Part shown: in pieces, positions 1 to 28,827 of the stretch | Layout of the letters: every line of letters begins with the position of its first letter | Numbering within the stretch: position 1 is the first letter of the stretch | Origin: a virus | Virus record (IMG/VR): IMGVR_UViG_3300044856_000229 | Location: 64,001 to 92,827 of that record | Length of the DNA: 28,827 nt | Reading direction: 5' to 3' (one strand) | Translations under genes and position numbers: made by a program | Notes under the pieces: model-generated | Databases searched by the model: none | Told to the model about the DNA's origin: nothing | The model's input: only the letters and a program-made list of their open reading frames with translations

Positions 1-80
1 TTGGAAAAGAACGTACTACCAACTTTTAATTCATAAATATAACTTCCTTTTTCCTTTTTTTCGCCCCAATTAATTTTCAT
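1..80 (-). CDS. hypothetical protein (partial, 3' end outside window)
   Basis: Minus-strand ORF open to the window edge. ATG at 80 with AAAGGAAA RBS about 9 nt upstream (alternative in-frame ATG at 89). Preceded by promoter at 113-141. Confidence 0.35.
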   Translation of the reverse strand, partial: MKINWGEKKEKGSYIYELKVGSTFFS

Positions 81-112
81 TTTTATCATTTCCTTTCTTT
101 TATTATGTATAT

Positions 113-141
113 ATAATATCATATTTTTTGTTGTTTGTCAA
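113..141 (-). promoter_or_regulatory. sigmaA-type promoter, leftward (TTGACA-17-TATTAT), with A/T-rich UP-like tract at 142-175
   Basis: Minus strand reads TTGACA (141..136), a 17-nt spacer, then TATTAT (118..113). Upstream tract CAATAGTTTTTTAAAATTTTT is paralogous to those at 3130 and 5670. Confidence 0.6.
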
Positions 142-157
142 TAGTTTTTTAAAATTT

Positions 158-640
158 TTACAAATTTTTGGTTTCGCTCACAAAGTATTTTACATGATAG
201 CCATTAAGTAATTCTTTTACTGCGATACTCTGCTTTTGTGTAGCACAATAGCAGTTAATTAAAATATACTTGTCAATGTCGATGTAATTACAAGGAATAT
301 CACAGTCTTTTAATCCATTGATTAATTTTTCCCAGTTCTCAGACTTATTAATTGTAGACTCTATTTTCCACAGGCGGTCTTTTCTTGCTTTTTCTTCTCC
401 CCATTTAACAATCCATACTCCCACAAGGTTAGCAAGAAAAGTTACAATAACTTTTTGCCACAATGGAAAATCTGCAACTGTATAAATAAGAACTACATTA
501 TAGTAACCATAGTAGCCCGCAGAAATAAGGCTCGCGATTGTTTTTCCAGATTTAATTGTTACAATAGATTTGATAGTTGAAAAGATAACATTTACGATTG
601 TTAATAATGAAAATAAAATTAATACATTCATGGGTTTCAC
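158..640 (-). CDS. hypothetical membrane protein (hydrophobic N-terminal half)
   Basis: 160-aa ORF. Own promoter at 662-690 and RBS GAGAAAGTGAG. N-terminal about 90 aa strongly hydrophobic. Confidence 0.7.
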   Translation of the reverse strand: MKPMNVLILFSLLTIVNVIFSTIKSIVTIKSGKTIASLISAGYYGYYNVVLIYTVADFPLWQKVIVTFLANLVGVWIVKWGEEKARKDRLWKIESTINKSENWEKLINGLKDCDIPCNYIDIDKYILINCYCATQKQSIAVKELLNGYHVKYFVSETKNL

Positions 641-661
641 TCACTTTCTCTTTTTTCTTTT

Positions 662-690
662 ATTATACACCTACTTATGGATTTTGTCAA
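662..690 (-). promoter_or_regulatory. sigmaA-type promoter, leftward (TTGACA-17-TATAAT)
   Basis: Minus strand reads TTGACA (690..685), a 17-nt spacer, then TATAAT (667..662). A perfect 22-bp palindrome GGACTATTTTATAAAATAGTCC lies immediately upstream at 691-712. Confidence 0.7.
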
Positions 691-712
691 GGACTATTTT
701 ATAAAATAGTCC
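691..712. repeat. perfect 22-bp palindrome GGACTATTTTATAAAATAGTCC overlapping stop codon of upstream gene
   Basis: The two halves are exact reverse complements. It sits between the stop of gene 699..989 and the -35 at 685-690. Possible terminator hairpin or operator. Confidence 0.6.
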
Positions 713-989
713 TAGTTGTGATTTTTAGCAGTTCACCTGTATTTTTATCATAATAAATAACTGCTTCTGTACCAATAGGACAAACATAATCGTCTATAGA
801 ATAAACCTTATCCCTCTGTTTGTTTTCAAATTCCATTGTGACAGAATCACTTTCTTCATGGTATATCTTTTTTGTGGCGGTCACTTCTGTATATCTTACA
901 TTGCTAGTATAATTTCCTGTAGCAACAATTACTATTATAATGATAATTGCCAAACCTATTCCGGCTAATACGTCACGCCATACTTTCAT
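699..989 (-). CDS. small membrane-anchored protein (N-terminal TM helix)
   Basis: ORF 699..1016. The ATG at 989 has strong RBS GTGAGGTGAtaaaaATG. The upstream ATG at 1016 has none. Run of hydrophobic residues after MKVWRDVLAG. Confidence 0.6.
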   Translation of the reverse strand: MKVWRDVLAGIGLAIIIIIVIVATGNYTSNVRYTEVTATKKIYHEESDSVTMEFENKQRDKVYSIDDYVCPIGTEAVIYYDKNTGELLKITTRTIL

Positions 990-1075
990 TTTTATCACCT
1001 CACATAAACATTTCAATTATTGCAACTATCCAGACTGCAAAGTTACTGAAAAGCAAAGTCCAAAAAATACACATT

Positions 1076-1204
1076 TTACATTTCCTCACTTTCCTTGAAG
1101 ATTTCTTCAATCAACTTTTTAGTTTCTTCTACACCAATGTATAAAGCTGATTTTTCGATTGCATCAAATAAAAGTGTTTTTACTTCCATTTCTTTTTCTG
1201 TCAT
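1076..1204 (-). CDS. small acidic protein, 42 aa (MTEKEMEVKTLLFDAIEKSALYIGVEETKKLIEEIFKESEEM)
   Basis: Unannotated short ORF directly downstream of promoter 1236-1264. RBS AGAGGAGAtaaaaaacATG. Followed by gene 699..989, so the two form an operon. Confidence 0.4.
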   Translation of the reverse strand: MTEKEMEVKTLLFDAIEKSALYIGVEETKKLIEEIFKESEEM

Positions 1205-1235
1205 GTTTTTTATCTCCTCTCTTGACTATGTACTT

Positions 1236-1264
1236 ATTATATCATGGGGGCTGAGGTTTGTCAA
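1236..1264 (-). promoter_or_regulatory. sigmaA-type promoter, leftward (TTGACA-17-TATAAT), -35 inside G5/C5 hairpin
   Basis: Minus strand reads TTGACA (1264..1259), spacer, then TATAAT (1241..1236). Plus-strand GGGGGctgaggtttgtcaaCCCCC is followed by a T-run. Confidence 0.65.
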
Positions 1265-1280
1265 CCCCCATTTTTAATTT

Positions 1281-1589
1281 TTAATGATTAAACCGCAGAT
1301 AATGAGTAAACCATTTTTTACCAAAATTTTCTTCTAACTGTTTTTCCTCTTCTGGATTCGTTTCCATGATTGAGATTTTCATAATTGTATCCCAGTCAAG
1401 AGTTGTAAACCAAGTCCCATCTTTCATACCTTTACTAAAACGGAACGTATCAAGAATAAAATCCATTGTTTCCTGTCGTTTAATTGTTTTCATACATTCT
1501 TCAAGAGAAATAATCTGGCTACCAAAAATTGGTTTAGTTTCACAACCTGTTACCTTCCATCCGCTAATCTTACTTTCAATTTTAATCAT
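1281..1589 (-). CDS. hypothetical protein
   Basis: 102-aa ORF. RBS AAAGAGAGGAAAAAAgATG (a cassette 5'UTR variant). Promoter at 1620-1648. Confidence 0.7.
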   Translation of the reverse strand: MIKIESKISGWKVTGCETKPIFGSQIISLEECMKTIKRQETMDFILDTFRFSKGMKDGTWFTTLDWDTIMKISIMETNPEEEKQLEENFGKKWFTHYLRFNH

Positions 1590-1619
1590 CTTTTTTCCTC
1601 TCTTTCATTTGATATATTT

Positions 1620-1648
1620 ATTATACTACAGGGGATTGAACTTGTCAA
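1620..1648 (-). promoter_or_regulatory. sigmaA-type promoter, leftward (TTGACA-17-TATAAT), -35 embedded in hairpin GGGGATTGAActtgTCAACCCC
   Basis: Minus strand reads TTGACA (1648..1643), spacer, then TATAAT (1625..1620). The hairpin at 1631-1652 is followed by a plus-strand T-run. Family B terminator-promoter element. Confidence 0.7.
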
Positions 1649-1656
1649 CCCCTATT

Positions 1657-1890
1657 TTATAAAATTCCTTCAATCTCGCAACATTTACGGAAAATTTTAA
1701 CACAATCATTCCAAGAGCCATCATCATTTGCATATTCTGCCAGAATATCATCATCCCATCCATCCTCAAGACCATAAGCAAACCATAAGTCCATTACTAC
1801 ATCTTCTCTGATATTTTCTTTAAGAAATGTATCCATCTTTTTGAGTAAATTCTTTCTAGTTTTAATCATCTCATTTCTTGATACTTCCAT
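1657..1890 (-). CDS. hypothetical acidic protein
   Basis: 77-aa ORF. RBS AAGGAAGGGGAAcaaataaATG. Tandem promoters at 1922-1950 and 2087-2115. Confidence 0.65.
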   Translation of the reverse strand: MEVSRNEMIKTRKNLLKKMDTFLKENIREDVVMDLWFAYGLEDGWDDDILAEYANDDGSWNDCVKIFRKCCEIEGIL

Positions 1891-1921
1891 TTATTTGTTC
1901 CCCTTCCTTATCTTTAAATAT

Positions 1922-1950
1922 AGTATACTATAGTCGAGCGGTTTTGTCAA
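1922..1950 (-). promoter_or_regulatory. sigmaA-type promoter, leftward (TTGACA-17-TATACT)
   Basis: Minus strand reads TTGACA (1950..1945), spacer, then TATACT (1927..1922). Flanks are paralogous to the promoter at 8445-8473 (TTGTCAATaTACAAAATAaCCAA). Confidence 0.65.
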
Positions 1951-2007
1951 TATACAAAATAACCAAAAGTAAAGTGTGATTTTGGGATTTTTTGTATAAG
2001 ATACCTA

Positions 2008-2037
2008 TTGACAAATAGTTATTTTATGTGTTATAAT
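2008..2037 (+). promoter_or_regulatory. rightward extended -10 promoter (TTGACA-18-TGtTATAAT) opposing the leftward genes
   Basis: Plus strand has TTGACA at 2008-2013, an 18-nt spacer, TG at -15/-14 and TATAAT at 2032-2037. The -35 sits inside CTATTgacAAATAG. Upstream TTTGTAtAA-N9 mirrors the GTGCA-N9 element of the other three rightward promoters. Confidence 0.55.
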
Positions 2038-2043
2038 TGAAGT

Positions 2044-2133
2044 TTGAGCCTCATGTGCGGGTGAAGCATTCGCCTGCGGCGCACTAATTTTATCACCTTT
2101 TGGAAGGTTTGTCAAGTAGTAAAATTGCACAAA
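2044..2133 (+). ncRNA. candidate short non-coding RNA (about 90-120 nt) from rightward promoter to bidirectional terminator
   Basis: No ORF (ATG TGC GGG TGA). GC-rich imperfect hairpin GUGCGGGUGAAGCAUUCGCCUGCGGCGCAC. Ends at terminator 2134-2165. Partly antisense to the leftward promoter 2087-2115 region. Confidence 0.3.
2087..2115 (-). promoter_or_regulatory. sigmaA-type promoter, leftward (TTGACA-17-TAAAAT), tandem with 1922-1950
   Basis: Minus strand reads TTGACA (2115..2110), spacer, then TAAAAT (2092..2087). No ORF between it and the next promoter. Confidence 0.5.
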
Positions 2134-2165
2134 AAACGCTGAATTAAAATCCAGCGTTTTGTATA
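2134..2165. terminator. bidirectional rho-independent terminator (AACGCTG-9nt-CAGCGTT flanked by A-run and T-run)
   Basis: 7-bp GC-containing stem with U-runs on both strands. Ends gene 2166..2540 (minus) and the rightward sRNA. TTGCACAAAA motif immediately upstream at 2124-2133. Confidence 0.7.
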
Positions 2166-2540
2166 TTATTTTCTCGGCATACTCAGTACAATTTTATATT
2201 TAGTACCATTCAGTTCAAAAAAGAACTCTCTCTCATTGTTAGTCACATCTAAATTTTCCGCCCCCATCTTTTCGACTGATTCTGTCAAAGCTGTGATGAT
2301 AGCTTGCTTTCCTTTGTTCTCTGGTTTTTTCCTTTTGGAAGTATCAAACTTGTAAACAGTTGTTTTTTTCTTGCGGTCTGCCTGTCGTGCCTTTTTAGAT
2401 GCTTTTTCCTGTTCTGGTGTTAATGTGAAAAGCTTTTCCCCCTTGTCTATTCTTTTATCATCTTCTAACATTTGCATTGCTTCTTCTCTGCTAATATCTA
2501 ACAATTTCATGTTACGTTCTATAATTTCATTGTCTGTCAT
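2166..2540 (-). CDS. hypothetical Lys-rich protein
   Basis: 124-aa ORF. RBS AAGAAAGGGtttaataATG. Co-transcribed with 2587..2958, since only a hairpin and no promoter lies between them. Confidence 0.7.
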   Translation of the reverse strand: MTDNEIIERNMKLLDISREEAMQMLEDDKRIDKGEKLFTLTPEQEKASKKARQADRKKKTTVYKFDTSKRKKPENKGKQAIITALTESVEKMGAENLDVTNNEREFFFELNGTKYKIVLSMPRK

Positions 2541-2565
2541 TATTAAACCCTTTCTTTAAATAGTA

Positions 2566-2580
2566 GGGGCTTTTCGCCCC
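2566..2580. terminator. intercistronic hairpin GGGGCttttcGCCCC (attenuator/partial terminator)
   Basis: 5-bp G/C stem with a T-rich plus-strand tail, sitting between the two genes of the operon. Confidence 0.4.
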
Positions 2581-2586
2581 CTTTAA

Positions 2587-2958
2587 TTATTTTGCAAAAA
2601 AGTATGCTTTGCGTTTTTCAACGATTCTATCAACTTTACCTTCACCGCAAAGGGCGGTTACAAGAGAAGTTACACGCTGATTTGAAAGTTCTTTCAAACC
2701 TTCAACTTCTTTCATCAATTCAGAAACGGTAAATCCACTGCCTGTATTTACAAGGTATTCAACAATCTTTTCTTTTAAGCTCTCATTTTCGAGCTGAGTT
2801 GCTGTAGGCTTACGATTTGCAGAAGATTTTTTGTTTACCTGTACAAGCATTTTGTCAAGTTTCTCGATAACTTCTGTATACTTTTCTGCATCAGTTTCTT
2901 TCATAACCTCGATTGCGGTTTCCAGTGCCATAGCGTTTGTCATTTTTTTGTCTGTCAT
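2587..2958 (-). CDS. hypothetical protein, possible winged-helix DNA-binding C-terminus
   Basis: The ORF-track start at 2967 is TTG. The ATG at 2958 has RBS AGGAattgataattATG. C-terminal segment FTVSELMKEV...SNQRVTSLVTALCGEGKVDRIVEKRKAYF resembles a wHTH. Confidence 0.6.
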   Translation of the reverse strand: MTDKKMTNAMALETAIEVMKETDAEKYTEVIEKLDKMLVQVNKKSSANRKPTATQLENESLKEKIVEYLVNTGSGFTVSELMKEVEGLKELSNQRVTSLVTALCGEGKVDRIVEKRKAYFFAK

Positions 2959-3011
2959 AATTATCAATTCCTTTCTTAATAAGAGATTTATTATTTGTTT
3001 TCTATGTTTTT

Positions 3012-3040
3012 ATTATAACACCTGTTGTCTTGTTTGTCAA
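3012..3040 (-). promoter_or_regulatory. sigmaA-type promoter, leftward (TTGACA-17-TATAAT)
   Basis: Minus strand reads TTGACA (3040..3035), spacer, then TATAAT (3017..3012). Context TAACACCTgTTGTCTTGTTTGTCAAGACCTTT is paralogous to the promoter at 9546-9574. Confidence 0.7.
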
Positions 3041-3107
3041 GACCTTTTTTATTTTTCTTTTGGGGGACTTCTCATTGTTTTTCACTTCCTTTCTTTATCT
3101 TGTAATA

Positions 3108-3136
3108 ATAATACCATATTTTTTACATTTTGTCAA
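3108..3136 (-). promoter_or_regulatory. sigmaA-type promoter, leftward (TTGACA-17-TATTAT) with UP-like A/T tract, tandem with 3012-3040
   Basis: Minus strand reads TTGACA (3136..3131), spacer, then TATTAT (3113..3108). Upstream TTTGTCAATGGTTTTTTTAAATTTTTTTCT is a family A element. Confidence 0.55.
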
Positions 3137-3158
3137 TGGTTTTTTTAAATTTTTTTCT

Positions 3159-3881
3159 TTATTTTTCCCACAGTCCAGTTCTCATCTTTTTGTGCTGTCT
3201 ATAACAATAATGACAGATTTCTTTTTCGATTAAAGTATCTTCAAGTCCAGTGTGTTTTTCTACAAAAGTATTATCTTTTGTGATGAATCTATAAAGGATT
3301 TCGGCTGTTACTCTCAGTTGTCCTCTAGTTGTGAGATAATTATTCTCTTCACAAAATCTTCTGTATGATGACATTTTGCATACTACATCACGTGCCATTT
3401 TCATAGTATCGCAGATTTCCAAACCATAAGGAAAGAAATATCTATATTTTGATTTAGTCAACCAACGCTGAGTAGTGTTTAATGTGCCATAGTCAAAACG
3501 CATGTTATGAGCAAAAACCTTTTTTACGTTGTAACGTTCACAACACTCTACAAGCTGTTTTCTGATATTGTAGAAAGATGTTAAAATTCTTTTACCGCTT
3601 TTGATATCTTCCCAGTACATCGGAATTTTCTCTGCATAATATGAGGATTTCATAAGCTCTTTTTCTTCAAGAAAAATGTCAGCGTTTACAAATGACCATG
3701 TTTCAAAAACCTCACCAGTACGTTTGTTGATAACAGCAAAACCGCAATCATAAACCCACATATTAGTTGGAAGCACCTGTTCTAATGATTTGTCTACTGG
3801 ACAAGTTTCTGTATCAATTACAATTGAGTAATCCATTCTTCTGTCAATTTTGTTTGTGTTTTTTCTGTTGATAAATTCCAT
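3159..3881 (-). CDS. DnaQ-like DEDDh 3'-5' exonuclease
   Basis: Exo I IVIDTETC, Exo II FAHNMRFDYGTL and Exo III HTGLEDTLIEKE motifs in the canonical order and spacing. RBS GAGAGAGAGGtaaacaaaaATG. Confidence 0.75.
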   Translation of the reverse strand: MEFINRKNTNKIDRRMDYSIVIDTETCPVDKSLEQVLPTNMWVYDCGFAVINKRTGEVFETWSFVNADIFLEEKELMKSSYYAEKIPMYWEDIKSGKRILTSFYNIRKQLVECCERYNVKKVFAHNMRFDYGTLNTTQRWLTKSKYRYFFPYGLEICDTMKMARDVVCKMSSYRRFCEENNYLTTRGQLRVTAEILYRFITKDNTFVEKHTGLEDTLIEKEICHYCYRQHKKMRTGLWEK

Positions 3882-3914
3882 TTTTGTTTACCTCTCTCTC
3901 ATTTCTATGTCTTT

Positions 3915-3943
3915 ATTATACCATCAGTGAAGAGGTTTGTCAA
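3915..3943 (-). promoter_or_regulatory. sigmaA-type promoter, leftward (TTGACA-17-TATAAT)
   Basis: Minus strand reads TTGACA (3943..3938), spacer, then TATAAT (3920..3915). Confidence 0.7.
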
Positions 3944-4009
3944 GAACTTTTTTAACTTTTTTATAAGTTTTTTATTTGCTTTCTTGTCTTTCTCTTCCTT
4001 ACAAGTATT

Positions 4010-4038
4010 ATAATACCACAAGTCATTGAGGATTGCAA
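4010..4038 (-). promoter_or_regulatory. candidate leftward extended -10 promoter (TTGCAA-17-TGgTATTAT), tandem upstream of 3915-3943
   Basis: Minus strand reads TTGCAAtcctcaatgacttgTGGTATTAT. Resembles the extended -10 promoter at 9920-9948. Confidence 0.35.
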
Positions 4039-4106
4039 GGATTATTTTGAAAAAAATTGCACAAAATGGGATAAATATTTGCGGAAAAATTTGTGCATTT
4101 TTCCTC

Positions 4107-4136
4107 TTGACAAAGTGTGGCGACCTGTGGTATAAT
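4107..4136 (+). promoter_or_regulatory. rightward extended -10 promoter (TTGACA-18-TGgTATAAT) with upstream GTGCA-N9 element
   Basis: TTGACA at 4107-4112, GGCGACCTGTGG spacer, TATAAT at 4131-4136. Core TTTTCCTCTTGACAAA...GGCGACCTGTGGTATAATT is nearly identical to the copy at 8532-8561. Confidence 0.6.
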
Positions 4137-4142
4137 TTTTCG

Positions 4143-4204
4143 GGCAGCAGTCGAGCCTAACTGTCTGTACGGTCATTAAAAAAAGAAAGCGTTTAAACGC
4201 TTTC
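4143..4204 (+). ncRNA. candidate short non-coding RNA (about 60 nt) ending in bidirectional terminator
   Basis: No ORF. Starts GGGCAGCAG, like the 8568 copy which starts GGGACAGCAGG. Contains AGCCUAACUGUCUG, identical to a 14-nt stretch at 8703-8716 inside leftward small gene 8603..8749. The terminator hairpin is shared with the 3' end of leftward small gene 4193..4315. Confidence 0.3.
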
Positions 4205-4210
4205 TTTTAC
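4177..4210. terminator. bidirectional terminator: perfect 20-bp palindrome GAAAGCGTTTAAACGCTTTC flanked by A7 and T4
   Basis: Exact palindrome at 4185-4204 with U-runs on both strands. Overlaps the stop codon of 4193..4315. Confidence 0.7.
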
Positions 4211-4315
4211 ATCTACCATTTTAATTCTGTGCGGTCTGTCTTTTGCCTCTGCATAGCTTGTGGTTTCCTTTACAATTTTTTTACCTTCCATAATCTGATA
4301 AACAACTTTTCTCAT
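4193..4315 (-). CDS. small protein, 40 aa (MRKVVYQIMEGKKIVKETTSYAEAKDRPHRIKMVDVKESV)
   Basis: Unannotated ORF. RBS AAGAGAGGtattaagaATG. Its stop lies inside the bidirectional terminator. Upstream is a degenerate hairpin element GGGTTAAGCCC and a TATAAT at 4344-4349. Confidence 0.4.
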   Translation of the reverse strand: MRKVVYQIMEGKKIVKETTSYAEAKDRPHRIKMVDVKESV

Positions 4316-4377
4316 TCTTAATACCTCTCTTTTCTATGATTTAATTATACTATAGGGTTAAGCCCTATCTTTATTTT

Positions 4378-4635
4378 TTAATCTTTTTCAATAACTCTAA
4401 AGTCCATGTTTAATGCAGATAAGACTTCTTCTGGATTAAGACTGTGCCCTTCACGAATAATGTTTAAATTTGTTCTGTCAATCAATCGAATCCAATCTTC
4501 TGACTTTTCAACAATAATACAAGGTTCATTAGATAAACAAGGACAAAAACCTTTACAATTAGCTTTTCCCTCACCGTGACGTCCTGCATAACAACCCTCG
4601 AGTTCCGCACATCTATAACATTTGTTTTCTACCAT
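4378..4635 (-). CDS. Cys-rich small protein (7 Cys in first 40 aa; probable metal-binding)
   Basis: 85-aa ORF. Cassette RBS AAAGAGAGGAAAgaaaaATG. Pattern CxxC..C...C..C.C..C. Confidence 0.7.
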   Translation of the reverse strand: MVENKCYRCAELEGCYAGRHGEGKANCKGFCPCLSNEPCIIVEKSEDWIRLIDRTNLNIIREGHSLNPEEVLSALNMDFRVIEKD

Positions 4636-4666
4636 TTTTCTTTCCTCTCTTTCATTTGATACATTA

Positions 4667-4695
4667 AGTATACATTACTTTTGGTTATTTGTCAA
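4667..4695 (-). promoter_or_regulatory. sigmaA-type promoter, leftward (TTGACA-17-TATACT) with conserved 5'UTR cassette
   Basis: Minus strand reads TTGACA (4695..4690), spacer, then TATACT (4672..4667). The 29-bp block CCTCTCTTTCATTTGATACATTAAGTATA at 4644-4672 is identical at 6101-6130 and 8241-8270. Confidence 0.7.
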
Positions 4696-4710
4696 TAAGT
4701 AAAAATGTAT

Positions 4711-4742
4711 AAAAAATGAGCTAAAAATCAGCTTATTTTTTA
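4711..4742. terminator. bidirectional terminator (TGAGCT-7nt-AGCTTA between A6 and T6)
   Basis: Short stem with U-runs on both strands. Follows the stop of gene 4746..5093. Confidence 0.5.
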
Positions 4743-4745
4743 CGT

Positions 4746-5093
4746 CTATTCTTTAATAAAAACTGTTATGTTACTAATCCTCTGAGCGGTACTTGCTACG
4801 TCCTCTTTTATTGAATAACCATTTTCTTCTAATAATTTTGTAAATATTGTAAAATTAAGGAAAACATTTTCGTCTTGAACTCTGTCGTATAAATAAAAAT
4901 AATCTTCTTTGCCCCATCTTTCAAAGAATTTTATTCTAAAGCTTGTTACTAAAGGACGACCCTCTTCTGCGTATCCATAAAGTTTAGAAATTATTCTTTC
5001 ATTTATAAATTTTTCTGTATTAGAAGTAGCTTGTATAAAAGCTTCTATACAAATTTTCCGTTTCATTTCTAAAATTTCTTTTGCTTTCATCAC
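4746..5093 (-). CDS. hypothetical protein
   Basis: 115-aa ORF. RBS AAAGAGAGAGtaaataattgtgATG. No promoter between it and upstream gene 5139..5618, only the 15-bp palindrome. Confidence 0.65.
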   Translation of the reverse strand: MMKAKEILEMKRKICIEAFIQATSNTEKFINERIISKLYGYAEEGRPLVTSFRIKFFERWGKEDYFYLYDRVQDENVFLNFTIFTKLLEENGYSIKEDVASTAQRISNITVFIKE

Positions 5094-5125
5094 AATTATT
5101 TACTCTCTCTTTCTTTATTAATATT

Positions 5126-5158
5126 TCTGGGGGAACTCTCAGAAAAATTTTCTGAGAG
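5126..5158. repeat. perfect 15-bp-arm palindrome GGAACTCTCAGAAAA-a-TTTTCTGAGAGTTCC spanning stop codon of NT5C paralog 1
   Basis: The arms are exact reverse complements. The left arm encodes the last residues (GTLRKF) and the TGA stop lies in the right arm. Possible terminator, RNase III site or operator. Confidence 0.6.
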
Positions 5159-5618
5159 TTCCAATAATGTCGTTTACATCAAAGCTGTTCTCGCCCCACT
5201 CTTCTCTATTACGTTTTTCATCATCAAAGAGCCAACCGTTACAATCAACAACTGTGCTTTTTGGTGTGCCATAGTTTACAATTTTAACCTCATCCCATTC
5301 AACACTAGGAAGATGTTTTTCGAGCCATGCAAGTTTTACGCTTGTTACTGCCGTGTTATAAGCTGTCGAACCATATTTGCTGAGCCAACTTACAATACCG
5401 ATTCTATAACCGTTTGCCTGTAATTTATGTAATACTCTTGCAAATACTGAGAAGTTAAACAGCGGTCTTGCTACTGCATAAGGTGTGGTATCCTCATTTT
5501 CCAGATAGTCCAACCAGTTTTCTACACCATAGAAGTTAGCAAGTGTGCCGTCCATGTCAAAGTAAATAGTTCCTTTTGTTTCCATCATTCCTTTAATTGT
5601 ATTCATCATAATCATCAA
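5139..5618 (-). CDS. HAD-superfamily 5'(3')-deoxyribonucleotidase (NT5C-like), paralog 1
   Basis: HAD motif I FDMDGTLANF. WLEKHLP...VKIVNYGTPKSTVV...GWLFDDE matches the NT5C signature W.EK.FG...IVLT.DK...D.LIDD. About 150 aa. The true start may be the internal ATG at 5588 (METKGTIYFDMDGT), by analogy with paralog 2. Confidence 0.7.
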   Translation of the reverse strand: MMIMMNTIKGMMETKGTIYFDMDGTLANFYGVENWLDYLENEDTTPYAVARPLFNFSVFARVLHKLQANGYRIGIVSWLSKYGSTAYNTAVTSVKLAWLEKHLPSVEWDEVKIVNYGTPKSTVVDCNGWLFDDEKRNREEWGENSFDVNDIIGTLRKFF

Positions 5619-5647
5619 ATCCTTTCTTTTTCCTTTTCTTTAATTAT

Positions 5648-5676
5648 ATTATATACTATCTTTTATAATTTGTCAA
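5648..5676 (-). promoter_or_regulatory. sigmaA-type promoter, leftward (TTGACA-17-TATAAT) with UP-like tract
   Basis: Minus strand reads TTGACA (5676..5671), spacer, then TATAAT (5653..5648). Upstream TTTGTCAACAGTTTTTTTAAATTTTTTTCT is a family A element. Confidence 0.7.
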
Positions 5677-5697
5677 CAGTTTTTTTAAATTTTTTTC

Positions 5698-6093
5698 TCA
5701 GATTTTTGTAATTCCTCTATCTCTTAAATACTCACAAAAGCTTTCAGCGTCCAGTATTTCCGCAAGTCCTTTCATTGAAAGGTTCATTTTGTTATACGAA
5801 CAACGCACTTCAATCGGCTTGAAATTTCTTTCTGTGATAGCTGTTGATAAATAATCTTCAACGTTGCTTAATCGAACAACTGTTTTTCTGAAAATGTTTT
5901 TTGAAAGTTCAGCATTCATAAATAAATCATCTTTTACAAGTTCCACGAGTTCATCAAAAGTTTTAATTGTAAATGTTTGTGTCTTTGCTTCTTCTGGTGT
6001 AAGATATTTTACATGTTTCCAGATACTTGTATCAACAAAATTTTTCCATCCTTCCATTCTGTATTCAAATCTATAATCATAAATCTCTTTCAT
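5698..6093 (-). CDS. hypothetical protein
   Basis: The ATG at 6093 has cassette RBS AAAGAGAGGAAAtaaaaATG. The ORF-track N-terminal extension to 6156 reads through the promoter (MLTSSTL is the reverse complement of the TTGACA hairpin) and is rejected. Confidence 0.7.
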   Translation of the reverse strand: MKEIYDYRFEYRMEGWKNFVDTSIWKHVKYLTPEEAKTQTFTIKTFDELVELVKDDLFMNAELSKNIFRKTVVRLSNVEDYLSTAITERNFKPIEVRCSYNKMNLSMKGLAEILDAESFCEYLRDRGITKI

Positions 6094-6124
6094 TTTTATT
6101 TCCTCTCTTTCATTTGATACATTA

Positions 6125-6153
6125 AGTATAACACATAAGGTTGAACTTGTCAA
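6125..6153 (-). promoter_or_regulatory. sigmaA-type promoter, leftward (TTGACA-17-TATACT), -35 in hairpin GGTTGAActtgTCAAC; -35 overlaps stop codon of 6150..6386
   Basis: Minus strand reads TTGACA (6153..6148), spacer, then TATACT (6130..6125). The upstream gene ends ...KMC* with its TGA stop inside TTGACA. Confidence 0.7.
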
Positions 6154-6386
6154 CACATTTTTAAATTTCTTTTTTTCGCTTCTTCAGTTGTTAATCCATA
6201 ACTTTTCCATGGGTCATATTTTCCGAATAAAATTGTTTCATCAACTGTATCACACATTTTATTATTTACATTATAGTCATAATAAAACCACTTTTTACAA
6301 TCCCATTTAAGCGGACAGTGATAACAAGTTGTTGTAGTTGCTACAGTATCCATGTTTATTGCTAATAATGCTTTTATCTTAATCAT
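6150..6386 (-). CDS. small Cys-containing protein
   Basis: 78-aa ORF. RBS AGGAAGAGGGGtaaacaaaaATG. Only a degenerate promoter upstream (TATAAT at 6415-6420, with the -35 degraded to CCACAA). Confidence 0.6.
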   Translation of the reverse strand: MIKIKALLAINMDTVATTTTCYHCPLKWDCKKWFYYDYNVNNKMCDTVDETILFGKYDPWKSYGLTTEEAKKRNLKMC

Positions 6387-6461
6387 TTTTGTTTACCCCT
6401 CTTCCTTTATCTTGATTATAGTATATCATAGTTGTGGAAAAATGTCTATAGGCAAATTGCA

Positions 6462-6496
6462 CAAAAAAAAGAGCTGAAATTTCAGCTCTTTTTTCT
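6462..6496. terminator. bidirectional terminator: perfect 20-bp palindrome AGAGCTGAAATTTCAGCTCT flanked by A8/T6
   Basis: Palindrome at 6470-6489. A TTGCACAAAA motif is directly adjacent at 6457-6466. Ends gene 6496..6681. Confidence 0.7.
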
Positions 6497-6681
6497 TACT
6501 GCTCCTTTGTTACACTTTTCACAAGCGACCGCAATTCCGCAACTCCAAAAGAGTCCATATACGCGGTCATTGCCTTTTTCAAATCTGCCGTTCTCTTGGC
6601 TCTCAACTGCCCTACCATCCAGTTGTATTCTTCTTCATTTAATTCGTAAGGACAACAACCACTTTCTTTTAATTCATACAT
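6496..6681 (-). CDS. small hypothetical protein (61 aa)
   Basis: RBS AAAGAGAGGAAcaaaaaATG. Tandem promoters at 6716-6744 and 6780-6808. Confidence 0.6.
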   Translation of the reverse strand: MYELKESGCCPYELNEEEYNWMVGQLRAKRTADLKKAMTAYMDSFGVAELRSLVKSVTKEQ

Positions 6682-6715
6682 TTTTTGTTCCTCTCTTTCT
6701 TTATCTTATGTACTT

Positions 6716-6744
6716 ATTATATCAGAGATTCGGGCTTTTGTCAA
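6716..6744 (-). promoter_or_regulatory. sigmaA-type promoter, leftward (TTGACA-17-TATAAT)
   Basis: Minus strand reads TTGACA (6744..6739), spacer, then TATAAT (6721..6716). Confidence 0.65.
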
Positions 6745-6779
6745 CCCTCTTCCTCACTTTTATCTCTTTTGTTAATTAT

Positions 6780-6808
6780 AATATATCACATGGGGTTGAA
6801 TTTGTCAA
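6780..6808 (-). promoter_or_regulatory. sigmaA-type promoter, leftward (TTGACA-17-TATATT) in hairpin GGGGTTGAAtttgTCAACCCC, tandem with 6716-6744
   Basis: Perfect 8-bp-stem hairpin at 6792-6811, followed by a plus-strand T-run. Confidence 0.55.
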
Positions 6809-6824
6809 CCCCAATTTTTATTTT

Positions 6825-7172
6825 TTATCTTTCTTTTAATCCATGTATTATAATTGTATGACCGCAATTATCACAAGTATAATAATATTCATCATCACTA
6901 TTTCTATGATGTACTGCATTTACGAACTTATAAGGCTCATTACATTCTGTGCAATATCCGTTGTTCCATGCTTCATCATCATCTTTGTTTTGTAATGTAA
7001 CCAACCCACCAACACCGCAACCAATAGCAACCGCAAGTATAATTCCTACTATCCATTTGACTATTGGTTTGCTGTCCTCTGCTATAATATTTACAATAAA
7101 TATTGCCATGTAACTGCCGACTGTCAAACTCATAAGTATTGATGTTAAAATAAATTCTGCCGTGTAATTCAT
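6825..7172 (-). CDS. membrane protein (2 TM) with C-terminal zinc-ribbon (CTEC...CDNC)
   Basis: The ATG at 7172 has RBS AAAGAGAGGtaaataaaATG. The ORF-track extension to 7232 is the translation of the promoter hairpin and is rejected. Confidence 0.7.
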   Translation of the reverse strand: MNYTAEFILTSILMSLTVGSYMAIFIVNIIAEDSKPIVKWIVGIILAVAIGCGVGGLVTLQNKDDDEAWNNGYCTECNEPYKFVNAVHHRNSDDEYYYTCDNCGHTIIIHGLKER

Positions 7173-7203
7173 TTTATTTACCTCTCTTTCTTTAACTGTC
7201 TTT

Positions 7204-7232
7204 ATTATAACATAAGAGGTTGAACTTGTCAA
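7204..7232 (-). promoter_or_regulatory. sigmaA-type promoter, leftward (TTGACA-17-TATAAT) in hairpin GAGGTTGAActtgTCAACTCC
   Basis: Minus strand reads TTGACA (7232..7227), spacer, then TATAAT (7209..7204). Confidence 0.7.
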
Positions 7233-7236
7233 CTCC

Positions 7237-7533
7237 TTATCTAAAAAATTCTTTTGCTGTCTCTCTGTATTTTTTTGGAAGGCTTGCGATAAATTTTTCT
7301 TTATCTTCTTCTGACAGTGTTCTTCTTAACTGTCTTGTTGTTACTGAGAATGGATTTAGATGATATTTAAGTATTAATGGAAACGCTCTAATGAATACGA
7401 GTGTTTTAAACGCTTCTATAATTTTGCCAAGGATTTCAACAGGTATCCAAAACCATTTCCATTCATTATAAAAACTTAAATAGCTAAGTGCATACATTAC
7501 AATAACAATTACTACTACTAATGATACTCTCAT
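7237..7533 (-). CDS. small membrane protein
   Basis: 98-aa ORF. RBS AAAGAGAGGtaaatgaaATG. Hydrophobic N-terminus. Confidence 0.7.
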   Translation of the reverse strand: MRVSLVVVIVIVMYALSYLSFYNEWKWFWIPVEILGKIIEAFKTLVFIRAFPLILKYHLNPFSVTTRQLRRTLSEEDKEKFIASLPKKYRETAKEFFR

Positions 7534-7565
7534 TTCATTTACCTCTCTTTCTTTTCTATGTTTTC

Positions 7566-7594
7566 ATTATAACATAAAGGGTTGAACTTGTCAA
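7566..7594 (-). promoter_or_regulatory. sigmaA-type promoter, leftward (TTGACA-17-TATAAT) in perfect hairpin GGGTTGAActtgTCAACCC
   Basis: Minus strand reads TTGACA (7594..7589), spacer, then TATAAT (7571..7566). On the minus strand the hairpin is followed by UUUAUGUUAU and on the plus strand by TTTATTTT, so it can act as a terminator in both directions. Confidence 0.7.
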
Positions 7595-7603
7595 CCCTTT
7601 ATT

Positions 7604-7750
7604 TTAAATTAATTGTAAAAGATAACTTCCATCATTGATAGCAAGAATTCTCACAATTTCATCTTTATTCTGAGAAAGAATCTCACCTGTTGAACAGTCA
7701 ATTAATGCGGTTTCATAACCTTTTTCAATGTAAAGCCCTAAAATCATCAT
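7604..7750 (-). CDS. small protein, 48 aa (MMILGLYIEKGYETALIDCSTGEILSQNKDEIVRILAINDGSYLLQLI)
   Basis: Unannotated ORF. RBS AAGAAAGAGGTGttttttATG. Confidence 0.4.
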   Translation of the reverse strand: MMILGLYIEKGYETALIDCSTGEILSQNKDEIVRILAINDGSYLLQLI

Positions 7751-7766
7751 AAAAAACACCTCTTTC

Positions 7767-7913
7767 TTAAACAAGCTTTAACAAGTTACCGTCTTTATCA
7801 AAACAAAAACCCACAGTTTCATCTGATACAACCTCAAAATAGTCTGAGTCATTTACTGGAATCCATAATCCAGCATTTCTAAAAATTTCTAATAATTTTT
7901 CTTTATCATTCAT
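7767..7913 (-). CDS. small protein, 48 aa (MNDKEKLLEIFRNAGLWIPVNDSDYFEVVSDETVGFCFDKDGNLLKLV)
   Basis: Unannotated ORF. RBS AGAAAGAGAGGtaaagaaaATG. Downstream of promoter 7940-7968. Confidence 0.45.
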   Translation of the reverse strand: MNDKEKLLEIFRNAGLWIPVNDSDYFEVVSDETVGFCFDKDGNLLKLV

Positions 7914-7939
7914 TTTCTTTACCTCTCTTTCTAATACCT

Positions 7940-7968
7940 ATTATACCAGTCCTTGACTTATTTGTCAA
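7940..7968 (-). promoter_or_regulatory. sigmaA-type promoter, leftward (TTGACA-17-TATAAT) in inverted repeat CCTTGACttatttGTCAAGG
   Basis: Minus strand reads TTGACA (7968..7963), spacer, then TATAAT (7945..7940). Confidence 0.7.
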
Positions 7969-8239
7969 GGACTATTTTTTTAATTTCATCATCATAGATG
8001 TTATTGTCAGTGTGCATTGTATCCATGATAAGTTTTACATTATCACCAATTTCAAGGTCTGTGCCGTCCTCAAAATAATACTCCCAGTCATTTCCAGTAG
8101 CATCTGTGAAGGTTGCAAGATTGTTATTCACTTCTACAACCTCTGCGGTTCTGGTGTATGTACTCTCATAAGCTCCCACACCACCAATTGCTGTGATACC
8201 CACCATAATTGCTAATACTGTTTTAATCATCTTCATCAT
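7958..8239 (-). CDS. small secreted/membrane-anchored protein (N-terminal signal-like segment)
   Basis: 93-aa ORF. The cassette RBS abuts the first ATG, so the real start may be the ATG at 8230 (MIKTVLAIMVG). Hydrophobic N-terminus followed by an acidic domain. Confidence 0.65.
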   Translation of the reverse strand: MMKMIKTVLAIMVGITAIGGVGAYESTYTRTAEVVEVNNNLATFTDATGNDWEYYFEDGTDLEIGDNVKLIMDTMHTDNNIYDDEIKKIVLDK

Positions 8240-8264
8240 TTCCTCTCTTTCATTTGATACATTA

Positions 8265-8293
8265 AGTATAACACCAAGTTACTCATTTGTCAA
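8265..8293 (-). promoter_or_regulatory. sigmaA-type promoter, leftward (TTGACA-17-TATACT) with conserved 5'UTR cassette
   Basis: Minus strand reads TTGACA (8293..8288), spacer, then TATACT (8270..8265). The -35 lies inside the 3' coding end of small ORF 8279..8413. Confidence 0.7.
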
Positions 8294-8413
8294 GTCTTTT
8301 TTCTCATATTTTTCTAATTCTTCTTCTATTGCATCATACTCATCGTTAAATAATTCACAAGCATTGATTACACACTGCATGATAAATGTTATCTGTTCTT
8401 TAGTAAATTCCAT
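8279..8413 (-). CDS. small acidic protein, 44 aa (MEFTKEQITFIMQCVINACELFNDEYDAIEEELEKYEKKDLTNE)
   Basis: Unannotated ORF. RBS AAAGGGGAAcaaaaacATG. Promoter at 8445-8473. Confidence 0.4.
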   Translation of the reverse strand: MEFTKEQITFIMQCVINACELFNDEYDAIEEELEKYEKKDLTNE

Positions 8414-8444
8414 GTTTTTGTTCCCCTTTCTTTATCTTGATTAT

Positions 8445-8473
8445 AGTATACTACAAGCCAATAGGTTTGTCAA
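8445..8473 (-). promoter_or_regulatory. sigmaA-type promoter, leftward (TTGACA-17-TATACT)
   Basis: Minus strand reads TTGACA (8473..8468), spacer, then TATACT (8450..8445). Paralogous to the promoter at 1922-1950. Confidence 0.65.
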
Positions 8474-8531
8474 TGTACAAAATAGCCAATTTCGGGAAGC
8501 AAATTATTTAATATTTTGTGCAATTTTCCTC

Positions 8532-8561
8532 TTGACAAACTGCGGCGACCTGTGGTATAAT
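8532..8561 (+). promoter_or_regulatory. rightward extended -10 promoter (TTGACA-18-TGgTATAAT) with upstream GTGCA-N9 element
   Basis: TTGACA at 8532-8537 and TATAAT at 8556-8561. Near-identical core to the copy at 4107-4136. GTGCA ends 9 nt before the -35. Confidence 0.6.
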
Positions 8562-8567
8562 TAGTTG

Positions 8568-8608
8568 GGACAGCAGGCGACCATAGCGGTTGCCCATTTC
8601 TTTTAATA
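8568..8608 (+). ncRNA. candidate short non-coding RNA (about 40 nt) antisense to 3' end of leftward gene 8603..8749
   Basis: Starts GGGACAGCAGG. Hairpin GGCGACCatagcGGTTGCC followed by CATTTCTTTT. Overlaps the stop codon region of the convergent small gene. Confidence 0.3.
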
Positions 8609-8749
8609 CTCTATAATTGTATGCATCAATCGCATCAACTGTTCATTGGTAAACTCTCCCGACTCACAATCTTCACAAAACATAACAGTTAGTGGACTCT
8701 CAAAGCCTAACTGTCTGATTACATTATCCATCATTTCTTTTACTGTCAT
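8603..8749 (-). CDS. small protein, 48 aa (MTVKEMMDNVIRQLGFESPLTVMFCEDCESGEFTNEQLMRLMHTIIEY)
   Basis: Unannotated ORF. RBS AGGAGGtcatgacaATG. An alternative start 2 codons upstream is too close to the RBS. Promoter at 8781-8809. Confidence 0.45.
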   Translation of the reverse strand: MTVKEMMDNVIRQLGFESPLTVMFCEDCESGEFTNEQLMRLMHTIIEY

Positions 8750-8780
8750 TGTCATGACCTCCTTCTCTTAACTTGATTAT

Positions 8781-8809
8781 AGTATACTACAATCAGATTG
8801 ATTTGTCAA
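8781..8809 (-). promoter_or_regulatory. sigmaA-type promoter, leftward (TTGACA-17-TATACT)
   Basis: Minus strand reads TTGACA (8809..8804), spacer, then TATACT (8786..8781). Confidence 0.65.
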
Positions 8810-9045
8810 TAGGAAAATAAAAAATATTTTAAAAATATTTTTGCTTTCCCGCATTAATCCTTTACTACTGGAATGCTGTAGTGTTGCGTTACTTTAACGC
8901 TTTACCACTTTAGTGTAGTGAAGTCTTGCCCTCATTATCTTTGTTATTCTATTAACATTCCTGTTAATTTTTTAACAATCTGCGTCCCACGAACCGCAGA
9001 ACGTAGATAAAGAGAGAACGTTTGTTCTCTCCTCTCTTTATCTCT
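8810..9045. other. 235-bp non-coding block with tandem AAAATATTTT palindromes, multiple short G/C hairpins and inverted repeat TGTTAA-N4-TTAACA
   Basis: No ORF with an RBS. Partly paralogous to 9840-9960 (ACTACTGG(G)AAT(G/C)C..GT and the TGTTAATTTTTTAACAA element). Candidate structured RNA or regulatory region. Confidence 0.35.
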
Positions 9046-9513
9046 TTACACATGATACTGTATTAACTCTTTAAGCACGTCCATCATAACCACAGCATCA
9101 ACACTTGCACCTTGCCACTCTTCTCTATTCCTTGCTTCATCATCGAATAGTATTCCACCACAAGGCACTGCCGCACGTTTATTCTGTCCATACTCTGTTA
9201 CAATAATCTCATTCCAATTAACACTAGGAAGATGCTTCTTTAACCATTTCCTTTTGGCTTCTTCTATTGCTTGCACATAGTCAAGTGTTGCGTCCTTACT
9301 TGCCCATGAGATAACACCTAACTTATAACCTCTTCTCTGTAGTGCATTAATACGCCTTGCAAATAGACTCATAGATACAAGCGGTCTTGCTATCTCATAA
9401 GGCACTATACTACCATGCACCAGATAGTCAAGCCAACCTTCTACACTGTAAAGGTCTGCAATAGTTCCATCTAAATCGAACCACAACCATTTATTATCTA
9501 ACATACTAATCAC
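9046..9513 (-). CDS. HAD-superfamily 5'(3')-deoxyribonucleotidase (NT5C-like), paralog 2
   Basis: FDLDGTIADL (HAD motif I) and WLKKHLP...IIVTEYGQNKRAAV...GILFDDE. About 45% identical to paralog 1 at 5139..5618. The ORF-track start at 9513 is GTG. The ATG at 9504 (MLDNKWLWFDLDGT) is likely the real start. Confidence 0.7.
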   Translation of the reverse strand: MISMLDNKWLWFDLDGTIADLYSVEGWLDYLVHGSIVPYEIARPLVSMSLFARRINALQRRGYKLGVISWASKDATLDYVQAIEEAKRKWLKKHLPSVNWNEIIVTEYGQNKRAAVPCGGILFDDEARNREEWQGASVDAVVMMDVLKELIQYHV

Positions 9514-9545
9514 TCTTTCTTTCTTTTATCTTTATCTTTATATTT

Positions 9546-9574
9546 ATTATAACACCTTTGTGCTTGCTTGTCAA
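9546..9574 (-). promoter_or_regulatory. sigmaA-type promoter, leftward (TTGACA-17-TATAAT)
   Basis: Minus strand reads TTGACA (9574..9569), spacer, then TATAAT (9551..9546). Paralogous to the promoter at 3012-3040. Confidence 0.7.
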
Positions 9575-9635
9575 GACCTTTCTTTGTGTCTTTGTCTTGC
9601 CTCTTGGCTCAAGGGTTAGCCTGAGCTAACCCATC

Positions 9636-9755
9636 CTATGCCAGATAAGTCTCGAGGATAGAGCCACCTACTCTCTTGGCAGTTAGTTCAGCCAAACTTT
9701 TGCTACTTGTCAATAAAACGAATTTTCCCTCTCTATCAATAACCTCATACTTCAT
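9636..9755 (-). CDS. small protein, 39 aa (MKYEVIDREGKFVLLTSSKSLAELTAKRVGGSILETYLA)
   Basis: Unannotated ORF. RBS AAAGAGAGGAAcaaaaacATG. Followed by hairpin GGGTTAGCtcagGCTAACCC. Promoter at 9792-9820. Confidence 0.45.
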   Translation of the reverse strand: MKYEVIDREGKFVLLTSSKSLAELTAKRVGGSILETYLA

Positions 9756-9791
9756 GTTTTTGTTCCTCTCTTTCTCTCTTTCTTTATACAT

Positions 9792-9820
9792 AGTATAGCA
9801 TACAAGTAGCTACTTGTCAA
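9792..9820 (-). promoter_or_regulatory. sigmaA-type promoter, leftward (TTGACA-17-TATACT)
   Basis: Minus strand reads TTGACA (9820..9815), spacer, then TATACT (9797..9792). Confidence 0.65.
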
Positions 9821-9919
9821 GAGGTTTTTATAAATTTTCTTTGTTAATTTTTTAACAAGCGAACTACTGGGAATCGCAGTTTTCGTCACCAACTTACGCT
9901 CCATGAGAGCACCAAATCT

Positions 9920-9948
9920 ATTATACCACAGATGTGCGGTGATGTCAA
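9920..9948 (-). promoter_or_regulatory. leftward extended -10 promoter (TTGACA-17-TGgTATAAT), tandem upstream of 9792-9820
   Basis: Minus strand reads cATTGACAtcaccgcacatctgTGGTATAATag. Resembles the rightward promoters through CTGTGGTATAAT. Confidence 0.55.
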
Positions 9949-9957
9949 TGGGTAACA

Positions 9958-10056
9958 TTGCACAAAGATTGACTACTGATTTTGTGCAATGTGCTGAAAA
10001 TTATTTTTGTGCAAAGTGACGAAATTTGGGAAAAAAATTAAAATATTTTTGTGCAA
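9958..10056. promoter_or_regulatory. array of TTTTGTGCAA motifs (direct copies at 9980-9989, 10005-10014, 10047-10056; inverted copy at 9958-9967) upstream of rightward promoter
   Basis: Exact 10-mer repeats. The last copy is positioned GTGCA-N9-TTGACA, as at the three other rightward promoters. Candidate activator/repressor site or UP-element array. Confidence 0.45.
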
Positions 10057-10064
10057 CTTTTTGC

Positions 10065-10094
10065 TTGACAAATTGTTGTGTCTCGTGTTATAAT
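10065..10094 (+). promoter_or_regulatory. rightward extended -10 promoter (TTGACA-18-TGtTATAAT)
   Basis: TTGACA at 10065-10070 and TATAAT at 10089-10094, with TG at -15/-14. Confidence 0.55.
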
Positions 10095-10100
10095 GGAAAT

Positions 10101-10170
10101 TCGGGCCTGCGCTTGCGTCTACGGCCCGAGGATTTGACGAGAGCGTCATTACTTTTTATGTATTTTTCCC
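10101..10170 (+). ncRNA. candidate short non-coding RNA (GC-rich hairpin GGGCC-15nt-GGCCC, then GACGagaGCGTC + U-tract)
   Basis: No ORF. Structured 5' end followed by a U-rich tail. Lies in the 360-bp non-coding gap 9959-10320. Confidence 0.25.
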
Positions 10171-10320
10171 AGATAAATCTGAAACAAAAGTGAACTTGAG
10201 CCTTGCTATTGGGGGGTATATTTCGTGAAAAAATTTTTTTGATTTTTGAAAATCGTTTTGCTCTGGACAAAACTCTTCTCAAACCCATTTTGAAATTCGA
10301 GTTACGAATAATTTCAGTAT

Positions 10321-10629
10321 TTAATCAAGATTCAAATCTTCTTCTGCAGGGCTTGGATTAGTTGCCCCTTCAATTTGCTTTAAATCCTCAACGTCCTTAT
10401 CCAATTCATCAATATGATCTTTAACCCAATTAGTCAGCTTCAAATATCCAGCATCATTAATTTCAGTAGAGAATCCTCTGAAATCAGTTCGTGCAGGAAA
10501 TCCCGCAATAACATTACCATCATCATCTTGTTCTACAAGTAAACACCAACCAAAAGCATGTAAAAATAAATTAGCATACCACAGTAATCCGCTATCTTTA
10601 AATTCTTTCCAATCTTTAATTTCTATCAT
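10321..10629 (-). CDS. hypothetical acidic protein
   Basis: 102-aa ORF. Strong RBS AAAGGAGataactATG. Preceded by terminator 10648-10693 with no own consensus promoter. Confidence 0.7.
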   Translation of the reverse strand: MIEIKDWKEFKDSGLLWYANLFLHAFGWCLLVEQDDDGNVIAGFPARTDFRGFSTEINDAGYLKLTNWVKDHIDELDKDVEDLKQIEGATNPSPAEEDLNLD

Positions 10630-10647
10630 AGTTATCTCCTTTATAGG

Positions 10648-10693
10648 AAAAGGAGAAACGCATTTTGCATCTCTCCTTTTCGTTTTATTTTTT
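10648..10693. terminator. terminator hairpin AAAAGGAGA-15nt-TCTCCTTTT followed by T-run (plus strand); likely leaky for leftward transcription
   Basis: 9-bp stem with nested GCAttttGC in the loop, then CGTTTTATTTTTT. Confidence 0.5.
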
Positions 10694-10780
10694 ATATATA
10701 GTTAAAACATTTCCTTCGTTTCCGTTATCAGTAATTTCTTAATAAAATTAATACAGCGAGTGGAACAATAATTCCAACAA

Positions 10781-10996
10781 TCATTCTTTATTCTCCTTTA
10801 TTTCAAACCCCAATAATAATTTAAACATTTTTCTTTGTAACCAATTAAATCTTTTATTACAAGGTAAAATAAAAAACTCTTTTCCATCATCATCTACCAA
10901 TACAATTTTATATGGTGCGGGTTTAGGCTGCAATAAATTACAACTGTATGACGAATTCAGTGTCTCCTGCGGATTTACCTTTACTTCTTTTTGCAT
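10781..10996 (-). CDS. hypothetical protein (about 71 aa)
   Basis: The ORF-track start at 11002 is TTG. The ATG at 10996 is the first ATG. Overlaps the 3' end of candidate ORF 10938..11096 in another frame. Its stop overlaps ATGA with the 18-aa hydrophobic micro-ORF 10728..10784 (MIVGIIVPLAVLILLRNY, RBS GGAGAAtaaagaATG). Confidence 0.5.
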   Translation of the reverse strand: MQKEVKVNPQETLNSSYSCNLLQPKPAPYKIVLVDDDGKEFFILPCNKRFNWLQRKMFKLLLGFEIKENKE

Positions 10997-11096
10997 CCTC
11001 AATCTCTTTCTTCATCTGATAATCAAGTTTTGCCATGCGACTTCTCATAATCTGAAACTCTGTTCTTTTTGCTCTTTTACTCTTATTTCTTCCCAT
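10938..11096 (-). CDS. candidate Lys/Arg-rich small protein, 52 aa
   Basis: RBS AAGGAGaatagaaagaATG. A-rich frame in an AT-rich genome, and it overlaps 10781..10996, so it is uncertain. Confidence 0.3.
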   Translation of the reverse strand: MGRNKSKRAKRTEFQIMRSRMAKLDYQMKKEIEDAKRSKGKSAGDTEFVIQL

Positions 11097-11334
11097 TCTT
11101 TCTATTCTCCTTAATCTTTTTTAATTCATTTTCAATTGATTCTAAAAGTCTAATTGCGGATTCATCATCCAAAAATTCACTAACATTTATTGTATTTGGA
11201 ATTACAATAACATGTTTATCAGAAAACACTTCTGAAACATGTTTAAATACTCCATAAACTTCATCAATACTATTTTCACCAAGAGTATAAGTAATAATTA
11301 CATAATCTCTTTTTTCCTCTGTTTTAATTTTCAT
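11083..11334 (-). CDS. hypothetical protein
   Basis: 83-aa ORF. Start overlaps the stop of 11331..11630 (ATGA), so the two are translationally coupled. Confidence 0.65.
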   Translation of the reverse strand: MKIKTEEKRDYVIITYTLGENSIDEVYGVFKHVSEVFSDKHVIVIPNTINVSEFLDDESAIRLLESIENELKKIKENRKNGKK

Positions 11335-11630
11335 CTTATAATTACCGTCCCATGTTTTCCTTCTCTTCTTAGCCTCTCCAAAACTGGATGGCGGGAATTT
11401 TTTTCATTCATAAATACAATAGCAAAATCAAGTTCTTTAATATAATCATTAAATGAGCCAAAGAAATATCTTTTGCCGGAGCCATTATTTTCTGCCCATT
11501 TATCTCCCAAAGAATTGGGAGAACACACTATATTAAATAAATATGTTCCCTTTATTTCAATAAGCTCATTTAATCTTTTATCCAAAAGATCATAATCATC
11601 AAGTGTGCCTCCAATTATTCCTACATTCAT
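11331..11630 (-). CDS. small Rossmann-like protein, possible SLOG/DUF2493-like (Gly-rich N-terminus VGIIGGT)
   Basis: 99-aa ORF. ATGA overlap with the stop of the Thg1-like gene. Glycine-rich loop near the N-terminus. Family assignment is tentative. Confidence 0.6.
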   Translation of the reverse strand: MNVGIIGGTLDDYDLLDKRLNELIEIKGTYLFNIVCSPNSLGDKWAENNGSGKRYFFGSFNDYIKELDFAIVFMNEKNSRHPVLERLRREGKHGTVIIR

Positions 11631-12484
11631 GCGATTGACTCAATAAAAACTAACTTATCAATATAATCTCTATCTGCCCCTTTGAAAATAGGAATTTCAT
11701 AATCTATTTTCCATTTGCGGCGAACAATTATTCTTTCACCAATTTGCTCTCCAAGATAAACATTTGGCTCTTTAATTGTTTCTTTTTCTTCTGTCTTAAT
11801 GCACGCGGTTCCTCGTTTACATGGAATTGTAAAAGTATTCCAATTAATTCCATACTGAACCATTAGCATATCTTGAATATCATTACAAGTTTTATCTTTA
11901 AGTTTAGCATGCGAGAAATGAGCTTGTCCTACCATCTGAATACTATTCCGCATTGCATCAAGCTGCCGCCAATAAATAAGGTTTGTTACTTCTTCTTTTG
12001 GAATATTAAAACATCTTGCGTCAAACATTGCTCCTTTTTCTGCGGCATTTACATATCTTTCAATAAGTCTTTTATTTTCCTCTATAAGAGGATCATAAGT
12101 TGAATTATATTTAATTATATTCTCAGAAAAATATTTATTAAAAGCCACTGTTGCCATAGAAGCTGATATAGAAGCCATTTTCTGGACCTCATAATTAAAC
12201 CAAGCCTCTGAAGTTAACTTTTGGTAATCAGTTAAAATCAAAGTAATTTCATCTGACTGAGTATATCCAAAAATACAACCCTGAATATTTTCACAAAGAT
12301 GCTTCATTGTTCTTTGCATTGTATCCATTAACACAGGGTCAAATGGTTTTTGAAAACCTCGTGTAAAAGTATGAAAAGCTTTTCCATCAATCCTAATAGC
12401 TACTGGCATGCGGCGAAGTAATTGCGTTTTTGCGGGATTTTCATAAAAATCTTTCATTCTTGCGGCAAGTTCACTATTATCCAT
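11627..12484 (-). CDS. Thg1-like protein (tRNA-His guanylyltransferase family, 3'-5' nucleotidyltransferase)
   Basis: Motifs match Thg1 in order: VAIRIDGKAFHTF (Thg1 VVVRLDGRNFHRF), KPFD, YTQSDEITL (Thg1 YGQSDEYSF), QKMASISAS and YWRQLDA (Thg1 SWRQADC). RBS AAGGAAGaaaaATG. Confidence 0.8.
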   Translation of the reverse strand: MDNSELAARMKDFYENPAKTQLLRRMPVAIRIDGKAFHTFTRGFQKPFDPVLMDTMQRTMKHLCENIQGCIFGYTQSDEITLILTDYQKLTSEAWFNYEVQKMASISASMATVAFNKYFSENIIKYNSTYDPLIEENKRLIERYVNAAEKGAMFDARCFNIPKEEVTNLIYWRQLDAMRNSIQMVGQAHFSHAKLKDKTCNDIQDMLMVQYGINWNTFTIPCKRGTACIKTEEKETIKEPNVYLGEQIGERIIVRRKWKIDYEIPIFKGADRDYIDKLVFIESIA

Positions 12485-12518
12485 TTTTCTTCCTTTTTTT
12501 ATTTATTTTATATATATA

Positions 12519-12848
12519 TTATAATTTAATTTTTAAATTTTGTCCATTCTGATCTTTTATTGAGATTTCTGTGCGGTTTTCAGTAAGATTTGTTTCTTTT
12601 AAGAACCAATGCCATACATGAGGTTCTTCAATTGTGGTTCCAATATATTGGGTATTTTCTAACACTTTTTCGGGAATCGGCTGTCCTGTTCCAATAGGAT
12701 TCACAAAGAAACTTCTAATAGGAGCTGCAGTATCAGTTAAAGCCCAAAGATAAGTGCGGCCATTCATTTCTTTTACATCAAGAAATTTAATAAGCGGTAA
12801 TTCAAGTACTCCAATATCATTTAAACAATATTTAAGAATTCTTTTCAT
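12519..12848 (-). CDS. hypothetical protein (109 aa)
   Basis: RBS AGAGGAtaaacttaATG. Overlaps the 3' end of the AbrB-like gene by 17 nt. Confidence 0.65.
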   Translation of the reverse strand: MKRILKYCLNDIGVLELPLIKFLDVKEMNGRTYLWALTDTAAPIRSFFVNPIGTGQPIPEKVLENTQYIGTTIEEPHVWHWFLKETNLTENRTEISIKDQNGQNLKIKL

Positions 12849-13098
12849 TAAGTTTATCCTCTAATTTTTCTGGAATTTCTGCGCCAATTTCTTCAAGAAT
12901 TGATTTTGCGGCTAAGAATTTTGGGTCTACTCCATCGGCAATAGATAAAGCAATATACATTTTACCATCTAAATCAAATGTAAAAAATTCAAGCTCTTCA
13001 TTATCTCGCATAAACATTCTATCTCTTAATCCTTTTGGAAGAGTAATTCTTCCCAATGAATCTAATCTTCTTCTTGCGTTTTCTGGTCTTAATATCAT
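12832..13098 (-). CDS. AbrB/SpoVT/MazE-fold DNA-binding protein
   Basis: N-terminal LDSLGRITLPKGLRDRMFM matches the swapped-hairpin AbrB-N motif (VDELGRVVIPIELRRTLGI). 88 aa. RBS AAGGAGataaaataATG. Confidence 0.7.
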   Translation of the reverse strand: MILRPENARRRLDSLGRITLPKGLRDRMFMRDNEELEFFTFDLDGKMYIALSIADGVDPKFLAAKSILEEIGAEIPEKLEDKLNEKNS

Positions 13099-13110
13099 TA
13101 TTTTATCTCC

Positions 13111-13347
13111 TTAATTAAATTTAATATTATTATCATCATCGCTACCATCCCAATTACTACCCATTAAAATATCTAATATCCATGTAGCAATATTAGAGAT
13201 GAAAAATGCGGGTGCTGTTATTAAAAATATTATGAGTACAATTAACATTTCTACCCAGCCTATTTGATACAGCGAATCCGCAGATTGTATAGCCAAAGAT
13301 AAAAACATAAGTAACCATAAAATATAAATAACTATTATTAAAGTCAT
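13111..13347 (-). CDS. small membrane protein (2 TM)
   Basis: 78-aa ORF. RBS AAAGAGGAtacaaatATG. First gene after promoter 13386-13414. Confidence 0.65.
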   Translation of the reverse strand: MTLIIVIYILWLLMFLSLAIQSADSLYQIGWVEMLIVLIIFLITAPAFFISNIATWILDILMGSNWDGSDDDNNIKFN

Positions 13348-13385
13348 ATTTGTATCCTCTTTATTTTTACCTTTAATTTACTAAT

Positions 13386-13414
13386 ATAATATCAAAAAAT
13401 TTTAATGTTGTCAA
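13386..13414 (-). promoter_or_regulatory. sigmaA-type promoter, leftward (TTGACA-17-TATTAT), divergent partner of 13420-13448
   Basis: Minus strand reads TTGACA (13414..13409). The two -35 boxes are back-to-back: TTGTCAAagaatTTGACT. Confidence 0.6.
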
Positions 13415-13419
13415 AGAAT

Positions 13420-13448
13420 TTGACTTTGTCCAAGATTTGCGATATAAT
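13420..13448 (+). promoter_or_regulatory. sigmaA-type promoter, rightward (TTGACT-17-TATAAT) for the morphogenesis arm
   Basis: TTGACT at 13420-13425, a 17-nt spacer, then TATAAT at 13443-13448. This is 24 nt upstream of the RBS GGAGGtaaactATG of gene 13472. Confidence 0.65.
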
Positions 13449-13471
13449 GTTTTTAATACTGGAGGTAAACT

Positions 13472-14581
13472 ATGATTAAATTAGACTATACTATACAAAC
13501 TCCAGAAGAAAGAAACGAACTAGTGAAAAAAATTTTAGAAGAAACTCCTGACCCTAGTGAGAGATATTTAGAAATTTTGGCTGACTACCTCGTTCTTTGT
13601 ATGGAGAAACAAGAGAAGAAGCAGAAACAAATTTTAACAGAAAATCGAATGACAACTGTTAATAAGAGAGAAACTTCTTATGAAGGTCTTGTTTCCCAAT
13701 TAGAAAATGGCGAAGATGGTATCTATAACCTAATAAATGAAAGTAAAACAACAATATTTCAACCAAAAGTGACAATAACAAAAAAAGATTTAGAAGAAAT
13801 ACCTTATTTAAGACAATTACGTGATGCTATCAATAGTTGGGAAATAAAACTTAAAAAAGCGCAAGGGCGCGATGCGTATATAATTAAAAAAGCATTGATT
13901 GAAATGCGTAAAGACCAATATGTAATAAAAAATGCTTACCGCAAGCCTATTATCTTTAATAAAATTAGTCGTTCTAATTTTGCGTCTAGATTGGTTGAAG
14001 ATTTTATATTAGATGAAAATAATTATATTGTTCCTAGTGGGGTTTCTTTATGTAGTCCTACAGTTTGTTCATTAATTCTTTGTAATTATTCGCAACTTAA
14101 AGAAGAGAGCTGGGGAAAATTTGAAGGTGATTTATGGTACCTTATGGAATCATTTGATAAAATATCTACAGACGCTTTAAAAGAATACCCATTATATGAA
14201 GAAATAGTAAAATGTAAAATAGATGGACTACAAAATATAGAAATACAGAAAATATTAAAAGAAAAGTATGATACAACTCATAGCTTAGAATATATTTCTA
14301 GCTTATGGAGGAAAAAGATTCCAAATCTTATTGCCTCAAAAGCAGAGGACGTAGAATTAAGTTGGTATTTTTTAAATACTGAAAAAGGTAAATATAAAAG
14401 ATGCAGTCGATGCGGGAAAATTAAACTTGCTCATAATAAATATTTTAGTAAAAATAAAACTAGCAAGGATGGTTGGTATTCCATTTGTAAAGAATGTAGA
14501 AATAAAAAAATAAGGACAAAAAGAAATAGACTTTCTTTATCCTTTTATAAAGGAGGTATAATTTATGGCAACAAATACTGA
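13472..14581 (+). CDS. hypothetical protein with C-terminal zinc ribbon (CSRC-x20-CKEC)
   Basis: 369-aa ORF. Basic tail. First gene of the rightward arm. Confidence 0.75.
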   Translation: MIKLDYTIQTPEERNELVKKILEETPDPSERYLEILADYLVLCMEKQEKKQKQILTENRMTTVNKRETSYEGLVSQLENGEDGIYNLINESKTTIFQPKVTITKKDLEEIPYLRQLRDAINSWEIKLKKAQGRDAYIIKKALIEMRKDQYVIKNAYRKPIIFNKISRSNFASRLVEDFILDENNYIVPSGVSLCSPTVCSLILCNYSQLKEESWGKFEGDLWYLMESFDKISTDALKEYPLYEEIVKCKIDGLQNIEIQKILKEKYDTTHSLEYISSLWRKKIPNLIASKAEDVELSWYFLNTEKGKYKRCSRCGKIKLAHNKYFSKNKTSKDGWYSICKECRNKKIRTKRNRLSLSFYKGGIIYGNKY

Positions 14582-15773
14582 TACATTTTTCTGTGATAAA
14601 TGCCAACGTACTATGAGAGGAACTGAATTTTATGGTTCTAATAATTTAGAAAAATATCCAGAAGGTAAGTTGCATCAATGTAAGAAATGTCTTACAATGC
14701 ATGTAGATAATTGGGATTCTAGTACTTATATGTGGATATTAGAAGAATGCGATGTGCCTTATATTCCAGAAGAATGGAATAAATTATTACAAAAATATGC
14801 AAGTGAAGGTAAAACAATTACTGGAACGACAATTATTGGTCGCTATCTTGCAAAGATGAAATTAAAACAATTTAGAGATTATCGTTTTAAAGATACAGAG
14901 TTTCTTCAACAGATGGCTGACCATAAAGTAGAAGAAACTATGAAGCGGCAAGGATATGAAGCTGCGGAAATTGCTAAGGTTATTGAGCAAAGTCATATTT
15001 CGGCGCCAGAAAGACCAACCCCTCCGCCACTTACTATTCCAAATAGCAATAATACAGATAGTGTGTCTTTAGGCACAGAAGATTATTTTGCAGAACAAAA
15101 TTCTGAATATGATATTGATATTGCGGCAGACCTTACAGATGATGATAAACGCTATTTATTACTTAAATGGGGTAAATCTTATACACCAGAAGAATGGGTT
15201 AAACTTGAACAGCTCTACAACGAAATGATGCAATCTTACGATATTCAATCTGCGGGTCATATTGATAACTTAAAACTTCTGTGTAAAACTTCATTAAAAT
15301 CTAATCAGCTTCTGGATATAGGCGATGTAGATGGCGCGCAAAAAATGCTTCGTATGTATGATTCTTTAATGAAATCAGGTAAATTTACTGCGGCACAGAA
15401 CAAAGCTGAAAGTGGTGAATATGTAGATTCTATTTCAGAACTTGTAGCTATTTGTGAAAAAGAAGGATTTATACCTAGATATTATATTGATCAGCCAGGA
15501 GATAGAGTAGATGAAACTATTGCAGATTTAAAAGGTTATACTCATTCGCTTGTTGTTGATGAAATGAATCTTGGTAATCTGATTGAAAGTGCTGTTAAAA
15601 CTATGGCTCGTGAAGAAGCTAAAGAAGAAGACGAAGATATTGAAGATGAAATTATGAGCCTTGAAGATGTAGACCAGCTAAAAGATGAAGATTTTGAAGA
15701 ATTTAATGAATTTGAAGAAGATGAAGAAAAAGCCTCAGAAGAAGCAATGAAAGAATATCTTGAGGAGGACTAA
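14565..15773 (+). CDS. hypothetical protein with N-terminal zinc ribbon (CDKC-x21-CKKC) and acidic C-terminal tail
   Basis: 402-aa ORF. RBS AAAGGAGGtataatttATG. Overlaps the upstream gene by 17 nt. C-terminus of about 60 aa is D/E-rich. Could be a packaging accessory or small-terminase-like protein. Confidence 0.75.
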   Translation: MATNTDTFFCDKCQRTMRGTEFYGSNNLEKYPEGKLHQCKKCLTMHVDNWDSSTYMWILEECDVPYIPEEWNKLLQKYASEGKTITGTTIIGRYLAKMKLKQFRDYRFKDTEFLQQMADHKVEETMKRQGYEAAEIAKVIEQSHISAPERPTPPPLTIPNSNNTDSVSLGTEDYFAEQNSEYDIDIAADLTDDDKRYLLLKWGKSYTPEEWVKLEQLYNEMMQSYDIQSAGHIDNLKLLCKTSLKSNQLLDIGDVDGAQKMLRMYDSLMKSGKFTAAQNKAESGEYVDSISELVAICEKEGFIPRYYIDQPGDRVDETIADLKGYTHSLVVDEMNLGNLIESAVKTMAREEAKEEDEDIEDEIMSLEDVDQLKDEDFEEFNEFEEDEEKASEEAMKEYLEED

Positions 15774-15775
15774 TT

Positions 15776-17506
15776 ATGGCATTACAAGATTTATTAGCTC
15801 TCTCTCAATCCAGAGATAAAATTGGTTTATCTGAGGAACGTGTTAATGCTATTATTCCAGTAGCAAGACAATATATAAGTTTCTGGAGAGAATATCCAGA
15901 TATTTTTATTGACTTTTTATTAAAAGACCGAAATCCGCAAAACTTTAAATTCTTCTTCTATCAAAGAGTATTCTTGCGGATTTGTATGCGTCATCAATAT
16001 GTATATGCGGTTTTCCCACGTGCATATTCAAAATCTTTTTTATCTATGATGGTATTAATGTGCCGTTGTGTATTATATCCTGGATGTAAACTATTTGTTA
16101 CTTCTGGTGGTAAAGAGCAGGCTGCGGCAATCGTAAAAGAAAAAGTTCAAGAGATTTGTACACTGATACCCGCATTTAAAAGTGAAATTGATTGGAATCG
16201 TGGCGTAACTCTTGAGGGTAAAGATTATTGTAAGTATGTATTTAAAAATGGTTCATATTTTGATAATATTGCGGCTAGGGAAAGTTCACGTGGTAAACGT
16301 CGTCATGGCGGACTTATAGAAGAATGCGTAGGTGTTGATGGAAAGATATTGAGTGAAGTTATCATTCCAACAATGAACATTTCCCGTATGTGTATGGATG
16401 GATCTACTCATCCTGAAGAGCAACTTAATAAAAGTCAGGTTTATATTACAACTGCAGGATATAAAAATACATACCCTTATGACAAATTGATTCAGCTATT
16501 GGTATGGCAGATAGTTAAACCAGAAAAATCAATGATAATGGGCGGTACATATCGTATTCCTGTATTAGTTAAATTGCTTGATAAGAATTTTATTAAAGAC
16601 CTAAAAATGGATGGTACTTTTAATGAAAGTTCTTTTGCTCGTGAATATGAATCTGTTTGGTCTGGTACTATTGAGGATGCTTTCTTTAGTTCTGAAGCAT
16701 TTGACCGCAATAGAATTCTTAAACAACCGGAAAAAGAAGCCTCTGGTCGTTCAAGCAAAAATGCCTATTATATATTATCTATGGATGTTGGTCGTAAAGG
16801 TTGCGATTCTGTAGTGTGCGTAATTAAAGTAACTCCACGTTCTCAGGATGTATCTATGAAACAATTAGTTAATATTTATACATTTCACGATGACCATTTT
16901 GAAGACCAAGCCATTAAAGTAAAACGTTTATTCTATAGATATAGAGCCCGCAGATTAATTATTGATGCTAATGGTATTGGTATTGGACTTATGGATTATT
17001 TAGTTAAATCTCAAATTGATCCAGATACTAATGAATTTTTTGCGGATTTTGGTGTCTATAATGATGAAGAAAAATTTTATAAGAAGTTTCAAACTGTTGA
17101 TTGTGAACAAGATGCGATATATATGATAAAAGCGAACGCACCTATAAATACAGAAGCGCATGCTAATATGCAGTCACAGCTTTCTTCTGGTAAAATTAAA
17201 TTCCTTGAAGATGAACGTATAGCAAAAACTAAATTACTTGGTACTAAAATGGGGCAGACAATGACTCCAGAAAAACGTGCAGAATACTTAAGGCCTTTTA
17301 CATTAACTTCTATTCTTAAAGAAGAACTTATGAACCTTCGTGAAGAAAATGAAGGAGTTAATATTATCCTTAAACAAGCTAACAGATCAATTAAAAAAGA
17401 TAAATTTTCCGCACTTGAATATGGTTTATATTATATAAAAACAGAAGAAGATTCAAAGAAGAAGAAAAAACGTTTTAATGCAAGTGAATGGAAATTCTTT
17501 AATTAA
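15776..17506 (+). CDS. putative terminase large subunit
   Basis: 576 aa, directly upstream of the portal-like gene. N-terminal ATPase-like region and C-terminal nuclease-like segment with Asp-containing strand ILSMDVGRKG. Motifs are deviant, so the call rests mainly on size and synteny. Confidence 0.5.
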   Translation: MALQDLLALSQSRDKIGLSEERVNAIIPVARQYISFWREYPDIFIDFLLKDRNPQNFKFFFYQRVFLRICMRHQYVYAVFPRAYSKSFLSMMVLMCRCVLYPGCKLFVTSGGKEQAAAIVKEKVQEICTLIPAFKSEIDWNRGVTLEGKDYCKYVFKNGSYFDNIAARESSRGKRRHGGLIEECVGVDGKILSEVIIPTMNISRMCMDGSTHPEEQLNKSQVYITTAGYKNTYPYDKLIQLLVWQIVKPEKSMIMGGTYRIPVLVKLLDKNFIKDLKMDGTFNESSFAREYESVWSGTIEDAFFSSEAFDRNRILKQPEKEASGRSSKNAYYILSMDVGRKGCDSVVCVIKVTPRSQDVSMKQLVNIYTFHDDHFEDQAIKVKRLFYRYRARRLIIDANGIGIGLMDYLVKSQIDPDTNEFFADFGVYNDEEKFYKKFQTVDCEQDAIYMIKANAPINTEAHANMQSQLSSGKIKFLEDERIAKTKLLGTKMGQTMTPEKRAEYLRPFTLTSILKEELMNLREENEGVNIILKQANRSIKKDKFSALEYGLYYIKTEEDSKKKKKRFNASEWKFFN

Positions 17507-17533
17507 GACAAAAATGTTGGGTAAAATATGTTT

Positions 17534-17568
17534 ATTGCTACTATTAATTTTTCAATAATAGTAGCAAT
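17534..17568. repeat. perfect 13-bp inverted repeat ATTGCTACTATTA-9nt-TAATAGTAGCAAT upstream of endonuclease gene
   Basis: The arms are exact reverse complements. Lies in the 85-bp gap between terminase and the endonuclease, with no T-run after it. Confidence 0.6.
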
Positions 17569-17591
17569 GAAAAGCGAAAGGAGGATAATAG

Positions 17592-17948
17592 ATGCGCGCT
17601 TCTAGAGGAGAAATAAAGATAGAAGAAATATTACAAAATGCAGAATTAAATTTTAAAGAAGAATATATATTCCCAGAACTTAAAAGCTCTAGTGGTAGAC
17701 CATTACGTTTTGATTTTGTTGTATTTGATGATGATGGTAAAATTGATTTTCTTATTGAATATCAGGGTAAACAACATTATGAAGCAAGTTCAAAATTTGG
17801 CGGAAAAAGAGGATTATATCAACAGCAATTTAATGATAATAAAAAACGTAGATTTTGTGCTTTACATGGACTTACTTTAATAGAAATTCCTTATACAGAA
17901 GAACATCTTATATCCTACGATTATATAATGGAAAAAGCTGGATATTAA
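17592..17948 (+). CDS. DUF559/Vsr-like PD-(D/E)xK endonuclease (putative homing endonuclease)
   Basis: FDFVVFDDDGKIDFLIEYQGKQH fits the D...IE(V/L)DG.QH core of DUF559/Vsr-like nucleases. C-terminal D..KKRRF..LHGLTLIEIPY matches the D..R...L...G..V.R block. RBS GAAAGGAGGataatagATG. Confidence 0.6.
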   Translation: MRASRGEIKIEEILQNAELNFKEEYIFPELKSSSGRPLRFDFVVFDDDGKIDFLIEYQGKQHYEASSKFGGKRGLYQQQFNDNKKRRFCALHGLTLIEIPYTEEHLISYDYIMEKAGY

Positions 17949-17962
17949 GGAGGTAATTGGTC

Positions 17963-19594
17963 TTGATAGATAGACAAAGACAAGAACAAATTCGCTCCAA
18001 AGGCTTTAGTATAGTAGATACAAGACGTGGAAATGAAGCACCAATAGAGTATGGAAGAATTAAAGTTGGAACTAAAACATTAGATGATGCTACTTTAAAT
18101 TTAGGTTCTCTTAAAAAAATTAATCCAACATATGCAGATAAGCGCTGGATTTTAAGAGCTTTAGCAGAAAATAATGTTCCAGTTCTTCGTGAAATTTCTA
18201 ATTACTTTTATAGAACTAGTGGTATATACTCTCGAGTATGCAATTATATTGCTACTCTATATAGATATGATTGGTATATTGTACCAGAGGTTTTAGACGA
18301 TAAAATTAAAGAAGAAAAAATTTTAAAAGAATTTAATTATCTTTTAGATTATCTTGATAATACTCATATTAAAAAAATGTGTGCGGATATAGCTTTAGCA
18401 GTCGTCAAAGATGGTGCATACTATGGCTATTTGGTAGATGGAACAGATGGTTTGATGCTTCAACAGTTGCCTATTAACTATTGTCGTTCTAGATATAACG
18501 TTGGTATGAATCCCGCTGTTGAATTTAATATGAAATTTTTTGATGACCATTTTAGGGATATTAATTATCGTATGAGAGTTCTTAGAATGTTTCCAAAAGA
18601 GTTTCAAAAGGGCTATTTACTTTATAAGCAAGGTAAATTACCAGTAGATAATATGATGGATCCTTTTGGAACTTGGTACTTACTTGACCCAGAATCAACT
18701 GTTAAATTTAATTTTAATAATAATGATATTCCAATGTTTGTAAATGCTATTCCAAATTTACTTGATTTGGATGCAGCTCAGGATTTAGACCGCCGCAAGC
18801 AAATGCAACAATTATTAAAAATTGTTATTCAAAAACTTCCATTAGATAAAAATGGAGATTTAATTTTTGACGTTGATGAAGCTAGGGATATACATAATAA
18901 TGCGGTTGAAATGCTTTGCCGTGCTATTGGTGTAGATGTATTAACTACATTTGCAGACGTTAGTGTAGAAGATATGTCAGATAGTAATACTACCACTACT
19001 AAAGACGATTTGGAAAAAGTAGAAAGAACATTATTTAATTCTCTTGGTATTTCTCAGAATATTTTTAATACTGATGGTAATTTATCTCTAGAGAAATCTA
19101 TTTTAAATGATGAAGCAACTACTAGAAATATTCTTTTACAATTTCATATATTCTTTGATAGGATTACTCGTGCTAAGTGTAGTAATAAAAGAAAATTTGT
19201 GTTTAAATTTTTTATGCTAGAAACTACTCAATATAATTATCAAACCTTATCTAAAATGTATAAAGAACAGGTACAAATTGGTTATTCTAAAATGCTACCA
19301 CAAATTGCACTTGGACATTCTCAAAGTTCTATTATCCATACAGCTCATTTTGAAAATGAAGTATTACATTTGAGTTCTATTATGATTCCACCATTAATGA
19401 GTTCTACATTAAATGGAGAAGATATTTTGGGCACAAACAAACAAGATAATACAAATAAAAATCAAAATAATACGACAAATAATTCTGGAAAAAATATTAA
19501 TCAAAAACAGTCTAGTGGTGAAGCCGGTAGACCAGAAAAAGATGATAGCCAAAAAAGTGAAAAAACAATTCAGAATCGTGAATCAATGAGCTAG
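17963..19594 (+). CDS. putative portal protein
   Basis: About 543 aa, immediately after terminase. TTG start at 17963 is 8 nt after AAGGAGG. The ORF-track TTG at 17957 is too close to the RBS. Q/N/S-rich disordered C-terminal tail. The call rests on position and size. Confidence 0.45.
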   Translation: MIDRQRQEQIRSKGFSIVDTRRGNEAPIEYGRIKVGTKTLDDATLNLGSLKKINPTYADKRWILRALAENNVPVLREISNYFYRTSGIYSRVCNYIATLYRYDWYIVPEVLDDKIKEEKILKEFNYLLDYLDNTHIKKMCADIALAVVKDGAYYGYLVDGTDGLMLQQLPINYCRSRYNVGMNPAVEFNMKFFDDHFRDINYRMRVLRMFPKEFQKGYLLYKQGKLPVDNMMDPFGTWYLLDPESTVKFNFNNNDIPMFVNAIPNLLDLDAAQDLDRRKQMQQLLKIVIQKLPLDKNGDLIFDVDEARDIHNNAVEMLCRAIGVDVLTTFADVSVEDMSDSNTTTTKDDLEKVERTLFNSLGISQNIFNTDGNLSLEKSILNDEATTRNILLQFHIFFDRITRAKCSNKRKFVFKFFMLETTQYNYQTLSKMYKEQVQIGYSKMLPQIALGHSQSSIIHTAHFENEVLHLSSIMIPPLMSSTLNGEDILGTNKQDNTNKNQNNTTNNSGKNINQKQSSGEAGRPEKDDSQKSEKTIQNRESMS

Positions 19595-19604
19595 GGGGAT
19601 AATA

Positions 19605-21155
19605 ATGCATACAAGTGTTCAATTAGAAACACCATGCGAAATTATTAATGTTGTTCCACTTAATCCTCTAATCTCTAAATGTCAGATTAAAGTTTGCTAT
19701 GTTGGGGATGACCCAAACCGCAATAATTCTGTCATTACAAAAGAAGTAGCTAGACAGATGGCTAATTCTTTACCAGGAAGTCCAATTGTAGGTTTTTACA
19801 ATGAGGCTTCTGGAGATTTTGAGGAACATAATAGAAGCATTGATATTTCTAATGGGAAAATTGTTGTACGTGATACAACTAGACCTTATGGATTCGTCGA
19901 CTTGAATGCTAGAGTTTGGTTTCAGAAATATCTTGATGATGGTAAATATGAAAGAGAATATTTAGTAACTGAAGGATATTTATGGACTGGACAATACCCT
20001 GAATGTCAACGAATTATTGATAATGGCAATAATGAATCTATGGAATTAGATAATGATAGTTTAGATGGAACTTGGACAAATTCTAATAATGGAAAACCTA
20101 AACTTTTTATTATTAATGAGGCAATAGTATCTAAACTATGCGTTTTAGGTGAAAATTATGAACCGTGTTTTGAAGGTTCTAATATAACACCTACTCATTT
20201 TTCTTTTGATAATGGATTTAAACATAAAATTTATTCCATGATGCAAGAATTAAAAGAATTAAAAACTATTATAAATAATAATAAAGGAGGAACACAAGTG
20301 TTTACTAAATATTCAGTAACAGTTGGCGATAATCTGTGGAATCAACTTTATAGTAATATTGATAATGAAAATTATTCTCTGTCTAATGTATTACTTGAAG
20401 GTAACCAGTTATTTGCTGTTCTTCAAAGTCGTTCTGATGATTCTAAATATTCTCGTATGAACTTTAGTTTAAATGAGGGTAAAGTAGAAAATATGTCTGA
20501 AGTCGAAGAGATGGCAGGATTTGTTCCATTAGCTGAAACTCAGTTTGCACAAGCTGATGTTGAAGCATTTGAAGCTTCTTTTAAGAAGAAAAAAGAAGAA
20601 GACGAGGACAAAAATAAACAAACAAAAGACCCTAATTCTGATAAAAATACAGAAGGAAGTACTTCAAAATCTGATGATAATAAAGATGGTGAAGGTGAAG
20701 GGGATAATAAATCAAATCCAGATGATGATGAAGATGAGAAAAAGAAAAAGAAAGGTAAATATAATCTTGAAGAAATTCCAGAATATGTTGAACTTTCTAA
20801 TAAATATTCCGCACTTCAAACCGATTATGATTCTCTAAAAACTGAAGTTGAAAGTTTAAGAACATTCAAACTTTCAAGCGAAAGAACTCAGAAACAAGAG
20901 ATGATTGATAAATTTTATATGTTATCAGATGAGGATAAAAAAGATGTTACAGATAACATTGATAAATATTCTCTTGATGATATTGAAGCAAAACTTTCTG
21001 TAATTTGTGTTCGTAATAAAGTTAATTTTAACTTAGATGATGAACATAAGGATACTCCACCAACTACATTTAATTTCAATGGTGAAGAATTTGATGACGT
21101 GTCAACTCCAGCCTGGGTAAAAGCAGCAATGGAAGTTGAGAAAGAAATGAAATAA
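19605..21155 (+). CDS. putative scaffolding or prohead protease-scaffold fusion protein
   Basis: 516 aa, between portal and capsid candidates. Central K/E/D low-complexity stretch (KKKKEEDEDKNKQTKD...DDDEDEKKKKKGK) flanked by coiled-coil-like segments. Confidence 0.4.
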   Translation: MHTSVQLETPCEIINVVPLNPLISKCQIKVCYVGDDPNRNNSVITKEVARQMANSLPGSPIVGFYNEASGDFEEHNRSIDISNGKIVVRDTTRPYGFVDLNARVWFQKYLDDGKYEREYLVTEGYLWTGQYPECQRIIDNGNNESMELDNDSLDGTWTNSNNGKPKLFIINEAIVSKLCVLGENYEPCFEGSNITPTHFSFDNGFKHKIYSMMQELKELKTIINNNKGGTQVFTKYSVTVGDNLWNQLYSNIDNENYSLSNVLLEGNQLFAVLQSRSDDSKYSRMNFSLNEGKVENMSEVEEMAGFVPLAETQFAQADVEAFEASFKKKKEEDEDKNKQTKDPNSDKNTEGSTSKSDDNKDGEGEGDNKSNPDDDEDEKKKKKGKYNLEEIPEYVELSNKYSALQTDYDSLKTEVESLRTFKLSSERTQKQEMIDKFYMLSDEDKKDVTDNIDKYSLDDIEAKLSVICVRNKVNFNLDDEHKDTPPTTFNFNGEEFDDVSTPAWVKAAMEVEKEMK

Positions 21156-21175
21156 ATTTTTAAGGAGGATATATA

Positions 21176-21955
21176 ATGCTTAGTGATTTCTTAAAGAAAA
21201 ATATTAAGAGCCAGGCATCATATGTTGAGTATGGTTATGGACAAGTAGAACCAAATCACCTGTCTGCTCAAAGAACCGCACAGATTTATGCTCAACTACC
21301 TGCTGATAGTAAAATTGATGTTCTTGAGCAAGGTCAGTTTGTTAAATATGATTATGCTTCAGGATTAGTTAATTTCACTGGAAAAGGTGAATGGATGCTT
21401 GTATATAATGAAACAAAATTATATAGAGAAAATCAAATTGATTGCGAATTTGCAATGAGAAAGGATGACTATCAGGCACGTATTTATAGCCCATTTGGAT
21501 ATGGAGTAGATAAAGACGGTAATCCAACAGCTAATGGAGATGAAGCTTTTGATAGACAGTCTCGTTATTACAATGGTGTAGATTCTGATGGAAATACTTC
21601 TACAACTATTAATGAAAAGAAATTCAATTATGATGATGTTACAGCAGGTCCAGATATGTATGAACTTCATTACAATGAAGACCCATTCCACATTGTAGGA
21701 CCCTATAAAGAAAAGAAAATGCCAGAAGGCACTACAATGGTACCACGTGTATTTAAAACTAACGTAGGTGACCTTTATACTACTAACACTGTTAATGAAA
21801 CTACACTTGCGGTTGGAGATATTCTGACACCTCAGGCTAAGGATGGTATCCTTGCAAAAGCTGGTGCTGAAGATGCAGATATGCAATGGCAAGTAGTTAA
21901 AGTTTATACAATGCCAGATCACCAAAAAGGTGTTAAGGTAATGCGTATTAAATAA
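21176..21955 (+). CDS. hypothetical head-module protein
   Basis: 259-aa ORF. RBS AAGGAGGatatataATG. Confidence 0.7.
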   Translation: MLSDFLKKNIKSQASYVEYGYGQVEPNHLSAQRTAQIYAQLPADSKIDVLEQGQFVKYDYASGLVNFTGKGEWMLVYNETKLYRENQIDCEFAMRKDDYQARIYSPFGYGVDKDGNPTANGDEAFDRQSRYYNGVDSDGNTSTTINEKKFNYDDVTAGPDMYELHYNEDPFHIVGPYKEKKMPEGTTMVPRVFKTNVGDLYTTNTVNETTLAVGDILTPQAKDGILAKAGAEDADMQWQVVKVYTMPDHQKGVKVMRIK

Positions 21956-21973
21956 TAAGGGGGGAAGAAGATA

Positions 21974-23080
21974 ATGTTAGATAGACAAAATCTAGTTCAG
22001 TTAATGAAAACAGTTGCAAAGGCTGACCCTTCCGCTCCTACAGCTTATAGTTTTGGTGGACAGAGCCTTAGCTATGATGCATTAAATGAAACTCTTCGTA
22101 GAGAGCTTAATGAGTTAGCTGGTACATACGCACTGTATCGTGAAAATAAAAATACAATTTTCTCAATTATTGAGGAAACATTAGATGAAGTTCTTCCAAA
22201 GAAAGTGGTAGAACAATATAATCAGTTTGCAGAAACCCGCACATTTGCACAGGGTGATAGAATTCTTTTCAGACGTAAACTTACTTCTAATAATCGTGCT
22301 AAACAGTTTATTACAAGAGTAGGTCTTGCAGGTATTTACGAAGTATTTAAACTTGGTAAAAATGAAGAGAGTTTTGAAGTTCGTACATCTGCTATCGGTG
22401 GAGCAGCTCAGATTGGATTTGAGGAGTTCCTTGATGGTCGTGTAGACTTCGCTGAAGTAACAAGAATTGTTATGGAAGGTATGGATGAATTAATCTATAA
22501 AGAGGTTGGAGCTGCACTTAAAGCTTCTATTAACCAGTTACCTCCAGCAAATAGAGTTGCCGCAACAGGATTTGACGAAGCAGCTTTTGATAAACTTCTT
22601 ACTATTGCTTCTGCTTATGGAACACCAACAATTTATTGTACATATGAATTTGCGGTTAACATGATTCCTAAAGAAGCTTGGAGATATACAGAAGCTATGA
22701 AAGATGAACTGTGGAGAACAGGACGTCTTGCTTCTTATAAAGGTCATAAAGTTATCATCCTTGAGCAAGGATTTGAAGATGAAACAAACAGCCGTAAGGT
22801 AATTGACCCAGGATATGCTTGGATTATTCCTAGTGGTGCTGATGGAAAACCTGTTAAAATTGCATTTGAAGGAAATACTATTGTTGATGAGTATACAAAT
22901 GCAGACCGTTCTAGAGAGATTCAGGTTTATAAGAAAGTCGGAGTCGTTTGTATGTTAACAAATGATATTTGTGCTTATGTAGACACTTCTCTGATGGGAC
23001 AGATGGATACATGGAAACTTGATGGTATCACAGGTAAAGTTATTACATTAGATGGCCGCAAAGACGGTACAATCGCGTAA
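21974..23080 (+). CDS. putative major capsid protein
   Basis: 368 aa. Strong RBS AAGGGGGGAAGaagataATG. Locally higher GC and codon bias typical of a highly expressed gene. Followed at once by strong terminator 23111-23152. Confidence 0.45.
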   Translation: MLDRQNLVQLMKTVAKADPSAPTAYSFGGQSLSYDALNETLRRELNELAGTYALYRENKNTIFSIIEETLDEVLPKKVVEQYNQFAETRTFAQGDRILFRRKLTSNNRAKQFITRVGLAGIYEVFKLGKNEESFEVRTSAIGGAAQIGFEEFLDGRVDFAEVTRIVMEGMDELIYKEVGAALKASINQLPPANRVAATGFDEAAFDKLLTIASAYGTPTIYCTYEFAVNMIPKEAWRYTEAMKDELWRTGRLASYKGHKVIILEQGFEDETNSRKVIDPGYAWIIPSGADGKPVKIAFEGNTIVDEYTNADRSREIQVYKKVGVVCMLTNDICAYVDTSLMGQMDTWKLDGITGKVITLDGRKDGTIA

Positions 23081-23110
23081 TCTATACTCGGTAATTTAAT
23101 ATAAAAAACT

Positions 23111-23152
23111 GGGGGAGAGGGAGAAGCTTCCCTCTCCCCTTATTTTTATTTG
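23111..23152 (+). terminator. rho-independent terminator (GGGGAGAGGGA-gaagct-TCCCTCTCCCC + TTATTTTTATTT)
   Basis: Perfect 11-bp G/C-rich stem with a T-run. Confidence 0.8.
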
Positions 23153-23174
23153 AGATAAAGGAGATATAATATAT

Positions 23175-23756
23175 ATGGAAAGTTCAAAAATTCTTAAAGT
23201 TAAAAATAGAAGTGCAAGTTTAGCTGTATATTCAATTCCGGAGATTAATATTCGTAGAGAATTTGCTCCTGGAGAAACAAAAAATATTACATATGGTGAA
23301 TTAGAGAAGCTCTCTTATCAGCCAGGTGGTAGAACTATTATGCAGAATTTCTTGCAGATTATTGACCCAGAAGCTACAGGCGATTTAGGTATTAATCGTG
23401 AACCAGAGTATGATTTAAGTGAACAGCAAATTGTTGATTTAATGACTAAGGGTTCTTTAGATGCTTTTCTTGATTGTCTTGATTTTGCACCTGTTGGTGT
23501 AATTGATTTAATTAAGAAATTCTCAGTTTCTCTTCCTTTAAATGATATTGACAAGAGAGATGCTCTTAAAAAGAAAACAGGTTTTGATGTAACAGTAGCT
23601 CTTGCTAATATGCAAAAAGAAAAAGAAGATATGGACACACCAGCTGTAGAAAACAAAGAGCGTCGTGTAAAAACTGAATCTGCTCCAGAAGGACGTAGAA
23701 CAACACCTAAATATAATGTAGTACAGCCTACAGCAACAGCAAAATTAGATAAATAA
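23175..23756 (+). CDS. hypothetical structural protein
   Basis: 193-aa ORF. RBS AAAGGAGatataatatatATG. Confidence 0.7.
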   Translation: MESSKILKVKNRSASLAVYSIPEINIRREFAPGETKNITYGELEKLSYQPGGRTIMQNFLQIIDPEATGDLGINREPEYDLSEQQIVDLMTKGSLDAFLDCLDFAPVGVIDLIKKFSVSLPLNDIDKRDALKKKTGFDVTVALANMQKEKEDMDTPAVENKERRVKTESAPEGRRTTPKYNVVQPTATAKLDK

Positions 23757-23771
23757 TCAGGGGGATTATAT

Positions 23772-24389
23772 ATGGGAGAACAGAGAAAAGGTACACTTTT
23801 TTCTGCTGTTTATAATCGTTTTCTTGGTAAAATTACAGACGATATGTATATAGAATTAACCCCAGAAGACACCATTAAGGATTTGCAAAATCTTTTAATT
23901 GATGCAATTCCTGGTTTTGAATTTCCTAGACAAGATATCTCTAACTATACTACACAAGTAGTACAAATTAAAGAAGATGAAGTCCTTGATGGGGATTTTA
24001 TAATTGGTGTTGTATGGGATGATTTAGAAGAAAATATCGTCGAAACTCCAGACGTATTAGTTGACCGCTCTTGCTTTGCCGCAAATCTTACTTCTGAAGA
24101 AATTAATATATTAGCTTTATTAATGAAACAAAGTTGGGTTCAAAGGCAAGTTAATTCAATAGAAAATACCAGAATGAAATATTATGGAAGTGATTTTAAA
24201 ATGACTTCTCAAGCAAATCATTTGTCTAAATTGATGAATTTACTTGAAACCGCAAAGACAGAGTCCTTTCATATGCAACGTTTATATAAACGTAGAAGAT
24301 TGGATGATAAAGGTTATTATCATTCTAACTGGACTGTGCTGCGAGAAAGGAGTGCTTTAGATGCCAATGGGTACTATCCTCCTAGATAA
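23772..24389 (+). CDS. hypothetical structural protein (possible head-tail connector)
   Basis: 205-aa ORF. RBS AGGGGGattatatATG. Confidence 0.65.
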   Translation: MGEQRKGTLFSAVYNRFLGKITDDMYIELTPEDTIKDLQNLLIDAIPGFEFPRQDISNYTTQVVQIKEDEVLDGDFIIGVVWDDLEENIVETPDVLVDRSCFAANLTSEEINILALLMKQSWVQRQVNSIENTRMKYYGSDFKMTSQANHLSKLMNLLETAKTESFHMQRLYKRRRLDDKGYYHSNWTVLRERSALDANGYYPPR

Positions 24390-24672
24390 ATATAATATTG
24401 GTTTTTCTAATGAAGATATAGCTAAAAATGTTCAACGCTTAACTAATCAATTATGGAAATTAATTCCAATGCGTGAACATAAAGAAGATTGGTCAAAACA
24501 ACTTGATACTGTTATTATAGAAATTACTGGGCTTAATGAAATTTTCATTGGGCCTACTTTTTTACAACTACTTAGTAAATTAGAGGGCTTGCGAGTTAAA
24601 GATACTACATTTGAGCTATACCGTAAGACTATATTTGAATGTATAAGCCTTTTACAGGAGCTAAACGGATGA
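24361..24672 (+). CDS. hypothetical structural protein
   Basis: 103 aa. RBS GAAAGGAGtgctttagATG. Overlaps the upstream gene by 29 nt. Confidence 0.6.
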   Translation: MPMGTILLDKYNIGFSNEDIAKNVQRLTNQLWKLIPMREHKEDWSKQLDTVIIEITGLNEIFIGPTFLQLLSKLEGLRVKDTTFELYRKTIFECISLLQELNG

Positions 24673-25793
24673 CACGTTATAAAGAAGATAGCAACCCCTC
24701 TTTAAATTTAATGCTAAGACGTTTAGGAGTTTTTAATGATTCAAAGCCAACCAGCGCTCCTTTAGAACGCCCTAATCCATTAAAAATGCGGGCGAAAGAT
24801 AATATTGAAGGTGTAGCTAATATTGCTGGTCGAATGAAAGTAAATGGCGGTTATTGTCAGCAAGAAAGAATGATTTTTGATAAACGCCGCACTTTAGAAA
24901 GGGCTTTATTATATTCTTATCAAAGTGCGAATGTTAAAAAATTGACTCAAGACTTGTCTGATTTAAAAGAAGAGGGAATAGTTGAAACTAGAGTTTTAAT
25001 TAATCCTGATAAAACAAAACAAAGTTATGATGATAAAATAATATCTGGATATTATGAAGATGGATGGAAACCTGGAGATGTATTTGAATGGACAGGTACT
25101 CAGACTCATTGGCTAATATATTTACAAGATACAACTGAATTAGCTTATTTTAGAGGAAGTATAAGACGTTGTAGTTATACAGTTAATTGGGAAGATGAGG
25201 ATGGATTACATTCTAGTTATATGGCAGTTCAAGGTCCAGTAGAAACTAGAATTGATTATGTTCAAAAACATGAAATTAGTATTGATAAACCAAATTTTTC
25301 ACTTGACATATTAATGCCTGCAAATGAAGCTACAGTTAAATATTTTCGTCGATATGCAAAATTCTATTTAAAAGGATTGATTAAGGGTTCACCTGACATT
25401 TGTTGGAGAACAGAAGCTGTAGATTGGATTAGTACTCCTGGAATAATAAGAATTCATGCAGTTGAATACTATATCAATAAAGAAGAAGATGATATAGAAA
25501 AAGGATTAGTTGGAAGTTTAATAACTAAACCAGAAAATCCAAATTCAAATAATGTTGAACAAATGATTGAAGGACCATCCTTTATTAAACCAAAACTTGA
25601 ATATGAGTTTACTTGGACAGGTATTTCTGGAAAGCAATGGTCTGTTGATAAAAGAAAATATCCAGTTAAATTAGTAATAGATGATGAAGACCCTAAGAAG
25701 TGTAAAATTAAATGGATTGCTCCTGTAAGTGGTCAGTTTGAACTTATTTGCGGCAACATAACTAAAACTATTATAGTAGAGTCTTTATTTTAA
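24669..25793 (+). CDS. hypothetical structural protein
   Basis: The ATG at 24669 has RBS AGGAGctaaacggATG and an ATGA overlap with the upstream stop. The ORF-track start at 24639 has no RBS. Confidence 0.6.
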   Translation: MTRYKEDSNPSLNLMLRRLGVFNDSKPTSAPLERPNPLKMRAKDNIEGVANIAGRMKVNGGYCQQERMIFDKRRTLERALLYSYQSANVKKLTQDLSDLKEEGIVETRVLINPDKTKQSYDDKIISGYYEDGWKPGDVFEWTGTQTHWLIYLQDTTELAYFRGSIRRCSYTVNWEDEDGLHSSYMAVQGPVETRIDYVQKHEISIDKPNFSLDILMPANEATVKYFRRYAKFYLKGLIKGSPDICWRTEAVDWISTPGIIRIHAVEYYINKEEDDIEKGLVGSLITKPENPNSNNVEQMIEGPSFIKPKLEYEFTWTGISGKQWSVDKRKYPVKLVIDDEDPKKCKIKWIAPVSGQFELICGNITKTIIVESLF

Positions 25794-25814
25794 GAGTTAA
25801 AGGAGATTTGGTTG

Positions 25815-26396
25815 ATGAAAGTAGAAAATTATAAACCGACTAAATCAAGTTTTTTATCTATTGAAAAAGATATGTCTATAATTATAGATAGTATTTTTTC
25901 TAATAAAACTTTATTAAAGTTACTTTATTATGCATCTAAAGATGCTCTTGAAAGACCAGCTTTAACTGAAGAACAGAAATTAGAAATGGTAGATAAGAAT
26001 ATAAAAATTAGACCAAAAGTCTATGTTGATAATGATGTAAAAACTTATATAATAATTAGAATTAGAAATTTTGTTCCTAGTTCAAATCCAGAATATCGAA
26101 GCTGTATAATTGAATTTGATATTTGCTGTCATATGGAACAATGGGCTATGAAAGATTTTAAATTACGTCCTTATAGAATTGCCGCAGAATTAGATTCAAT
26201 GTTCACGGATAAGCATTTATCTGGAATAGGAACTTTAGATTTTGCGGGAACTAGTGATTTAAACCTGACAGATGAATATTGCGGTTTATGCTTACAATTT
26301 TTAGCTTATCATGGAGATGAAGATAAAAATAATGTACAACCAAAAGAAAATCCAGCTCATGTACAAGATTTTAAAGATGTTATAGAGGATTATTAA
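25815..26396 (+). CDS. hypothetical structural protein
   Basis: ATG 9 nt after AAAGGAG. The ORF-track first codon at 25812 is TTG. Confidence 0.65.
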   Translation: MKVENYKPTKSSFLSIEKDMSIIIDSIFSNKTLLKLLYYASKDALERPALTEEQKLEMVDKNIKIRPKVYVDNDVKTYIIIRIRNFVPSSNPEYRSCIIEFDICCHMEQWAMKDFKLRPYRIAAELDSMFTDKHLSGIGTLDFAGTSDLNLTDEYCGLCLQFLAYHGDEDKNNVQPKENPAHVQDFKDVIEDY

Positions 26397-26397
26397 T

Positions 26398-27123
26398 ATG
26401 GATTTACGTCTAGCACTTATGTCTGGAATTGACATACCGGTGCCGGAATGCCAAGTTATTTTACATCAACCGACTATAAAAGAAATTGCTTTTATAGGAA
26501 ATGAAGATTTTTTCATTGGTGTTCAAACACTTTGTCTTTATAAAAGCATGTTTGTAGAGGACAAAAAAGTTCTAGAAGAAATAAATAACTTTCAGATATT
26601 TATGACAGTAATGAATGATAAAGAGTGCGCTGATAAAAAACATGATGTTATGCAAATCTTAACATTATTGTTTCCTGGGGCGCAAATATTATTCACTCCA
26701 CGTTCTTTAGTAATTAATGGTTTACCTTCTGGAAGCGTTACTATAGATGGTAATAATTTTGAGTTTTTACAAGAAGCTTTAAGATTAATATTTTGTAGTA
26801 AAACTGGTCCAATGGACCAACAGGCTTTCAACCCAGCCGATGATAAAGCTAGAGAAATAGCTCAAAAGCTAATGCGTGGTCGTCAACGTGTTGCCGCACA
26901 AAAGGGAGAATCAAATTCTTGTGTATTTACGCAATATATCTCTATTTTGACTGTTGCATTAAGAATACCTCCACAAGAATTATTAAATTGTACAATGTAT
27001 CAATTATATGATTTAATGGAAAGATATTCTTTATATAATGCATGGGATTTAGATGTGCGGGTAAGGCTTGCCGGAGGCAAACCAGATTCTCAACCCGACA
27101 ATTGGATGAAAAATATCCATTGA
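26398..27123 (+). CDS. hypothetical structural protein
   Basis: 241-aa ORF. RBS AGAGGAttattaatATG. Confidence 0.65.
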   Translation: MDLRLALMSGIDIPVPECQVILHQPTIKEIAFIGNEDFFIGVQTLCLYKSMFVEDKKVLEEINNFQIFMTVMNDKECADKKHDVMQILTLLFPGAQILFTPRSLVINGLPSGSVTIDGNNFEFLQEALRLIFCSKTGPMDQQAFNPADDKAREIAQKLMRGRQRVAAQKGESNSCVFTQYISILTVALRIPPQELLNCTMYQLYDLMERYSLYNAWDLDVRVRLAGGKPDSQPDNWMKNIH

Positions 27124-27198
27124 ACAAGTTATTTATTTATTTCTTTTAAATAAATAATTTATTTTATATTTATGAAATTTATAAGGAGGAAATAGCTT

Positions 27199-28200
27199 AT
27201 GCGATTCGGTGTCCGCGAAATTTGTGATGTTGTATTAAAGGCTAAATCAGCACAAAAAATCGGTAACAAAATCTTTTATGCTAACGAGCCTGTAATTTAT
27301 TTTGATACACTGAAAACTTCTAGCCTTGAAGGCGCAGCTACTACAGTATATGCGCAAGGTGGTAGAGGTAATGCTCGTTTAGTAGCGTGGGAAGGTGAAA
27401 GAACAGTAACCTTCACAATGGAAGATGCTCTTATCTCTCCAGAAGGATTCATGATTCTTTCTGGTGCAGGACTTATTAATTCTTCTGAGAAGAAACCTAT
27501 TTATCAGCATGTTACAGAAACTATTGATGCTACAATGGTTAAAATTTCTGGTGAAGATGAAGAATTGGAATATCAGATTGAACTTAGTAAGAAACCTTAT
27601 CTTCCAGCAGATAAAAATGACAACTTTGCTTATGTAATGTTTATGAAGAATGGTGAAATTGTATCTGAGCCATATATTCCAATGCATGAGGAAGCTGACA
27701 AAAATGATGATGGTTACTATATACTTAGAGTAAAAGCCCATAAAGCATATAGTGGTGTAGCTGCAGGAGAGGAAAATACTCATCAATATACACTTGATAA
27801 AACTTCTTGGAATGCTACTACATTTGATAGTGTATTAGTAGATTACTATGTAGAGCATGCAGGTTCTGATGCACAGCAGATTGAAATTACCGCAGATAAA
27901 TTTGGTGGTAACTATTACCTTGAAGCTTCTACATTATTCCGTGATACTAATGGTGTAGATATGCCTGCTGAATTTATTATTCCTAACTGCAAGATTCAGT
28001 CTAACTTTACATTTACAATGGCATCTTCTGGAGATCCAAGTACATTTACATTTACTATGGATGCATTTCCAGACTATACAAGATTTGACCACAGTAAGAA
28101 AGTTCTTGCTGCAATTCAGATTATTAAAGATGCAGGAAGTCAAGATTTACATCGTCATAGCACTGCTCATGAAGCAGCTCATGATTCATTATCTTGGTAA
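27199..28200 (+). CDS. putative major tail protein
   Basis: 333 aa. Strong RBS AAGGAGGaaatagcttATG after a 75-bp AT-rich intergenic region. Followed by strong terminator 28217-28250. Codon usage looks like a high-expression gene. Confidence 0.4.
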   Translation: MRFGVREICDVVLKAKSAQKIGNKIFYANEPVIYFDTLKTSSLEGAATTVYAQGGRGNARLVAWEGERTVTFTMEDALISPEGFMILSGAGLINSSEKKPIYQHVTETIDATMVKISGEDEELEYQIELSKKPYLPADKNDNFAYVMFMKNGEIVSEPYIPMHEEADKNDDGYYILRVKAHKAYSGVAAGEENTHQYTLDKTSWNATTFDSVLVDYYVEHAGSDAQQIEITADKFGGNYYLEASTLFRDTNGVDMPAEFIIPNCKIQSNFTFTMASSGDPSTFTFTMDAFPDYTRFDHSKKVLAAIQIIKDAGSQDLHRHSTAHEAAHDSLSW

Positions 28201-28216
28201 TTAAACAATGATTTTT

Positions 28217-28250
28217 AGGGGAGAGATTTTATATCTCTCCCCTAATTTTG
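28217..28250 (+). terminator. rho-independent terminator (AGGGGAGAGAT-tttat-ATCTCTCCCCT + AATTTTG)
   Basis: Perfect 11-bp stem. Related in sequence to the terminator after the capsid gene. Confidence 0.75.
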
Positions 28251-28269
28251 CGTTAAAGGAGAATTTATA

Positions 28270-28827
28270 TGGCGGAAATAAGCTTTGATGAATATTTTAA
28301 TTTTCCAGATACTTATAAACAATATTTATTAGATACTACAACAACAGTTAAAGAGAAAATTTCATCTTTAAATAGAGTTAATCCTAATGAATATACGAAG
28401 TTAGAAAATTATTTAAACAGTGTTTTTTATCCATCAGAAGATAATGCTGATGGAATAGCTTATAGTAAACAATTTATGGATAGATTACGGTCTTTATATG
28501 AGGCAAAAACTGATAAAATCATTACGAGTGATATTGGCGATTTAACATATGAAGCTTTAAATAAAAAGCCTACTTTAGATAGAAGTGTTAATGTACACAG
28601 AGCTTCTTTAAGAACTATGAAAAACCAATATGATGCAATAGTTAATGTAATTAATAATTTAGCCGATACAGAAAATGCTAAAGAAATTCAGGCGGTTTTG
28701 GATGAAGTTAATAAACAATATGGTAATGTTTTAGCTACTATAGAAGATGTATTAAAAACTTATGAAGATGAAGGAGAAACCACCCAAATTGGTAAAGGTA
28801 TAGTTAAAAAACATGGTGGAAATTTTG
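28270..28827 (+). CDS. hypothetical tail-module protein (partial, 3' end outside window)
   Basis: RBS AAAGGAGaatttatATG. The ORF is open to the window end. Confidence 0.6.

What the first reader, a model, noticed from the sequence alone, without database searches (positions are those of the whole stretch)
1..13414. 13-kb leftward module of small genes, each behind a near-consensus sigmaA promoter (host-takeover-like early region)
At least 25 leftward promoters in this arm match TTGACA-17-TATAAT or TATACT almost perfectly. Most sit 25-35 nt upstream of an AGGAGG-type RBS and a gene of 40-160 aa. I could not assign a function to most of these products. Several are membrane, Cys-rich or acidic proteins. 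This density of perfect host-RNAP promoters on single small genes is what defines the early host-takeover modules of SPO1-like and T5-like phages, for example the 13-kb terminal redundancy of SPO1. If that parallel holds, this arm is probably the first DNA expressed after infection.
Basis: partly seen in the sequence, partly recalled or inferred. Interest (0 to 1): 0.6.

Follow-up and report, generated by a model that had tools for sequence, protein, structure and literature searches.

The report
Promoter-per-gene early arm of a phage
The left 13 kb of this window is the probable early-expressed arm of an uncultivated large phage of a low-GC Gram-positive host, in which almost every small gene carries its own near-perfect host-type promoter; it is a clear example of a known kind of phage region, found here in a lineage whose transcription has not been described.

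Summary
Window 1-13414 has 25 leftward sites matching TTGACA-17±1-TATAAT at 11/12 or better, 12 of them perfect. Shuffles give 0.48 and 0.00. The right arm is at chance. Of the 25, 21-22 lie 25-41 nt upstream of a ribosome-binding site and ATG of a small gene, mostly of unknown function.

The SPO1/T5 comparison is an analogy only. The packaging genes place the phage with SPbeta-type large siphoviruses (Enterococcus phages H1/VRE9/EF1, Geobacillus E3, phAss-1). A terminal repeat could not be tested. The arm also runs about 4 kb beyond window position 1.

The architecture is family-wide. In 48 related metagenomic loci the same arm averages 17 such promoters per 10 kb. Enterococcus phage H1 has it too.

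The promoter-leader units are dispersed 50-100 nt repeats, and about nine carry a hairpin over the -35. Two gene gains or losses against a ~92-96% identical relative have their crossover inside these units. This matches the promoter/stem-loop cassettes (PeSLs) of T4-like phages.

The arm also holds promoter-driven non-coding units. One belongs to a strictly oriented GC-hairpin family with covariation support that is absent from Rfam.

Early timing and host-takeover function are inferred, not shown.

The parts
13386..13414 (-). Promoter, TTGACA-17-TATTAT (11/12). Rightmost leftward promoter. It sits back-to-back with the plus-strand promoter at 13420.
12518..12546 (-). Promoter, TGGACA-17-TATAAT (11/12), ahead of the Thg1-like operon.
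9920..9948 (-). Perfect promoter with a TTTGTGCAA motif upstream. No RBS follows. Candidate sense-strand small RNA of about 85 nt (about 9828-9913).
9792..9820 (-). Promoter (TATACT, 11/12) for gene 9636-9755.
9546..9574 (-). Perfect promoter for gene 9046-9504.
8781..8809 (-). Promoter (TATACT) for gene 8603-8749.
8445..8473 (-). Promoter (TATACT) for gene 8279-8413.
8265..8293 (-). Promoter (TATACT) for gene 7958-8236.
7940..7968 (-). Perfect promoter for gene 7767-7913. The -35 lies in a hairpin of -16.9 kcal/mol.
7566..7594 (-). Perfect promoter for gene 7237-7533. The -35 lies in a hairpin of -15.6 kcal/mol.
7204..7232 (-). Perfect promoter for gene 6825-7172, with a hairpin of -8.5 kcal/mol. 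Its promoter and leader are fused to a different gene in the relative L085.
6780..6808 (-). Promoter (TATATT, 11/12), in tandem with the one at 6744. Hairpin of -14.4 kcal/mol.
6716..6744 (-). Perfect promoter for gene 6496-6681.
6420..6448 (-). Promoter, TAGACA-17-TATACT (10/12), with TTTGTGCAA upstream, for gene 6150-6386.
6125..6153 (-). Promoter (TATACT) for gene 5698-6093.
5648..5676 (-). Perfect promoter for gene 5139-5615.
4667..4695 (-). Promoter (TATACT) for gene 4378-4635.
3915..3943 (-). Perfect promoter for gene 3159-3881.
3108..3136 (-). Promoter (TATTAT) followed only by an 8-codon ORF. It looks like a remnant cassette.
3012..3040 (-). Perfect promoter for the operon 2587-2958 and 2166-2540. 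Hairpin of -6.5 kcal/mol.
2087..2115 (-). Promoter (TAAAAT, 11/12) with TTTGTGCAA upstream and no RBS. It faces the plus-strand promoter at 2008.
1922..1950 (-). Promoter (TATACT) for gene 1657-1890.
1620..1648 (-). Perfect promoter for gene 1281-1589. Hairpin of -13.2 kcal/mol.
1236..1264 (-). Perfect promoter for gene 1076-1204. Hairpin of -19.4 kcal/mol. It is a chimera of two promoters of the relative L085.
662..690 (-). Perfect promoter for gene 158-631, with a hairpin just upstream (690-713).
113..141 (-). Promoter (TATTAT) for a gene that starts at 80 and runs off the window.
10065..10166 (+). Antisense-strand unit. Perfect promoter with 18-nt spacer (10065-10094), then the GC hairpin of family R1 (10095-10150), then a terminator ending at about 10160.
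   Evidence: (34.4 bits, E 1e-10)
8532..8612 (+). Antisense-strand unit. Perfect 18-nt-spacer promoter, then a GC hairpin with a T-run. Predicted RNA of about 40 nt.
4107..4210 (+). Antisense-strand unit. Perfect 18-nt-spacer promoter, then a hairpin, then a terminator shared in both directions with gene 4193-4315. Folding z-score -4.15.
2008..2168 (+). Antisense-strand unit. Perfect 18-nt-spacer promoter facing the promoter at 2115. Its RNA ends at a terminator shared in both directions (2132-2165).
9958..10056 (.). Cluster of four exact TTTGTGCAA copies inside a non-coding stretch of about 360 nt. The other four copies are at 2125, 4057, 6457 and 8515.
   Evidence: 8 copies against 0.75 expected
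13420..13448 (+). The only host-type promoter of the right arm, TTGACT-17-TATAAT. It diverges from the promoter at 13414.
13111..13347 (-). 78-aa hydrophobic (probably membrane) protein.
   Evidence: no PHROG family
12832..13098 (-). 88-aa AbrB/MazE-like (swapped-hairpin) DNA-binding protein. All matches are below the curated cut-offs.
12519..12848 (-). 109-aa DUF7352 protein.
   Evidence: 2.1e-13
11627..12484 (-). 285-aa Thg1-like (tRNA-His guanylyltransferase family) protein.
   Evidence: 2.6e-31; 1.5e-84
10321..11630 (-). Run of small genes without promoters of their own: 11331-11630, 11083-11334, 10938-11096 and 10321-10629 (phrog_16397, function unknown).
9046..9504 (-). 152-aa NT5C/HAD-type deoxyribonucleotidase-like protein. 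Paralog of 5139-5615.
   Evidence: D11, D13
5139..5615 (-). 158-aa NT5C/HAD-type deoxyribonucleotidase-like protein.
3159..3881 (-). 240-aa protein of phrog_20187. It has 38-39% orthologs in the same arm of Enterococcus phages H1, EF1, EF5 and VRE9. The H1 copy is annotated exodeoxyribonuclease.
5698..8749 (-). Eleven single-promoter small genes with no family of known function: 8603-8749, 8279-8413, 7958-8236, 7767-7913, 7604-7750, 7237-7533, 6825-7172, 6496-6681, 6150-6386, 5698-6093, and also 9636-9755 outside this span. Several have hydrophobic stretches and one is Cys-rich.
158..5093 (-). Further small genes of unknown function: 4746-5093 (start uncertain), 4378-4635 (Cys-rich), 4193-4315, 2587-2958, 2166-2540, 1657-1890, 1281-1589, 1076-1204, 699-989 and 158-631 (the last two have hydrophobic stretches).
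13472..14581 (+). First gene of the right arm. 369-aa protein of PHROG 5767, labelled 'sigma factor', with a sigma region-4-like fold and a C-terminal zinc ribbon. Its identity is unresolved.

Best explanation
This is most of the immediate-early, fast-evolving arm of a large double-stranded-DNA siphovirus with SPbeta-type packaging genes, infecting a low-GC Gram-positive host.

Cassette structure. Nearly every small gene is an autonomous expression cassette. Each has an A-rich, UP-like tract; a TTGACAA -35; a 17-nt spacer; a TG-extended TATAAT or TATACT -10; a leader of about 30 nt; and a strong ribosome-binding site.

How it most likely works. These signals are the consensus for the host housekeeping-sigma RNA polymerase, so the genes can be transcribed at full strength as soon as the DNA is in the cell, with no phage factor and regardless of gene order. 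This step is inferred.

What the products do. They include two dNMP-nucleotidase-like enzymes, an exonuclease-like protein, a Thg1-like enzyme and an AbrB-like DNA binder. About 25 others are small proteins of unknown function, some hydrophobic, Cys-rich or acidic. They presumably redirect or disarm the host. This is also inferred.

Gene shuffling. The promoter-leader sequences are dispersed 50-100 nt repeats, and about one third have a hairpin built on the -35. Recombination between them adds, deletes and swaps single genes together with their expression signals. This is shown by two chimeric junctions. It is the logic described for T4-type PeSL cassettes.

Non-coding units. Interspersed units (a promoter, a GC hairpin and a terminator, marked by a TTTGTGCAA motif) probably punctuate or regulate transcription of the arm. 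Their role is unknown.

Right arm. The structural and packaging arm has a single host-type promoter at its head, so it must be expressed by read-through or by another, unidentified signal.
For: Promoter enrichment:
- 25 sites at 11/12 or better and 12 perfect on the gene strand, against 0.48 and 0.00 in shuffles. The right arm is at chance.
- 21-22 of the 25 lie 25-41 nt upstream of an RBS and ATG.
- The consensus has an A-rich upstream tract, TTGACAA and TG-n-TATAAT.

Conservation of the architecture:
- In 48 IMG/VR loci at 65-98% identity in the adjacent 369-aa protein, the 10-kb arm averages 17.2 sites (10.5 perfect). The downstream 11 kb averages 0.6.
- Cultured Enterococcus phage H1 has 18 such promoters in the equivalent arm. 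It shares the 240-aa gene there.

Cassettes as repeats:
- Dispersed repeat families of 45-99 nt and three leader subfamilies.
- Hairpins of -6.5 to -19 kcal/mol over the -35 in about 9 promoters, with different stem sequences.

Recombination inside cassettes:
- The window promoter at 1264 is a chimera of two promoters that flank an extra gene in the relative.
- The promoter and leader at 7232 are fused at the RBS/ATG to gene 6150-6386 in the relative.
- The overall pattern against near relatives is mosaic.

Gene content:
- NT5C-like proteins (two copies), a Thg1-like protein and an AbrB-like protein.
- 19 of 30 products have no PHROG family and 6 more match only families of unknown function.

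Literature definitions:
- PeSL cassettes (PMC2839356, PMC4122927).
- SPO1 host-takeover module (PMC6873191).
Against: - There are no expression data. Early timing rests on promoter form only.
- The host is unknown, so a match to 'the host consensus' assumes a typical Firmicute housekeeping sigma.
- No product has a demonstrated or homology-supported host shut-off function.
- The right arm also begins with a host-type promoter, so the two arms are not cleanly separated by promoter type.
- Only about one third of the promoters have the hairpin.
- In the sense direction the hairpins lack a good U-tract. The apparent plus-strand terminator bias in this window is not family-wide.
- Indel junctions at gene borders are also what selection for intact genes would leave. 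Only two junctions were resolved to the nucleotide.
Confidence: 0.75

Rival explanations
1. The arm is a member of the SPO1-type (Herelleviridae) or T5-type host-takeover or pre-early module. On this view it is homologous to them and lies in a terminal redundancy that enters the cell first.
For: It resembles them in size (about 13-18 kb), in having many small genes, and in strong host-type promoters and ribosome-binding sites (SPO1 description in PMC6873191). A dNMP-nucleotidase-like gene recalls the T5 pre-early dmp gene; this point is from memory and is not a test.
Against: - The best large-terminase matches are Enterococcus H1/VRE9/EF1, Geobacillus E3, phAss-1 and SPbeta-type (YonF) phages. 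No SPO1-like or T5-like phage appeared among the listed matches.
- A YonG_N protein is present.
- Megablast of the arm against 50,697 phage records finds nothing.
- No product falls in a PHROG family annotated for SPO1 or T5 takeover proteins.
- In the 150-kb relative the arm is internal to the contig.
Confidence: 0.05
2. The cassettes are chiefly selfish or neutral mobile units (a promoter plus a gene of unknown function, moron-like). On this view they persist because the repeats let them spread by recombination, and most products are dispensable accessory or anti-defence genes rather than a coordinated host-takeover programme.
For: - Gene content differs between relatives that are ~92-96% identical over the shared blocks.
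- Crossovers lie inside the cassettes.
- There is a remnant cassette with an 8-codon ORF at 3108-3136.
- Most products have no known family.
Against: - The architecture and its density are maintained across hundreds of relatives down to 65% identity.
- A few genes are conserved in the arm as far as the Enterococcus phages.
- Both points argue for selection on the arm as a whole. This view is compatible with the best explanation rather than exclusive of it.
Confidence: 0.15
3. The array of consensus promoters acts mainly as a sink that draws host RNA polymerase holoenzyme away from host promoters. On this view the small ORFs are secondary.
For: There are 25 to 29 near-perfect promoters in 13 kb, more than are needed to express these genes. 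They include tandem pairs (6808 and 6744; 3136 and 3040) and promoters with no gene behind them.
Against: - 21-22 promoters are precisely spaced ahead of a strong RBS and an intact ORF.
- ORFs are conserved at 60-96% protein identity in relatives.
- Titration has not been shown for any phage as far as I know.
Confidence: 0.05

Closest known systems
PeSL (promoter-early stem-loop) cassettes in the hyperplastic regions of T4-like myoviruses (Arbiol et al. 2010, PMC2839356; Comeau et al. 2014, PMC4122927)
   Same: - Consensus housekeeping-sigma early promoter with an AT-rich upstream tract.
- A stem-loop within or next to the promoter.
- A ribosome-binding site and ATG at the 3' end.
- The unit is repeated about every gene, ahead of small genes of unknown function.
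- Indel and replacement junctions between close relatives fall inside the repeat.
   Different: - The phage lineage (a siphovirus with SPbeta-type packaging genes) and host phylum are unrelated, so this is convergent or analogous, not homologous.
- The hairpin is built on the -35 hexamer itself and is present in only about a third of the units.
- Mini-circles were not tested.
- All units lie in one contiguous arm of about 17 kb, not in several regions.
[quoted passage not shown] 1998; PMC6873191)
   Same: - A contiguous block of more than 10 kb of mostly small genes.
- Unusually strong host-type promoters and ribosome-binding sites.
- Predicted to be expressed first.
   Different: - No detectable homology of products or of virion genes.
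- About 25 promoters for about 35 genes here.
- Location in a terminal redundancy is not shown.
- No product has a known shut-off activity.
Equivalent leftward arm of Enterococcus phages H1, VRE9_1-4 and EF1/EF5 (134-142 kb) and of many uncultivated IMG/VR contigs of 100-200 kb
   Same: - True relatives: 49% large-terminase identity, the same gene order, and a shared 240-aa gene in the arm.
- H1 has 18 promoters at 11/12 or better, hairpins over the -35, and antisense promoter/GC-hairpin units.
   Different: - There is no nucleotide similarity in the arm, and most small genes are not shared.
- The R1 hairpin model did not score in H1.
- I found no paper in the held library that describes the transcription of this group.

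Membership tests
PeSL-type early promoter/stem-loop cassettes (T4-like phages) | Repeated motif containing a consensus housekeeping-sigma early promoter with an AT-rich upstream tract. | tested here: met
   25 sites at 11/12 or better against 0.48 expected. The consensus shows an A-rich tract from -60 to -38.
PeSL-type early promoter/stem-loop cassettes (T4-like phages) | A stable stem-loop within or next to the promoter. | tested here: inconclusive
   About 9 of 26 promoters have a hairpin of -6.5 to -19 kcal/mol that includes the -35. The rest have none.
PeSL-type early promoter/stem-loop cassettes (T4-like phages) | The motif ends in the ribosome-binding site and ATG of a small gene of unknown function, in a variable region. 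| tested here: met
   21-22 of 25 sites qualify. Most products have no family. The region is mosaic against relatives.
PeSL-type early promoter/stem-loop cassettes (T4-like phages) | Indel and replacement junctions between close relatives lie inside the motif. | tested here: met
   Two junctions were resolved: a chimeric promoter at 1236-1264 and a leader fusion at 7172-7204.
PeSL-type early promoter/stem-loop cassettes (T4-like phages) | Excised mini-circles; promoter and terminator activity shown by reporter assays. | not testable with these tools
   Needs inverse PCR and reporter assays.
PeSL-type early promoter/stem-loop cassettes (T4-like phages) | Belongs to the T4-like myovirus lineage. 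| tested here: not met
   The large terminase, portal and YonG_N protein point to SPbeta-type siphoviruses.
SPO1 host-takeover module | Lies in the long terminal redundancy of a Herelleviridae genome. | tested here: not met
   The lineage is not Herelleviridae-like. The terminal-repeat position itself is not testable, but the arm is internal in the 150-kb relative contig.
SPO1 host-takeover module | Products homologous to gp37-gp60. | tested here: not met
   No PHROG family with such an annotation among 30 products scanned. tblastn of two products hits only this lineage. Profile-to-profile comparison with SPO1 proteins was not done.
SPO1 host-takeover module | Small genes behind strong host-type promoters and ribosome-binding sites. 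| tested here: met
SPO1 host-takeover module | Expressed early; products shut off host DNA, RNA and protein synthesis or cell division. | not testable with these tools
   Needs a time-course transcriptome and toxicity assays.
T5 pre-early (first-step-transfer) region | Terminal-repeat segment that is injected first and encodes A1, A2 and Dmp. | tested here: not met
   No A1/A2-like family was found. The two NT5C-like proteins match phrog_2643 only at 1e-10 to 1e-11. The lineage is unrelated. Injection order is not testable.
Phage sigma factor (for the 369-aa protein at 13472-14581) | Sigma-70-family regions 2 and 4 recognisable by sequence or fold. | tested here: inconclusive

The most novel reading that the evidence does not exclude
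The arm contains a previously undescribed class of regulatory hub. It has three parts: a GC-only 8-9 bp hairpin with a conserved 9-nt loop (about AGGGCCGUG) and conserved flanks; a TTTGTGCAA-N9-TTGACA motif; and, in about 40% of copies, a consensus promoter that transcribes the hairpin antisense to the early genes as a small RNA of about 70 nt.

What supports it as a real element:
- The hairpin has covariation support: score 0.41 against 0.16 in shuffles, with none of 500 shuffles reaching the observed value.
- All 106 copies found in 42 related loci have the same orientation and lie in the early arm.
- It matches no Rfam family.

If it is a functional RNA, it could be a timing device that switches the early arm off (antisense control or promoter interference), a protein-binding antitermination site, or an anti-defence decoy. 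In any of these cases it would be a new phage regulatory RNA family that is widespread in uncultivated phages.
Probability: 0.3. Interest if true: 0.7.

Novelty: new member of a known kind. Interest (0 to 1): 0.45.

Why it matters
Abundance of the lineage. The adjacent 369-aa protein has more than 6,500 homologues in public data, all unnamed, and 476 IMG/VR loci encode a relative. Nothing is published on how these phages are transcribed.

Practical uses. The arm offers a ready-made map of about 25 probable early transcription starts. It also offers a catalogue of about 30 small candidate host-directed or anti-defence proteins that could be screened for toxicity, as was done for SPO1. Cultured Enterococcus faecium relatives (H1, VRE9) could be used to test all of this, and they are of interest for therapy.

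Evolution. Promoter/stem-loop cassettes that shuffle single genes had been described in T4-like phages of Gram-negative hosts. Finding the same solution in an unrelated siphovirus lineage suggests it is a general way for large virulent phages to keep a fast-evolving early gene pool.

Tried and rejected
- Nucleotide search of the arm against 50,697 phage records: no match.
- Rfam on the window and on a relative's arm: nothing near any family threshold. No tRNA genes.
- CRISPR-repeat mimic (RNA anti-CRISPR) idea for the GC hairpin. A scan of 185,579 genomes with the hairpin core returned only single, scattered hits in high-GC bacteria and no arrays.
- Type I toxin-antitoxin idea for the plus-strand units. 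The RNAs lie between genes and overlap only shared terminators, not small hydrophobic ORFs.
- 'Antisense terminators protect the arm'. In this window the strict terminator-like sites are 6 on the plus strand and 0 on the minus strand. Across 40 relatives the means are 2.4 and 2.8, so I dropped it as a family feature.
- The other three plus-strand units (4107, 8532, 2008) do not score with the R1 hairpin model, so they are not members of that family.
- Phage sigma factor at the head of the right arm as the early-to-late switch: unresolved.
- A 12-nt identity between the 4107 RNA and gene 8603-8749 is within chance expectation (my estimate is about 0.8 such matches) and was not pursued.
- Attempts to recover the window's own contig gave only fragments of 1.1 and 6.8 kb.
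- Literature searches found no description of transcription in this phage group.

Full report
**1. The observation**

A consensus scan of window 1-14500 lists twelve perfect TTGACA-17-TATAAT sites on the minus strand and thirteen more at 11/12, mostly with TATACT or TATTAT. My own scan reproduces them with flanks.

In 100 dinucleotide-preserving shuffles of the left arm, the minus strand gave on average 0.00 perfect sites and 0.48 sites at 11/12 or better. The observed numbers are 12 and 25. The right arm (13415-28827) has no perfect site and 2+2 at 11/12 against 0.7+0.5 expected. One of those is the divergent partner of the leftmost-arm promoter.

Of the 25 sites, 21-22 have the -10 end 25-41 nt upstream of an ATG preceded by an AGAGAGG/AAGGAGG-type ribosome-binding site. 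The aligned sites show an A-rich tract from about -60 to -38, TTGACAA, a 17-nt spacer and TG-n-TATAAT. The description is correct and far beyond chance.

Three corrections:
- Position 1 is only the window edge. A gene starting at 80 runs off it.
- Density is uneven. 23 sites lie in 1-9950 and two in 9951-13414, where the genes form longer operons.
- Four more perfect promoters, all with 18-nt spacers, lie on the plus strand.

**2. What phage this is**

The arm has no nucleotide match among 50,697 phage records. The right arm matches only 440 bp of the large terminase gene of ~134-140-kb Enterococcus faecium phages, at 72%.

At the protein level the best large-terminase matches (15776-17506) are:
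- a faecal 'Bacteriophage sp.' at 60%;
- Enterococcus phages VRE9, H1, EF1 and EF5 at 49%;
- Geobacillus virus E3 at 50%;
- phAss-1 at 44%;
- the YonF-type terminase of Brevibacillus phage Sundance at 36%.

The neighbouring 402-aa protein carries Pfam YonG_N. PHROGs identifies a portal, an HNH homing endonuclease and virion proteins.

This is therefore an SPbeta-type large siphovirus lineage, not an SPO1-like or T5-like phage. The one paper on the group in the held library (phAss-1, PMC10607447) does not mention promoters or early genes. Other searches found nothing either.

**3. The architecture is a family trait**

Enterococcus phage H1 has the same layout. A leftward arm of about 13 kb holds small hypothetical genes, including an 'exodeoxyribonuclease' and a HAD hydrolase. 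It diverges from a rightward block that leads to the terminase. Eighteen gene-strand promoters at 11/12 or better lie in that arm.

The 369-aa protein at the head of the right arm has 476 relatives in IMG/VR. In 48 loci with full flanks (65-98% identity, GC 32-41%):
- the 10 kb upstream averages 17.2 gene-strand sites at 11/12 or better, of which 10.5 are perfect;
- the antisense strand of that arm averages 2.5 sites;
- the 11 kb downstream averages 0.6 and 0.25.

In a 150-kb contig whose shared blocks are ~92-96% identical to the window, the promoter-dense arm continues about 4 kb beyond window position 1 before gene orientation changes. The true module is therefore about 17-18 kb.

**4. Gene content**

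Recognisable products:
- a Thg1-like protein (11627-12484; Pfam 2.6e-31);
- two paralogous NT5C/HAD deoxyribonucleotidase-like proteins (5139-5615 and 9046-9504);
- an AbrB/MazE-like protein (12832-13098; below curated cut-offs);
- a DUF7352 protein (12519-12848);
- a 240-aa protein of phrog_20187 (3159-3881). It has 38-39% orthologs in the same arm of the Enterococcus phages.

Of 30 products scanned against PHROGs, 19 have no family and 6 more match only families of unknown function. Nothing links any product to SPO1 gp37-60 or to the T5 pre-early proteins.

**5. The cassettes are repeats that shuffle genes**

The promoter-leader segments form dispersed repeat families of 45-99 nt, with three recurring leader types.

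About nine promoters have a stable hairpin of -6.5 to -19 kcal/mol. The first bases of the -35 hexamer (TTGA or TTGAC) form part of its 5' arm and the spacer forms its 3' arm. The stems differ in sequence from promoter to promoter.

Against near relatives the arm is a mosaic of collinear blocks interrupted by gains, losses and replacements of single genes. Two junctions resolve to the nucleotide:
- The window promoter at 1236-1264 is identical to one promoter of the relative up to TTGACAAA, and to a second promoter from there on. The relative has an extra gene between the two.
- In the relative, the promoter and leader of window gene 6825-7172 are joined at the RBS/ATG to window gene 6150-6386. 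Two genes are missing there.

This is the behaviour described for the PeSL cassettes of T4-like phages: a consensus early promoter, an AT-rich upstream tract, a stem-loop in or beside the promoter, and a ribosome-binding site, flanking genes of unknown function and mediating modular shuffling (PMC2839356, PMC4122927).

The resemblance is one of mechanism, not of ancestry. Junctions at gene borders are also what selection for intact genes would leave, so a larger survey is needed.

**6. Non-coding units (not in the finding)**

The four plus-strand promoters (2008, 4107, 8532, 10065) share three features:
- a conserved upstream TTTGTGCAA-type motif (TTTGTATAA at the 2008 promoter);
- a TGTGGTATAAT-type -10;
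- a GC-rich hairpin and a terminator instead of a ribosome-binding site.

Two minus-strand promoters (9948 and 2115) also lack a gene. The promoters at 2008 and 2115 face each other across about 45 nt. TTTGTGCAA occurs eight times exactly, against 0.75 expected. All copies lie between 2125 and 10056, and four are clustered at 9958-10056.

Across relatives, the antisense promoters are followed by a conserved element: GGAAAUU, a GC-only stem, a loop of about AGGGCCGUG, the return stem, then GCCGAAAA. Evidence for the stem:
- it is 82% paired, against 65% in shuffles;
- 51 cells have changes on both sides, against 22;
- the covariation score is 0.41 against 0.16, with none of 500 shuffles reaching it;
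- all slid controls score 0.14 or below.

A covariance model finds one clear copy in the window (10095-10150, 34 bits). It finds 106 copies in 42 related loci. Every one is on the strand antisense to the early genes and inside the early arm.

Only about 40% of copies have a consensus promoter reading into them. The others sit about 60 nt upstream of a sense-strand promoter of the TTTGTGCAA class, usually just after the terminator of the preceding gene. The element has no good U-tract on either strand, matches nothing in Rfam, and showed no sign of being a CRISPR-repeat mimic. Its function is open.

**7. The right arm and the switch**

The right arm has one host-type promoter, at 13420-13448. 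It sits back-to-back with the leftward promoter at 13414 and is followed by tightly packed genes with strong terminators only at 23111-23140 and 28215-28245.

**8. Verdict**

- The functional reading, an immediately expressed arm driven by host RNA polymerase and packed with small genes of unknown function, is the best-supported explanation. It remains inferential on timing and on what the proteins do.
- The kinship implied with SPO1 and T5 is not supported.
- The closest mechanistic precedent is the T4 PeSL system.
- The closest relatives are the large Enterococcus siphoviruses and a very large set of uncultivated phages.
- The region is a new member of a known kind. A side observation, the oriented GC-hairpin/antisense-promoter units, could be new.

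Noticed in passing
window 10095-10150 (+); 106 copies in 42 related loci (for example L035 4299-4354, L065 2986-3041): A conserved GC-only hairpin element with a conserved loop of about AGGGCCGUG and conserved flanks. It has covariation support, is always antisense to the early genes, is always inside the early arm, and is not in Rfam. About 40% of copies have a consensus promoter reading into them.
   Followed up: yes
window 2125, 4057, 6457, 8515, 9958, 9981, 10006, 10048: Eight exact copies of TTTGTGCAA (0.75 expected). They usually lie 9-10 nt upstream of the -35 of promoters that drive non-coding units. Four are clustered in a non-coding stretch of about 360 nt (9950-10320). This may be a regulator binding site, and the motif is conserved in distant relatives.
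   Followed up: partly
window 2008-2115: Two strong promoters face each other, with their -10 elements about 50 nt apart, across a GC-rich hairpin. The two transcripts would be complementary at their 5' ends. The same arrangement recurs in relatives (for example L085 5944/6047).
   Followed up: partly
window 9828-9948 (-) and 8962-8999: The perfect promoter at 9948 is followed by a transcript of about 85 nt with no ribosome-binding site, ending in a weak terminator. It is conserved in the near relative, and part of it is repeated at 8962-8999 (repeat D14).
   Followed up: no
window 11627-12484 (-): A Thg1-like (tRNA-His guanylyltransferase / 3'-5' polymerase family) gene in the early arm. This is unusual cargo that could repair tRNA 5' ends damaged by a host defence.
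   Followed up: no
window 5139-5615 and 9046-9504 (-): Two diverged paralogous NT5C/HAD deoxyribonucleotidase-like genes, each behind its own perfect promoter.
   Followed up: partly
window 3054-3136 (-): A promoter with a good ribosome-binding site, followed only by an 8-codon ORF (MRSPPKEK) and then the next promoter. It looks like the stump of a deleted cassette. The same stump is present in the relative (L085 12956).
   Followed up: no
window 13405-13426: The -35 hexamers of the divergent promoters at 13414 (-) and 13420 (+) form a near-perfect palindrome, TGTCAAAGAATTTGACT. This is a possible single operator controlling both arms.
   Followed up: no
window 13472-14581 (+): A 369-aa protein with more than 6,500 unnamed homologues in public data. 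It has a sigma region-4-like helical domain and a C-terminal CxxC...CxxC zinc ribbon, and it always sits at the head of the packaging arm. Gene callers elsewhere start it 17 codons later.
   Followed up: partly
window 17592-17948 (+): An HNH homing-endonuclease gene lies between the large terminase and the portal. In Enterococcus phages EF1 and EF5 the terminase gene itself is split by such an endonuclease.
   Followed up: no
window 23111-23140 and 28215-28245: Two very strong GC-rich terminators of 13 bp. The first works in both directions. They follow gene 21974-23080 (phrog_4088, function unknown; possibly the major capsid gene by its position) and the virion structural protein gene 27199-28200. 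They are the only clear punctuation in the right arm.
   Followed up: no
window 1-13414, plus strand: In this window the hairpins over the -35 are preceded by A-tracts on the sense strand. They therefore read as canonical terminators for antisense (rightward) transcription: 6 strict sites on the plus strand and 0 on the minus. Across 40 relatives the two strands are equal.
   Followed up: yes

What the first reader, a model, noticed from the sequence alone, without database searches (positions are those of the whole stretch)
1076..10784. Hidden layer of small ORFs under 60 aa with strong RBS, missed by the 60-aa ORF cutoff
At least seven ORFs of 39-48 aa sit exactly where a promoter-cassette gene is expected and have AGGAGG-like sites at ideal spacing: 1076-1204, 4193-4315, 7604-7750, 7767-7913, 8279-8413, 8603-8749 and 9636-9755. 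A further ORF at 10728-10784 encodes an 18-aa single-helix hydrophobic peptide and is translationally coupled (ATGA) to the upstream gene. Small early phage proteins are often host-factor inhibitors, and a hydrophobic micro-peptide could be toxin-like or a membrane modulator.
Basis: seen in the sequence. Interest (0 to 1): 0.5.

Follow-up and report, generated by a model that had tools for sequence, protein, structure and literature searches.

The report
Real small early phage genes
The eight short reading frames are real, conserved protein genes in the early region of a large human-gut phage; most are already in public catalogues as hypothetical proteins, and only the 18-residue hydrophobic peptide is unannotated.

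Summary
Observation confirmed. All eight ORFs lie on the minus strand, start with ATG, and have a Shine-Dalgarno site 5-9 nt upstream. Five have their own near-consensus sigma-70-type promoter; the other three are downstream genes of operons. Chance does not explain them: the inter-gene gaps hold 8 such ORFs, against 0.7 in shuffles and 0 on the opposite strand. Related metagenomic phage contigs keep every frame, start, stop and ribosome site. For the seven 39-48 aa ORFs, pN/pS is 0.03-0.28 in the called frame only. The 18-aa peptide has eight DNA variants encoding 17-20 aa. Its indels are all in frame, its replacements stay within I/L/V/A/F, and G, P and the C-terminal LLRNY never change. No Pfam or PHROG family matched, the structure models were weak, and there was no fold match. 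Function is inferred only. The soluble proteins (five of seven acidic) probably bind other macromolecules early in infection. The micro-peptide is probably a membrane helix. This is a new member of a known kind, of modest interest. In passing: a repeated family of strong promoters driving short GC-rich hairpin RNAs, often antisense to the early genes.

The parts
1076..1204 (-). 42-aa acidic (pI 4.4) protein gene; own promoter at 1264-1236
   Evidence: ATG plus AGAGGAGA at spacing 8. 86-98% aa identity in L001-L003. pN/pS 0.19 in frame against 0.63 and 2.58 off frame, P=0.0012. Exact sequence is public, in a cluster of 127 members.
4193..4315 (-). 40-aa basic (pI 9.7) protein gene. It has a -10 only and is probably co-transcribed with the 85-aa gene 4378-4635. 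It ends in a bidirectional terminator at about 4182-4207.
   Evidence: 78-88% identity in L001-L003, where it is 37 or 40 aa. pN/pS 0.17, P=2e-4. Public cluster of 50 members.
7767..7913 (-). 48-aa acidic protein gene, first gene of a two-gene operon; promoter at 7968-7940
   Evidence: Diverged to 35-51% identity in L002, L003 and L008-L013, yet the ORF is kept. Six more 50-55 aa family representatives were found in 1.84 billion proteins. AF2 pLDDT 63.
7604..7750 (-). 48-aa (or 47-aa from ATG 7747) acidic protein gene, second gene of the operon. It starts 16 nt after the stop of 7767-7913 and is followed by a terminator/promoter hairpin.
   Evidence: AGAGGTGT SD. 90-98% identity in L001-L003 and 47% in L008-L013, always adjacent to the 7767 homologue. 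pN/pS 0.16, P=6e-5.
8279..8413 (-). 44-aa very acidic (net -9) protein gene; promoter at 8473-8445
   Evidence: 95-100% identity in L002, L003, L011 and L012; absent from L001. pN/pS 0.03, P=7e-8.
8603..8749 (-). 48-aa acidic protein gene with invariant CxxC; promoter at 8809-8781
   Evidence: AAGGAGGT at spacing 7. 42 public clusters at 79% identity or more, mostly called as 48 aa. pN/pS 0.05, P=5e-8. AF2 three-helix model with pLDDT 74 and no PDB fold match.
9636..9755 (-). 39-aa protein gene; promoter at 9820-9792; hairpin after the stop
   Evidence: 84-92% identity in L001-L003. pN/pS 0.25, P=0.003. This exact 39-aa form is not in the public collection.
10728..10784 (-). 18-aa hydrophobic micro-peptide MIVGIIVPLAVLILLRNY. 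Its ATG overlaps the TGA of the upstream gene, and it is the last gene of the operon that starts at promoter 13414-13386.
   Evidence: AAAGGAGA at spacing 7. Eight DNA variants and six peptides of 17-20 aa were found in 14 locus records (about 10 distinct contigs; L014-L016 re-fetch the L001-L003 contigs). Indels are 3 and 9 nt. G, P and LLRNY are invariant. Coupling is kept as ATGA or TAATG. The pairwise synonymous excess is weak, P=0.065.
10781..10996 (-). 71-aa gene to which the micro-peptide is translationally coupled
   Evidence: dN/dS 0.08 in its unique part.
10938..11096 (-). It overlaps 10781-10996 by 59 nt in another frame.
   Evidence: TAAGGAGA SD. 80-92% identity in L001-L003. pN/pS 0.22, P=0.0035. 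Public cluster of 119 members.
1000..1074 (-). Candidate 24-aa hydrophobic ORF MCIFWTLLFSNFAVWIVAIIEMFM inside an 82-nt insertion; coding status unproven
   Evidence: GAGGA-type SD at spacing 9. Absent from L001-L003. Identical in 9 contigs of the same lineage, so there is no variation to test.

Best explanation
The window's first 13.4 kb is the minus-strand early region of a roughly 150-185 kb SPbeta/E3-like phage found in human-gut metagenomes. The region is built from short transcription units. Each has a near-consensus sigma-70/sigma-A promoter, a strong Shine-Dalgarno site, one or a few small genes, and a hairpin. The eight ORFs, plus a ninth of 52 aa, are ordinary protein-coding genes of this region. 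About a quarter of its roughly 34 genes are shorter than 60 aa.

Shown: the ORFs exist, exceed chance, and are conserved with frame-specific purifying selection. Gene callers already predict six of the seven 39-48 aa ORFs, and the extra 52-aa ORF, in public data.

Inferred: host RNA polymerase transcribes them straight after infection. Proteins of 39-52 aa are too small to be enzymes, so they most likely act by binding another macromolecule stoichiometrically. Five of the seven soluble ones are acidic (pI 4.1-4.4), as expected for binders or mimics aimed at nucleic-acid-binding host or defence proteins. The 7767/7604 pair is inherited together and probably works as a pair.

Inferred for the 17-20 aa peptide: it is made by translational coupling to the 71-aa gene upstream and inserts into the membrane as one short helix. 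The invariant G4, P8 and C-terminal LLRNY would form its specific interface. It would then either modulate a membrane protein or perturb the membrane.
For: Anatomy. Promoters: 16 perfect 12/12 and 14 further 11/12 sigma-70 sites in 13.5 kb. Chance control: 8 observed against 0.74 in shuffles and 0 on the other strand. Conservation of frame, start, stop and SD in L001-L003. NG86 dN/dS 0.02-0.25 in unsaturated pairs. pN/pS is lowest in the called frame, and the other frames are full of stops; P ranges from 0.024 to 5e-8 for the seven ORFs. Micro-peptide variants. Public predictions. The gene pair is kept at 47-51% identity in a distant clade. Cassette gain, loss and replacement among relatives fits accessory early genes. 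Charge data. Phage identity: YonF-like terminase, YonG_N/YonD_N hits, contigs up to 184 kb. Analogy to the SPO1 host-takeover genes, which are small, early and carry strong promoters and RBS: PMC6873191.
Against: There are no expression data of any kind, and early timing is inferred from promoter type alone. No function is supported by homology or by fold. All relatives are metagenomic and close, so each selection test rests on 3-4 sequences. For the micro-peptide the pairwise synonymous excess is not significant on its own (P=0.065). First-position changes in NTN codons stay hydrophobic by the code itself, so 'conservative replacements' is weaker evidence than it looks. The host is unknown: no prophage copy was found, and the MAG assignments are inconsistent.
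Confidence: 0.85

Rival explanations
1. The ORFs are chance open frames in AT-rich, purine-rich spacer or leader sequence. The conservation would then reflect regulatory DNA or RNA rather than protein.
For: The region is dense in conserved non-coding elements: promoters, hairpins and short RNAs. One cassette (3136-3049) is 90-98% conserved at the DNA level yet holds only an 8-codon ORF whose frame is not kept.
Against: The count is 8 against 0.74 expected. Substitutions concentrate at third codon positions. pN/pS is 0.03-0.28 only in the called frame, and the other two frames carry 2-10 stops. Indels are in frame. By contrast, the 66-aa ORF 10088-10288 is broken by stops and frameshifts in relatives. 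That shows the test can discriminate.
Confidence: 0.02
2. The small proteins serve the phage's own programme rather than inhibiting host factors. Possible roles are transcription timing, replication control, or antitoxin/regulator pairs.
For: The same region carries an AbrB/MazE-like gene, a winged-helix-like gene and repeated TTGTGCAA boxes at a subset of promoters. Something phage-encoded may bind those boxes. In SPbeta, repeated operator elements in early promoters are bound by a phage repressor (PMC10516654). In SPO1, gp45 counteracts gp46 within one operon (PMC6873191). That is a precedent for the 7767/7604 pair.
Against: None of the small proteins matches a DNA-binding family. Most are acidic, which does not suit DNA binding. 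Cassette turnover between close relatives is more typical of accessory host- or defence-directed genes.
Confidence: 0.3
3. The 18-codon ORF works through its translation rather than its product. It could be a coupling or re-initiation device that keeps ribosomes on the operon's 3' end, or a leader that controls the terminator and the next gene.
For: It is coupled by ATGA. A terminator hairpin (about 10677-10645) lies some 50 nt downstream, directly followed by the RBS of gene 10321-10629. The pairwise selection signal is weak.
Against: The peptide sequence itself is constrained. The C-terminal LLRNY, G and P are invariant despite synonymous changes (TTA/CTG, TAC/TAT, CCA/CCG). Only one second-position change occurs in 15 sense codons, and both indels are in frame. 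The ORF is kept in L001 although the downstream gene is replaced there; homology ends at window 10637. About 50 nt separate the ORF's stop from the terminator, so a ribosome on the ORF cannot occlude it.
Confidence: 0.15

Closest known systems
[quoted passage not shown]
   Same: A cluster of mostly small early genes arranged in many short operons. Each has host-type promoters and ribosome-binding sites typical of highly expressed genes. Several products shut off host processes, and some act in pairs within an operon (PMC6873191).
   Different: There is no sequence relationship: no PHROG or Pfam hit. This phage has an SPbeta/E3-type terminase and is not a Herelleviridae member. Location in a terminal redundancy, early timing and toxicity are all untested here.
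IbsC/IbsA (19 aa) and other membrane-active type I toxins
   Same: Same size class and composition as the 17-20 aa peptide: a single hydrophobic helix whose C-terminal residues matter. IbsC can be cut to 15 residues and stay active, and it depolarises the membrane (PMC8309996).
   Different: No antisense-RNA partner or own promoter was found at 10650-10800. The peptide is the coupled last gene of a nine-gene phage operon. There is no sequence homology. Toxicity is untested.
Catalogued phage and microbiome small-protein families
   Same: These are the kind of 50-aa-or-less, lineage-restricted, unannotated families reported in large numbers from phage and microbiome surveys (PMC11323111; PMC11364881, listed). 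Six of the seven ORFs are already in such collections.
   Different: The 17-20 aa peptide is shorter than the minimum these look-ups accept (20 aa). The 24-aa ORF was not found in the collection.
SPbeta early promoters with the SPBRE operator
   Same: A large SPbeta-like phage whose early operons carry a short repeated element at a subset of promoters (PMC10516654).
   Different: The element here (TTGTGCAA, 8-9 nt upstream of -35) differs in sequence from SPBRE, which reads AAATACAAAAAATATGTAT upstream of aimR, yopM, yopV, yonX, yonT, yorE and yonP. Its binding protein is unknown.

Membership tests
Protein-coding gene (general test for each small ORF) | Open frame with start, stop and ribosome-binding site kept in relatives | tested here: met
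   all eight ORFs plus 10938-11096. Not met for 1000-1074 (absent from relatives) or for the 8-codon ORF 3049-3075 (frameshift in L002).
Protein-coding gene (general test for each small ORF) | Frame-specific purifying selection | tested here: met
   pN/pS 0.03-0.28 in frame and P 0.024 to 5e-8 for the seven 39-48 aa ORFs. For the 18-aa ORF the pairwise test is inconclusive (P=0.065), but in-frame indels and invariant residues support coding.
SPO1-type host-takeover gene module | Small genes in short operons with strong host-type promoters and strong RBS | tested here: met
SPO1-type host-takeover gene module | Sequence homology to SPO1 gp37-gp60 or other described takeover proteins | tested here: not met
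   No PHROG hit below E=0.1 and no Pfam hit above threshold.
SPO1-type host-takeover gene module | Early expression and shut-off of, or toxicity to, host processes | not testable with these tools
   Needs infection time-course transcriptomics and expression in the (unknown) host.
Type I toxin-antitoxin (IbsC/Fst-like), for 10728-10784 | Short hydrophobic peptide with one predicted membrane helix | tested here: met
   GRAVY 2.12, with 15 consecutive non-polar residues and a single basic residue near the C-terminus.
Type I toxin-antitoxin (IbsC/Fst-like), for 10728-10784 | Antisense or adjacent small-RNA antitoxin gene | tested here: not met
   The listed part of the promoter scan shows no plus-strand promoter-like site near 10650-10800; the 30 weakest sites were not shown. 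The nearest antisense unit starts at 10065.
Type I toxin-antitoxin (IbsC/Fst-like), for 10728-10784 | Independent toxin transcript with its own promoter | tested here: not met
   The ATG overlaps the stop of the upstream gene, and the ORF is the last cistron of the operon from 13414-13386.
Leader peptide / attenuation uORF, for 10728-10784 | ORF linked to, and co-inherited with, the regulated downstream gene | tested here: not met
   The downstream gene is replaced in L001 while the ORF is kept. About 50 nt separate the stop from the terminator.
RHS/YD ('Tc toxin') repeat, for 7767-7913 (name given to a cluster member in NCBI nr) | Match to the RHS_repeat profile; tandem repeats | tested here: not met
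   No Pfam hit for the 48-aa protein at E<=1. The profile search hits RHS-repeat proteins only through one roughly 18-residue hairpin-like motif. It is a single copy.

The most novel reading that the evidence does not exclude
The 17-20 aa peptide (consensus M-I-(x)-G-I-I-V-P-L-A-V-L-I-L-L-R-N-Y) is a phage effector in its own right. It would be made early by coupling to the 71-aa protein and would act in the host membrane, either as an IbsC-like depolariser or as a specific modulator of a membrane protein. That would place it among the shortest conserved phage-encoded proteins with a defined role, in a size class that no annotation pipeline reports. A second, independent hydrophobic mini-gene (24 aa, 1000-1074) inserted with its own ribosome site in one sub-lineage would suggest that such micro-genes are gained repeatedly.
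Probability: 0.25. Interest if true: 0.55.

Novelty: new member of a known kind. Interest (0 to 1): 0.3.

Why it matters
The result confirms that about a quarter of the genes in this phage's early region are shorter than 60 aa. It also shows that a length cutoff fails in both directions. It drops nine real genes and keeps at least one spurious ORF (10088-10288, shown to be broken in relatives). A second ORF above the cutoff, 9752-9958, is judged spurious because it overlaps promoters. The families are confined to one widespread clade of large gut phages and have no known function, so they are candidates for host-takeover or anti-defence screens. The conserved 17-20 aa membrane peptide is a concrete, testable example of a coding unit below the reach of standard annotation.

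Tried and rejected
1. DNA search of the early region against 50,697 phage records found no near match. Only the structural genes hit, at 66-70%.
2. PHROGs and Pfam on all small proteins gave nothing usable. The Mst1_SARAH hit for 10938-11096 is below the family cutoff.
3. Paralogy among the small proteins (7604/7767, 4193/9636, 1076/8279) was rejected. Best z-score was 3.6 over 55 pairs, with shuffles reaching the score.
4. AF2 models: 8603 had pLDDT 74 and no PDB match with E<1. 7767 had pLDDT 63, too poor to search.
5. The exhaustive profile search for 7767 found only six more small relatives, plus spurious hairpin hits in RHS-repeat proteins.
6. A wider search for the micro-peptide's neighbourhood found only the same clade. 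L017 and L025 are unrelated. No analogous micro-ORF occurs in distant relatives L004-L008.
7. The 24-aa ORF's DNA was not found in IMG/VR. The nine contigs that carry it are identical, so no test was possible.
8. The 8-codon ORF at 3049-3075 was rejected as coding because L002 has a frameshift.
9. The 66-aa ORF 10088-10288 was rejected as coding.
10. A type I TA reading of 4193 and 8603 with their convergent short RNAs was not pursued as a specific link. In the distant clade the antisense unit sits after a different gene, and both proteins are hydrophilic.
11. The TTGTGCAA box is not SPbeta's SPBRE.
12. Rfam gave no hit, even at E<=1. No tRNAs were found.
13. Host search: no prophage copy was found. 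Terminase relatives sit in MAGs of inconsistent taxonomy, which are probably mis-binned phage contigs.


Full report
**1. Context**

Base composition and ORF layout split the window in two. Positions 1-13,400 are coded on the minus strand. Positions 13,472-28,827 are coded on the plus strand and hold structural and packaging genes.

- The 576-aa plus-strand protein is a YonF-type large terminase. It is 49% identical to those of Enterococcus phages EF1, H1 and VRE9 and Geobacillus virus E3, and 36% identical to that of Brevibacillus phage Sundance.
- Relatives carry YonG_N and YonD_N domains.
- Exact copies of the window's proteins occur on metagenomic contigs of 92-184 kb from many human-gut samples.
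- So the window comes from a large SPbeta/E3-like phage that is common in gut metagenomes.
- No cultured phage matches the early region at the DNA level.
- No prophage copy was found in 185,579 representative genomes. Terminase relatives sit in MAGs of inconsistent taxonomy. The host is therefore unknown.

**2. The observation**

All eight ORFs lie on the minus strand. Each has an ATG, a stop codon and a Shine-Dalgarno-like site, with duplex energy of -6.3 to -11.6 kcal/mol at spacing 5-9 nt.

The region is unusually rich in promoters. It holds 16 perfect TTGACA-N17/18-TATAAT sites and 14 more that match 11 of 12 positions, in 13.5 kb.

| ORF | Transcription |
|---|---|
| 1076, 7767, 8279, 8603, 9636 | Own promoter directly upstream |
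| 7604 | Second cistron of the 7767 operon |
| 4193 | Only a -10; probably follows the 85-aa gene 4378-4635 |
| 10728 | Last cistron of a coupled operon that starts at 13414-13386 |

The upstream genes of the 10728 operon include an AbrB/MazE-like protein, DUF7352 and a Thg1-like protein.

A control shows the pattern is not chance:

- The 4,446 nt of minus-strand gaps hold 8 ATG+SD ORFs of 18-59 aa.
- The opposite strand of the same gaps holds none.
- Dinucleotide shuffles give 0.74 +/- 0.78, with a maximum of 3 in 200.

**3. Are they genes?**

I anchored on the NT5C-like gene 9046-9507 and fetched three close relatives (L001-L003) and four distant ones.

- Every claimed ORF is present in the close relatives at 78-100% amino-acid identity. 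Start, stop and SD site are preserved.
- The alternative ATG at 8755 is lost in two relatives, which confirms 8749 as the start.
- Nei-Gojobori dN/dS is 0.02-0.25 in unsaturated pairs, and differences concentrate at third codon positions.
- Taking the most divergent usable pair for each ORF, pN/pS is 0.03-0.28 in the called frame. It is 0.6 or higher in the other two frames, which also contain 2-10 stops.
- The excess of synonymous changes gives P from 0.024 to 5e-8 for the seven 39-48 aa ORFs.
- ORF 7767 has diverged to 35-51% identity in some relatives yet stays open.
- The 7767 homologue remains next to the 7604 homologue in a more distant clade, L008-L013.
- As a negative control, the 66-aa ORF 10088-10288 passes a 60-aa cutoff but is broken by stops and frameshifts in all three relatives.

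**4. The micro-peptide**

Metagenome and virus scans with the upstream 71-aa gene returned further loci. Together with L001-L003 that makes 14 locus records, from about 10 distinct contigs.

| Feature of the micro-ORF in these loci | Finding |
|---|---|
| DNA versions | 8 |
| Distinct peptides | 6, of 17-20 aa |
| Indels | Two, of 3 and 9 nt, both in frame |
| Stop codon | Changes between TGA and TAA at the same position |
| Invariant residues | G, P, three Leu and the C-terminal R-N-Y, across synonymous changes |
| Replacements | Confined to I/L/V/A/F |
| Second-position changes | One in 15 sense codons |
| Coupling to upstream gene | Kept as ATGA or TAATG |
| SD site | AAGGAG, invariant |

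- The upstream gene is itself under strong constraint, with dN/dS 0.08 in its unique part.
- The pairwise synonymous excess for the 18-codon ORF alone is not significant (P=0.065). My confidence rests on the combined evidence.
- The ORF is retained in L001 even though the gene downstream is replaced there. This argues against a leader-peptide role.
- No antisense promoter lies next to it, and it has no promoter of its own. It therefore fails the defining features of a type I toxin locus, although it resembles IbsC in size and composition (PMC8309996).

**5. How hidden are they?**

- Exact sequences of six of the seven 39-48 aa ORFs, and of the extra 52-aa ORF, are already in public protein collections. 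They are labelled 'hypothetical protein' and sit in clusters of 19-127 members.
- The 8603 family has 42 clusters at 90% identity, mostly called as 48 aa.
- The 18-aa peptide is below the minimum length these collections accept.
- The 24-aa ORF was not found.

**6. What do they do?**

Homology and structure prediction gave no answer:

- There were no usable PHROG or Pfam matches and no paralogy among the small proteins.
- A profile search of 1.84 billion representatives found only six further 50-55 aa relatives of 7767. It also hit RHS-repeat proteins through a single YD-like hairpin motif. That motif explains the 'Tc toxin repeat' name given to one cluster member in NCBI nr.
- AlphaFold gave a three-helix model for 8603 with pLDDT 74 and no PDB match, and an unreliable model for 7767.

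What can be said is this:

- Five of the seven are acidic, with pI 4.1-4.4 and net charge -4 to -9.
- All are too small to be enzymes.
- The cassettes are gained, lost or swapped between close relatives.
- By analogy with the SPO1 host-takeover genes (PMC6873191) and with phage small proteins generally (PMC11323111), the most likely mode of action is stoichiometric binding of host or defence macromolecules early in infection. A phage-internal regulatory role is the main rival.

This part is inference, not result.

**7. Additional small ORFs**

- ORF 10938-11096 (52 aa, pI 10.3) is conserved and overlaps the 71-aa gene by 59 nt. Synonymous variation is reduced in the overlap.
- ORF 1000-1074 (24 aa, hydrophobic) lies in an 82-nt insertion that brings its own downstream SD for the next gene. 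It is absent from L001-L003 and invariant in the nine contigs that carry it, so it cannot be tested.
- The cassette at 3136-3049 holds only an 8-codon ORF whose frame is not kept.

**8. Seen in passing**

Several gaps that lack ORFs hold consensus promoters pointing the other way, on the plus strand at 2008, 4107, 8532 and 10065.

- Most are preceded by a TTGTGCAA box and followed by a GC-rich hairpin that starts at about the predicted transcript start. Three end at a terminator 45-75 nt later.
- The same architecture recurs in every relative examined. In 27 copies the stems differ in sequence but stay complementary, and nine copies use G-U pairs.
- Some copies form convergent promoter pairs about 49 bp apart around the hairpin.
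- Rfam has nothing similar.
- The box is not SPbeta's SPBRE.
- I did not establish what these units do.

**9. Verdict**

The functional reading is plausible but untested. The kind of thing is well known, and the specific families and the micro-peptide are new members of it.

Noticed in passing
window + strand: promoters 4107-4136, 8532-8561, 10065-10094 (and 2008-2037); predicted RNAs about 4143-4210, 8568-8604, 10101-10158; also L001-L010: A repeated family of consensus sigma-70 promoters, usually with a TTGTGCAA/TTTGTACAA box 8-9 nt upstream of -35. They point against the early genes and drive short RNAs that start with a GC-rich hairpin and often end at a terminator. In 27 copies across the relatives the stems differ but stay complementary, and nine copies use G-U pairs. 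There is no Rfam match even at E<=1. Function is unknown; possibilities are a cis-antisense RNA, an operon insulator or a primer.
   Followed up: partly
window 2008-2115 (both strands); L001 about 15912; L007 about 13107: Face-to-face convergent promoter pairs. Two near-consensus promoters lie about 49 bp apart and flank one GC-rich hairpin, so the two short transcripts would be fully complementary.
   Followed up: partly
window 9958-10056, and 2125, 4057, 6457, 8516: Exact TTGTGCAA occurs 9 times in the window, 8 of them in early intergenic gaps. Four are clustered between the divergent promoters at 9948 (-) and 10065 (+). This looks like an operator or activator site for a subset of early promoters. 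It is not the SPbeta SPBRE sequence.
   Followed up: partly
window minus strand about 7600-7566, 7238-7204, 6815-6780, 6160-6125, 1655-1620, 1270-1236: In many cassettes the -35 TTGACA sits inside a hairpin (for example aaagggTTGACAagttcaaccctttatgtTATAAT). The terminator-like stem of one unit and the promoter of the next therefore share the same bases.
   Followed up: no
window 1000-1074 (-): An 82-nt insertion found only in this sub-lineage. It encodes a 24-aa hydrophobic ORF (MCIFWTLLFSNFAVWIVAIIEMFM) that uses the SD of the old gene junction, and it brings a new GAGGTGA SD for the next gene. It is identical in 9 contigs from different samples.
   Followed up: yes
window 10938-10996 (-): The 52-aa gene and the 71-aa gene overlap by 59 nt in different frames. 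Both frames stay open in all relatives, including a shared 12-nt insertion, and synonymous variation drops in the overlap (pS 0.12 against 0.39).
   Followed up: partly
window 10088-10288 (-) and 9752-9958 (-): Two ORFs above the 60-aa cutoff (66 and 68 aa) appear not to be genes. The first is broken by stops and frameshifts in L001-L003. The second runs across two promoters and a leader; this is my judgement and was not tested in relatives.
   Followed up: partly
window 3049-3136 (-): An 'empty' cassette: promoter (3136-3108), SD and an 8-codon ORF (MRSPPKEK), followed at once by the next promoter. The DNA is 90-98% conserved, but a 1-nt deletion in L002 shifts the frame. It is a vestigial gene or a tandem promoter.
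   Followed up: yes
window 11627-12484 (-); 9046-9513 (-) and 5139-5618 (-): The early region encodes a Thg1-like tRNA-His guanylyltransferase family protein (Pfam E=2.6e-31) and two paralogous genes, of which 9046-9513 matches NT5C-type 5'-nucleotidase. These are unusual cargo next to the small genes.
   Followed up: no
window 7604-7913 (-); L008 11672-12061: The two 48-aa genes 7767 and 7604 are inherited as an adjacent pair even in a clade where each is only 47-51% identical. This suggests a two-component module.
   Followed up: partly
window 8830-9000 and 9841-9920 (-): Two non-coding stretches share the AT-rich hairpin TTGTTAAAAAATTAACA (8962-8978 and 9841-9859). The second follows a boxed promoter (9948-9920), whose roughly 90-nt leader starting AGAYTTGRTG is conserved in L001-L003 and in its first 10 nt in L007.
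   Followed up: no
L037-L054 (genome contigs): Close terminase relatives (62-80% identity) lie on contigs binned into MAGs labelled Lachnospiraceae, Erysipelotrichaceae, Tenericutes, Bacteroidales, Treponema and others. Several are 148-175 kb contigs. These are most likely phage genomes mis-binned into MAGs, so they say nothing about the host.
   Followed up: no

Follow-up and report, generated by a model that had tools for sequence, protein, structure and literature searches.

The locus raises the question of why short palindromes should recur at the -35 hexamers of a dense run of early phage promoters. In the initial annotation of the window (the whole stretch analysed, 28,827 nucleotides, positions 64,001 to 92,827 of the IMG/VR virus record IMGVR_UViG_3300044856_000229), they were proposed to be fusions of terminator and promoter that separate single-gene units or, alternatively, operators for a dimeric regulator.

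Promoter array of the early region

The early region of the window was found to carry approximately 24 consensus promoters on the minus strand, lying ahead of small ORFan genes, and 16 of 18 early ORFs were without a PHROG match. TTGACA-N17-TATAAT, allowing one mismatch in the -10 hexamer, occurred at 24 minus-strand sites, nearly all with 17-bp spacing and most of them preceded by A-rich tracts. The motif GGTTGACAAGTTCAACC, which had been reported at five places, was recovered at each of them with up to three mismatches (1634-1650, 6139-6155, 6794-6810, 7218-7234 and 7580-7596; minus strand), that is, five minus-strand matches against 0.09 expected from dinucleotide shuffles. All five elements comprised TTGACA, 17 bp and TATAAT, TATACT or TATATT, followed by a strong RBS and an ATG. 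The RBS and ATG of the array lie 30-45 nt past the -10 hexamer. In hairpin promoters directly following a gene, the upstream stop codon falls within a range from 16 nt before to 11 nt past the -35 start; for the second promoters of tandem pairs (6744 and 3040, promoters being denoted here by the start of the -35 hexamer), it is 80-118 nt upstream.

A significant stem-loop was present in only about 8-9 of the approximately 24 promoters, with dG values of -6.5 to -19.4 kcal/mol and z-scores down to -6.5. The stem overlaps the -35 hexamer in most hairpin promoters and adjoins it at promoter 690. The remaining consensus early promoters, spread over 113..9948 on the minus strand (-35 starts at 141, 1950, 2115, 3136, 3943, 4695, 5676, 6448 (TAGACA), 8293, 8473, 8809, 9574, 9820 and 9948), are without a significant stem-loop, even though promoters 141, 3136 and 5676 are located directly at the upstream stop. 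The array is thus not uniformly insulated.

Stem-loops at individual promoters

The dG values (kcal/mol) and z-scores were obtained from folds of sense-strand RNA, and syntenic orthologous promoters were compared in three related phages, R13901, R131786 and R135203. All elements described in this section are on the minus strand. The five copies first cited had each been regarded as a perfect hairpin, a description that fitted two of them. The element at 7566..7602 (-35 at 7594-7589, -10 at 7571-7566), which drives the gene at 7237-7533, has a perfect 12-bp stem-loop at 7574-7602, AUAAAGGGUUGA-CAAGU-UCAACCCUUUAU (dG -15.6, z -4.5); its arms GGGTTGA/TCAACCC are replaced by GGGG/CCCC in R135203 and by GGGCTTGA-caagc-TCAAGCCC, a G-C to C-G flip, in R13901. 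The element at 6780..6813 (-35 at 6808-6803, -10 TATATT), the first of a tandem pair, likewise has a perfect 9-bp stem-loop at 6791-6813, UGGGGUUGA-CAAAU-UCAACCCCA (dG -14.4, z -3.8).

The other three copies departed from perfect pairing. At 1620..1655 (-35 at 1648-1643, -10 at 1625-1620), after the stop of the gene at 1657-1890 and driving the gene at 1281-1589, the stem-loop at 1628-1655, GGGGUUGA-CAAGU-UCAA(U)CCCC, contains one bulged base (dG -13.2, z -3.2); the R13901 ortholog reads GGGGTTGA-caaacc-TCAACCCC, and the distant counterpart in L144/L001 reads GGGGTTGAC-attta-GTCGACCCC. At 7204..7240 (-35 at 7232-7227), upstream of the gene at 6825-7172 that it drives, the imperfect stem-loop at 7212-7240 has one A.C mismatch and one G.U pair (dG -8.5, z -1.3), and in R131786 the mismatched A is a G, by which the pair is restored. 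The promoter at 6125..6154 (-35 at 6153-6148) forms no real hairpin and is a vestigial, chimeric element that retains only a 5-bp TTGA(C)/TCAA core at 6140-6154 (dG -2.9, z 0.0).

Two copies that had been listed as looser versions, 1246-1270 and 6731-6747, turned out to be real hairpins. The first belongs to the element at 1236..1271 (-35 at 1264-1259, -10 at 1241-1236), which drives a 42-aa gene at 1076-1204; its stem-loop at 1244-1271, AUGGGGGUUGA-CAAACC-UCAGCCCCCAU, is the most stable of all (dG -19.4, z -4.7), with one U.G wobble on the sense strand and a weaker antisense fold (-15.5), and in R13901 its arms have undergone the compensatory change to GGGGCTTG/CAAGCCCC. The second is part of the element at 6716..6755 (-35 at 6744-6739), which drives the gene at 6496-6681 and has the core GGGUU-GACAAA-AGCCC with a U.G pair at 6732-6747 and an outer stem at 6725-6755 (dG -10.6, z -2.2); its orthologs read GGGCTT-GACA-AAGCCC and GGGGCTT-GACA-AAGCCCC, in another register.

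Three further hairpins, at 7947-7974, 3027-3043 and 690-713, were absent from the initial annotation. At 7940..7974 (-35 at 7968-7963), a perfect stem-loop of 10-11 bp at 7947-7974, AGUCCUUGAC-AAAUAA-GUCAAGGACU (dG -16.9, z -6.5), holds the stop codon of the upstream gene 7958-8239 in its loop; the arms are invariant and the loop variable among the relatives, and a different hairpin, GGGCTTG-acaaataa-CAAGCCC, precedes the homologous gene in L023. At 3012..3043 (-35 at 3040-3035), the second promoter of a tandem pair lies 5 nt past the mini-ORF 3049-3075 and drives the gene at 2587-2967; its short stem-loop at 3027-3043, GUCUUG-ACAAA-CAAGAC (dG -6.5, z -2.6), grows to 7 bp (GGTCTTG/CAAGACC) in R13901. 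At 662..713 (-35 at 690-685), the palindrome AGGACUAUUUUA/UAAAAUAGUCCU at 690-713 (dG -10.9, z -5.0) adjoins the -35 hexamer and overlaps the stop of the gene at 699-1016; it is kept in the relatives, and distant homologs of the downstream gene have hairpins across the -35 hexamer instead.

Proposed architecture and strand preference

Taken together with the strand, recombination and conservation data below, this anatomy is best explained, at a probability of roughly 60%, by composite promoter/terminator cassettes of the type known as promoter-early stem-loops (PeSLs), in which the stem-loop would terminate or attenuate sense transcripts. Each cassette would consist, in order, of the upstream stop, an A-rich UP-like region, a sigma-A/sigma-70 promoter (TTGACA, 17 bp, TATAAT), a leader of about 25-35 nt, a strong Shine-Dalgarno sequence and the ATG. 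Because the intergenic gaps measure only some 70-90 bp, the stem-loop closing the upstream unit would, in about one third of the cassettes, be written over the -35 hexamer and the -35-proximal half of the spacer. Being upstream of the start site of its own promoter, the stem-loop would take RNA form only at the 3' end of transcripts of the upstream unit, where its most likely role would be to attenuate or terminate read-through, to stabilise the upstream 3' end, or both, and the host RNA polymerase would initiate afresh on the same DNA.

A wobble bias towards the gene-sense strand was observed. Among interior non-Watson-Crick pairs read on the sense strand, G.T combinations outnumbered A.C combinations by 32 to 15 (binomial p = 0.009, an optimistic value as the sequences are partly related), and the sense folds of 1648, 1264 and 6744 were stronger than the antisense folds. 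The G.U wobbles thus favour a gene-sense RNA.

The U-tracts were less straightforward. The palindromes had been said to be followed by a T/U-rich tract on both strands, which was the case for the antisense (plus) strand, where most elements had 5-7 U among 8 tail positions, but not for the transcribed minus strand, where the tails of the promoter hairpins had only 1-5 U of 8. Among 100 hairpin promoters, T after the last G-C pair of the sense strand was modestly enriched (0.446 versus 0.363, p = 2e-5). Like canonical intrinsic terminators, the elements have a GC-rich stem-loop right after the stop, with an A-run before and a T-run after it; unlike them, the promoter-embedded hairpins have a 3' flank that is occupied by the spacer and the -10 hexamer, which accounts for the short or interrupted U-tract on the gene strand. 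Judged by the usual rules, the promoter hairpins would act only weakly as intrinsic terminators of gene-sense transcription, and we infer rather than observe that they terminate sense transcription efficiently. Conventional terminators of the same region have sense-strand U tails of 6-8 of 8. One of them, a bidirectional intrinsic terminator at 6465-6494 (A6-GAGCUGAAAUUUCAGCUC-U6), is located between the stop of the gene at 6496-6681 and promoter 6448, and similar ones with U tails of 6-8 of 8 lie at 4181-4208 and 2131-2162; promoters 6448 and 2115 are each immediately preceded by such a full terminator. Elsewhere in the set, phages have a shorter stem that leaves room for a canonical U-run within the spacer, for example aaaaaggggTTGACAaacccctttttcc and, in a Yersinia jumbo phage, aaaggcTTGACAcgttcaagcctttttgtTATAGT.

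The plus-strand tails raised the possibility that the hairpins mainly terminate antisense transcription, or are truly bidirectional, and so shield the early array from convergent or spurious transcripts. In addition to those tails, 13 of 14 terminator-like sites in 1-14000 were on the plus strand, four consensus plus-strand promoters lie within the array, and a relative has a convergent ORF past the far end of the array. The plus strand is, however, richer in T (39% versus 29% on the minus strand), such that at least 5 T in 8 positions are about threefold likelier there (0.16 versus 0.05); the bias of the terminator scan is thus largely compositional and was not used to decide direction. Against an antisense role also stand the G.U over A.C bias and the stronger folds of the sense strand, the failure of the plus strand of 6744 to fold at all, and the occurrence of a separate terminator-like hairpin just downstream of each plus-strand promoter (4181-4208, 8576-8594, 10135-10148 and 2131-2162). 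We therefore consider a mainly antisense function rather unlikely, although it is compatible with the PeSL-type reading and the two are not mutually exclusive.

Cassette shuffling between related phages

The early region was full of indels relative to phages of 84-96% identity, and the adjacent block 10366-14000 was collinear. Where gene cassettes have been inserted, deleted, replaced or reordered between the relatives, the breaks fall inside the promoter cassettes and leave chimeric promoters behind; clean junctions of this kind were seen at four places, namely 1264, 8473/8293, 6153 and the joint of 7232 with 6386. R131786 has an extra 519-bp cassette between two promoters, of which promoter 1264 of the window is a chimera; R135203 has a single chimeric promoter in place of two window promoters, 8473 and 8293, and the 44-aa gene between them; in R131786, promoter 7232 is joined directly to the gene at 6150-6386 (window numbering); and the 5' and 3' halves of promoter 6153 match two different promoters of R135203. 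The element at 6141-6158 is accordingly a recombination chimera without a real stem. R135203 further carries a 442-bp gene between the counterparts of promoters 6808 and 6744, so that the tandem pair of the window is the remnant of a lost cassette. In R13901, the cassettes are in a different order. HSP ends fell within promoter cassettes in 23 of 38 cases, with the cassettes making up 26% of the region (p = 1e-5, again optimistic since the sequences are partly related). These comparisons showed that the cassettes are breakpoints of gene-cassette shuffling between related phages. A breakpoint role had not been part of the initial annotation.

With regard to mechanism, the cassettes are mutually alike over about 75-100 bp and, given this likeness, would also offer homology for recombination by which the small ORFan genes between them are deleted, inserted, replaced and reordered. 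It could instead be supposed that the stem-loop acts as DNA, a hairpin or cruciform that stimulates or targets cassette recombination, for instance as the substrate of a structure-specific nuclease. This idea would fit the clustering of breakpoints in cassettes and the presence in the window of a gene for a sigma-factor-like protein with matches to HNH and endonuclease VII profiles in its C-terminal part. The crossovers, however, lie in TTGACAAA, in the -10 hexamer and leader, or in the RBS/ATG, not specifically in the stems, and junctions also occur at hairpin-less promoters (8473/8293). Duplex DNA does not readily extrude stems of 8-12 bp, and the G.U bias indicates RNA or else one single strand. 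A role as a DNA structure is consequently regarded as improbable.

Conservation and covariation of the stems

Except at 6153, where the stem is absent at this promoter in all three relatives, the stems of the hairpin promoters were kept in these phages through compensatory changes and register shifts, and distant homologs of the same downstream genes were preceded by quite different hairpins at the same place. Conservation of the inverted repeats in related phages thus holds for most stems but fails for 6141-6158. Retention of pairing by such changes demonstrates selection on the stems; it favours a nucleic-acid structure and disfavours a protein operator. The proposal that the -35 hexamer is embedded in a stem-loop was accordingly borne out, and the compensatory changes in orthologous promoters show that this stem-loop is maintained by selection.

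The enrichment of stems extended beyond the window. In shuffles that kept the promoter hexamers fixed, a stem score of at least 7 was reached by 3.3%, as compared with 27.6% of 816 unique consensus promoters from the collected phage loci. When promoters matching the search patterns (TTGACA..TTCAA) were excluded, 175 of 675 promoters still had such stems against approximately 38 expected, and the stems of this set were of two positional types, lying either before the -35 hexamer or across it. Covariation of the two arms was clear in orthologs, where for example the arms of 7594, 1264 and 6744 change together, but gave no global signal: in an unbiased set of 108 TTGACAnnTTCAA-N10-TATAAT promoters from viral contigs, 40.6% of outer-stem positions were paired versus 38.2% after shuffling, and slid controls were equally high. 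The inner TTGA/TCAA pairing alone is therefore no evidence of a hairpin. An extended stem was present in 12 of these 108 TTGACAnnTTCAA promoters against 2.7 expected, and so only in a subset.

These data also bear on whether the hairpins are functionless, one hairpin promoter having been copied within the genome and between phages with its stem as an inherited passenger. The five cited copies do share 15-19 nt and similar leaders, the cassettes clearly duplicate and recombine, and recombination yields stem-less chimeras (6153) as well as orphan arms (R131786 16343). Mere copying would nevertheless leave unexplained why stems of quite different sequence and register occur at other promoters, why pairing in orthologs survives double substitutions, why the hairpins of distant homologs differ but keep their position, and why stems are about 5- to 8-fold more frequent than in hexamer-fixed shuffles. 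There is thus little probability that the stems are mere passengers.

The least tenable reading was that the palindromes are operators bound by a dimeric regulator, of phage or host origin, for the shut-off or tuning of early promoters: although an inverted repeat over the -35 hexamer occupies a classic repressor position and the core GGGTTGACAAGTTCAACCC is exact in 34 viral contigs, no fixed half-site, spacing or position emerged, as the distance between the symmetry centre and the -35 start varies between about 3.5 and 7.5 nt within this one genome, the loop varies from 4 to 8 nt, the arms are unrelated (TTGA/TCAA with GGGG/CCCC, GGGC/GCCC, GGGGCTT/AAGCCCC, AGTCCTTGAC/GTCAAGGACT, GGTCTTG/CAAGACC and the upstream AGGACTATTTTA palindrome), orthologs change both arms compensatorily and tolerate G.U, and most promoters of the array have no palindrome, all of which makes an operator very improbable.

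Other candidates were rejected. A divergent plus-strand promoter based on the TTGAAC of the other arm matched at 9 of 12 positions at best (at 1636); the copies had no consistent -10 hexamer, and no ORF was in a position to be driven by it. Processing by RNase III, known from early mRNAs of T7 and SP82, was set aside as well, since the substrates of this enzyme are far longer than stems of 8-12 bp. Termination assisted by promoter-bound polymerase as a roadblock was incompatible with the geometry, since the elongation complex would collide before the hairpin was transcribed. A scan of 1-14000 against Rfam (E <= 1) gave no family, and a tRNA/tmRNA scan found nothing.

Comparison with known systems

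The terminator-plus-promoter reading is supported by its match to an experimentally studied class, the PeSLs, which were described in the T4-type phages RB49/phi1, PST/T4 and nt-1/KVP40 (Arbiol et al. 2010, PMC2839356; Comeau et al. 2014, PMC4122927) and for which promoter activity, terminator activity and mini-circles have been tested (PMC2839356, PMC4122927). PeSL stem-loops may overlap the -35 hexamer, and one of them terminated as well as rrnB T1 (PMC2839356). Both kinds of element combine a strong sigma-70-type promoter and an AT-rich upstream region with a stem-loop, often polyG...polyC, of variable position (upstream of the -35 hexamer, over it, or in the spacer in PeSLs), in a cassette set between the upstream stop and the downstream SD/ATG. 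In both, the cassettes flank ORFans of a hyperplastic early region, and the motifs delimit the indels or replacements that distinguish close relatives, with chimeric motifs as the result. The window accordingly shows the promoter, the stem-loop, the placement at gene junctions, the association with ORFans and the cassette-bounded indels with chimeric junctions that characterise PeSLs.

The differences concern lineage, position and type of evidence. The window phage is a low-GC gut myovirus of about 150 kb with Firmicute-style promoters and a distant kinship to Enterococcus phages of about 140 kb, whereas the PeSL phages are T4-like with Gram-negative hosts; among cultured phages, it is best matched by Enterococcus phages of about 134-142 kb (approximately 68-70% nucleotide identity over packaging genes), which places it outside the T4-type lineage. 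We treated that lineage as the historical scope of the term PeSL, not as a mechanistic criterion. The stem-loops of the window are mostly over the -35 hexamer, in contrast to the commonest PeSL positions between the -35 and -10 hexamers or over the -10. Moreover, PeSL activities have been measured, and those of the window cassettes are predicted from sequence. In the literature searched, we found no use of the term PeSL for Gram-positive phages, nor any description of PeSL-like elements in Gram-positive phages, of SPO1 host-takeover terminators or of overlapping promoter/terminators by cappable-seq.

Other systems resembled the array in part. Mycobacteriophage stoperators are likewise short regulatory sites repeated in intergenic DNA; these are asymmetric repressor-binding sites, unlike the elements of the window, which are promoters with co-varying stems. 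The morons of lambdoid phages, units of promoter, gene and terminator, are also small autonomous transcription units, but lack flanking conserved sequences that mediate movement (PMC2839356). The early sigma-A arrays of SPO1-like phages (Herelleviridae), as far as seen in the consulted passages on Listeria phage CKA15, share many consensus promoters, an AT-rich UP element and small early genes of unknown function, and include highly transcribed non-coding stretches among the early promoters; those passages mention neither stem-loops over the -35 hexamer nor shuffling of promoter cassettes (PMC12282133).

The same design was found in cultured Enterococcus siphoviruses of about 40 kb, in myoviruses of about 150 kb and, in an analogous form, in a Yersinia jumbo phage. 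Cultured E. faecalis phages of the genus Efquatrovirus, for example VEsP-2 and vB_Efs19_KEN07, carry the motif as aaaaggggTTGACAagttcagccccaactgaTATACT. An exact 19-mer of the motif was present at 34 sites in viral contigs, each of them a promoter, and at five sites in 596 Gb of bacterial genomes against approximately four estimated by chance. Being at chance level in bacteria, the 19-mer does not qualify as a host motif and offers no hint as to which host is infected. It is conceivable, though unlikely, that the -35-hairpin promoter is a horizontally mobile cassette across unrelated phage families, a recombinase-free, integron-like recombination site whose stem-loop, as RNA or ssDNA, aids both exchange and insulation.

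Under the PeSL-type reading, a composite cassette reported only from T4-type phages with Gram-negative hosts would extend to phages with Firmicute-type promoters, including cultured Enterococcus faecalis phages of therapy research, and the design looks like a general solution by which autonomous single-gene units are packed into large phage genomes. In annotation, terminator finders and promoter finders would each catch half of such an element, and a tandem-promoter pair in this region may, as a practical rule, be read as a lost gene. For engineering, the cassettes would represent compact, putatively insulated expression units of about 90 bp, and in evolutionary terms they would mark where early "host-takeover" ORFans swap between phages.

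Promoters and hairpins of the early region

The window is phage-like, with a G+C content of 32%. Its genes from 1 to ~13,400 are nearly all small and on the minus strand, and larger plus-strand genes, including those for a sigma-factor-like protein and a weak terminase large-subunit match, follow from 13,472. No PHROG family was found for 16 of the 18 early ORFs tested, and the packaging region shows distant similarity, at 66–70% nucleotide identity, to Enterococcus phages of ~134–142 kb and a phage contig from human faeces.

With no more than one mismatch allowed in the -10 hexamer, 24 minus-strand TTGACA-N17-TATAAT sites were detected in the window (named here by the position of the -35 start), most of which have an upstream A-rich tract, a leader of ~25–35 nt and a strong Shine-Dalgarno sequence (aaagagagg) before the ATG. 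Each element that the initial annotation had described as a -35 hexamer embedded in a hairpin was shown to be the -35 region of a consensus minus-strand promoter, and the five matches to GGTTGACAAGTTCAACC at up to 3 mismatches coincided exactly with its five places, as against 0.09 matches in shuffled sequences.

Stems were judged by folding the gene-strand (minus) RNA, with dG given in kcal/mol together with a z-score. Strong and significant stems were obtained at seven elements, namely 1244-1271 (dG -19.4, z -4.7), 7947-7974 (-16.9, z -6.5), 7574-7602 (-15.6, z -4.5), 6791-6813 (-14.4, z -3.8), 1628-1655 (-13.2, z -3.2), 690-713 (-10.9, z -5.0), and 6725-6755 (-10.6, z -2.2). Weaker ones lie at 7212-7240 (one A.C mismatch; -8.5, z -1.3) and 3027-3043 (-6.5, z -2.6), and the gene-strand fold of 6140-6154 gave no hairpin (-2.9, z 0). 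The original list was thus partly right: of its five supposedly perfect hairpins two are perfect, two imperfect, and one (6140-6154) spurious, its looser copies (1244-1271 and 6725-6755) are real hairpins, and three others had been overlooked. The accompanying picture of uniformly insulated single-gene units was exaggerated, as the stem is missing at ~15 of the window's promoters.

Conservation and enrichment of the stems

Ortholog promoters were paired by synteny, without selection for hairpins, in three relatives (IMG/VR ..131786, ..135203, and 3300013901_000013, below R131786, R135203, and R13901; 84–96% identity in conserved blocks). At promoter 7594, GGGTTGA/TCAACCC is replaced by GGGGTTGA/TCAACCCC in one ortholog and, through a G-C to C-G flip, by GGGCTTGA/TCAAGCCC in another; at promoter 1264, GGGGGTTGA/TCAGCCCCC is replaced by GGGGCTTG/CAAGCCCC. 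The orthologs of promoter 6744 carry GGGCTT-GACA-AAGCCC and GGGGCTT-GACA-AAGCCCC, the loop of promoter 7968 varies among the relatives around invariant arms, and one pair is added to the stem of promoter 3040 in an ortholog. No stem conservation was seen at promoters 6153 and 9820 across the three relatives. Distant homologs of the downstream genes (33–57% amino-acid identity) have very different hairpins at the same position, such as GGGGTTGAC-attta-GTCGACCCC, GGGCTTG-acaaataa-CAAGCCC, and GGGGTT-gacaaat-AACCCC.

Taken together, the fetched loci hold 816 unique consensus promoters, of which 27.6% reached a stem score of at least 7, compared with 3.3% when the flanks were shuffled with the hexamers fixed; after removal of the promoters matching the search pattern, 175 of 675 still had a stem versus ~38 expected. 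Two position classes were recognized in these loci, with the stem either upstream of the -35 or spanning it. The inner TTGA/TCAA match alone is no evidence of anything. An unbiased set of 108 TTGACAnnTTCAA promoters showed no overall covariation at the outer positions (40.6% paired versus 38.2%), and at least four outer pairs occurred in 12 of the 108 versus 2.7 expected; the hairpin promoters are a distinct subset. Arm co-variation, proposed earlier as a check, was seen as paired changes in syntenic orthologs (7594 and 1264) and not in the 108 promoters overall. The comparative evidence argues that the promoter hairpins are a genuine feature under selection.

Strand and role of the hairpins

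The selected structure is most likely the gene-strand RNA, since interior non-Watson-Crick pairs on that strand favor G.T over A.C (32 versus 15, p = 0.009), the sense fold is stronger than the antisense fold at promoters 1648, 1264, and 6744 (the last giving no fold on the + strand), and the recurrent Enterococcus phage motif GGGGUUGA/UCAGCCCC contains a U.G pair on the gene strand. All three lines of evidence are independent of base composition. The signs of an antisense (+) strand structure, namely 13 of 14 sites on the + strand in a simple terminator scan and U-rich tails after the hairpins there (5–7/8), were discounted. T makes up 39% of that strand in the region and 29% of the minus strand, which alone triples the chance of a T-run, and promoters without hairpins also have the A-rich tract ahead of the -35 that the T-run complements. 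The T/U-rich tract claimed for both strands thus held for the + strand, whereas sense-strand tails at the promoter hairpins have 1–5 U in 8, against 6–8/8 at the conventional terminators of the array (6465-6494, 4181-4208, and 2131-2162).

Because the stem precedes the start site of its own promoter, the transcript that carries the hairpin must come from the upstream unit, with the hairpin at its 3' end. The likeliest role of the gene-strand hairpin would be attenuation or termination of that transcript, or protection of its 3' end, in the gene direction. T after the last G-C pair is only modestly enriched (0.446 versus 0.363 in 100 hairpin promoters), which, like the U-poor sense-strand tails, speaks against efficient termination. 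In other phages the stem is shorter, so that a proper U-run fits in the spacer, as in ggggTTGACAaacccctttttcc and, in Yersinia phage fHe-Yen9-03, aaaggcTTGACAcgttcaagcctttttgtTATAGT. Termination or attenuation in this window is probably leaky, and the hairpins may act bidirectionally. The core reading, in which a terminator-like hairpin is fused to a promoter, is reasonable and has precedent, with the termination step inferred. The suggestion that the palindrome is an operator for a dimeric regulator proved wrong: within this one genome the distance between the symmetry centre and the first -35 T varies from ~3.5 to 7.5 nt, loops measure 4 to 8 nt, and arm sequences are unrelated to each other, variants that base-pairing can accommodate but one dimeric protein cannot read.

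Recombination at the cassettes

Alignment to the relatives gives a patchwork over the early region and collinearity over 10,366-14,000. Between two of its promoters R131786 has a 519-bp gene cassette that the window lacks; the window's promoter 1264 is an exact chimera of the two, crossed over in TTGACAAA, and an orphan 3' arm persists at the distal R131786 promoter. R135203 has a single chimeric promoter in place of the window's promoter 8473, 44-aa gene, and promoter 8293, and in R131786 promoter 7232 with its leader is joined to gene 6150-6386, two cassettes being skipped. The tandem promoters 6808 and 6744 are a deletion scar, since they flank a gene in R135203, the stem of promoter 6153 is broken because this promoter is a chimera, and R13901 has the same cassettes in another order. 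Among 38 distinct HSP ends, which are approximate breakpoints and partly non-independent, 23 fell in promoter cassettes, which make up 26% of the region (p = 1e-5).

At the stop of gene 5139-5618, a perfect inverted repeat of 15 bp without a promoter, GGAACTCTCAGAAAA/TTTTCTGAGAGTTCC, occupies 5132-5162; the alignments with all three relatives break at position 5132. Gene 5139-5618 and gene 9046-9513 (both minus strand) match a 5'-3' deoxyribonucleotidase PHROG and appear to be paralogs inside the shuffled region. At 4352-4368 / 4330-4345, a gene-strand hairpin, ATAGGGCTTAACCCTAT, is directly followed by TATAAT with no recognisable -35; it lies at a breakpoint common to two relatives (4335/4349) and may mark a cassette whose -35 was replaced by the hairpin.

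Relation to known systems and distribution

In the promoter-early stem-loop cassettes (PeSLs) of T4-type phages, a strong sigma-70-like promoter with an AT-rich region upstream is accompanied by a stem-loop, often polyG/polyC, whose position defines five subclasses, one of them with the stem over the -35; the cassettes are intergenic and flank ORFans in hyperplastic regions, one of their stem-loops cut reporter expression as strongly as rrnB T1, and recombination between them accounts for indels and gives mini-circles (PMC2839356, PMC4122927). This description matches the window cassettes, known from sequence alone, point by point. Unlike PeSLs, the window cassettes occur in another phage lineage and host type, with overlap of the -35 predominant. 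No use of the PeSL concept for Gram-positive phages was found in the literature searched. ONT-cappable-seq of an SPO1-related Listeria phage revealed early promoters of this type, equipped with UP elements, the searched passages of that study containing no mention of embedded stems (PMC12282133).

Exact matches to the 19-mer GGGTTGACAAGTTCAACCC came from 34 IMG/VR contigs, whose sizes fall into several unrelated classes. In almost all of them a TATAAT-like -10 follows after exactly 17 bp, and a poor hexamer was confined to L013 and L014, the two GC-richer contigs. Bacterial genomes (596 Gb) held 5 occurrences, versus an estimated ~4 by chance. Short BLAST matches to promoter plus leader came from Enterococcus phages of ~40 kb (Efquatrovirus), 85 kb, and 140-147 kb, a Staphylococcus phage, and a Yersinia jumbo phage. 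In Efquatrovirus VEsP-2 and KEN07, the cassette recurs ahead of consecutive small genes and its presence or absence differs between the two. The Gram-negative jumbo phage fHe-Yen9-03 (L176) has the same design ahead of consecutive small genes (LT960552.1, ~10,960-11,010 and 10,690-10,740; aaaggcTTGACAcgttcaagcctttttgtTATAGT and ggggTGACAaagctcaccccgtttgaTATACT), with no promoter annotation at either site in its record.

Other features of the early region

Four + strand consensus promoters, all with an 18-bp spacer (2008-2037, 4107-4136, 8532-8561, and 10065-10094), were noted together with the 40-100 nt downstream of each, where a structured GC-rich stretch (~40-80 nt) leads into a hairpin resembling a terminator (e.g., 4181-4208 and 8576-8594). 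No ORF was found downstream of them and no Rfam match in window 1-14000 (E ≤ 1); these units look like small non-coding RNAs within the early-gene array. Promoters 2008 (+) and 2115 (-) converge on a ~50-nt GC-rich segment (2040-2090) and would yield complementary small transcripts, and 9948 (-) and 10065 (+) diverge back to back, ~120 bp apart. The motif TTGTGCAA(T/C) lies ~10-20 nt upstream of the -35 at promoters 2115, 4107, 6448, 8532, 9948, and 10065 (~2121-2129, 4085-4095, 6449-6462, 8512-8522, 9955-9965, and 10048-10058). Most of these six promoters drive the putative non-coding RNAs, and the motif could serve as a binding site or else identify a second family of cassettes.

Adjoining the divergent promoter region 13386-13448, gene 13472-14581 (+) encodes a 369-aa protein matching a phage sigma-factor PHROG (E = 5e-48), whose last 50 residues match HNH and endonuclease VII profiles, an unusual fusion. 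The 285-aa product of 11627-12484 (-) matches tRNA-His guanylyltransferase (Thg1-like; E = 1.5e-84), and a tRNA scan found no tRNA genes in the window. Between the tandem promoters 3136 and 3040, a mini-ORF with a good RBS, MRSPPKEK (3049-3075, minus strand), ends 5 nt before the 3027-3043 stem-loop. MRSPPK occurs at two paralogous sites per relative with synonymous codon changes, and is frame-shifted or extended in two copies; MRSPPKEK would be either what remains of a lost gene or a leader peptide through which hairpin formation could be coupled to translation.

Follow-up and report, generated by a model that had tools for sequence, protein, structure and literature searches.

Why should a phage set perfect promoters, with no gene behind them, against the direction of its own early genes? 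The question is raised by a window of 28,827 nt of viral DNA (IMG/VR record IMGVR_UViG_3300044856_000229, positions 64,001 to 92,827; the window is this whole stretch, and coordinates are counted from its first letter), in which an earlier note had described four plus-strand promoters at 2008-2037, 4107-4136, 8532-8561 and 10065-10094. Gene regulation in the large phages of gut and rumen Clostridia is almost unstudied, and the unit analysed here provides a sequence-defined handle on immediate-early transcription.

Consensus promoters pointing against the early genes

The four plus-strand promoters are real, far beyond chance: the pattern TTGACA-N12-17-TGNTATAAT, counted on both strands, has 13 matches in the window where 0.01 are expected. 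Their coordinates proved exact. All four carry 12 of 12 hexamer positions plus TGn, in the TRTG form that is typical of Gram-positive promoters, and all sit within an array of minus-strand genes; their hexamers are 18 bp apart, whereas the spacer is 17 bp in all nine minus-strand matches. The near-identity noticed between copies 2 and 3 amounts to 36 of 40 positions (4098-4137 versus 8523-8562). As the earlier note stated, none of the promoters precedes a gene, the ORF scan finding no plus-strand ORF with a ribosome-binding site after any of the four, and hidden small ORFs at these sites were rejected on the same ground. Downstream lie 40-60 nt of GC-rich DNA, in a genome of 31% GC.

Some 30 gene promoters of equal strength occur within 13 kb. 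Gene 3159-3881, for example, has its own consensus promoter at 3943-3915, as the genes next to these sites usually do, and the late genes begin at 13472 with a late operon promoter at 13420-13448. Two further promoters were absent from the earlier note, namely one at 2115-2087(-) that faces copy 1, and a sixth box-type promoter at 9948-9920(-), which is followed by about 75-100 nt without an ORF or ribosome-binding site and then by the next gene promoter (9820-9792).

A conserved non-coding cassette

The four sites are copies of one conserved, apparently non-coding cassette of about 150 bp. It has two inverted TTTGTGCA boxes about 31 bp apart and a ACAAATTTCGGGAT element; the distal box is joined to TTTCGGGAT, at a constant distance of 38-39 nt from the -35. 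The sigma-A promoter matches the consensus in full (TTGACAAA and the TRTG-extended -10 TRTG-TATAAT, with a spacer of 17 or 18 bp) and is accompanied by an A/T-rich start region (gGAAATTTCG) and a GC-rich hairpin of 8-14 bp whose sequence is variable. The whole unit follows one early gene tail-to-tail and has its back to the promoter region of the following early gene. An upstream GTGCA-N9-TTGACA had been claimed for every copy, and it is present in copies 2-4, but copy 1 has GTATA instead. A spacer motif, GCTGGCGG, seemed conserved in a subset and was discarded, as it holds almost no information across 239 cassettes.

A covariance model search had been suggested before. Our model, R1, was built from relatives alone with the window sequences excluded, and its top four window matches are the four sites (51.8, 37.8, 36.7 and 35.2 bits; next best 26.2). 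In the R1 alignment copy 4 is canonical, and copies 1-3 are variants with partly non-standard hairpin pairs, G.U pairs being used on the plus strand in these three. The features of the four copies are as follows.

Copy 1
1983..2037, plus: control region and promoter (R1 match 1986-2091, 35.2 bits)
1983-1987 and 1990-1999, plus: TGGGA and the box variant TTTTTGTATAA
2008-2013 and 2032-2037, plus: -35 and, after an 18-bp spacer, -10, the latter as TGT-TATAAT
2042..2167, plus: predicted RNA of ~125 nt (fold -32 kcal/mol)
2057-2077, plus: hairpin core with two G.U pairs
2087..2132, minus: facing partner promoter, with TTTGTGCA box at 2126-2132 and TTGACA-17-TGATAAAAT at 2115-2087
Copy 2
4058..4136, plus: control region and promoter (R1 match 4085-4179, 37.8 bits)
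4058-4064, 4067-4071 and 4090-4097, plus: reverse box, TGGGA and box TTTGTGCA
4107-4112 and 4131-4136, plus: -35 and -10
4142..4208, plus: predicted RNA of ~65 nt (-21.5 kcal/mol, z -3.97, 0/200 shuffles)
4144-4168, plus: 5' hairpin GGGCAG/CUGUCU with two G.U pairs, an A-run after it
Copy 3
8492..8561, plus: control region and promoter (R1 match 8510-8600, 36.7 bits; orthologs in L002, L004 and L005)
8492-8497, 8515-8522, 8532-8537 and 8556-8561, plus: TCGGGA, box, -35 and -10
8567..8604, plus: predicted RNA of ~37 nt, hairpin 8576-8594 and then CAUUUCUUUU
Copy 4
9959..10094, plus: control region and promoter (R1 match 10043-10136, 51.8 bits, E 4e-12)
9959-9965 (minus), 9982-9988, 10007-10013 and 10049-10055: boxes
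10026-10031, 10065-10070 and 10089-10094, plus: TTGGGA, -35 and -10
10101..10159, plus: predicted RNA of ~59 nt in the canonical layout, start region GGAAAUUCG
10102-10130, plus: hairpin CGGGCC...GGCCCG
9840..9971, minus: related box-type consensus promoter 9948-9920, divergent from copy 4 (R1 25.5 bits; fold z -1.2)

Backward-facing promoters were compared with gene promoters in the window and 12 related phage loci, and they are a distinct promoter class. A GC hairpin within 50 nt (<=50 nt) accompanies 40/48 backward-facing promoters and 10/245 gene promoters (Fisher p = 8e-32), while a ribosome-binding site with a start codon follows 1/48 versus 206/245. The 18-bp spacer (27/48 versus 9/245), the TTGTRYA box (33/48 versus 22/245) and the TYGGGA element (30/48 versus 2/245) also mark the backward-facing group.

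Contigs associated with gut and rumen Clostridia contain at least 239 non-redundant copies, at a density of 5-10 per 20 kb in the relatives. Two weaker copies are found in the cultured Enterococcus phage H1, a relative, cassette-like sites of phage H1 or EF1 being placed at L019 13135(-) and 9945(-). A YonF-type terminase links the phage group distantly to SPbeta; no nucleotide match was found in 50,697 phage records, relatives being detected at the protein level only. The cassette is undescribed, being absent from Rfam and from the searchable literature. Rfam has no match to the window at the gathering score and only chance-level matches (E > 1) to 1-13400 at a permissive threshold, it returned only tRNAs in five relatives, and tRNA/tmRNA scans found nothing at the four sites.

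The TTTGTGCA box also occurs in the host world. The layout TTTGTGCA-N9/10-TTGACAAA lies, with the same spacing, upstream of host tRNA operons and housekeeping genes, which makes the box a host-type promoter element; a TTTGTGCA 9-10 bp upstream of the -35 is thus a promoter element of the presumed hosts and may aid promoter annotation there. Its presence at host tRNA operons also suggests that this phage group infects Oscillospiraceae or Ruminococcus-like bacteria. A DnaA box was rejected, since TTWTNCACA fits some relatives but is mismatched at two positions by the copies in the window, and conservation continues past the wrong side of the box; the box is not known to fit Rex, CRP, CodY or Spo0A sites. 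A phage-specific operator, by analogy with SPBRE/MrpR (PMC10516654), was set aside because host genes have the same box and spacing.

A hairpin at the predicted RNA start

In most cassettes the hairpin starts 8-9 nt past the -10 hexamer, which would be +1 to +3, at the predicted 5' end of the RNA, if transcription begins at the usual 7th nucleotide. The stems covary, with 35 cells changed on both sides versus 14.1 in shuffles (0/500). Hairpin sequences differ among copies and structure alone is kept, for which reason REP/BIME-type repeated palindromes were rejected; the copy 3 stem is kept, with changes, in L002, L004 and L005, and in the copy 4 orthologs of L006, L007 and L008 the stem is kept while its interior varies. 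No conserved loop motif was found. The candidate CGTGGGCG recurs in one sub-lineage and was dropped, as no strand-specific GC k-mer is enriched overall.

Asymmetry of folding between the strands is absent in 39 hairpins, and weak but significant in 197. Where a cassette has no facing partner, folding is slightly stronger on the transcribed strand (-15.85 versus -15.17 kcal/mol; 106 versus 74; p = 0.007). At copy 3 a G.U pair becomes an A.C mismatch on the minus strand and the T-run is present only on the plus strand; the minus-strand RNA of the copy 1 stretch is without folding (-9.4 kcal/mol, z -0.3). Predicted promoters would transcribe about a quarter of the cassettes from both sides. Copy 1 is such a case, with 49 bp between its -10 and that of the facing promoter 2115-2087(-) and a predicted transcript overlap of ~37 nt that spans the hairpin, and the same arrangement recurs in L006, L007, L008, L013 and phAss-1.

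Such hairpins could be encoded by small-RNA genes with tRNA-type host promoters, their abundant and very stable products acting in trans as a sponge or decoy for a host protein such as a ribonuclease, an RNA- or DNA-sensing defence protein or RNA polymerase itself; the counter-orientation would then merely isolate these genes from early transcription. The maximal promoter, the GC-rich structure in a 31% GC genome, an occasional terminator, the TTTGTGCA-N9/10-TTGACAAA layout shared with host tRNA operons, the slight strand-specific folding, the keeping of structure with sequence left free and the 5-10 copies per 20 kb would all suit this explanation. We nevertheless consider it somewhat unlikely. 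No conserved loop or single-stranded motif offers itself to a protein or a base-pairing target, most members lack a same-direction terminator and so would yield no defined small RNA, and the phage tRNA genes of the cassette regions run in the gene direction. Moreover, the backward bias is strong among hairpin promoters (40 versus 10, against 48 versus 245 for all perfect-consensus promoters) and the placement behind a stop codon is fixed, while a free-standing RNA gene needs neither placement nor orientation. A rather improbable idea is a new class of stable phage RNAs, very abundant 5'-triphosphate, GC-clamped mini-hairpins made from tRNA-type host promoters, with tens of sequence-different copies per phage, that would act in trans by shape on a host protein. 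Examples of such recognition would be a decoy for a nucleic-acid-sensing defence system or a ribonuclease inhibitor.

Exchange of cassettes between genomes

Judging by the pattern of homology, cassettes are exchanged as units between close genomes. Between genomes that are 85-96% identical, homology breaks exactly at the cassette edges: L006 and L008 have other sequence in place of window 4065-4178 (homology breaks at 4064/4067 and resumes at 4179/4200), and window 1989-2136, with copy 1, matches a cassette at a different place in L008. These breaks, the displaced match and the many copies per genome would be in keeping with mainly mobile or recombinogenic promoter modules that mediate the exchange of early-gene cassettes and have little direct role in infection. 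However, the perfect promoter consensus, the fixed hairpin position and the stem covariation indicate selection on function, not merely repeated homology, so that we hold a purely recombinational role to be very unlikely; being compatible with every other explanation, it is also no true alternative.

Seven phages retain the cassette upstream of an exonuclease-like gene even though they do not share its convergent gene, which is a 40-aa ORF in the window and a tRNA in L017. This ties it to the divergent exonuclease-like gene and not to the gene that it faces, and its retention while the faced gene changes counts against an action in cis on that gene.

The replacement at copy 2 also bears on an antisense target in trans. 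The earlier note had found a 14-mer of the transcript starting at 4143 inside a small gene, and had taken the RNA to be antisense to that mRNA. The 14-mer, AGCCUAACUGUCUG, is present on the same strand at 4154-4167 and at 8704-8717, one base from the position given for it in the gene (8603-8755), and a match of at least 14 bases arises in 2/300 dinucleotide shuffles of the transcript. Pairing in trans with this mRNA is nonetheless extremely unlikely. As four transcripts were compared, one such match has a ~3% probability of arising by chance, which makes it marginal, and it is not conserved: the L007 RNA copy reads AGCCTGACTGCCCG (3/14 changed) while the gene keeps the 14-mer, and with these changes the pairing GGGCAG/CTGTCT becomes a perfect stem, GGGCAG/CTGCCC. 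In L006 and L008 this place is occupied by a different cassette, and in the window the 14-mer lies partly within the predicted hairpin.

Terminators and predicted antisense overlap

Between the stop codon of the upstream gene and the predicted cassette start there are 30-150 nt. Opposing terminators most often have their promoter-proximal end at +35 to +49, and a polymerase released there would just about touch one that sits at the cassette. In the window, the convergent (upstream) ORFs of the four copies encode 124, 40, 50 and 102 aa, hydrophilic or acidic.

The transcripts had been described as GC-rich and 40-110 nt long, each with a perfect-palindrome bidirectional terminator at its end that also serves the convergent gene. 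They are GC-rich, but the predicted lengths are ~125, 65, 37 and 59 nt, and the terminator description holds for copy 2, roughly for copy 1, and not for copies 3 and 4. At copy 2 the terminator (4181-4208) is a perfect bidirectional palindrome that includes the stop codon of gene 4193-4315(-), and at copy 1 an imperfect bidirectional one (~2136-2164) lies directly behind the stop codon of gene 2166-2540(-). Copy 3, which is back-to-back with gene promoter 8473-8445(-), has its hairpin as a plus-strand-only terminator abutting the stop codon of gene 8603-8755(-). Copy 4 has a weak 5-bp hairpin (10135-10148) with a U-run, 160 nt from the nearest leftward gene.

Predicted overlap with the upstream mRNA is ~33-38 nt for copies 1 and 2, confined to the shared bidirectional-terminator region except for 15 nt of coding sequence in copy 2. 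For copy 3 it would be the full 37 nt if the leftward mRNA reads on, and for copy 4 no overlap with a leftward mRNA is evident. Since three of the four window RNAs end within 37-125 nt, any antisense action would here be limited to the 3' untranslated or terminator part. A same-direction terminator is found in only 13/38 cassettes, and in 25/237 under stricter rules; most relatives have none, and there the cassette should transcribe back into the upstream gene. Predicted overlap in the relatives exceeds 100 nt in 23-25 of 38, and reaches hundreds of nt in many that lack a same-direction terminator.

The RNA might be irrelevant, with the cassettes serving as parking places or sinks for host RNA polymerase, either as roadblocks or by titrating it from host genes, if a perfect promoter and a GC-rich initial transcribed region hold slow-escaping complexes. 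Poor escape, however, needs no palindrome, yet the stems covary, titration is already provided by the ~30 gene promoters of the same strength in 13 kb, and escape kinetics are beyond what sequence can reveal. For these reasons we find parking quite unlikely, even with every recognition element at consensus, with opposing terminators that end ~35-49 nt from the start site, and with an initial transcribed sequence that is GC-rich where gene promoters of the same phages begin A-rich.

The terminated RNAs of the window also recall lambda PR'/6S/Q, in which a strong constitutive promoter, reading in the same direction as the late genes, gives a short terminated RNA. The cassettes could likewise be launch pads for conditional rightward transcription, held until a phage factor gives resistance to the terminator. 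Transcription would then continue rightward towards the late genes (13472), silencing the early genes as it crosses them in antisense. All four promoters are strong and constitutive in type and point to the structural genes on the same strand, the relative orientation is the same in Enterococcus phage H1 and phAss-1, and the extra conserved DNA elements near the promoter could bind a factor. In contrast with lambda, there are many copies instead of one (four in the window), most relatives have no terminator to overcome, and the late operon has its own promoter at 13420-13448. No Q-like gene was recognised among 30 early ORFs of these 28.8 kb, in a genome of ~150 kb, and no promoter-proximal -10-like pause element of the lambda PR' type was identified at the cassettes. 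When these ORFs were compared with Pfam in search of RNA-binding, antiterminator or sigma-like proteins, the only matches were NT5C-like, Thg1-like, MazE/AbrB-like and DUF7352, and the hairpin loops are not conserved, unlike an RNA site bound by protein or polymerase. A launch-pad role is therefore a slim prospect.

Cassettes as candidate counter-transcription units

The cassettes probably oppose or fence off early-gene transcription. More specifically, we tentatively propose, with a probability of about 0.4, that each may act in cis as a counter-transcription unit opposing the upstream early gene, comparable to lambda OOP RNA. An antisense or transcription-interference role had been among the suggestions of the earlier note and is the best-fitting reading, as the cassette is conserved, almost always counter-oriented and placed 30-150 nt behind a stop codon. 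RNAP decoys, another of its suggestions, are less likely. Its further suggestion of priming or structural RNAs found no support, and a replication origin or primer RNA was rejected because there is no AT-rich unwinding element downstream and the copies are too many.

In the proposed mechanism, host RNA polymerase would fire from the cassette against the flow of early transcription. The hairpin, 1-3 nt from the predicted 5' end, would be a 5' stabiliser, so that the counter-transcript could outlive mRNAs. A cassette-bound or departing polymerase would meet polymerases leaking through the upstream terminator, as a roadblock or in collision. The cassette RNA would be complementary to the 3' end of the upstream mRNA, and the duplex might expose that mRNA to double-strand-specific cleavage, as OOP does cII mRNA. 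Together these steps would give immediate-early transcription units an inherent brake and a boundary.

Several observations bear on parts of this scheme. The position of copy 4, 160 nt from the nearest leftward gene, counts against action in cis, and the consensus promoter that the next gene usually has makes a benefit from insulation less obvious. Equal folding of both strands in the smaller hairpin set, together with the quarter of cassettes that are two-sided, counts against a pure antisense RNA. Counter-transcription also gives no role to the fixed ACAAATTTCGGGAT element.

If the cassettes are a brake or boundary, they would let a phage pulse or insulate its toxic host-takeover genes simply and without a protein, and would be a ready-made synthetic-biology part for Firmicutes. 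The cultured Enterococcus phage H1, with its two weaker copies, makes the idea testable.

Comparison with known systems

Convergent promoters tens of bp apart, at which polymerases exclude each other or collide, are known from coliphage 186 (pR/pL), P2 (Pe/Pc) and P22 (Pant/Psar, sar RNA). The same face-to-face geometry is seen in copy 1 with 2115-2087(-) and in about a quarter of the cassettes. Those systems, however, are single lysis-lysogeny or immunity switches, whereas the cassettes are repeated units in an early lytic gene array and have a palindromic hairpin exactly between the two start sites.

Bacillus prophages have type I toxin-antitoxin pairs with 3'-overlapping antisense RNAs (bsrG/SR4, yonT/SR6 of SPbeta, txpA/RatA). 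A convergent small gene and non-coding RNA with a common terminator region are the likeness, degradation by RNase III belonging to the toxin-antitoxin side. We rejected such a pair for the cassettes because the convergent ORFs are not small hydrophobic toxins, a tRNA takes their place in L017 and no sequence is conserved among the RNAs. PMC10516654 mentions that spbT is silenced through RNase III.

5'-terminal stem-loops stabilise bacterial RNAs, according to a review (PMC3997798, citing Emory 1992 and Hambraeus 2002). In the examples given there (ompA and papA of E. coli, aprE and ermC of B. subtilis), as is predicted for the cassettes, a stable stem of any sequence lies near the 5' end. The known stabilisers protect mRNAs, whereas the cassette RNAs are mostly non-coding counter-transcripts with a predicted 5' end.

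The PeSLs of T4-type phages consist of a stem-loop terminator and then an early promoter, in the gene direction (PMC2839356, PMC4122927). Both they and the cassettes are small, repeated, composite regulatory units between small early genes of plastic regions, and both form boundaries of modular exchange or replacement between close relatives. The gene-direction (minus-strand) promoters of the window, with a terminator hairpin around the -35, fit the PeSL layout closely (e.g., 7566-7602). The cassettes differ in firing backward, in having the hairpin after the start site and in their additional upstream elements.

Lambda OOP RNA overlaps 52 nt of the cII 3' end (PMC5869508), and the same paper cites Krinke and Wulff for OOP lowering cII expression through RNase III. 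OOP comes from one locus and has a defined target within coding sequence, whereas the window has four cassettes in 10 kb and the relatives have 5-10 per 20 kb. The cassettes, as read from sequence alone, share a promoter-hairpin layout with a variable RNA, and in the window their overlap is confined to the terminator region. What OOP (pO, tO) and, by prediction, the cassettes have in common is a short non-coding RNA from a constitutive host-type promoter, directed against early transcription and overlapping the 3' end of the convergent early gene.

Results

Promoters opposed to the early genes

The pattern TTGACA-N12-17-TGNTATAAT was found 13 times in the window against 0.01 expected, with an 18-bp spacer in all four plus-strand sites and a 17-bp spacer in all nine minus-strand matches. 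The plus-strand promoters lie at exactly the coordinates that the earlier note had reported:

2008-2037, plus strand: copy 1
4107-4136, plus strand: copy 2
8532-8561, plus strand: copy 3
10065-10094, plus strand: copy 4

As described there, copies 2 and 3 are near-identical (36/40 positions alike around the promoter), and none of the four leads into an ORF with a ribosome-binding site. GTGCA-N9-TTGACA, ascribed to every copy, is present in three, copy 1 having GTATA. The perfect-palindrome terminator proposed for each transcript exists in copy 2 only (4181-4208) and not in copies 1, 3 and 4; copy 1 has a bidirectional terminator, though an imperfect one, but the copy 3 hairpin terminates the plus strand only, and the terminator that copy 4 was said to share with a convergent gene is weak and distant from any leftward gene. 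The 14-mer thought to make one RNA antisense to an early mRNA does occur twice, at the corrected positions 4154-4167 and 8704-8717; the match is marginally unusual (2/300 shuffles reach the same), and its role as a target is very improbable. Beside copy 4, 10150-10320 is a stretch of ~170 nt with no convincing gene, and a 66-aa ORF at 10088-10288 (minus strand), which has no ribosome-binding site, overlaps the copy 4 RNA.

Genome setting

The phage segment has a GC content of 31%. All genes in 1-13.1 kb are on the minus strand, those of this left arm being mostly ORFans of 40-160 aa, and ~30 near-consensus minus-strand promoters each precede one or two small genes; plus-strand genes, including large terminase, portal and a probable capsid protein, begin at 13.47 kb. 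Judged by its sequence, the left arm resembles an immediate-early host-takeover region. A nucleotide search of the window against 50,697 phage records gave no match. Protein comparison places the phage closest, among cultured ones, to Enterococcus phages H1, EF1/EF5 and VRE9 and to Geobacillus virus E3; the metagenomic phAss-1 is a relative too, and SPbeta-type phages are more remote. Related IMG/VR contigs span 37-188 kb. Other features of the window are:

2587-2967, minus strand: 126-aa early protein with weak, sub-threshold matches to winged-helix domains (Penicillinase_R, Mnd1 HTH), a possible early regulator
5139-5618 and 9046-9513, minus strand: two paralogous NT5C-like 5'-deoxynucleotidase genes
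11627-12484, minus strand: Thg1-like tRNA-His guanylyltransferase gene (Pfam E 3e-31)
12832-13470: MazE/AbrB-like small protein, first gene of the leftward operon, with the control region beside it
13414-13386 (minus) and 13420-13448 (plus): back-to-back promoters forming a divergent control region at the early/late boundary, adjoining the MazE/AbrB-like gene

Despite the Thg1-like gene, no tRNA gene was found in the window; relatives carry them in their early regions (L017 9659-9731, L013 8799-8871, many in phAss-1).

A conserved cassette family

A pattern search found copy 3 orthologs in three large viral contigs. With homologs of the exonuclease-like neighbour gene as anchors, thirteen 20-kb loci were fetched, and these contained 5-10 gene-opposed perfect promoters per 20 kb, nearly all with one common layout:

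After the promoter: about eight A/T-rich nucleotides, gGAAATTTCG
Then: a GC-rich hairpin of 8-14 bp, different in sequence in each copy
Often: CCAAAAAA plus a second hairpin

Backward-facing and gene promoters were unlike in every feature compared.

Features of 48 backward-facing and 245 gene promoters in the window and 12 non-redundant loci
Feature; backward-facing; gene promoters
GC hairpin within 50 nt (p = 8e-32); 40/48; 10/245
Ribosome-binding site and start codon; 1/48; 206/245
18-bp spacer; 27/48; 9/245
TTGTRYA box; 33/48; 22/245
TYGGGA farther upstream; 30/48; 2/245

The family extends to phAss-1 and, in a weaker form, to Enterococcus phage H1. A scan for the box together with the promoter, in a single genome of each species, gave at least 120 loci, nearly all in gut or rumen Clostridia assemblies, with the hairpin present in 69/139 among the matches listed; over all loci 239-261 non-redundant cassettes were collected. 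A covariance model trained on 24 relatives, window sequences excluded, ranked the window sites 1-4 (51.8, 37.8, 36.7 and 35.2 bits; next match 26.2), and an Rfam search returned nothing comparable. By sequence, then, the promoter-hairpin cassette is a distinct, conserved, non-coding and counter-oriented element. That such strong promoters merely trap polymerase is improbable.

Upstream elements

In the promoter logo, TTTTGTGCAAATT precedes TTGACAAA by 9-10 bp and TGTGGTATAAT comes after; at the box position gene promoters carry A-tracts instead. Farther upstream stands ACAAATTTCGGGAT; of the 111 cassettes that have it, 90 place its GGGA at a constant distance of 38-39 nt from the -35. Since the box recurs in reverse within ACAAATTTCGGGAT, the cassette has a pair of inverted boxes separated by about three helical turns. 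In ~40% of cassettes the next element is a divergent gene promoter, at 47-48 or 58-60 bp. The box also occurs at equal spacing ahead of tRNA operons on bacterial contigs, and so is not phage-specific; there it also adjoins CTP synthase, tRNA methyltransferase and ECF transporter genes. These occurrences identify it as a host-type element.

On nine bacterial MAG contigs (L027, L053, L042, L060, L023, L047, L040, L046, L067), host promoters of tRNA operons and of short terminated leader-like transcripts carry the TTTGTGCA box at this spacing too, a sign that Oscillospiraceae and other Clostridia may have an upstream promoter element as yet unannotated. The densest cluster of the window, four TTTGTGCA boxes in ~100 bp (one reversed, three direct), spans 9959-10055 between divergent promoters 9948(-) and 10065(+). 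The former, 9948-9920(-), within 9840-9971 on the minus strand, has the box and perfect hexamers; the ~75-100 nt after it, kept in L006-L008, hold no ORF or ribosome-binding site until the next promoter and may represent a small RNA in the gene direction or a long leader.

In relatives, a longer conserved candidate non-coding RNA (~80-150 nt, GGGCC..GGCCCGAATTCCC..CCATATG..) starts from the same kind of promoter, at a position past the window's left end (L006 18229+, L007 18309+, L008 17603+, L001/L003 ~2999-3150, L061, L075), and also in a higher-GC phage having the exact promoter spacer of copies 2 and 3. In phAss-1 (OQ749652.1, 1400-26000), promoters of a second class, with the palindromic spacer TTGACAYAAAAAAATTTTTRTGRTATAAT, stand ahead of tRNA and middle-region genes, and are unlike both window classes.

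Hairpin, placement and exchange

The hairpin usually starts 8-9 nt past the -10, that is at +1 to +3 assuming a standard start site. Its stems covary, although those sequences were preselected for a stem; the evidence free of that bias is the 40/48 versus 10/245 contrast. No conserved loop motif was found among cassettes, and the hairpin is conserved in structure only. Folding is nearly strand-symmetric, with a small advantage of the transcribed strand in the large set (p = 0.007); G.U pairs occur in the plus-strand RNAs of copies 1-3, and no folding of the copy 1 minus-strand RNA is predicted. A stable hairpin RNA acting in trans is an unlikely reading of the cassettes. In about one cassette in four, a partner promoter faces the first from across the same hairpin; the window's example is 2115-2087(-), opposite copy 1.

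Predicted transcription starts fall 30-150 nt behind the upstream gene's stop codon. An opposing, gene-direction terminator is present in 96/237 cassettes, its promoter-proximal end peaking at +35 to +49. Same-direction terminators are rare (13/38 under lenient rules, 25/237 under strict ones), and therefore the short terminated RNAs of the window are a minority form; in most relatives transcription should run back over the upstream gene. That the cassette launches antiterminated polymerase is quite improbable.

The exonuclease-like gene has a cassette immediately upstream in seven phages, though the faced gene varies. Where genomes are 85-96% identical, their homology is interrupted at the edges of cassettes, and whole cassettes are swapped as units, which identifies modular exchange. 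A mainly recombinational role would be compatible with the other readings and is itself quite improbable.

Discussion

Our preferred reading, tentatively held at a probability of roughly 0.4, is that the cassette acts in cis against early transcription, the hairpin serving as 5' stabiliser of the predicted RNA, a general principle reviewed in PMC3997798. Opposition would come from polymerase collision or a roadblock at the upstream terminator; by a second route, the RNA would be complementary to the upstream mRNA 3' end, after the manner of lambda OOP RNA (PMC5869508). This cis reading has weaknesses: where the next gene has its own strong promoter, insulation serves no clear purpose; it is the divergent gene, not the convergent one, to which the cassette is tied; and the ACAAATTTCGGGAT element falls outside its account.

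Many minus-strand gene promoters of the window have a GC-containing hairpin around the -35 hexamer (e.g. AAAGGGTTGACAAGTTCAACCCTTT), which merges the terminator of the gene upstream with the promoter that follows into one composite element:

7566-7602, 6778-6813, 7940-7973, 1236-1270, 1620-1655, 662-713 and 3012-3043, minus strand: hairpin-wrapped promoters

T4-type promoter-early stem-loops (PeSLs; PMC2839356, PMC4122927) are much like these promoters, and resemble the cassette in manner of spread, whereas lambda OOP RNA and face-to-face promoter pairs are closest to it in its proposed way of working. The cassette fires backwards, is multi-copy and has its own conserved architecture, and so stands outside the definition of either group; it is therefore filed as a variant form of counter-transcription/antisense control in phage early regions.

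Follow-up and report, generated by a model that had tools for sequence, protein, structure and literature searches.

The window analysed here is the whole stretch of 28,827 nt at positions 64,001 to 92,827 of IMG/VR virus record IMGVR_UViG_3300044856_000229. Its left part is a leftward (minus-strand) early region of small genes served by an array of about 24 cassettes, each made of a consensus promoter and a purine-rich leader (Table 1). To the right of 13.4 kb, genes on the plus strand encode a sigma-like/HNH protein, the large terminase, the portal and virion proteins. Divergent, back-to-back promoters at 13386-13448 (minus strand 13414, plus strand 13420) part the early array from the rightward sigma-like/terminase/structural module. 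The first rightward gene (13472-14581) matches a phage "sigma factor" PHROG (E=5e-48), and its product has an HNH/endonuclease-VII-like zinc-finger region at residues ~291-353. The terminase shares 49% identity with its counterparts in Enterococcus phages VRE9_4, H1 and EF1 and in Geobacillus virus E3, with SPbeta-type YonF as more distant kin. Judging from sequence, the source is a large phage akin to Enterococcus phage H1. The hosts are apparently low-GC Gram-positive bacteria.

Table 1. Coordinates of the cassette array, the repeat copies, their -35 elements and the genes behind them (window positions).
Feature	Position	Strand	Description
Cassette array	78-13414	-	About 24 cassettes of consensus promoter and purine-rich leader; small early genes
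Gene behind diverged copy	1281-1589	-	102-aa ORFan
Diverged copy	1597-1625	-	-10 at 1620-1625; TATAAT-AAATA haplotype, same leader family
Diverged copy, -35	1643-1648	-	Within a strong G/C-tract hairpin
Gene behind copy 1	4378-4635	-	85-aa Cys-rich ORFan; ATG at 4633-4635
Copy 1, 32-nt block	4641-4672	-	-10 TATACT at 4667-4672; SD AAAGAGAGG at 4644-4652
Copy 1, -35 TTGACA	4690-4695	-	17-nt spacer, unrelated to the spacers of copies 2 and 3
Gene behind copy 2	5698-6093	-	131-aa ORFan; ATG at 6091-6093
Copy 2, 32-nt block	6099-6130	-	-10 at 6125-6130; SD at 6102-6110
Copy 2, -35 TTGACA	6148-6153	-	Within a weak 5-bp hairpin, GTTGAcaagtTCAAC
Gene behind copy 3	7958-8239	-	ORFan of about 91-93 aa, hydrophobic N-terminus
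Copy 3, 32-nt block	8239-8270	-	-10 at 8265-8270; SD at 8242-8250
Copy 3, -35 TTGACA	8288-8293	-	

An earlier note on this DNA had pointed to a 29-bp repeat that occurs identically at three sites. A search of the window places the exact 29-mer CCTCTCTTTCATTTGATACATTAAGTATA at 4644-4672, 6102-6130 and 8242-8270. Hence, the three sites stand, and the starts given for the second and third (6101 and 8241) were off by one. A diverged copy had also been reported at 1597-1630; it is present, with 3 mismatches (26/29), but it spans 1597-1625. The 29-mer had no match in 100 dinucleotide-preserving shuffles. The block that is identical across the three exact copies is in fact 32 nt long (TATACTTAATGTATCAAATGAAAGAGAGGAAA, minus strand), and it is bounded by the upstream edge of the -10 hexamer on one side and by a point 3 nt beyond the SD on the other. 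Outside these bounds, the -35/-10 spacers, the sequence farther upstream and the coding sequences of the three copies are all unrelated. The repeat is thus not part of longer duplicated coding segments, since the flanks differ on both sides.

Read on the minus strand, each exact copy gives TTGACA, a 17-nt spacer, TATACT, TAATGT, ATCAAATGAAAGAGAGG and ATG, and the anatomy of every copy agrees with the earlier assignment of the repeat as a -10 element, leader and RBS. The promoters of the three exact copies (TTGACA-17 nt-TATACT) match the consensus at 11/12 positions, and two of them carry a TGn extended -10; the diverged copy has TATAAT as its -10 and matches at 12/12. Directly 5ʹ of TTGACA lie A-runs (for example aaaaaagac, tttaaaaatgtg and aaaatagggg). 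In all four copies the SD is AAAGAGAGG, followed after 2-8 nt by ATG. A complete cassette, in minus-strand order, therefore consists of an A-rich tract, TTGACA (often enclosed in a G-tract/C-tract hairpin), a 17-nt spacer, TATACT or TATAAT, the leader and ATG, where the leader is unstructured, purine-rich, ~25 nt long and ends in AAAGAGAGG. On our best reading, the repeat would be the downstream half of a portable early cassette that supplies the -10, the discriminator, a 5ʹ UTR of ~25 nt and the SD. Host sigma-A RNA polymerase would be expected to start ~7 nt past the -10, at the A of ATC, and a start at this A would yield the 5ʹ UTR of ~25 nt. Such a short, unstructured leader with a 5ʹ-proximal SD would favour strong immediate-early expression of the adjoining small gene. 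An upstream ATG within the leader of copies 2 and 3 opens a mini-ORF, MKERK*, which we rejected as a functional element: it has no SD of its own, it lies too far from the -10 for leaderless translation, and it is gone in functional-looking leader variants (AAAAG).

The genes behind the repeat had been described as unrelated, and we agree: the four downstream proteins have no detectable similarity to each other (blastp, E>4). Neither these four proteins nor several of the neighbouring small minus-strand ORFs at 1-13.4 kb have PHROG or Pfam matches. The start of the copy 3 gene is ambiguous, with ATGs at 8237-8239, 8234-8236 and 8228-8230. Three other early genes, all on the minus strand, do have matches. 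A 285-aa gene at 11627-12484 matches the PHROG "tRNA-His guanylyltransferase" (Thg1-like, E=1.5e-84); ARAGORN found no tRNA genes in the whole window. Two paralogous genes (5139-5618 and 9046-9513) both match 5ʹ-3ʹ deoxyribonucleotidase (PHROG 2643), and are 80% identical over a 44-nt stretch (5285-5328 and 9204-9247).

Within the array, the leaders are generally purine-rich and 25-35 nt long, and each is followed by an SD and ATG. They fall into families: A, which is the repeat itself, B, with TATACTataatcaagataaagaaagg, and C, which begins TATAATaaagacatagaaa. The repeat is, as we read the sequence of the array, one leader subtype among its ~24 cassettes. Almost half of the cassettes (11/24) form a stable hairpin over the -35 and spacer (at or below -6 kcal/mol); seven of the 24 fold at -10.8 to -19.5 kcal/mol, and in six of these seven the stem is built from G/C tracts and spans the -35. 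The cassette hairpin of the diverged copy (1648) has a folding energy of -14.5 kcal/mol, and those of the three exact copies are weak (-0.5 to -2.9 kcal/mol). Strong G-tract/C-tract hairpins enclosing the -35 lie at 1236-1264, 1620-1671, 6780-6813, 7204-7255, 7566-7602 and 7940-7973, and several of them have a common core, GTTGACAAGTTCAAC. On the plus strand, where T-runs follow, they score as intrinsic terminators; they could stop antisense transcripts, attenuate read-through, or both.

The choice of SD also differs between gene classes. AAAGAGAGG occurs 11 times on the minus strand, in front of promoter-proximal early genes, and never on the plus strand. Among 15 structural genes, eight have an AGGAGG/GGAGG SD and none has the GAGAGG variant, and a few promoter-distal early genes have (A)GGAG(G), for example AAGGAG. 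Hence, the SD variant travels with the cassette.

How widespread is the cassette? The exact 29-mer is found at 22 loci on ~17 IMG/VR contigs of 100-195 kb, from five metagenomes. Among 14 matches in genome collections, nine are phage-like contigs in MAG bins from independent studies, and five are chance matches from which the promoter is absent. The nine phage-like contigs were binned with Erysipelotrichaceae, Egerieisoma, Treponema, Prevotellaceae and rumen bins; we attempted to infer the host from these bins and abandoned the attempt because the taxa are inconsistent. When cultured phages were searched by megablast with the early region, nothing matched, and a 63-nt query containing promoter and leader found no copy of the leader in them, with only generic, promoter-like similarity of 75-80% in phages of Enterococcus, Listeria and Lactococcus. 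One cultured isolate, Enterococcus phage H1 (L041; OP534061.1, 5400-13000), has an early-region layout like that of the window. It has ~18 consensus early promoters with hairpins over the -35, and a 19-nt leader of its own, TATAAAGAATAAGGAGTGA, which stands ahead of four unrelated genes (H1_85, 86, 87 and 97). Because phage H1 shares the layout but has its own leader, the cassette architecture is a property of the phage group, and the leaders are lineage-specific. Our literature searches found no prior description of this architecture for the phage group.

The window and most of its relatives are metagenome assemblies, and most of the related contigs come from a single metagenome (3300045988), such that strain-mixing in assembly could have yielded some false mosaics. 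It could be argued from this that the repeat is an artefact of chimeric assembly or, alternatively, that it marks the edge of larger duplicated coding segments. We consider this the least probable of the explanations weighed here, and only barely credible. The flanks of the three copies share nothing on either side, the cassette occurs in five metagenomes as well as in independent MAG studies, and an isolate genome, that of phage H1, has the same architecture.

At the loci of the relatives, the exact 29-mer precedes at least nine unrelated ORF families. From all retrieved loci we assembled a set of 326 non-redundant strong promoters, whose genes fall into 60 protein clusters. An 18-nt core, TATCAAATGAAAGAGAGG, is present with no more than two mismatches in 82 of the 326 promoters, ahead of 21 of the 60 clusters; 59 promoters, in 16 clusters, have the core exactly. 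In 76 of its 77 occurrences, the 17-mer leader core ATCAAATGAAAGAGAGG, again with up to two mismatches allowed, keeps a fixed distance to a -10 hexamer; in just 1/77 it is a promoter-less internal RBS. There are two leader haplotypes at the junction of promoter and leader: TATACT is followed by TAATG without exception (27/27), and TATAAT is followed by AAATG, AAACT, AAAGT and similar sequences. The TATACT-TAATG haplotype occurs behind six unrelated spacer groups and serves nine protein clusters.

These data bear on whether each gene could have arrived independently at the same optimal promoter and leader, under selection for maximal expression in the host. The leaders of the array are all unstructured, rich in purines and ~25-35 nt long, a likeness that hints at general selection in favour of strong translation and perhaps also of 5ʹ stability. 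Convergence would nevertheless be a very improbable source of the repeat itself. It does not predict exact identity over 32 nt, the array works with many other leaders as well, and a non-consensus -10 goes with one and the same discriminator in every case, whatever the gene or spacer. This linkage points to copying rather than convergence.

Comparison with related contigs also reveals how the cassettes are exchanged. Homology between the window and its relatives is mosaic. Among 71 distinct BLAST homology breakpoints, whose positions are approximate because HSP ends are imprecise, 24 fall inside cassette blocks, defined as -35 to ATG; these blocks make up 11.5% of the region, and the enrichment is ~3-fold (binomial p=6.5e-7). 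Several more breakpoints lie within a few bases of a block edge. This enrichment is not proof of recombination by homology inside cassettes, both because of the imprecision of HSP ends and because breakpoints at intergenic boundaries are expected under any form of shuffling. Several junctions can be located individually. In L027, the copy 2 gene is under a different promoter, and identity with the window picks up at GAAAGAGAGG. L019 lacks one gene unit, corresponding to window positions 8294-8465, with the junction in the TTGACA common to the two flanking cassettes. The same contig has an insertion in the copy 2 cassette: a gene unit (86 aa) that brings its own family-B leader and a new -35 module has split the cassette precisely where its -35/spacer half meets its -10/leader half. 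The whole promoter of window copy 1 recurs in L022, with an unrelated gene behind it, and orthologues of the copy 1 gene in other phages have the other leader haplotype.

The same exchange is seen within protein clusters. In 58 promoter pairs the spacers are unrelated and the leaders differ at no more than two positions, and in 23 pairs the spacers are near-identical and the leaders differ at 9 or more of 24 positions. Together, the junctions and these mix-and-match promoter pairs indicate that the -35/spacer half and the -10/leader half are separately exchangeable modules. The earlier suggestion of cassette-like shuffling of expression signals is thus borne out in the relatives: one cassette serves many unrelated genes, one gene is found behind different cassettes, and indel junctions lie inside cassettes. 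The equal spacing of 1458 bp between two copies in the window and in L006 was set aside as coincidence, since the cassettes alone align. Tandem consensus promoters 64 nt apart occur at 6744-6808 (-35 at 6808 and 6744). The upstream promoter is followed by the next promoter in place of an ORF, and may be the scar of a deleted gene unit.

Could the leader itself be a signal? The earlier note had raised selection on a processing site or a translational operator as the alternative to shuffling. Our analysis does not support this. The leader and first codons have no predicted RNA structure: the MFE lies between 0 and -2.7 kcal/mol, the leader stays unpaired throughout, and z ranges from -0.02 to +1.9. 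A structured operator or processing hairpin is thereby rejected. The early region has no Rfam matches at E<=1, and two chance-level matches lie outside it. A search of the 32-nt block for dyad or direct-repeat symmetry longer than 4 nt found none, with self-complementarity limited to TATA, making a classical dimeric operator unlikely. Between orthologous promoters, leaders differ at 0.117-0.150 and spacers at 0.137-0.168 positions per site, a comparison that is confounded by leader swaps and by its ungapped alignment; in the orthologous alignment of copy 2, the coding sequence is conserved to the same degree as the promoter. With the leader about as divergent as the spacer, and the coding sequence behaving like the promoter, the main argument for leader-specific selection is removed.

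The leader AUCAAAUGAAAGAGAGG could be a class tag that is recognized by a regulator or endoribonuclease, either as a DNA operator that overlaps the start site or, at the SD, as an RNA site. The factor, encoded by phage or host, would co-regulate these early genes as a subset, and might for instance silence them as RegA and RegB do in T4. Several features fit. The conserved block runs from the -10 through the transcribed leader, well past what sigma-A needs, and keeps a fixed distance from the promoter; the leaders form the discrete families A, B and C; cassette genes use GAGAGG where structural genes use GGAGG; and an exact 20-nt transcribed segment that is kept across many contexts is also what a sequence-specific function would produce. 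We nonetheless regard a class tag as unlikely. The lack of symmetry and of RNA structure weighs against it, as does the finding that the orthologous leader is no more conserved than a functionless spacer. Furthermore, linked variants that look neutral (TATACT with T, TATAAT with A) indicate copying, and we identified no candidate regulator. A narrower proposal, to which we assign a slightly lower likelihood still, is that the early-class leader AUCAAAUGAAAGAGAGG with its GAGAGG SD is the recognition tag for a post-transcriptional switch of the phage, a RegB-like nuclease or RegA-like repressor, that turns off the early-gene class. If a tag of this kind does exist, each newly captured ORFan would automatically gain the right temporal programme.

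We propose that the repeat is probably part of a mobile regulatory cassette, similar to the PeSLs of T4-type phages, that large gut phages use for their early genes. Cassette reuse, haplotype linkage, modular exchange and junctions located in cassettes are all direct outcomes of the genome comparison. The comparison also shows that the cassette is copied and recombined both whole and in its two halves. Under our proposal, the identity over 32 nt within one genome would be identity by descent, maintained by recombination or gene conversion between cassettes, and would not reflect a specially selected RNA signal. Cassettes would act as short homology linkers through which small early genes are gained, lost and swapped with their expression intact. 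Recombination may proceed by homology inside the 32-mer, and 32 nt of identity is at the lower limit for homologous recombination.

PeSLs provide the closest parallel. They combine an A/T-rich tract, a sigma-70 consensus promoter, a stem-loop and an SD with ATG; the stem-loop has G/C tracts and varies in position, including over the -35 or between the boxes (Arbiol et al. 2010, PMC2839356; Comeau et al. 2014, PMC4122927). They are dense in ORFan-rich hyperplastic regions, where they mediate indels, and crossovers have been mapped between the -10 and the SD (PMC2839356, PMC4122927). A role as homology linkers for the exchange of small genes is the mechanism proposed for them in T4-type phages (PMC2839356, PMC4122927). 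The array described here has, likewise, an A/T tract, consensus -35 and -10 elements, and an SD with ATG at the 3ʹ end. It sits in an ORFan-dense, plastic region with the junctions of indels and replacements inside cassettes. For the stem-loop the parallel is mixed: it extends to 11 of the 24 cassettes, several with G/C-tract stems over the -35, but not to the three exact copies, whose hairpins are weak. There are also clear differences. The cassettes have no sequence homology to T4-type PeSLs and belong to a lineage that, by its terminase and portal module, is not T4-like (H1/VRE9_4, Geobacillus E3, SPbeta-type), and their promoter consensus is of the Gram-positive sigma-A type. Unlike in PeSLs, the -10/leader half behaves as a haplotype of its own, and many genomes carry it without change. 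Promoter activity, terminator activity and excised mini-circles have been demonstrated for PeSLs; the promoters of the cassettes are predicted from sequence. We class the cassette as an analogue of the PeSL and not its homologue.

A second parallel is with the putative mobile promoters of cellular genomes, which are 50-100 nt long, at least 80% identical, and located upstream of non-homologous CDSs of a single genome (Matus-Garcia et al. 2012, PMC3488235). The genes downstream of the cassette are similarly non-homologous. In contrast to those elements, identity between cassettes is high over 32-40 nt only, the 88-nt family as a whole being 61-72% identical, and the setting is the early region of a phage.

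Large phages of Gram-positive hosts have early promoter arrays, of which the host-takeover module of SPO1 is an example, and in these, as in the array described here, numerous short early genes are each provided with a promoter of host type and an RBS, both strong. For such arrays, we know of no report, from a search that was not exhaustive, of an exact leader haplotype across unrelated genes or genomes, or of indels bounded by cassettes. Bacillus 5ʹ stabilizers of the polypurine/SD type, such as those of SP82 early RNA and the cryIIIA STAB-SD, place a strong SD-like polypurine tract near the 5ʹ end of the RNA. The leaders resemble them in having such a tract close to the 5ʹ end and in being unstructured. 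By this analogy, a role as 5ʹ stabilizer could explain why the leaders of the array are alike; it accounts for their composition but not for exact identity over 32 nt.

What is the wider significance of these cassettes? Our findings extend the idea of promoter/RBS cassettes as recombination linkers beyond the T4-like myoviruses of Gram-negative hosts, to unrelated large phages in gut and rumen metagenomes. Being compact, the cassette can serve to mark immediate-early genes in these uncultured phages, genes that are likely to act in host takeover or against host defences, and a metagenome search with the exact 29-mer recovers relatives. In Enterococcus phage H1, which is cultured and tractable, promoter activity, recombination between cassettes and any leader-specific regulation can be studied.

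The window also contains a second class of promoters, with a perfect TTGACA and TATAAT at 18-nt spacing on the plus strand and a conserved TTTGTGCAA located 8-11 nt upstream of the -35. These lie at 2008-2115, 4085-4175, 8510-8600, 9840-9964 and 10043-10150, and the class is also present in L004, L006, L007, L022, L032 and L041 (4361 and 7551). Counting the window and the retrieved loci, there are 46 non-redundant instances. Most point against the early genes, and none of them heads an ORF. What they drive is 5ʹ-GAAAUUC with a GC-rich hairpin of 7-9 bp, whose stem varies between copies and folds at -10 to -20 kcal/mol. In the direction of the early genes, this hairpin precedes a U-rich tract, complementary to the -10 and discriminator, and the element thus resembles an early-gene terminator joined head-on to an antisense promoter. 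These elements had no Rfam or tRNA match, and RNAalifold aligned their GC-rich parts poorly, with no usable consensus. They may serve in antisense shut-off, as a polymerase roadblock or as a small RNA. One convergent pair (plus strand 2008, minus strand 2115) flanks 2038-2086. A further element, at 6465-6494, is a perfect palindrome with 19-nt arms, AAAAAAGAGCTGAAATTTCAGCTCTTTTTT, between A- and T-runs, and looks like a bidirectional terminator.

Follow-up and report, generated by a model that had tools for sequence, protein, structure and literature searches.

Why would the early region of a phage encode two diverged deoxyribonucleotidase-like enzymes? The window analyzed here, a stretch of 28,827 nucleotides of the IMG/VR virus record IMGVR_UViG_3300044856_000229, contains two minus-strand ORFs of ~150 codons, which had been predicted from their letters to be paralogous 5'(3')-deoxyribonucleotidases of the HAD superfamily and are here called par1 and par2 (Table 1). 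Both were found where predicted: the maximal ORFs span positions 5139 to 5618 (TTG start; 159 amino acids) and 9046 to 9513 (GTG start; 155 amino acids), respectively, and the lengths of homologs point to ATG codons at 5609 and 9504 as the likely starts. The two proteins aligned by BLASTP over 142 amino acids with no gaps and 46% identity (E = 1e-51), which is far beyond chance and in agreement with the ~45% estimated originally.

Table 1. Positions of par1, par2, and their associated signals in the window
Feature	Positions	Strand	Description
par1 CDS	5139..5609	minus	Compact NT5C-like HAD phosphatase; 156 aa from likely ATG at 5609
par1 promoter	5648..5676	minus	TTGACA-N17-TATAAT; 12/12 in promoter scan
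par1 3' inverted repeat	5132..5162	minus	15-nt arms GGAACTCTCAGAAAA(T)TTTTCTGAGAGTTCC
par2 CDS	9046..9504	minus	Compact NT5C-like HAD phosphatase, divergent clade; 152 aa; likely ATG at 9504
par2 promoter	9546..9574	minus	TTGACA-N17-TATAAT; 12/12 in promoter scan
Non-coding block 3' of par2	8810..9045	minus	236 nt; no credible ORF
par2 terminator-like hairpin	9004..9043	minus	Core GAGAGAAC-AAAC-GTTCTCTC at 9012..9031, then U-rich tail UUUAUCU
Second conserved hairpin	8979..9000	minus	UCUGCG-N10-CGCAGA

Both proteins retain the complete set of HAD catalytic residues: the Asp nucleophile and the Asp at position +2, Ser in motif II, Lys in motif III, and the DD pair of motif IV. Motif I, predicted as DxDGT, reads DMDGT in par1 and DLDGT in par2, and the expected C-terminal signature was recovered as WLEKHLPSV...FDDE and WLKKHLPSV...FDDE, respectively. 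Among 238 family sequences, residues D10, D12, G13, and T14 are invariant, and S66, K109, D121, and D122 are invariant or nearly so. No catalytic Asp has been lost from either copy, a possibility that the original prediction had raised, and both copies look like functional, intact HAD phosphatases. The dN/dS values (0.05 to 0.16 across both genes; 0.05 to 0.09 for par1) indicate purifying selection.

Assignment to the NT5C family (Pfam PF06941; gathering cutoff, 24.8 bits) held in part. NT5C was the top Pfam family for all 30 members tested (all E ≤ 0.01; best E, 4.8e-8) and par2 passed the cutoff with 31.2 bits, but par1 stayed below it with 22.9 bits; the matches mainly cover profile positions 75 to 148 of 180. 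Both proteins fall into phrog_2643 of PHROGs, annotated as "5'-3' deoxyribonucleotidase" (E ~1e-11; par1 E, 9e-11). The extended motif I is FDLDGTIADL in par2 and FDMDGTLANF in par1, compared with VDMDGVLADF in cdN, and hhalign lined up the K..W...H, K, and DD elements with those of cdN/mdN (KRKWLKKHL against KYRWVEQHL) at a probability of only 44.8%. No solved NT5C structure was retrieved at E ≤ 10 when PDB chains were searched with the family sequence profile. The PDB-chain matches obtained with each paralog and with the profile (an ETS domain, RAF, and the Pal lipoprotein) were spurious and included no HAD structure. Neither protein came close to a cutoff in NCBIfam, and no match to a defense system was returned by PADLOC. 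On these sequence comparisons the NT5C assignment is marginal and partly supported, and because it is marginal, dNMPs are regarded here as the putative substrates.

The model of par2 consists of a HAD Rossmannoid core and a short two-helix cap; the ~30 residues of this cap (helices at residues 24 to 29 and 34 to 38) follow motif I and precede the helix that leads to motif II. The cap is about half the size of its NT5C counterpart, the ~60-residue, four-helix C1-type cap that carries the base-stacking aromatics, and substrate recognition may therefore differ from that of NT5C. The mini-cap aromatics Y19, W24, and Y36 are conserved despite the reduced architecture. In BFVD, the highest-ranking matches were phage proteins that carry a deoxyribonucleotidase or nucleotidase annotation (TM scores, 0.65 to 0.74), and the nearest structures appeared NT5C-like, with HisB-N and T4 Pnkp almost equal in score. 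Two alternative activities have to be weighed here. First, par1 and par2 could resemble the T4 Pnkp phosphatase domain and be polynucleotide 3'-phosphatases that heal the ends of broken RNA or DNA, perhaps together with a nearby Thg1-like enzyme. This is quite unlikely, since PNKP-type proteins scored below the nucleotidase type in BFVD (TM, 0.53 to 0.57) and HAD_PNKP (PF25109) matched only 3 of 30 members, weakly (par1, 12.4 bits against a cutoff of 27.6), whereas NT5C matched 30 of 30. In addition, both proteins are single-domain proteins of ~150 amino acids with no fused kinase domain, no kinase or ligase gene was recognized where the window is annotated, and par1 and par2 have the C-terminal K..W...H signature in common with cdN/mdN.

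Second, the NT5C label could be a best-hit artifact: par1 and par2 would then dephosphorylate a sugar phosphate or some other small metabolite, in the manner of AfhF, GmhB, or HisB-N, and might, for example, supply a DNA-glycosylation or surface-glycan pathway. There is a precedent for such mislabeling, as arabinose-phosphate phosphatases occur among small phage HADs with the best hit "putative 5'(3')-deoxyribonucleotidase" (PMC13326640). Both fold searches ranked HisB-N and GmhB close to the top, and AfhF (9iqw) was at Foldseek rank 26. However, the NCBIfam models of HAD-IIIA and HAD-IIIC (TIGR01662 and TIGR01681) gave 12 to 19 bits, far under their cutoffs of 35.75 and 44.6, and no gene for sugar activation or for a glycosyltransferase was found among the recurrent neighbors. 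A nucleotide substrate is also favored by the NT5C-type signatures and by the conserved aromatics of the mini-cap, which makes the sugar-phosphate explanation unlikely.

The term "paralogous" applies to the pair only in the broad sense: each copy is nearer to genes of other phages than to its partner. The pair is not a local duplication; par1 and par2 fall into different clades of a large family. More than 7,900 par1 homologs with 60% to 92% identity were found, counted as sequence clusters at 90% identity, and this compact NT5C-like subfamily is apparently restricted to phages. Ten members are of double length, their extra regions containing no Pfam domains except for one DUF7689. A megablast search of the region against deposited phages gave no match, and tblastn with par2 as the query retrieved only three records from the phage collection, namely, phAss-1 and two unannotated gut contigs, and no Bacillus phages. 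Although phAss-1, the relative nearest to this phage among those deposited, uses code 15, stop-codon recoding was rejected for the window because the late genes of the window are uninterrupted ORFs under code 11.

Both genes had been placed in an early region and under promoters of different families. The early character is consistent with the density of 12/12 sigma-70 promoters and the neighboring phage sigma factor gene: the gene strand carries 16 near-consensus host-type promoters within 6.4 kb, and the sigma factor gene adjoins this promoter-dense region. PHROG and Pfam annotation of the small early ORFs of the window is almost entirely empty. A Thg1-like tRNA 5'-end repair enzyme is encoded nearby. 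As for the promoter families, the flanking sequences do differ between par1 and par2 and an extended -10 TG is present only in the par2 promoter, but both promoters match the consensus at all 12 positions and fall together in D2, a broad family of promoter repeats. That of par1, which has an A/T-rich tract upstream, was also assigned to repeat families D5 and D7, and it is conserved together with its gene in mosaic relatives (88% to 91% nucleotide identity). Because both promoters are of the consensus sigma-70 type, the suggestion that the two copies differ in timing finds no support.

The 3' ends differ in kind, as was expected. The 15-bp palindrome predicted for par1 is present, includes the TGA stop codon of the gene itself, and folds as RNA into a 14-bp hairpin (-21.1 kcal/mol; z = -6.7). 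In relatives, the hairpin has compensatory double changes (GGAACTCTCAG/CTGAGAGTTCC versus GGAACGCTTAG/CTAAGCGTTCC), which include a change of the stop codon from TGA to TAA. Since no U-tract follows the hairpin, we only infer that it acts as a terminator. The structured 235-bp block predicted downstream of par2 proved to be 236 nt long and is followed by the -35 element of the next promoter (position 8809). Its minimum free energy is -66.2 kcal/mol, compared with -39.5 kcal/mol for shuffled sequences (z = -6.9), and the fold contains two conserved hairpins and about four more predicted stem-loops. The core of the terminator-like hairpin was picked up by the terminator scan; its stem is unchanged in five relatives, and in L004 the loop is inverted and the stem kept. 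Similarly, the loop of the second hairpin varies among five relatives and its stem is invariant. The block occurs solely in relatives that have par2 and is 89% conserved in L058, L001, L004, and L005; covariation comprises only five pairs, from five close sequences. No tRNA was found in the block and no Rfam family matched it at gathering or permissive thresholds, a single U4 match (E, 0.75) being ascribed to chance.

The reading that we favor, with a probability of roughly 0.55, is that the window forms part of the early arm, devoted to host takeover, of a large uncultured gut/rumen Firmicutes phage with two dNMP-phosphatase cassettes, distinct in clade and split in substrate. Two independent promoter-ORF-hairpin cassettes would each encode one Mg2+-dependent HAD phosphatase of ~150 amino acids, which would convert (deoxy)nucleoside monophosphates, the putative substrates, to nucleosides and phosphate early in infection. 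The invariant aromatics of the mini-cap (Y19, W24, and Y36) and W67 in the motif II loop may form the base-binding pocket. The two clades could have been brought into one genome through cassette shuffling or ancient duplication, and both copies would be retained owing to different substrate preferences. The fixed differences between par1 and par2 lie in the cap (residues 23 to 45) and in the loops beside motif II (residues 68 and 72 to 73) and motif III (residues 107 to 112), and a difference in specificity, as originally proposed, is plausible on the basis of these positions. A literature search found no assayed member of the compact subfamily.

Alternatively, par1 and par2 may be redundant copies that do not divide the labor, their number reflecting dosage and the shuffling of cassettes in a mosaic early region. 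At least two copies are present in 22 of 84 related loci, in varying combinations, and par2 is dispensable in that it is missing from mosaic relatives that hold the par1 cassette. The catalytic residues of the two proteins are all identical, those of the cap mostly so, and the genes have the same type of consensus promoter. However, within-genome pairs are diverged throughout (43% to 63% identity) with no recent duplicates, purifying selection maintains both clades, and the fixed differences cluster in substrate-facing loops. Redundancy is the less likely reading, and the substrate split is preferred.

What the cassettes would do for the phage may be reflected in their neighbors. In favor of dNMP substrates, a nucleoside 2-deoxyribosyltransferase (NDT; PF05014, 75 bits) is encoded on the same strand at a distance of 1 to 9 kb in 16 of the 84 related loci, and FolD was found in 9; neither was found in the window. 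Against such substrates, neither ThyA nor any further gene dedicated to the pyrimidine pathway was found within 10 kb of the HAD genes in the 84 loci, and a dUTPase is near them in one locus only (L040). It is conceivable, as a long shot, that specificity-split dNMPases remove particular canonical dNMPs and, with the NDT and FolD of related early regions, belong to an undescribed pathway of DNA-base replacement or modification in a lineage of large uncultured gut/rumen Firmicutes phages, or else that the reduced cap reflects a class of substrates new to NT5C-like enzymes.

Set against known systems, the pair is a fairly ordinary find, because the family is already recognized and phages of this group commonly carry it, often in multiple copies. 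The deoxyribonucleotidase-type label is already given by PHROGs and JGI, and auxiliary nucleotide-metabolism genes of this kind are to be expected. With the mammalian cdN/mdN enzymes (NT5C/NT5M; PF06941), par1 and par2 share the HAD fold and its four catalytic motifs, together with DxDG[VT][LI]A[DN][FL] as an extended motif I and K-x2-W-x3-H ... K ... DD toward the C terminus. Identity to the Staphylococcus epidermidis deoxyribonucleotidase-like protein 3bwv, a structural-genomics entry whose function is itself putative according to its description, is only 18%. The T4 Pnkp phosphatase domain and the type III HADs HisB-N and GmhB resemble par1 and par2 in size, minimal cap, and DxDGT motif and have nearly equal structural scores, but their Pfam and NCBIfam models score far below cutoffs; unlike T4 Pnkp, par1 and par2 have an NT5C-type C-terminal signature and no kinase domain.

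Two phage systems are closer in presumed function. T5 Dmp is a pre-early 5'-deoxynucleoside monophosphatase that is dispensable and enhances virulence (bioRxiv 10.64898/2026.04.02.716235). Host-type promoters drive its expression as soon as infection begins, the same stage as that inferred for par1 and par2, although it has no sequence similarity to par2 detectable by tblastn. T5 has a single Dmp copy, whereas this phage has two NT5C-like genes, and T5 pairs Dmp with massive host DNA degradation, whereas no equivalent nuclease was identified in the window. PBS1 Dtm, a PF06941 dTMP phosphatase, takes a dNMP out of the pool and is employed by PBS1 to build its dU-DNA (PMC12697855). As a phage-encoded NT5C-family HAD, Dtm is a proposed functional analogue of par1 and par2, although the tblastn search of the phage collection gave no pairwise similarity to par2. 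The substrate identity of one member would annotate thousands of metagenomic proteins and bear on whether multiple copies mean multiple specificities. If the assignment is right, par1 and par2 would reshape the nucleotide pool as Dmp and Dtm do in their phages, adding to the short list of phage dNMP-pool enzymes at the start of infection a compact enzyme that is very common in large gut/rumen phages, frequently as two diverged copies.

The two homologous minus-strand ORFs of the original prediction, par1 and par2, are real, and their products share 46% identity over 142 residues with no gaps (BLASTP, E = 1e-51). The likely ATG start codons were chosen from homolog lengths. Across an alignment of 30 members of the par1/par2 family and a wider sample of 238 sequences, the HAD catalytic residues were invariant or nearly so, and both copies have them: D10, D12, G13, and T14 of motif I, S66 of motif II, K109 of motif III, and D121/D122 of motif IV (par2 numbering from MLDNKW). 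Positions Y19, W24, L25, P35, Y36, W67, K70, K84, W87, H91, N126, and W130 were also conserved, and neither copy has lost a catalytic aspartate (D10, D12, or D121/D122). The dN/dS values are 0.05 to 0.09 for par1 and 0.10 to 0.16 for par2, and both genes are under purifying selection. Both are intact, selected HAD phosphatases with early-type promoters and signatures of the 5'(3')-deoxyribonucleotidase (NT5C, PF06941) type, which is as far as the direct evidence reaches.

Features in and around the two HAD genes (window positions)
Feature	Position	Strand	Details
par1 ORF	5139..5618	minus	159 aa at most; likely ATG 5609 (156 aa)
par2 ORF	9046..9513	minus	155 aa at most; likely ATG 9504 (152 aa)
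par1 3' inverted repeat	5132..5162	minus	holds stop codon; 14-bp hairpin, z = -6.7
par2 3' noncoding block	downstream of par2	minus	236 nt long; z = -6.9 versus shuffled
par1 cassette	5689..5132		promoter, gene, hairpin
Small-gene arm	1-13.4 kb	minus	small genes, including Thg1-like enzyme
Structural arm	13.4-28.2 kb	plus	sigma factor, terminase, portal, structural genes
Thg1-like gene	11627-12484	minus	tRNA-His guanylyltransferase family; phrog_4717, E = 1.5e-84
Sigma-factor-like protein	13472-14581	plus	phrog_5767, E = 5e-48
Small protein	2587-2967	minus	~125-137 aa
Near-consensus promoter copies (TTTGTGCAnnTTTTCCTCTTGACAAAnTG..N..TATAAT)	4085-4220, 8510-8606, 10043-10160	plus	three copies of ~60 nt
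Hairpin-embedded -35 sites	7574-7602, 6791-6813, 7948-7973, 6125-6153		TTGACA in G+C-rich hairpin, e.g., GGGTTGACAAGTTCAACCC
ORF-poor region upstream of par2	~9800-10320		extra consensus promoters 9948 and 9820 (minus); one antisense unit
Repeated segment	10112..9951		74-77% identity elsewhere in relatives L005 and L058

In the Pfam profile search, NT5C was the top, weak match for both proteins, with par2 (31.2 bits) above the gathering cutoff of 24.8 bits and par1 (22.9 bits) below it; the matches fall mostly in the C-terminal half. All 30 aligned members matched NT5C (best E value, 4.8e-8), the generic HAD models matched 7 to 9 members, and HAD_PNKP matched 3. Both proteins also belong to phrog_2643, "5'-3' deoxyribonucleotidase" (PHROGs, E ~1e-11). 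No NCBIfam score for par1 or par2 came near the cutoffs, and no solved HAD structure in the PDB was retrieved by sequence with par1, par2, or the family profile. Comparison of the family by hhalign with the mammalian NT5C members cdN and mdN, the sequences of which were taken from the PDB search, gave a probability of 44.8% (E = 2e-4) over 46 columns only, pairing KRKWLKKHL of the family with KYRWVEQHL of cdN/mdN, together with the motif III lysine and the motif IV DD. The extended motif I also looks NT5C-like by eye (FDLDGTIADL and FDMDGTLANF versus VDMDGVLADF in cdN). An NT5C-like subfamily is the best-supported label, if a marginal one, and no unrelated HAD subfamily was assigned, although the assignment is softer than originally implied.

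AlphaFold2 modeled par2 with confidence (pLDDT, 90.6; pTM, 0.86). In the model, the HAD core is interrupted after motif I, before the core helix that follows, by a short segment containing two helices (residues 24 to 29 and 34 to 38). The modeled HAD fold is certain; the canonical four-helix NT5C cap is absent from the model. A Foldseek search of the PDB placed HisB-N and the T4 Pnkp phosphatase on top and cdN at rank 19. Among predicted viral structures, the best matches were annotated as phage 5'(3')-deoxyribonucleotidases or nucleotidases (E values down to 1e-7; TM scores, 0.65 to 0.74), and PNKP-type proteins ranked lower (TM scores, 0.53 to 0.57). That par1 and par2 are polynucleotide 3'-phosphatases seems quite improbable.

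We consider that par1 and par2 may well be dNMPases (probability, about 0.55), a reading suggested by the family signatures, the precedents of PBS1 Dtm and T5 Dmp, the aromatic residues of the mini-cap, which are conserved in the family, and the gene neighborhood in the lineage. Both precedents are experimentally characterized: PBS1 Dtm is a PF06941 dTMP phosphatase (PMC12697855), and T5 Dmp, a dNMP phosphatase of the pre-early stage, improves virulence but is not essential (bioRxiv 10.64898/2026.04.02.716235). In 16 of 84 related loci bearing genes of the family (L011, L039, L043, L049, L061, L065, L066, L068, L069, L071, L072, L077, L078, L080, L082, and L083), a genuine nucleoside 2-deoxyribosyltransferase (NDT; PF05014, 75 bits versus a cutoff of 28.8) is encoded on the strand of the HAD gene, 1 to 9 kb away from it, and FolD (methylene-THF dehydrogenase/cyclohydrolase) is found with the HAD gene in the early arm of 9 (L007 to L009, L013, L015, L016, L052, L078, and L083). 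This context gives only moderate support for dNMP substrates, because neither NDT nor FolD is present in the window and no ThyA was found near the HAD copies of the 84 loci. The probability is also held at this level because small phage HADs with "deoxyribonucleotidase" as the best match proved to be arabinose-phosphate phosphatases (PMC13326640). By the same precedent, par1 and par2 could be phosphatases of sugars or other metabolites, which we regard as unlikely.

Whether the two putative dNMPases are specialized is a question separate from that of their substrate. Differences fixed between the par1 and par2 clades are concentrated in the mini-cap (positions 23, 29, 32, 34, 37, 43, and 45) and in the loops after motif II (68, 72, and 73) and around motif III (107, 108, and 110 to 112). 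This placement fits the putative difference in substrate preference originally proposed, and simple redundancy of the two copies is possible but doubtful.

Homologs are abundant: among clusters at 90% identity, par1 has more than 7,990 matches and par2 has 4,724. The family profile matched 1,389 clusters at 50% identity (E <= 1e-3) among 1.84 billion representatives, so its reach is limited and stops short of canonical NT5C. There are at least 472 relatives in IMG/VR, on contigs that range in length from a few kb to 400 kb. A search of 185,579 species genomes gave only 9 matches, every one of them in a MAG contig from gut or rumen rather than in an isolate, and the family therefore looks phage restricted.

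Both copies are found in the same order in the closest relatives, L058 (90% to 95% nucleotide identity) and L001 to L005 (82% to 86%), and 22 of the 84 sources have at least two copies within ±10 kb (HMM count). Related contigs include IMGVR_UViG_3300045988_131786 (150 kb; 90% to 95% nucleotide identity to the window) and ENA ERZ27246002 k123_391875 (182 kb). Pairs within a genome are always diverged (43% to 63% identity), and in nearly all of them each copy has a nearer relative in another genome; in a neighbor-joining tree, par1 and par2 fall into separate clades. The par1 cassette is shared by eight mosaic contigs (88% to 91% nucleotide identity), where it lies among reshuffled neighbors. 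No par2-clade gene was found within 10 kb of it in these contigs, nor was one from them among the top-ranked IMG/VR matches, where a copy of 85% to 95% identity would rank. par2 is an accessory gene restricted to the near relatives of the window. Since the clades are separate, the pairs diverged, and the mosaic contigs devoid of par2, the two genes represent separate lineages of the family brought together in a single genome and not a local duplication; they are "paralogous" only as homologous members of one family. In L001, a 182-kb relative, an HNH_3 homing endonuclease gene (12842-13387) lies directly upstream of the par1-type gene and is missing at the equivalent position of the window (~5620-5700), which indicates mobile-element traffic adjoining the cassette.

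The two genes were also said to have promoters of different families. The flanks differ, and the extended -10 TG is present only in the par2 promoter, but both promoters are perfect consensus, which leaves no basis for different timing. The 3' ends differ as predicted, par1 having a palindromic hairpin and par2 a structured noncoding block. The coding arm of the par1 hairpin shows synonymous changes in relatives (ACT to ACG and CTC to CTT) that are matched in the noncoding arm, and a change of the stop codon from TGA to TAA is likewise compensated. In more distant members of the family, separate hairpins overlap the stop codon, one with a T7 tail; these findings are good evidence for a selected RNA hairpin. 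It would act as a terminator or stabilize the 3' end, efficient termination being uncertain for the window copy, which has no U-tract. The par2 block opens with a terminator-like hairpin at 9004..9043, which has a U-rich tail, and another conserved hairpin comes after it. Conservation of the block across five par2-bearing genomes is 89%, with little informative covariation, and Rfam and tRNA searches gave no match.

The TTTGTGCAnnTTTTCCTCTTGACAAAnTG promoters are oriented against the early genes and are followed within 40 to 70 nt by one or more hairpins and a T-run, making these units candidate small RNAs of 40 to 70 nt. They occur at syntenic sites in close relatives (88% to 100% identity), their promoter part appears again elsewhere, more distant loci included, and no Rfam match was found. 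The ORF-poor region has GC-richer surroundings, with a GC content of 0.38 at positions 9001 to 10000 versus ~0.30 in the rest of the window. In several early cassettes, a T-rich run follows the hairpin holding the -35 element, so that one gene's terminator and the next gene's promoter overlap.

Two divergent arms make up the window, which is a fragment of a phage. Sixteen promoter-like sites, each matching TTGACA-N17-TATAAT at 11 or 12 of 12 positions, lie in a 6.4-kb stretch of the minus-strand arm (overall, 47 sites versus 27.6 ± 4.2 in shuffles). Because of these dense promoters and the adjoining phage-encoded sigma factor, this presumably early arm resembles the early modules with which large Firmicutes phages take over the host; we take the SPO1 early module to be comparable. 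The C-terminal ~50 residues of the sigma-factor-like protein match the endonuclease VII, HNH, and Lar-like profiles in the zinc-binding parts of these. The Thg1-like gene is kept in close relatives, despite which ARAGORN detected no tRNA gene in the window. The small protein at 2587-2967 belongs to a multicopy family (191 members in 77 of 84 loci, often 2 to 4 per locus) with only weak winged-helix-type matches (MarR_2 and Penicillinase_R) and no PHROG match; these may be expanded early DNA-binding proteins.

Megablast found no close relative among deposited phages. The nearest deposited relative is the 136-kb human gut phage phAss-1 (OQ749652.1; predicted hosts, Eubacteriales), whose portal shares 39% identity with that of the window; identity to the portals of Enterococcus phage EF1-type genomes is ~29%. 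The clade of phAss-1 is TAG recoded (code 15), whereas the late genes of the window are uninterrupted under the standard code (code 11), and it thus appears that the wider lineage is not uniform in its recoding.

Phage dNMP phosphatases are of a known kind, multiple copies are common in this lineage, and the par1/par2 family is already recognized, in phrog_2643 and in the JGI name for P0003. Mildly interesting points are that diverged copies are repeatedly found as pairs, that the subfamily is very abundant, and that its cap is reduced: NT5C enzymes of the cdN/mdN type have a four-helix cap, whereas that of par2 is predicted from the model to have only two helices.

Follow-up and report, generated by a model that had tools for sequence, protein, structure and literature searches.

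Introduction

Strong bacterial promoters of the sigma-70/sigma-A type may carry an UP element or A-tracts upstream of the -35 hexamer, as at rrnB P1 of Escherichia coli and in Bacillus subtilis, where phased A-tracts lie near -43 and -54. In B. subtilis the short Spx "-44 element" (AGCA) is read by a complex of Spx with the alpha-CTD. The activity of MarA/SoxS/Rob marboxes and of CRP class I sites depends on the face of the helix on which they lie, in steps of about 10–11 bp, and marbox activity depends in addition on the orientation of an asymmetric single site. Phages can exploit such arrangements; phi29, a virulent phage of Firmicutes, has some of its early promoters wired to Spo0A through short boxes near the -35.

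The motif analysed here, the 10-mer TTTTGTGCAA, recurs in a 28,827-nucleotide stretch of phage DNA (below, the window). Like an UP element it lies immediately upstream of the -35, at about -40 to -60, in the window and at the motif-bearing (class B) promoters of related phages, it is found at tRNA-type and other strong promoters, it is displaced by whole helical turns only, and in this phage its position is interchangeable with that of the A-tracts found at other (class A) promoters. Unlike an UP element it has an invariant G-T-G-C-A core that is not A/T-rich, it is strictly oriented, it is present at only about 6–8% of strong promoters, and its binding by alpha-CTD is putative. With the Spx -44 element, which is itself recognised by a factor carried on RNA polymerase alpha, it shares a short, asymmetric, GC-containing sequence just upstream of the -35 (the GCA of the motif falls at about -47 to -45), and it differs in sequence, in an offset of about 2 nt, and in lying before housekeeping genes rather than a thiol-stress regulon. 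Its reverse complement contains GCAC, as does element RE1 of the marbox, but the second marbox element is unmatched; it has no dyad, unlike CRP sites, and both of these systems belong to another bacterial phylum. It also lacks the TGTCGAA core that the phi29 Spo0A boxes require.

Results

Motif copies in the window

The window is part of a large phage whose terminase is 49% identical to those of 134–142-kb Enterococcus phages and Geobacillus E3. Positions 1–13347 hold small leftward genes, and the genes from 13472 onward, which include those for a sigma-like protein, the terminase and the portal, run rightward. About 30 near-perfect predicted sigma-A-type promoters, roughly one per gene, lie in the left part. 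A Pfam search of 20 early ORFs gave no clear transcription factor and no cognate factor for the motif, only a weak SpoVT/AbrB-like signal and a weak winged-helix signal (2587–2967), and no tRNAs were found.

The 28.8-kb window contains seven exact copies of TTTTGTGCAA; dinucleotide shuffles predict 0.24, and at most two turned up in any of 100 such shuffles. When one mismatch is allowed the enrichment is gone (10 copies against 6.5 expected), so the signal is the exact core of TTTTGTGCAA. All copies are confined to the early half (1–13.4 kb), and the late half has none. Table 1 lists these copies, their variants, and the promoters and RNAs predicted beside them.

Table 1. Motif copies, promoters and predicted RNAs in the window; "gap" is the number of nucleotides between the motif and the -35 hexamer
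Feature	Position	Strand	Remarks
Variant copy TTTTGTATAA	1990–1999	+	gap 8, upstream of P2008(+), TTGACA-18-TATAAT
Convergent pair P2008/P2115			overlap across hairpin 2055–2084
Exact copy	2125–2134	-	directly after terminator hairpin 2137–2158; gap 9 to P2115(-), TTGACA-17-TAAAAT
Exact copy	4057–4066	-	gap 18 to TTGCAA (4038–4033)-17-TGnTATTAT (-10 at 4015–4010)
Variant copy TTTGTGCAT	4090–4098	+	gap 8, upstream of P4107(+)
P4107(+) with predicted RNA of ~70 nt	4107–4212	+	TTGACA-18-TATAAT; RNA region 4143–4212, ending in terminator 4181–4208
Exact copy	6457–6466	-	directly after terminator hairpin 6467–6490; gap 8 to TAGACA (6448–6443)-17-TATACT
P6448(-)		-	promoter of gene 6150–6386(-)
Exact copy	8514–8523	+	gap 8, upstream of P8532(+)
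P8532(+) with predicted RNA of ~38 nt	8532–8604	+	TTGACA-18-TATAAT; RNA 8567–8604, hairpin plus CAUUUCUUUU
Copy CTTTGTGCAA (9/10)	9958–9967	-	proximal element of P9948(-), gap 9
Predicted P9948(-)	9920–9948	-	TTGACA (9948–9943), 17-nt spacer, TGnTATAAT (-10 at 9925–9920)
Exact distal copy, without its own -35	9980–9989	+	reverse at gap 31 for P9948; forward at gap 75 for P10065
Exact distal copy	10005–10014	+	forward at gap 50 for P10065; followed by TGACGAA
Exact copy	10047–10056	+	proximal element of P10065(+), gap 8
Predicted P10065(+)	10065–10094	+	TTGACA, 18-nt spacer, TATAAT with TG extension
Predicted short non-coding RNA from P10065	10101–10160	+	GC hairpin 10102–10129; terminator-like hairpin 10135–10148 with U-run

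Each proximal copy, read in the direction of the motif, has a -35 hexamer 8–9 nt further on and then a good -10; there are seven such promoters, three leftward (-35 at 2115, 6448 and 9948) and four rightward (2008, 4107, 8532 and 10065). The motif points toward its -35 at leftward and rightward sigma-A-type promoters alike, and the single gap of 18 nt, at the copy 4057–4066(-), places that copy one helical turn beyond the proximal position.

A sequence-only reading of the window had called attention to this recurrence, and much of its description holds. The repetition is indeed non-random by the shuffle test that it had suggested, and its sites are real, although three of them (given as 4059–4068, 8513–8522 and 2124–2133) were placed 1–2 nt off, the inverted copy at 9958 is present but matches the motif at only nine of ten positions, and the copy given as 4090–4097 exists with the sequence TTTGTGCAT, one base longer. 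Its rule that a GTGCA or GTATA core ends 9 bp before the -35 is obeyed at all four rightward promoters; the restriction of the motif to rightward promoters, however, falls away, since the three leftward promoters obey the same rule at 9–10 bp. It had also noted that the motif abuts terminators in two cases, and this is correct: at 2125 and 6457 the U-tract of the leftward terminator hairpin just before it runs on into the T-run of the motif on the minus strand, giving a compact layout of terminator, element and promoter. That double use of the T-run accounts for the adjacency, and the motif belongs to promoters of both directions rather than to terminators.

The cluster at 9958–10056

Four copies lie together between the divergent promoters P9948(-) and P10065(+), which are 116 bp apart. 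The two outer copies are the proximal elements of these promoters, and the two inner copies, at 9980 and 10005, fit as their phased distal sites: a reverse copy at gap 31 occupies a position that is a peak across the whole family (below), the copy 10005–10014 lies four helical turns beyond the proximal copy of P10065, and both positions (31 reverse and 50 forward) are recurrent distal positions among related loci. In two close relatives (L001 and L002, 97–98% identical) all four motif cores are invariant and the spacers carry substitutions, and in L002 a 10-bp deletion shifts the copy corresponding to 10005–10014 by a full turn with its helical phase kept; with an overall identity of 94%, this footprint is only modest evidence. 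Megablast of 9000–11500 against cultured phages gave no match, and the sole match in a distant blastn search of 9900–10200 against them was a 45-nt promoter stretch in phAss-1.

Two promoter classes in related phages

Searching IMG/VR at the protein level with the sigma-like protein gave 476 relatives, all on uncultivated phage contigs, many of them 100–200 kb and several above 190 kb long, in what looks like a set of gut or rumen samples; 80 of these loci were fetched. Nearly all of them have the motif; 46 of the 80 contain the exact 10-mer, and there it is confined to the early half. The window and the 80 loci together supply 858 unique strong promoters, of which 70 carry GTGCA 14–15 nt before the -35. 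Counted from the first T of the -35, GTGCA starts at -14 in 52 promoters and at -15 in 17 (69 of the 70), and it is nearly absent at the neighbouring offsets; the conservation check in related genomes that the sequence-only reading had called for is borne out. The remaining strong promoters have A-tracts at the motif position. Motif-bearing promoters are here called class B and A-tract promoters class A.

The motif has T-/A-rich flanks around an information-rich core of G, T, G, C and A, whose invariance is by construction. At the motif position of 862 promoters we counted TTGTGCA 67 times, TTGTGTA 16, TTGTTCA 10, TTGTATA 8 and TTGTACA 7, and these variants keep G first. Most promoters have a single asymmetric copy; clusters of copies also exist in the early regions, and about half of the copies there adjoin no recognisable -35.

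The two classes differ in what follows them. A ribosome-binding site and ORF lie downstream of 75% of class A promoters but of only 41% of class B promoters, the GC content of the initial transcribed region is 0.33 in class A and 0.49 in class B, and the mean folding energies are -3.3 and -9.4 kcal/mol, respectively.

Short hairpin RNAs from class B promoters

In the window, the four rightward promoters are directed opposite to the genes, and the short regions that follow them are structured and finish with terminator-like hairpins. P4107 and P8532 are near-identical, and the RNA predicted from P10065 is a member of a family with a GGAAAUUC hairpin. Across all loci there are 171 unique GC hairpins driven by class B promoters, which have in common a leader similar to GGAAAUUUC and a CCAAAAA-like tail. 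In an alignment of 38 sequences an 8-bp helix, specified by hand, is 82% paired (30–53% in slid controls) and has 51 compensatory cells, a value reached in none of 500 shuffles; MAFFT with RNAalifold gave only three pairs, with a 1-nt misalignment. Rfam returned nothing at its gathering threshold and only chance-level matches at E values up to 10. We considered whether the RNAs mimic type I-C CRISPR repeats and rejected this, as the likeness is limited to the GC stem. The predicted promoters and RNAs together suggest that class B promoters preferentially drive short GC-hairpin RNAs and drive protein-coding genes less.

Orientation and helical phasing

IMG/VR was scanned with TTTGTGCAA, a variable gap and TTGACA-N17/18-TATAAT. 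Counting related and hence non-independent sequences, this found at least 117 stretches with the motif forward at a gap of 8–9 nt, only 5 with the motif flipped at that gap, 3 at a gap of 13–14, at least 120 at 18–19, 26 at 23–24 and 86 at 29–30, so that orientation and phasing controls differ more than 20-fold. The loci selected by protein search, which were chosen independently of the motif and are therefore unbiased for spacing, have 21 forward copies at gap 8, four at 9, four at 18, one at 19, and two each at 29, 40, 44 and 50, and none at gaps 10–17, 20–28 or 30–39. The spacing of the motif repeats at about 10.5 bp, on one face of the helix only (as for an UP element, and here by occurrence counts alone) and in a single direction at the proximal site. 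Reverse-oriented copies peak at gaps 31–32, 41–42 and 51–52. An adjacent divergent promoter accounts for only a quarter of the copies in these peaks, and peaks that mostly lack a divergent partner fit a multimeric DNA-binding protein.

Host genomes and distant phages

A 21-base composite of motif and promoter, run against 596 Gb of genomes with each species represented once, gave at least 120 stretches against roughly 1–20 expected by chance (our own estimate), many of these "genome" matches being from MAGs that contain mis-binned phage contigs. About 67 of the 80 listed titles are Clostridia/Bacillota (Oscillospiraceae, Lachnospiraceae, Acutalibacteraceae, Ruminococcus, Oscillibacter and Christensenella), and several of the other listed matches are clearly phage contigs mis-binned into MAGs. 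Among the matches listed, the composite lies directly before T-box leaders in six loci and before tRNA genes in three, and the first downstream ORFs elsewhere encode ACP (acpP), PurA adenylosuccinate synthetase (purA), YlxM, NrdR, the GS-III type III glutamine synthetase (glnA), an ABC-transporter substrate-binding protein, Veg (veg), an S1-domain protein and NrdD; in the isolate Ruminococcus albus 8 it precedes a MatE transporter. Some listed loci have 55–67% GC, which makes a chance A/T-rich composite very unlikely there. At the host loci, GTGCA also occurs at -14/-15 in 3 of 51 other perfect promoters that were not selected for the motif, against just four GTGCA matches over all remaining offsets of the same 51.

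The element extends to a distant phage. In phAss-1, whose TerL is 44% identical, six copies of TTTGTGCA lie in a right-end locus of 7.1 kb with 49% GC, and several of them have an 8–9-nt gap to TTGAC. The predicted host of phAss-1 is a member of the Clostridia/Eubacteriales (PMC10607447). Enterococcus phage VRE9_4 has no motif copies in the 34 kb examined, which include its early genes.

Discussion

A probable host-type upstream promoter element

The motif is single at most promoters, asymmetric, locked in distance, face and direction, and kept in bacteria that are not infected; it behaves as a contact point of the transcription machinery, such as a subsite of an UP element or the site of a factor docked on RNA polymerase, and it is very likely the contact site of a protein. 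But of which protein? Set at a fixed distance and in a fixed direction before some strong promoters of this phage, of hundreds of related phages from gut and rumen, and of housekeeping genes in their likely Clostridia hosts, the motif is most likely a host-type booster and not the operator of a phage repressor. We consider it probable that the phage copied a host-type, lineage-specific upstream promoter element that works by way of host RNA polymerase. In this proposal TTTGTGCA(A/T) would be an upstream element of sigma-A-type promoters in gut and rumen Clostridia, adopted by the phage into a subset of its early promoters, class B. It would lie at about -54 to -45, 8–9 nt before the -35, or one, two or more helical turns farther upstream, always on the same DNA face and with the proximal copy always aimed at the promoter. 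There it would add a contact for host RNA polymerase, either by the alpha-CTD itself or by a host protein docked on the polymerase, and this contact would raise recruitment at class B promoters or make them respond to the state of the host; at class A promoters an A-tract would occupy the place of the element. In the cluster at 9958–10056 the outer copies would serve the divergent P9948(-) and P10065(+), and the inner copies would be their phased distal sites. The enrichment, position, orientation, phasing and conservation of the motif, and its presence at host genes, are shown by the counts; we only infer that these promoters fire, that the element stimulates them, and what kind of protein binds it.

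The two forms of this proposal are individually less secure than the two together. Direct contact by alpha, taken by itself, is unlikely, and a host factor, taken by itself, is a better but still doubtful candidate. Position, phasing, exchange with A-tracts and presence at tRNA and veg promoters speak for direct recognition by the alpha-CTD, and the invariant G/C core speaks against it; to our knowledge no alpha-CTD (UP) site on record has such a core, and those sites are A/T-rich. The distal, reverse and clustered copies and the presence of the element at only 6–8% of strong promoters speak for a host protein. This low share, which holds for phage and host promoters, means that the element is optional, as a regulon site would be; the host genes downstream of it are functionally diverse and form no coherent regulon.

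The sequence-only reading had taken the phasing and clustering to suggest a DNA-binding protein site and had named a host factor and the phage AbrB-like protein as candidates. The non-random occurrence and the rigid phasing with the -35 stand. Its host factor is the favoured candidate, given the same composite at housekeeping and tRNA/T-box loci of Clostridia, and its AbrB-like protein is a poor primary binder for a motif found at chromosomal housekeeping promoters. Its remark that an UP element alone would not explain the pattern is right in that the G-T-G-C-A core is unlike an A/T-rich UP element, yet orientation and 10.5-bp phasing make an UP-like mode coupled to RNA polymerase likelier than it allowed.

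Stated in full, our proposal would be that this is a previously undescribed element specific to Clostridia of gut and rumen (Oscillospirales, Lachnospirales and relatives), face-locked and orientation-specific, read by RNA polymerase or by a host factor bound to it, and adopted by a large family of uncultivated phages of 100–200 kb, where it would head a second promoter class given over largely to a new family of short GC-hairpin RNAs, often made from convergent promoter pairs. We regard this combination of claims as a serious possibility that falls somewhat short of an even chance. A literature search, which covered only a minority of the papers in subscription journals, returned no description of such an element, only primers, microbiome papers and unrelated matches, and neither the phAss-1 paper (PMC10607447) nor the C. 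difficile start-site paper mentions one.

Alternative explanations

The alternative that survives best, though we think it rather unlikely, is that the motif serves as operator of a regulator encoded by the phage, be it the SpoVT/AbrB-like protein (12832–13098) or another early protein. This regulator would turn class B promoters on or off once infection has begun and perhaps shut off the host promoters that have the element. As an operator or activator site would be, the motif is sequence-specific, conserved and above chance in the window, in related loci and in IMG/VR, and its clustered and reverse-oriented copies suit a multimeric binder. The N-terminal domain of the protein is probably of the SpoVT/AbrB type (PDB SpoVT, E = 1.3e-4; PHROG antitoxin), although its Pfam MazE_antitoxin score of 18.1 bits is below the cut-off of 24.7, and its gene is conserved beside the sigma-like gene in 42 of 83 loci, but phAss-1 has the motif and no SpoVT/AbrB-like homolog in the 37 kb examined. 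Moreover, the promoter of the gene itself, P13414, lacks the motif, and one asymmetric site of 9 bp in a constant position does not resemble what is known of AbrB binding. The motif is maintained without the phage protein at housekeeping promoters in the chromosomes of uninfected hosts, and the SpoVT/AbrB-like protein cannot explain its presence there. The protein could nonetheless be a secondary binder of the motif that, for instance, silences class B and host promoters.

Could the phage instead sense the state of its host through a developmental or global factor, as phi29 does through its Spo0A boxes? Spo0A-type activators typically sit beside the -35, an inverted central CG is all that separates TTTGTGCAA from the extended 0A box TTTGTCGAA, and distal copies are followed by TGACGAA, a TGNCGAA box. 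Against this, canonical TGTCGA or TTGTCGA is found at the motif position in none of 862 promoters, TGNCGAA shows no enrichment in the window, with 6 occurrences where our own estimate of chance is about 9, and the host genes with the motif serve growth and housekeeping and are no sporulation regulon. Identity with a Spo0A box was rejected on the lack of a TGTCGAA/TGNCGAA core, and a site for a factor of this kind is very unlikely.

The motif might also have no function of its own and be carried along in duplicated promoter cassettes, since P4107 and P8532 are near-identical modules and the regions of P1950/P2008 and P8473/P8532 look paralogous. Such passive duplication is already strongly disfavoured: the motif is kept amid flanks, spacers and downstream sequences that have nothing in common, among phages of 44–73% protein identity and host genomes of 28–67% GC, and orientation and phase controls that differ more than 20-fold contradict pure duplication.

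That the cluster at 9958–10056 is a replication origin, its three direct copies and one inverted copy within 100 bp being iterons beside an A/T-rich unwinding region (10020–10046), is the least probable reading and can be set aside, because the motif also occurs singly at a fixed promoter distance throughout the early region and in host genes, the cluster is unevenly spaced (22, 25 and 42 bp), every copy is accounted for by where it sits with respect to P9948 or P10065, the cumulative GC skew turns at about 13–14 kb where the direction of transcription switches and not at 10 kb, and the Pfam search of early ORFs recognised no initiator gene nearby.

Among other known sites, DnaA boxes, CRP/FNR, Rex, cre and WalR sites, LacI/GntR-type operators, and sigma-54 and sporulation-sigma promoters all appear to be poor fits.

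Significance

If the host-type element is real, a sequence-specific, GC-containing upstream element would join the known parts of bacterial promoters, and it would do so in a bacterial group that dominates gut and rumen and has almost no promoter biochemistry. It would also supply a design rule for hosts that are hard to engineer (TTTGTGCAA, 8 nt, TTGACA, 17 nt, TGnTATAAT) and a sequence signature that ties uncultivated phages to Clostridia hosts. The phage family itself would work with early promoters of two classes, and the output of one class would be mostly small structured RNAs.

Promoters and gene content of the early region and the start of the late cluster

Positions 1-13450 of the window hold about 30 near-consensus sigma-A-type promoters (TTGACA-17-TGnTATAAT) in 13 kb, or approximately one per small gene, most of them with phased A-tracts upstream; this density is unusual, and the dense array is kept in relatives. 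Many leftward gene promoters have their -35 hexamer embedded in a hairpin that looks like an intrinsic terminator with a T-run when read on the (+) strand (see table), so that each leftward promoter, as judged from its sequence, may also stop rightward (antisense) transcription.

The early region codes for a Thg1-like tRNA-His guanylyltransferase and for a paralogous pair of NT5C/HAD-type 5'-nucleotidase-like proteins. Conservation of this pair extends to 49 loci and to phAss-1 (OQ749652), a gut phage for which genetic code 15 has been reported. The product of the first rightward gene, 13472-14581(+), is sigma-factor-like (PHROG 5767), and its C-terminal part resembles HNH/endonuclease VII or a zinc ribbon. 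It has 476 relatives in IMG/VR, and the late cluster of Enterococcus phages begins with the same gene.

Hairpin RNAs under motif-bearing promoters

The promoters that carry the 10-mer upstream motif are predicted to drive short hairpin RNAs, rich in GC, that form one family with 171 unique examples in the window and related loci. Their layout is a GGAAAUUUC-like leader, a stem of 8-10 bp that is variable in sequence and displays compensatory variation, and a CCAAAAA-like tail, and two convergent promoters often flank them. The family has no match in Rfam.

Predicted hairpins, hairpin RNAs and early genes
Feature	Location	Strand	Remark
Hairpin holding leftward -35	690-713		window; terminator in (+) reading
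Hairpin holding leftward -35	3027-3043		window; terminator in (+) reading
Hairpin holding leftward -35	6791-6813		window; terminator in (+) reading
Hairpin holding leftward -35	7574-7602		window; terminator in (+) reading
Hairpin holding leftward -35	7948-7973		window; terminator in (+) reading
Predicted hairpin RNA	2044-2100	+	window; with an antisense transcript from P2115(-)
Predicted hairpin RNA	4143-4212	+	window
Predicted hairpin RNA	8567-8604	+	window
Predicted hairpin RNA	10101-10160	+	window
Predicted hairpin RNA	L022, about 4390-4440		example among many loci
Predicted hairpin RNA	L061, about 2990-3040		example among many loci
Predicted hairpin RNA	L072, about 1750-1800		example among many loci
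Thg1-like gene and two NT5C/HAD-type paralogues	11627-12484, 5139-5618, 9046-9513	-	listed together

The modules of the motif-bearing promoters P4107 and P8532 are near-identical. An identical 14-mer, AGCCTAACTGTCTG, is present at 4156-4169, inside the predicted RNA from P4107, and at 8704-8717, where it is antisense and lies within ORF 8603-8755(-). A trans-antisense target is one possibility and a leftover of duplication another; by itself, a repeat of this length is not significant.

Distribution of the motif

Multiple motif copies are also present on six MAG contigs (L102, L115, L121, L125, L151 and L155, labeled Treponema, Aphodosoma, Muribaculaceae, Methanobrevibacter, Acinetobacter and Paludibacteraceae), several of which carry the same hairpin RNA modules. 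The likeliest explanation is that these contigs come from phages and were mis-binned into unrelated MAGs.

The window phage shares its motif-promoter architecture with the terminal region of phAss-1 (L081, 128833-135976). The GC content of that region is 49%, and the TerL of phAss-1 is only 44% identical; this suggests, at the level of sequence comparison, that the element follows host lineage and not phage relatedness.
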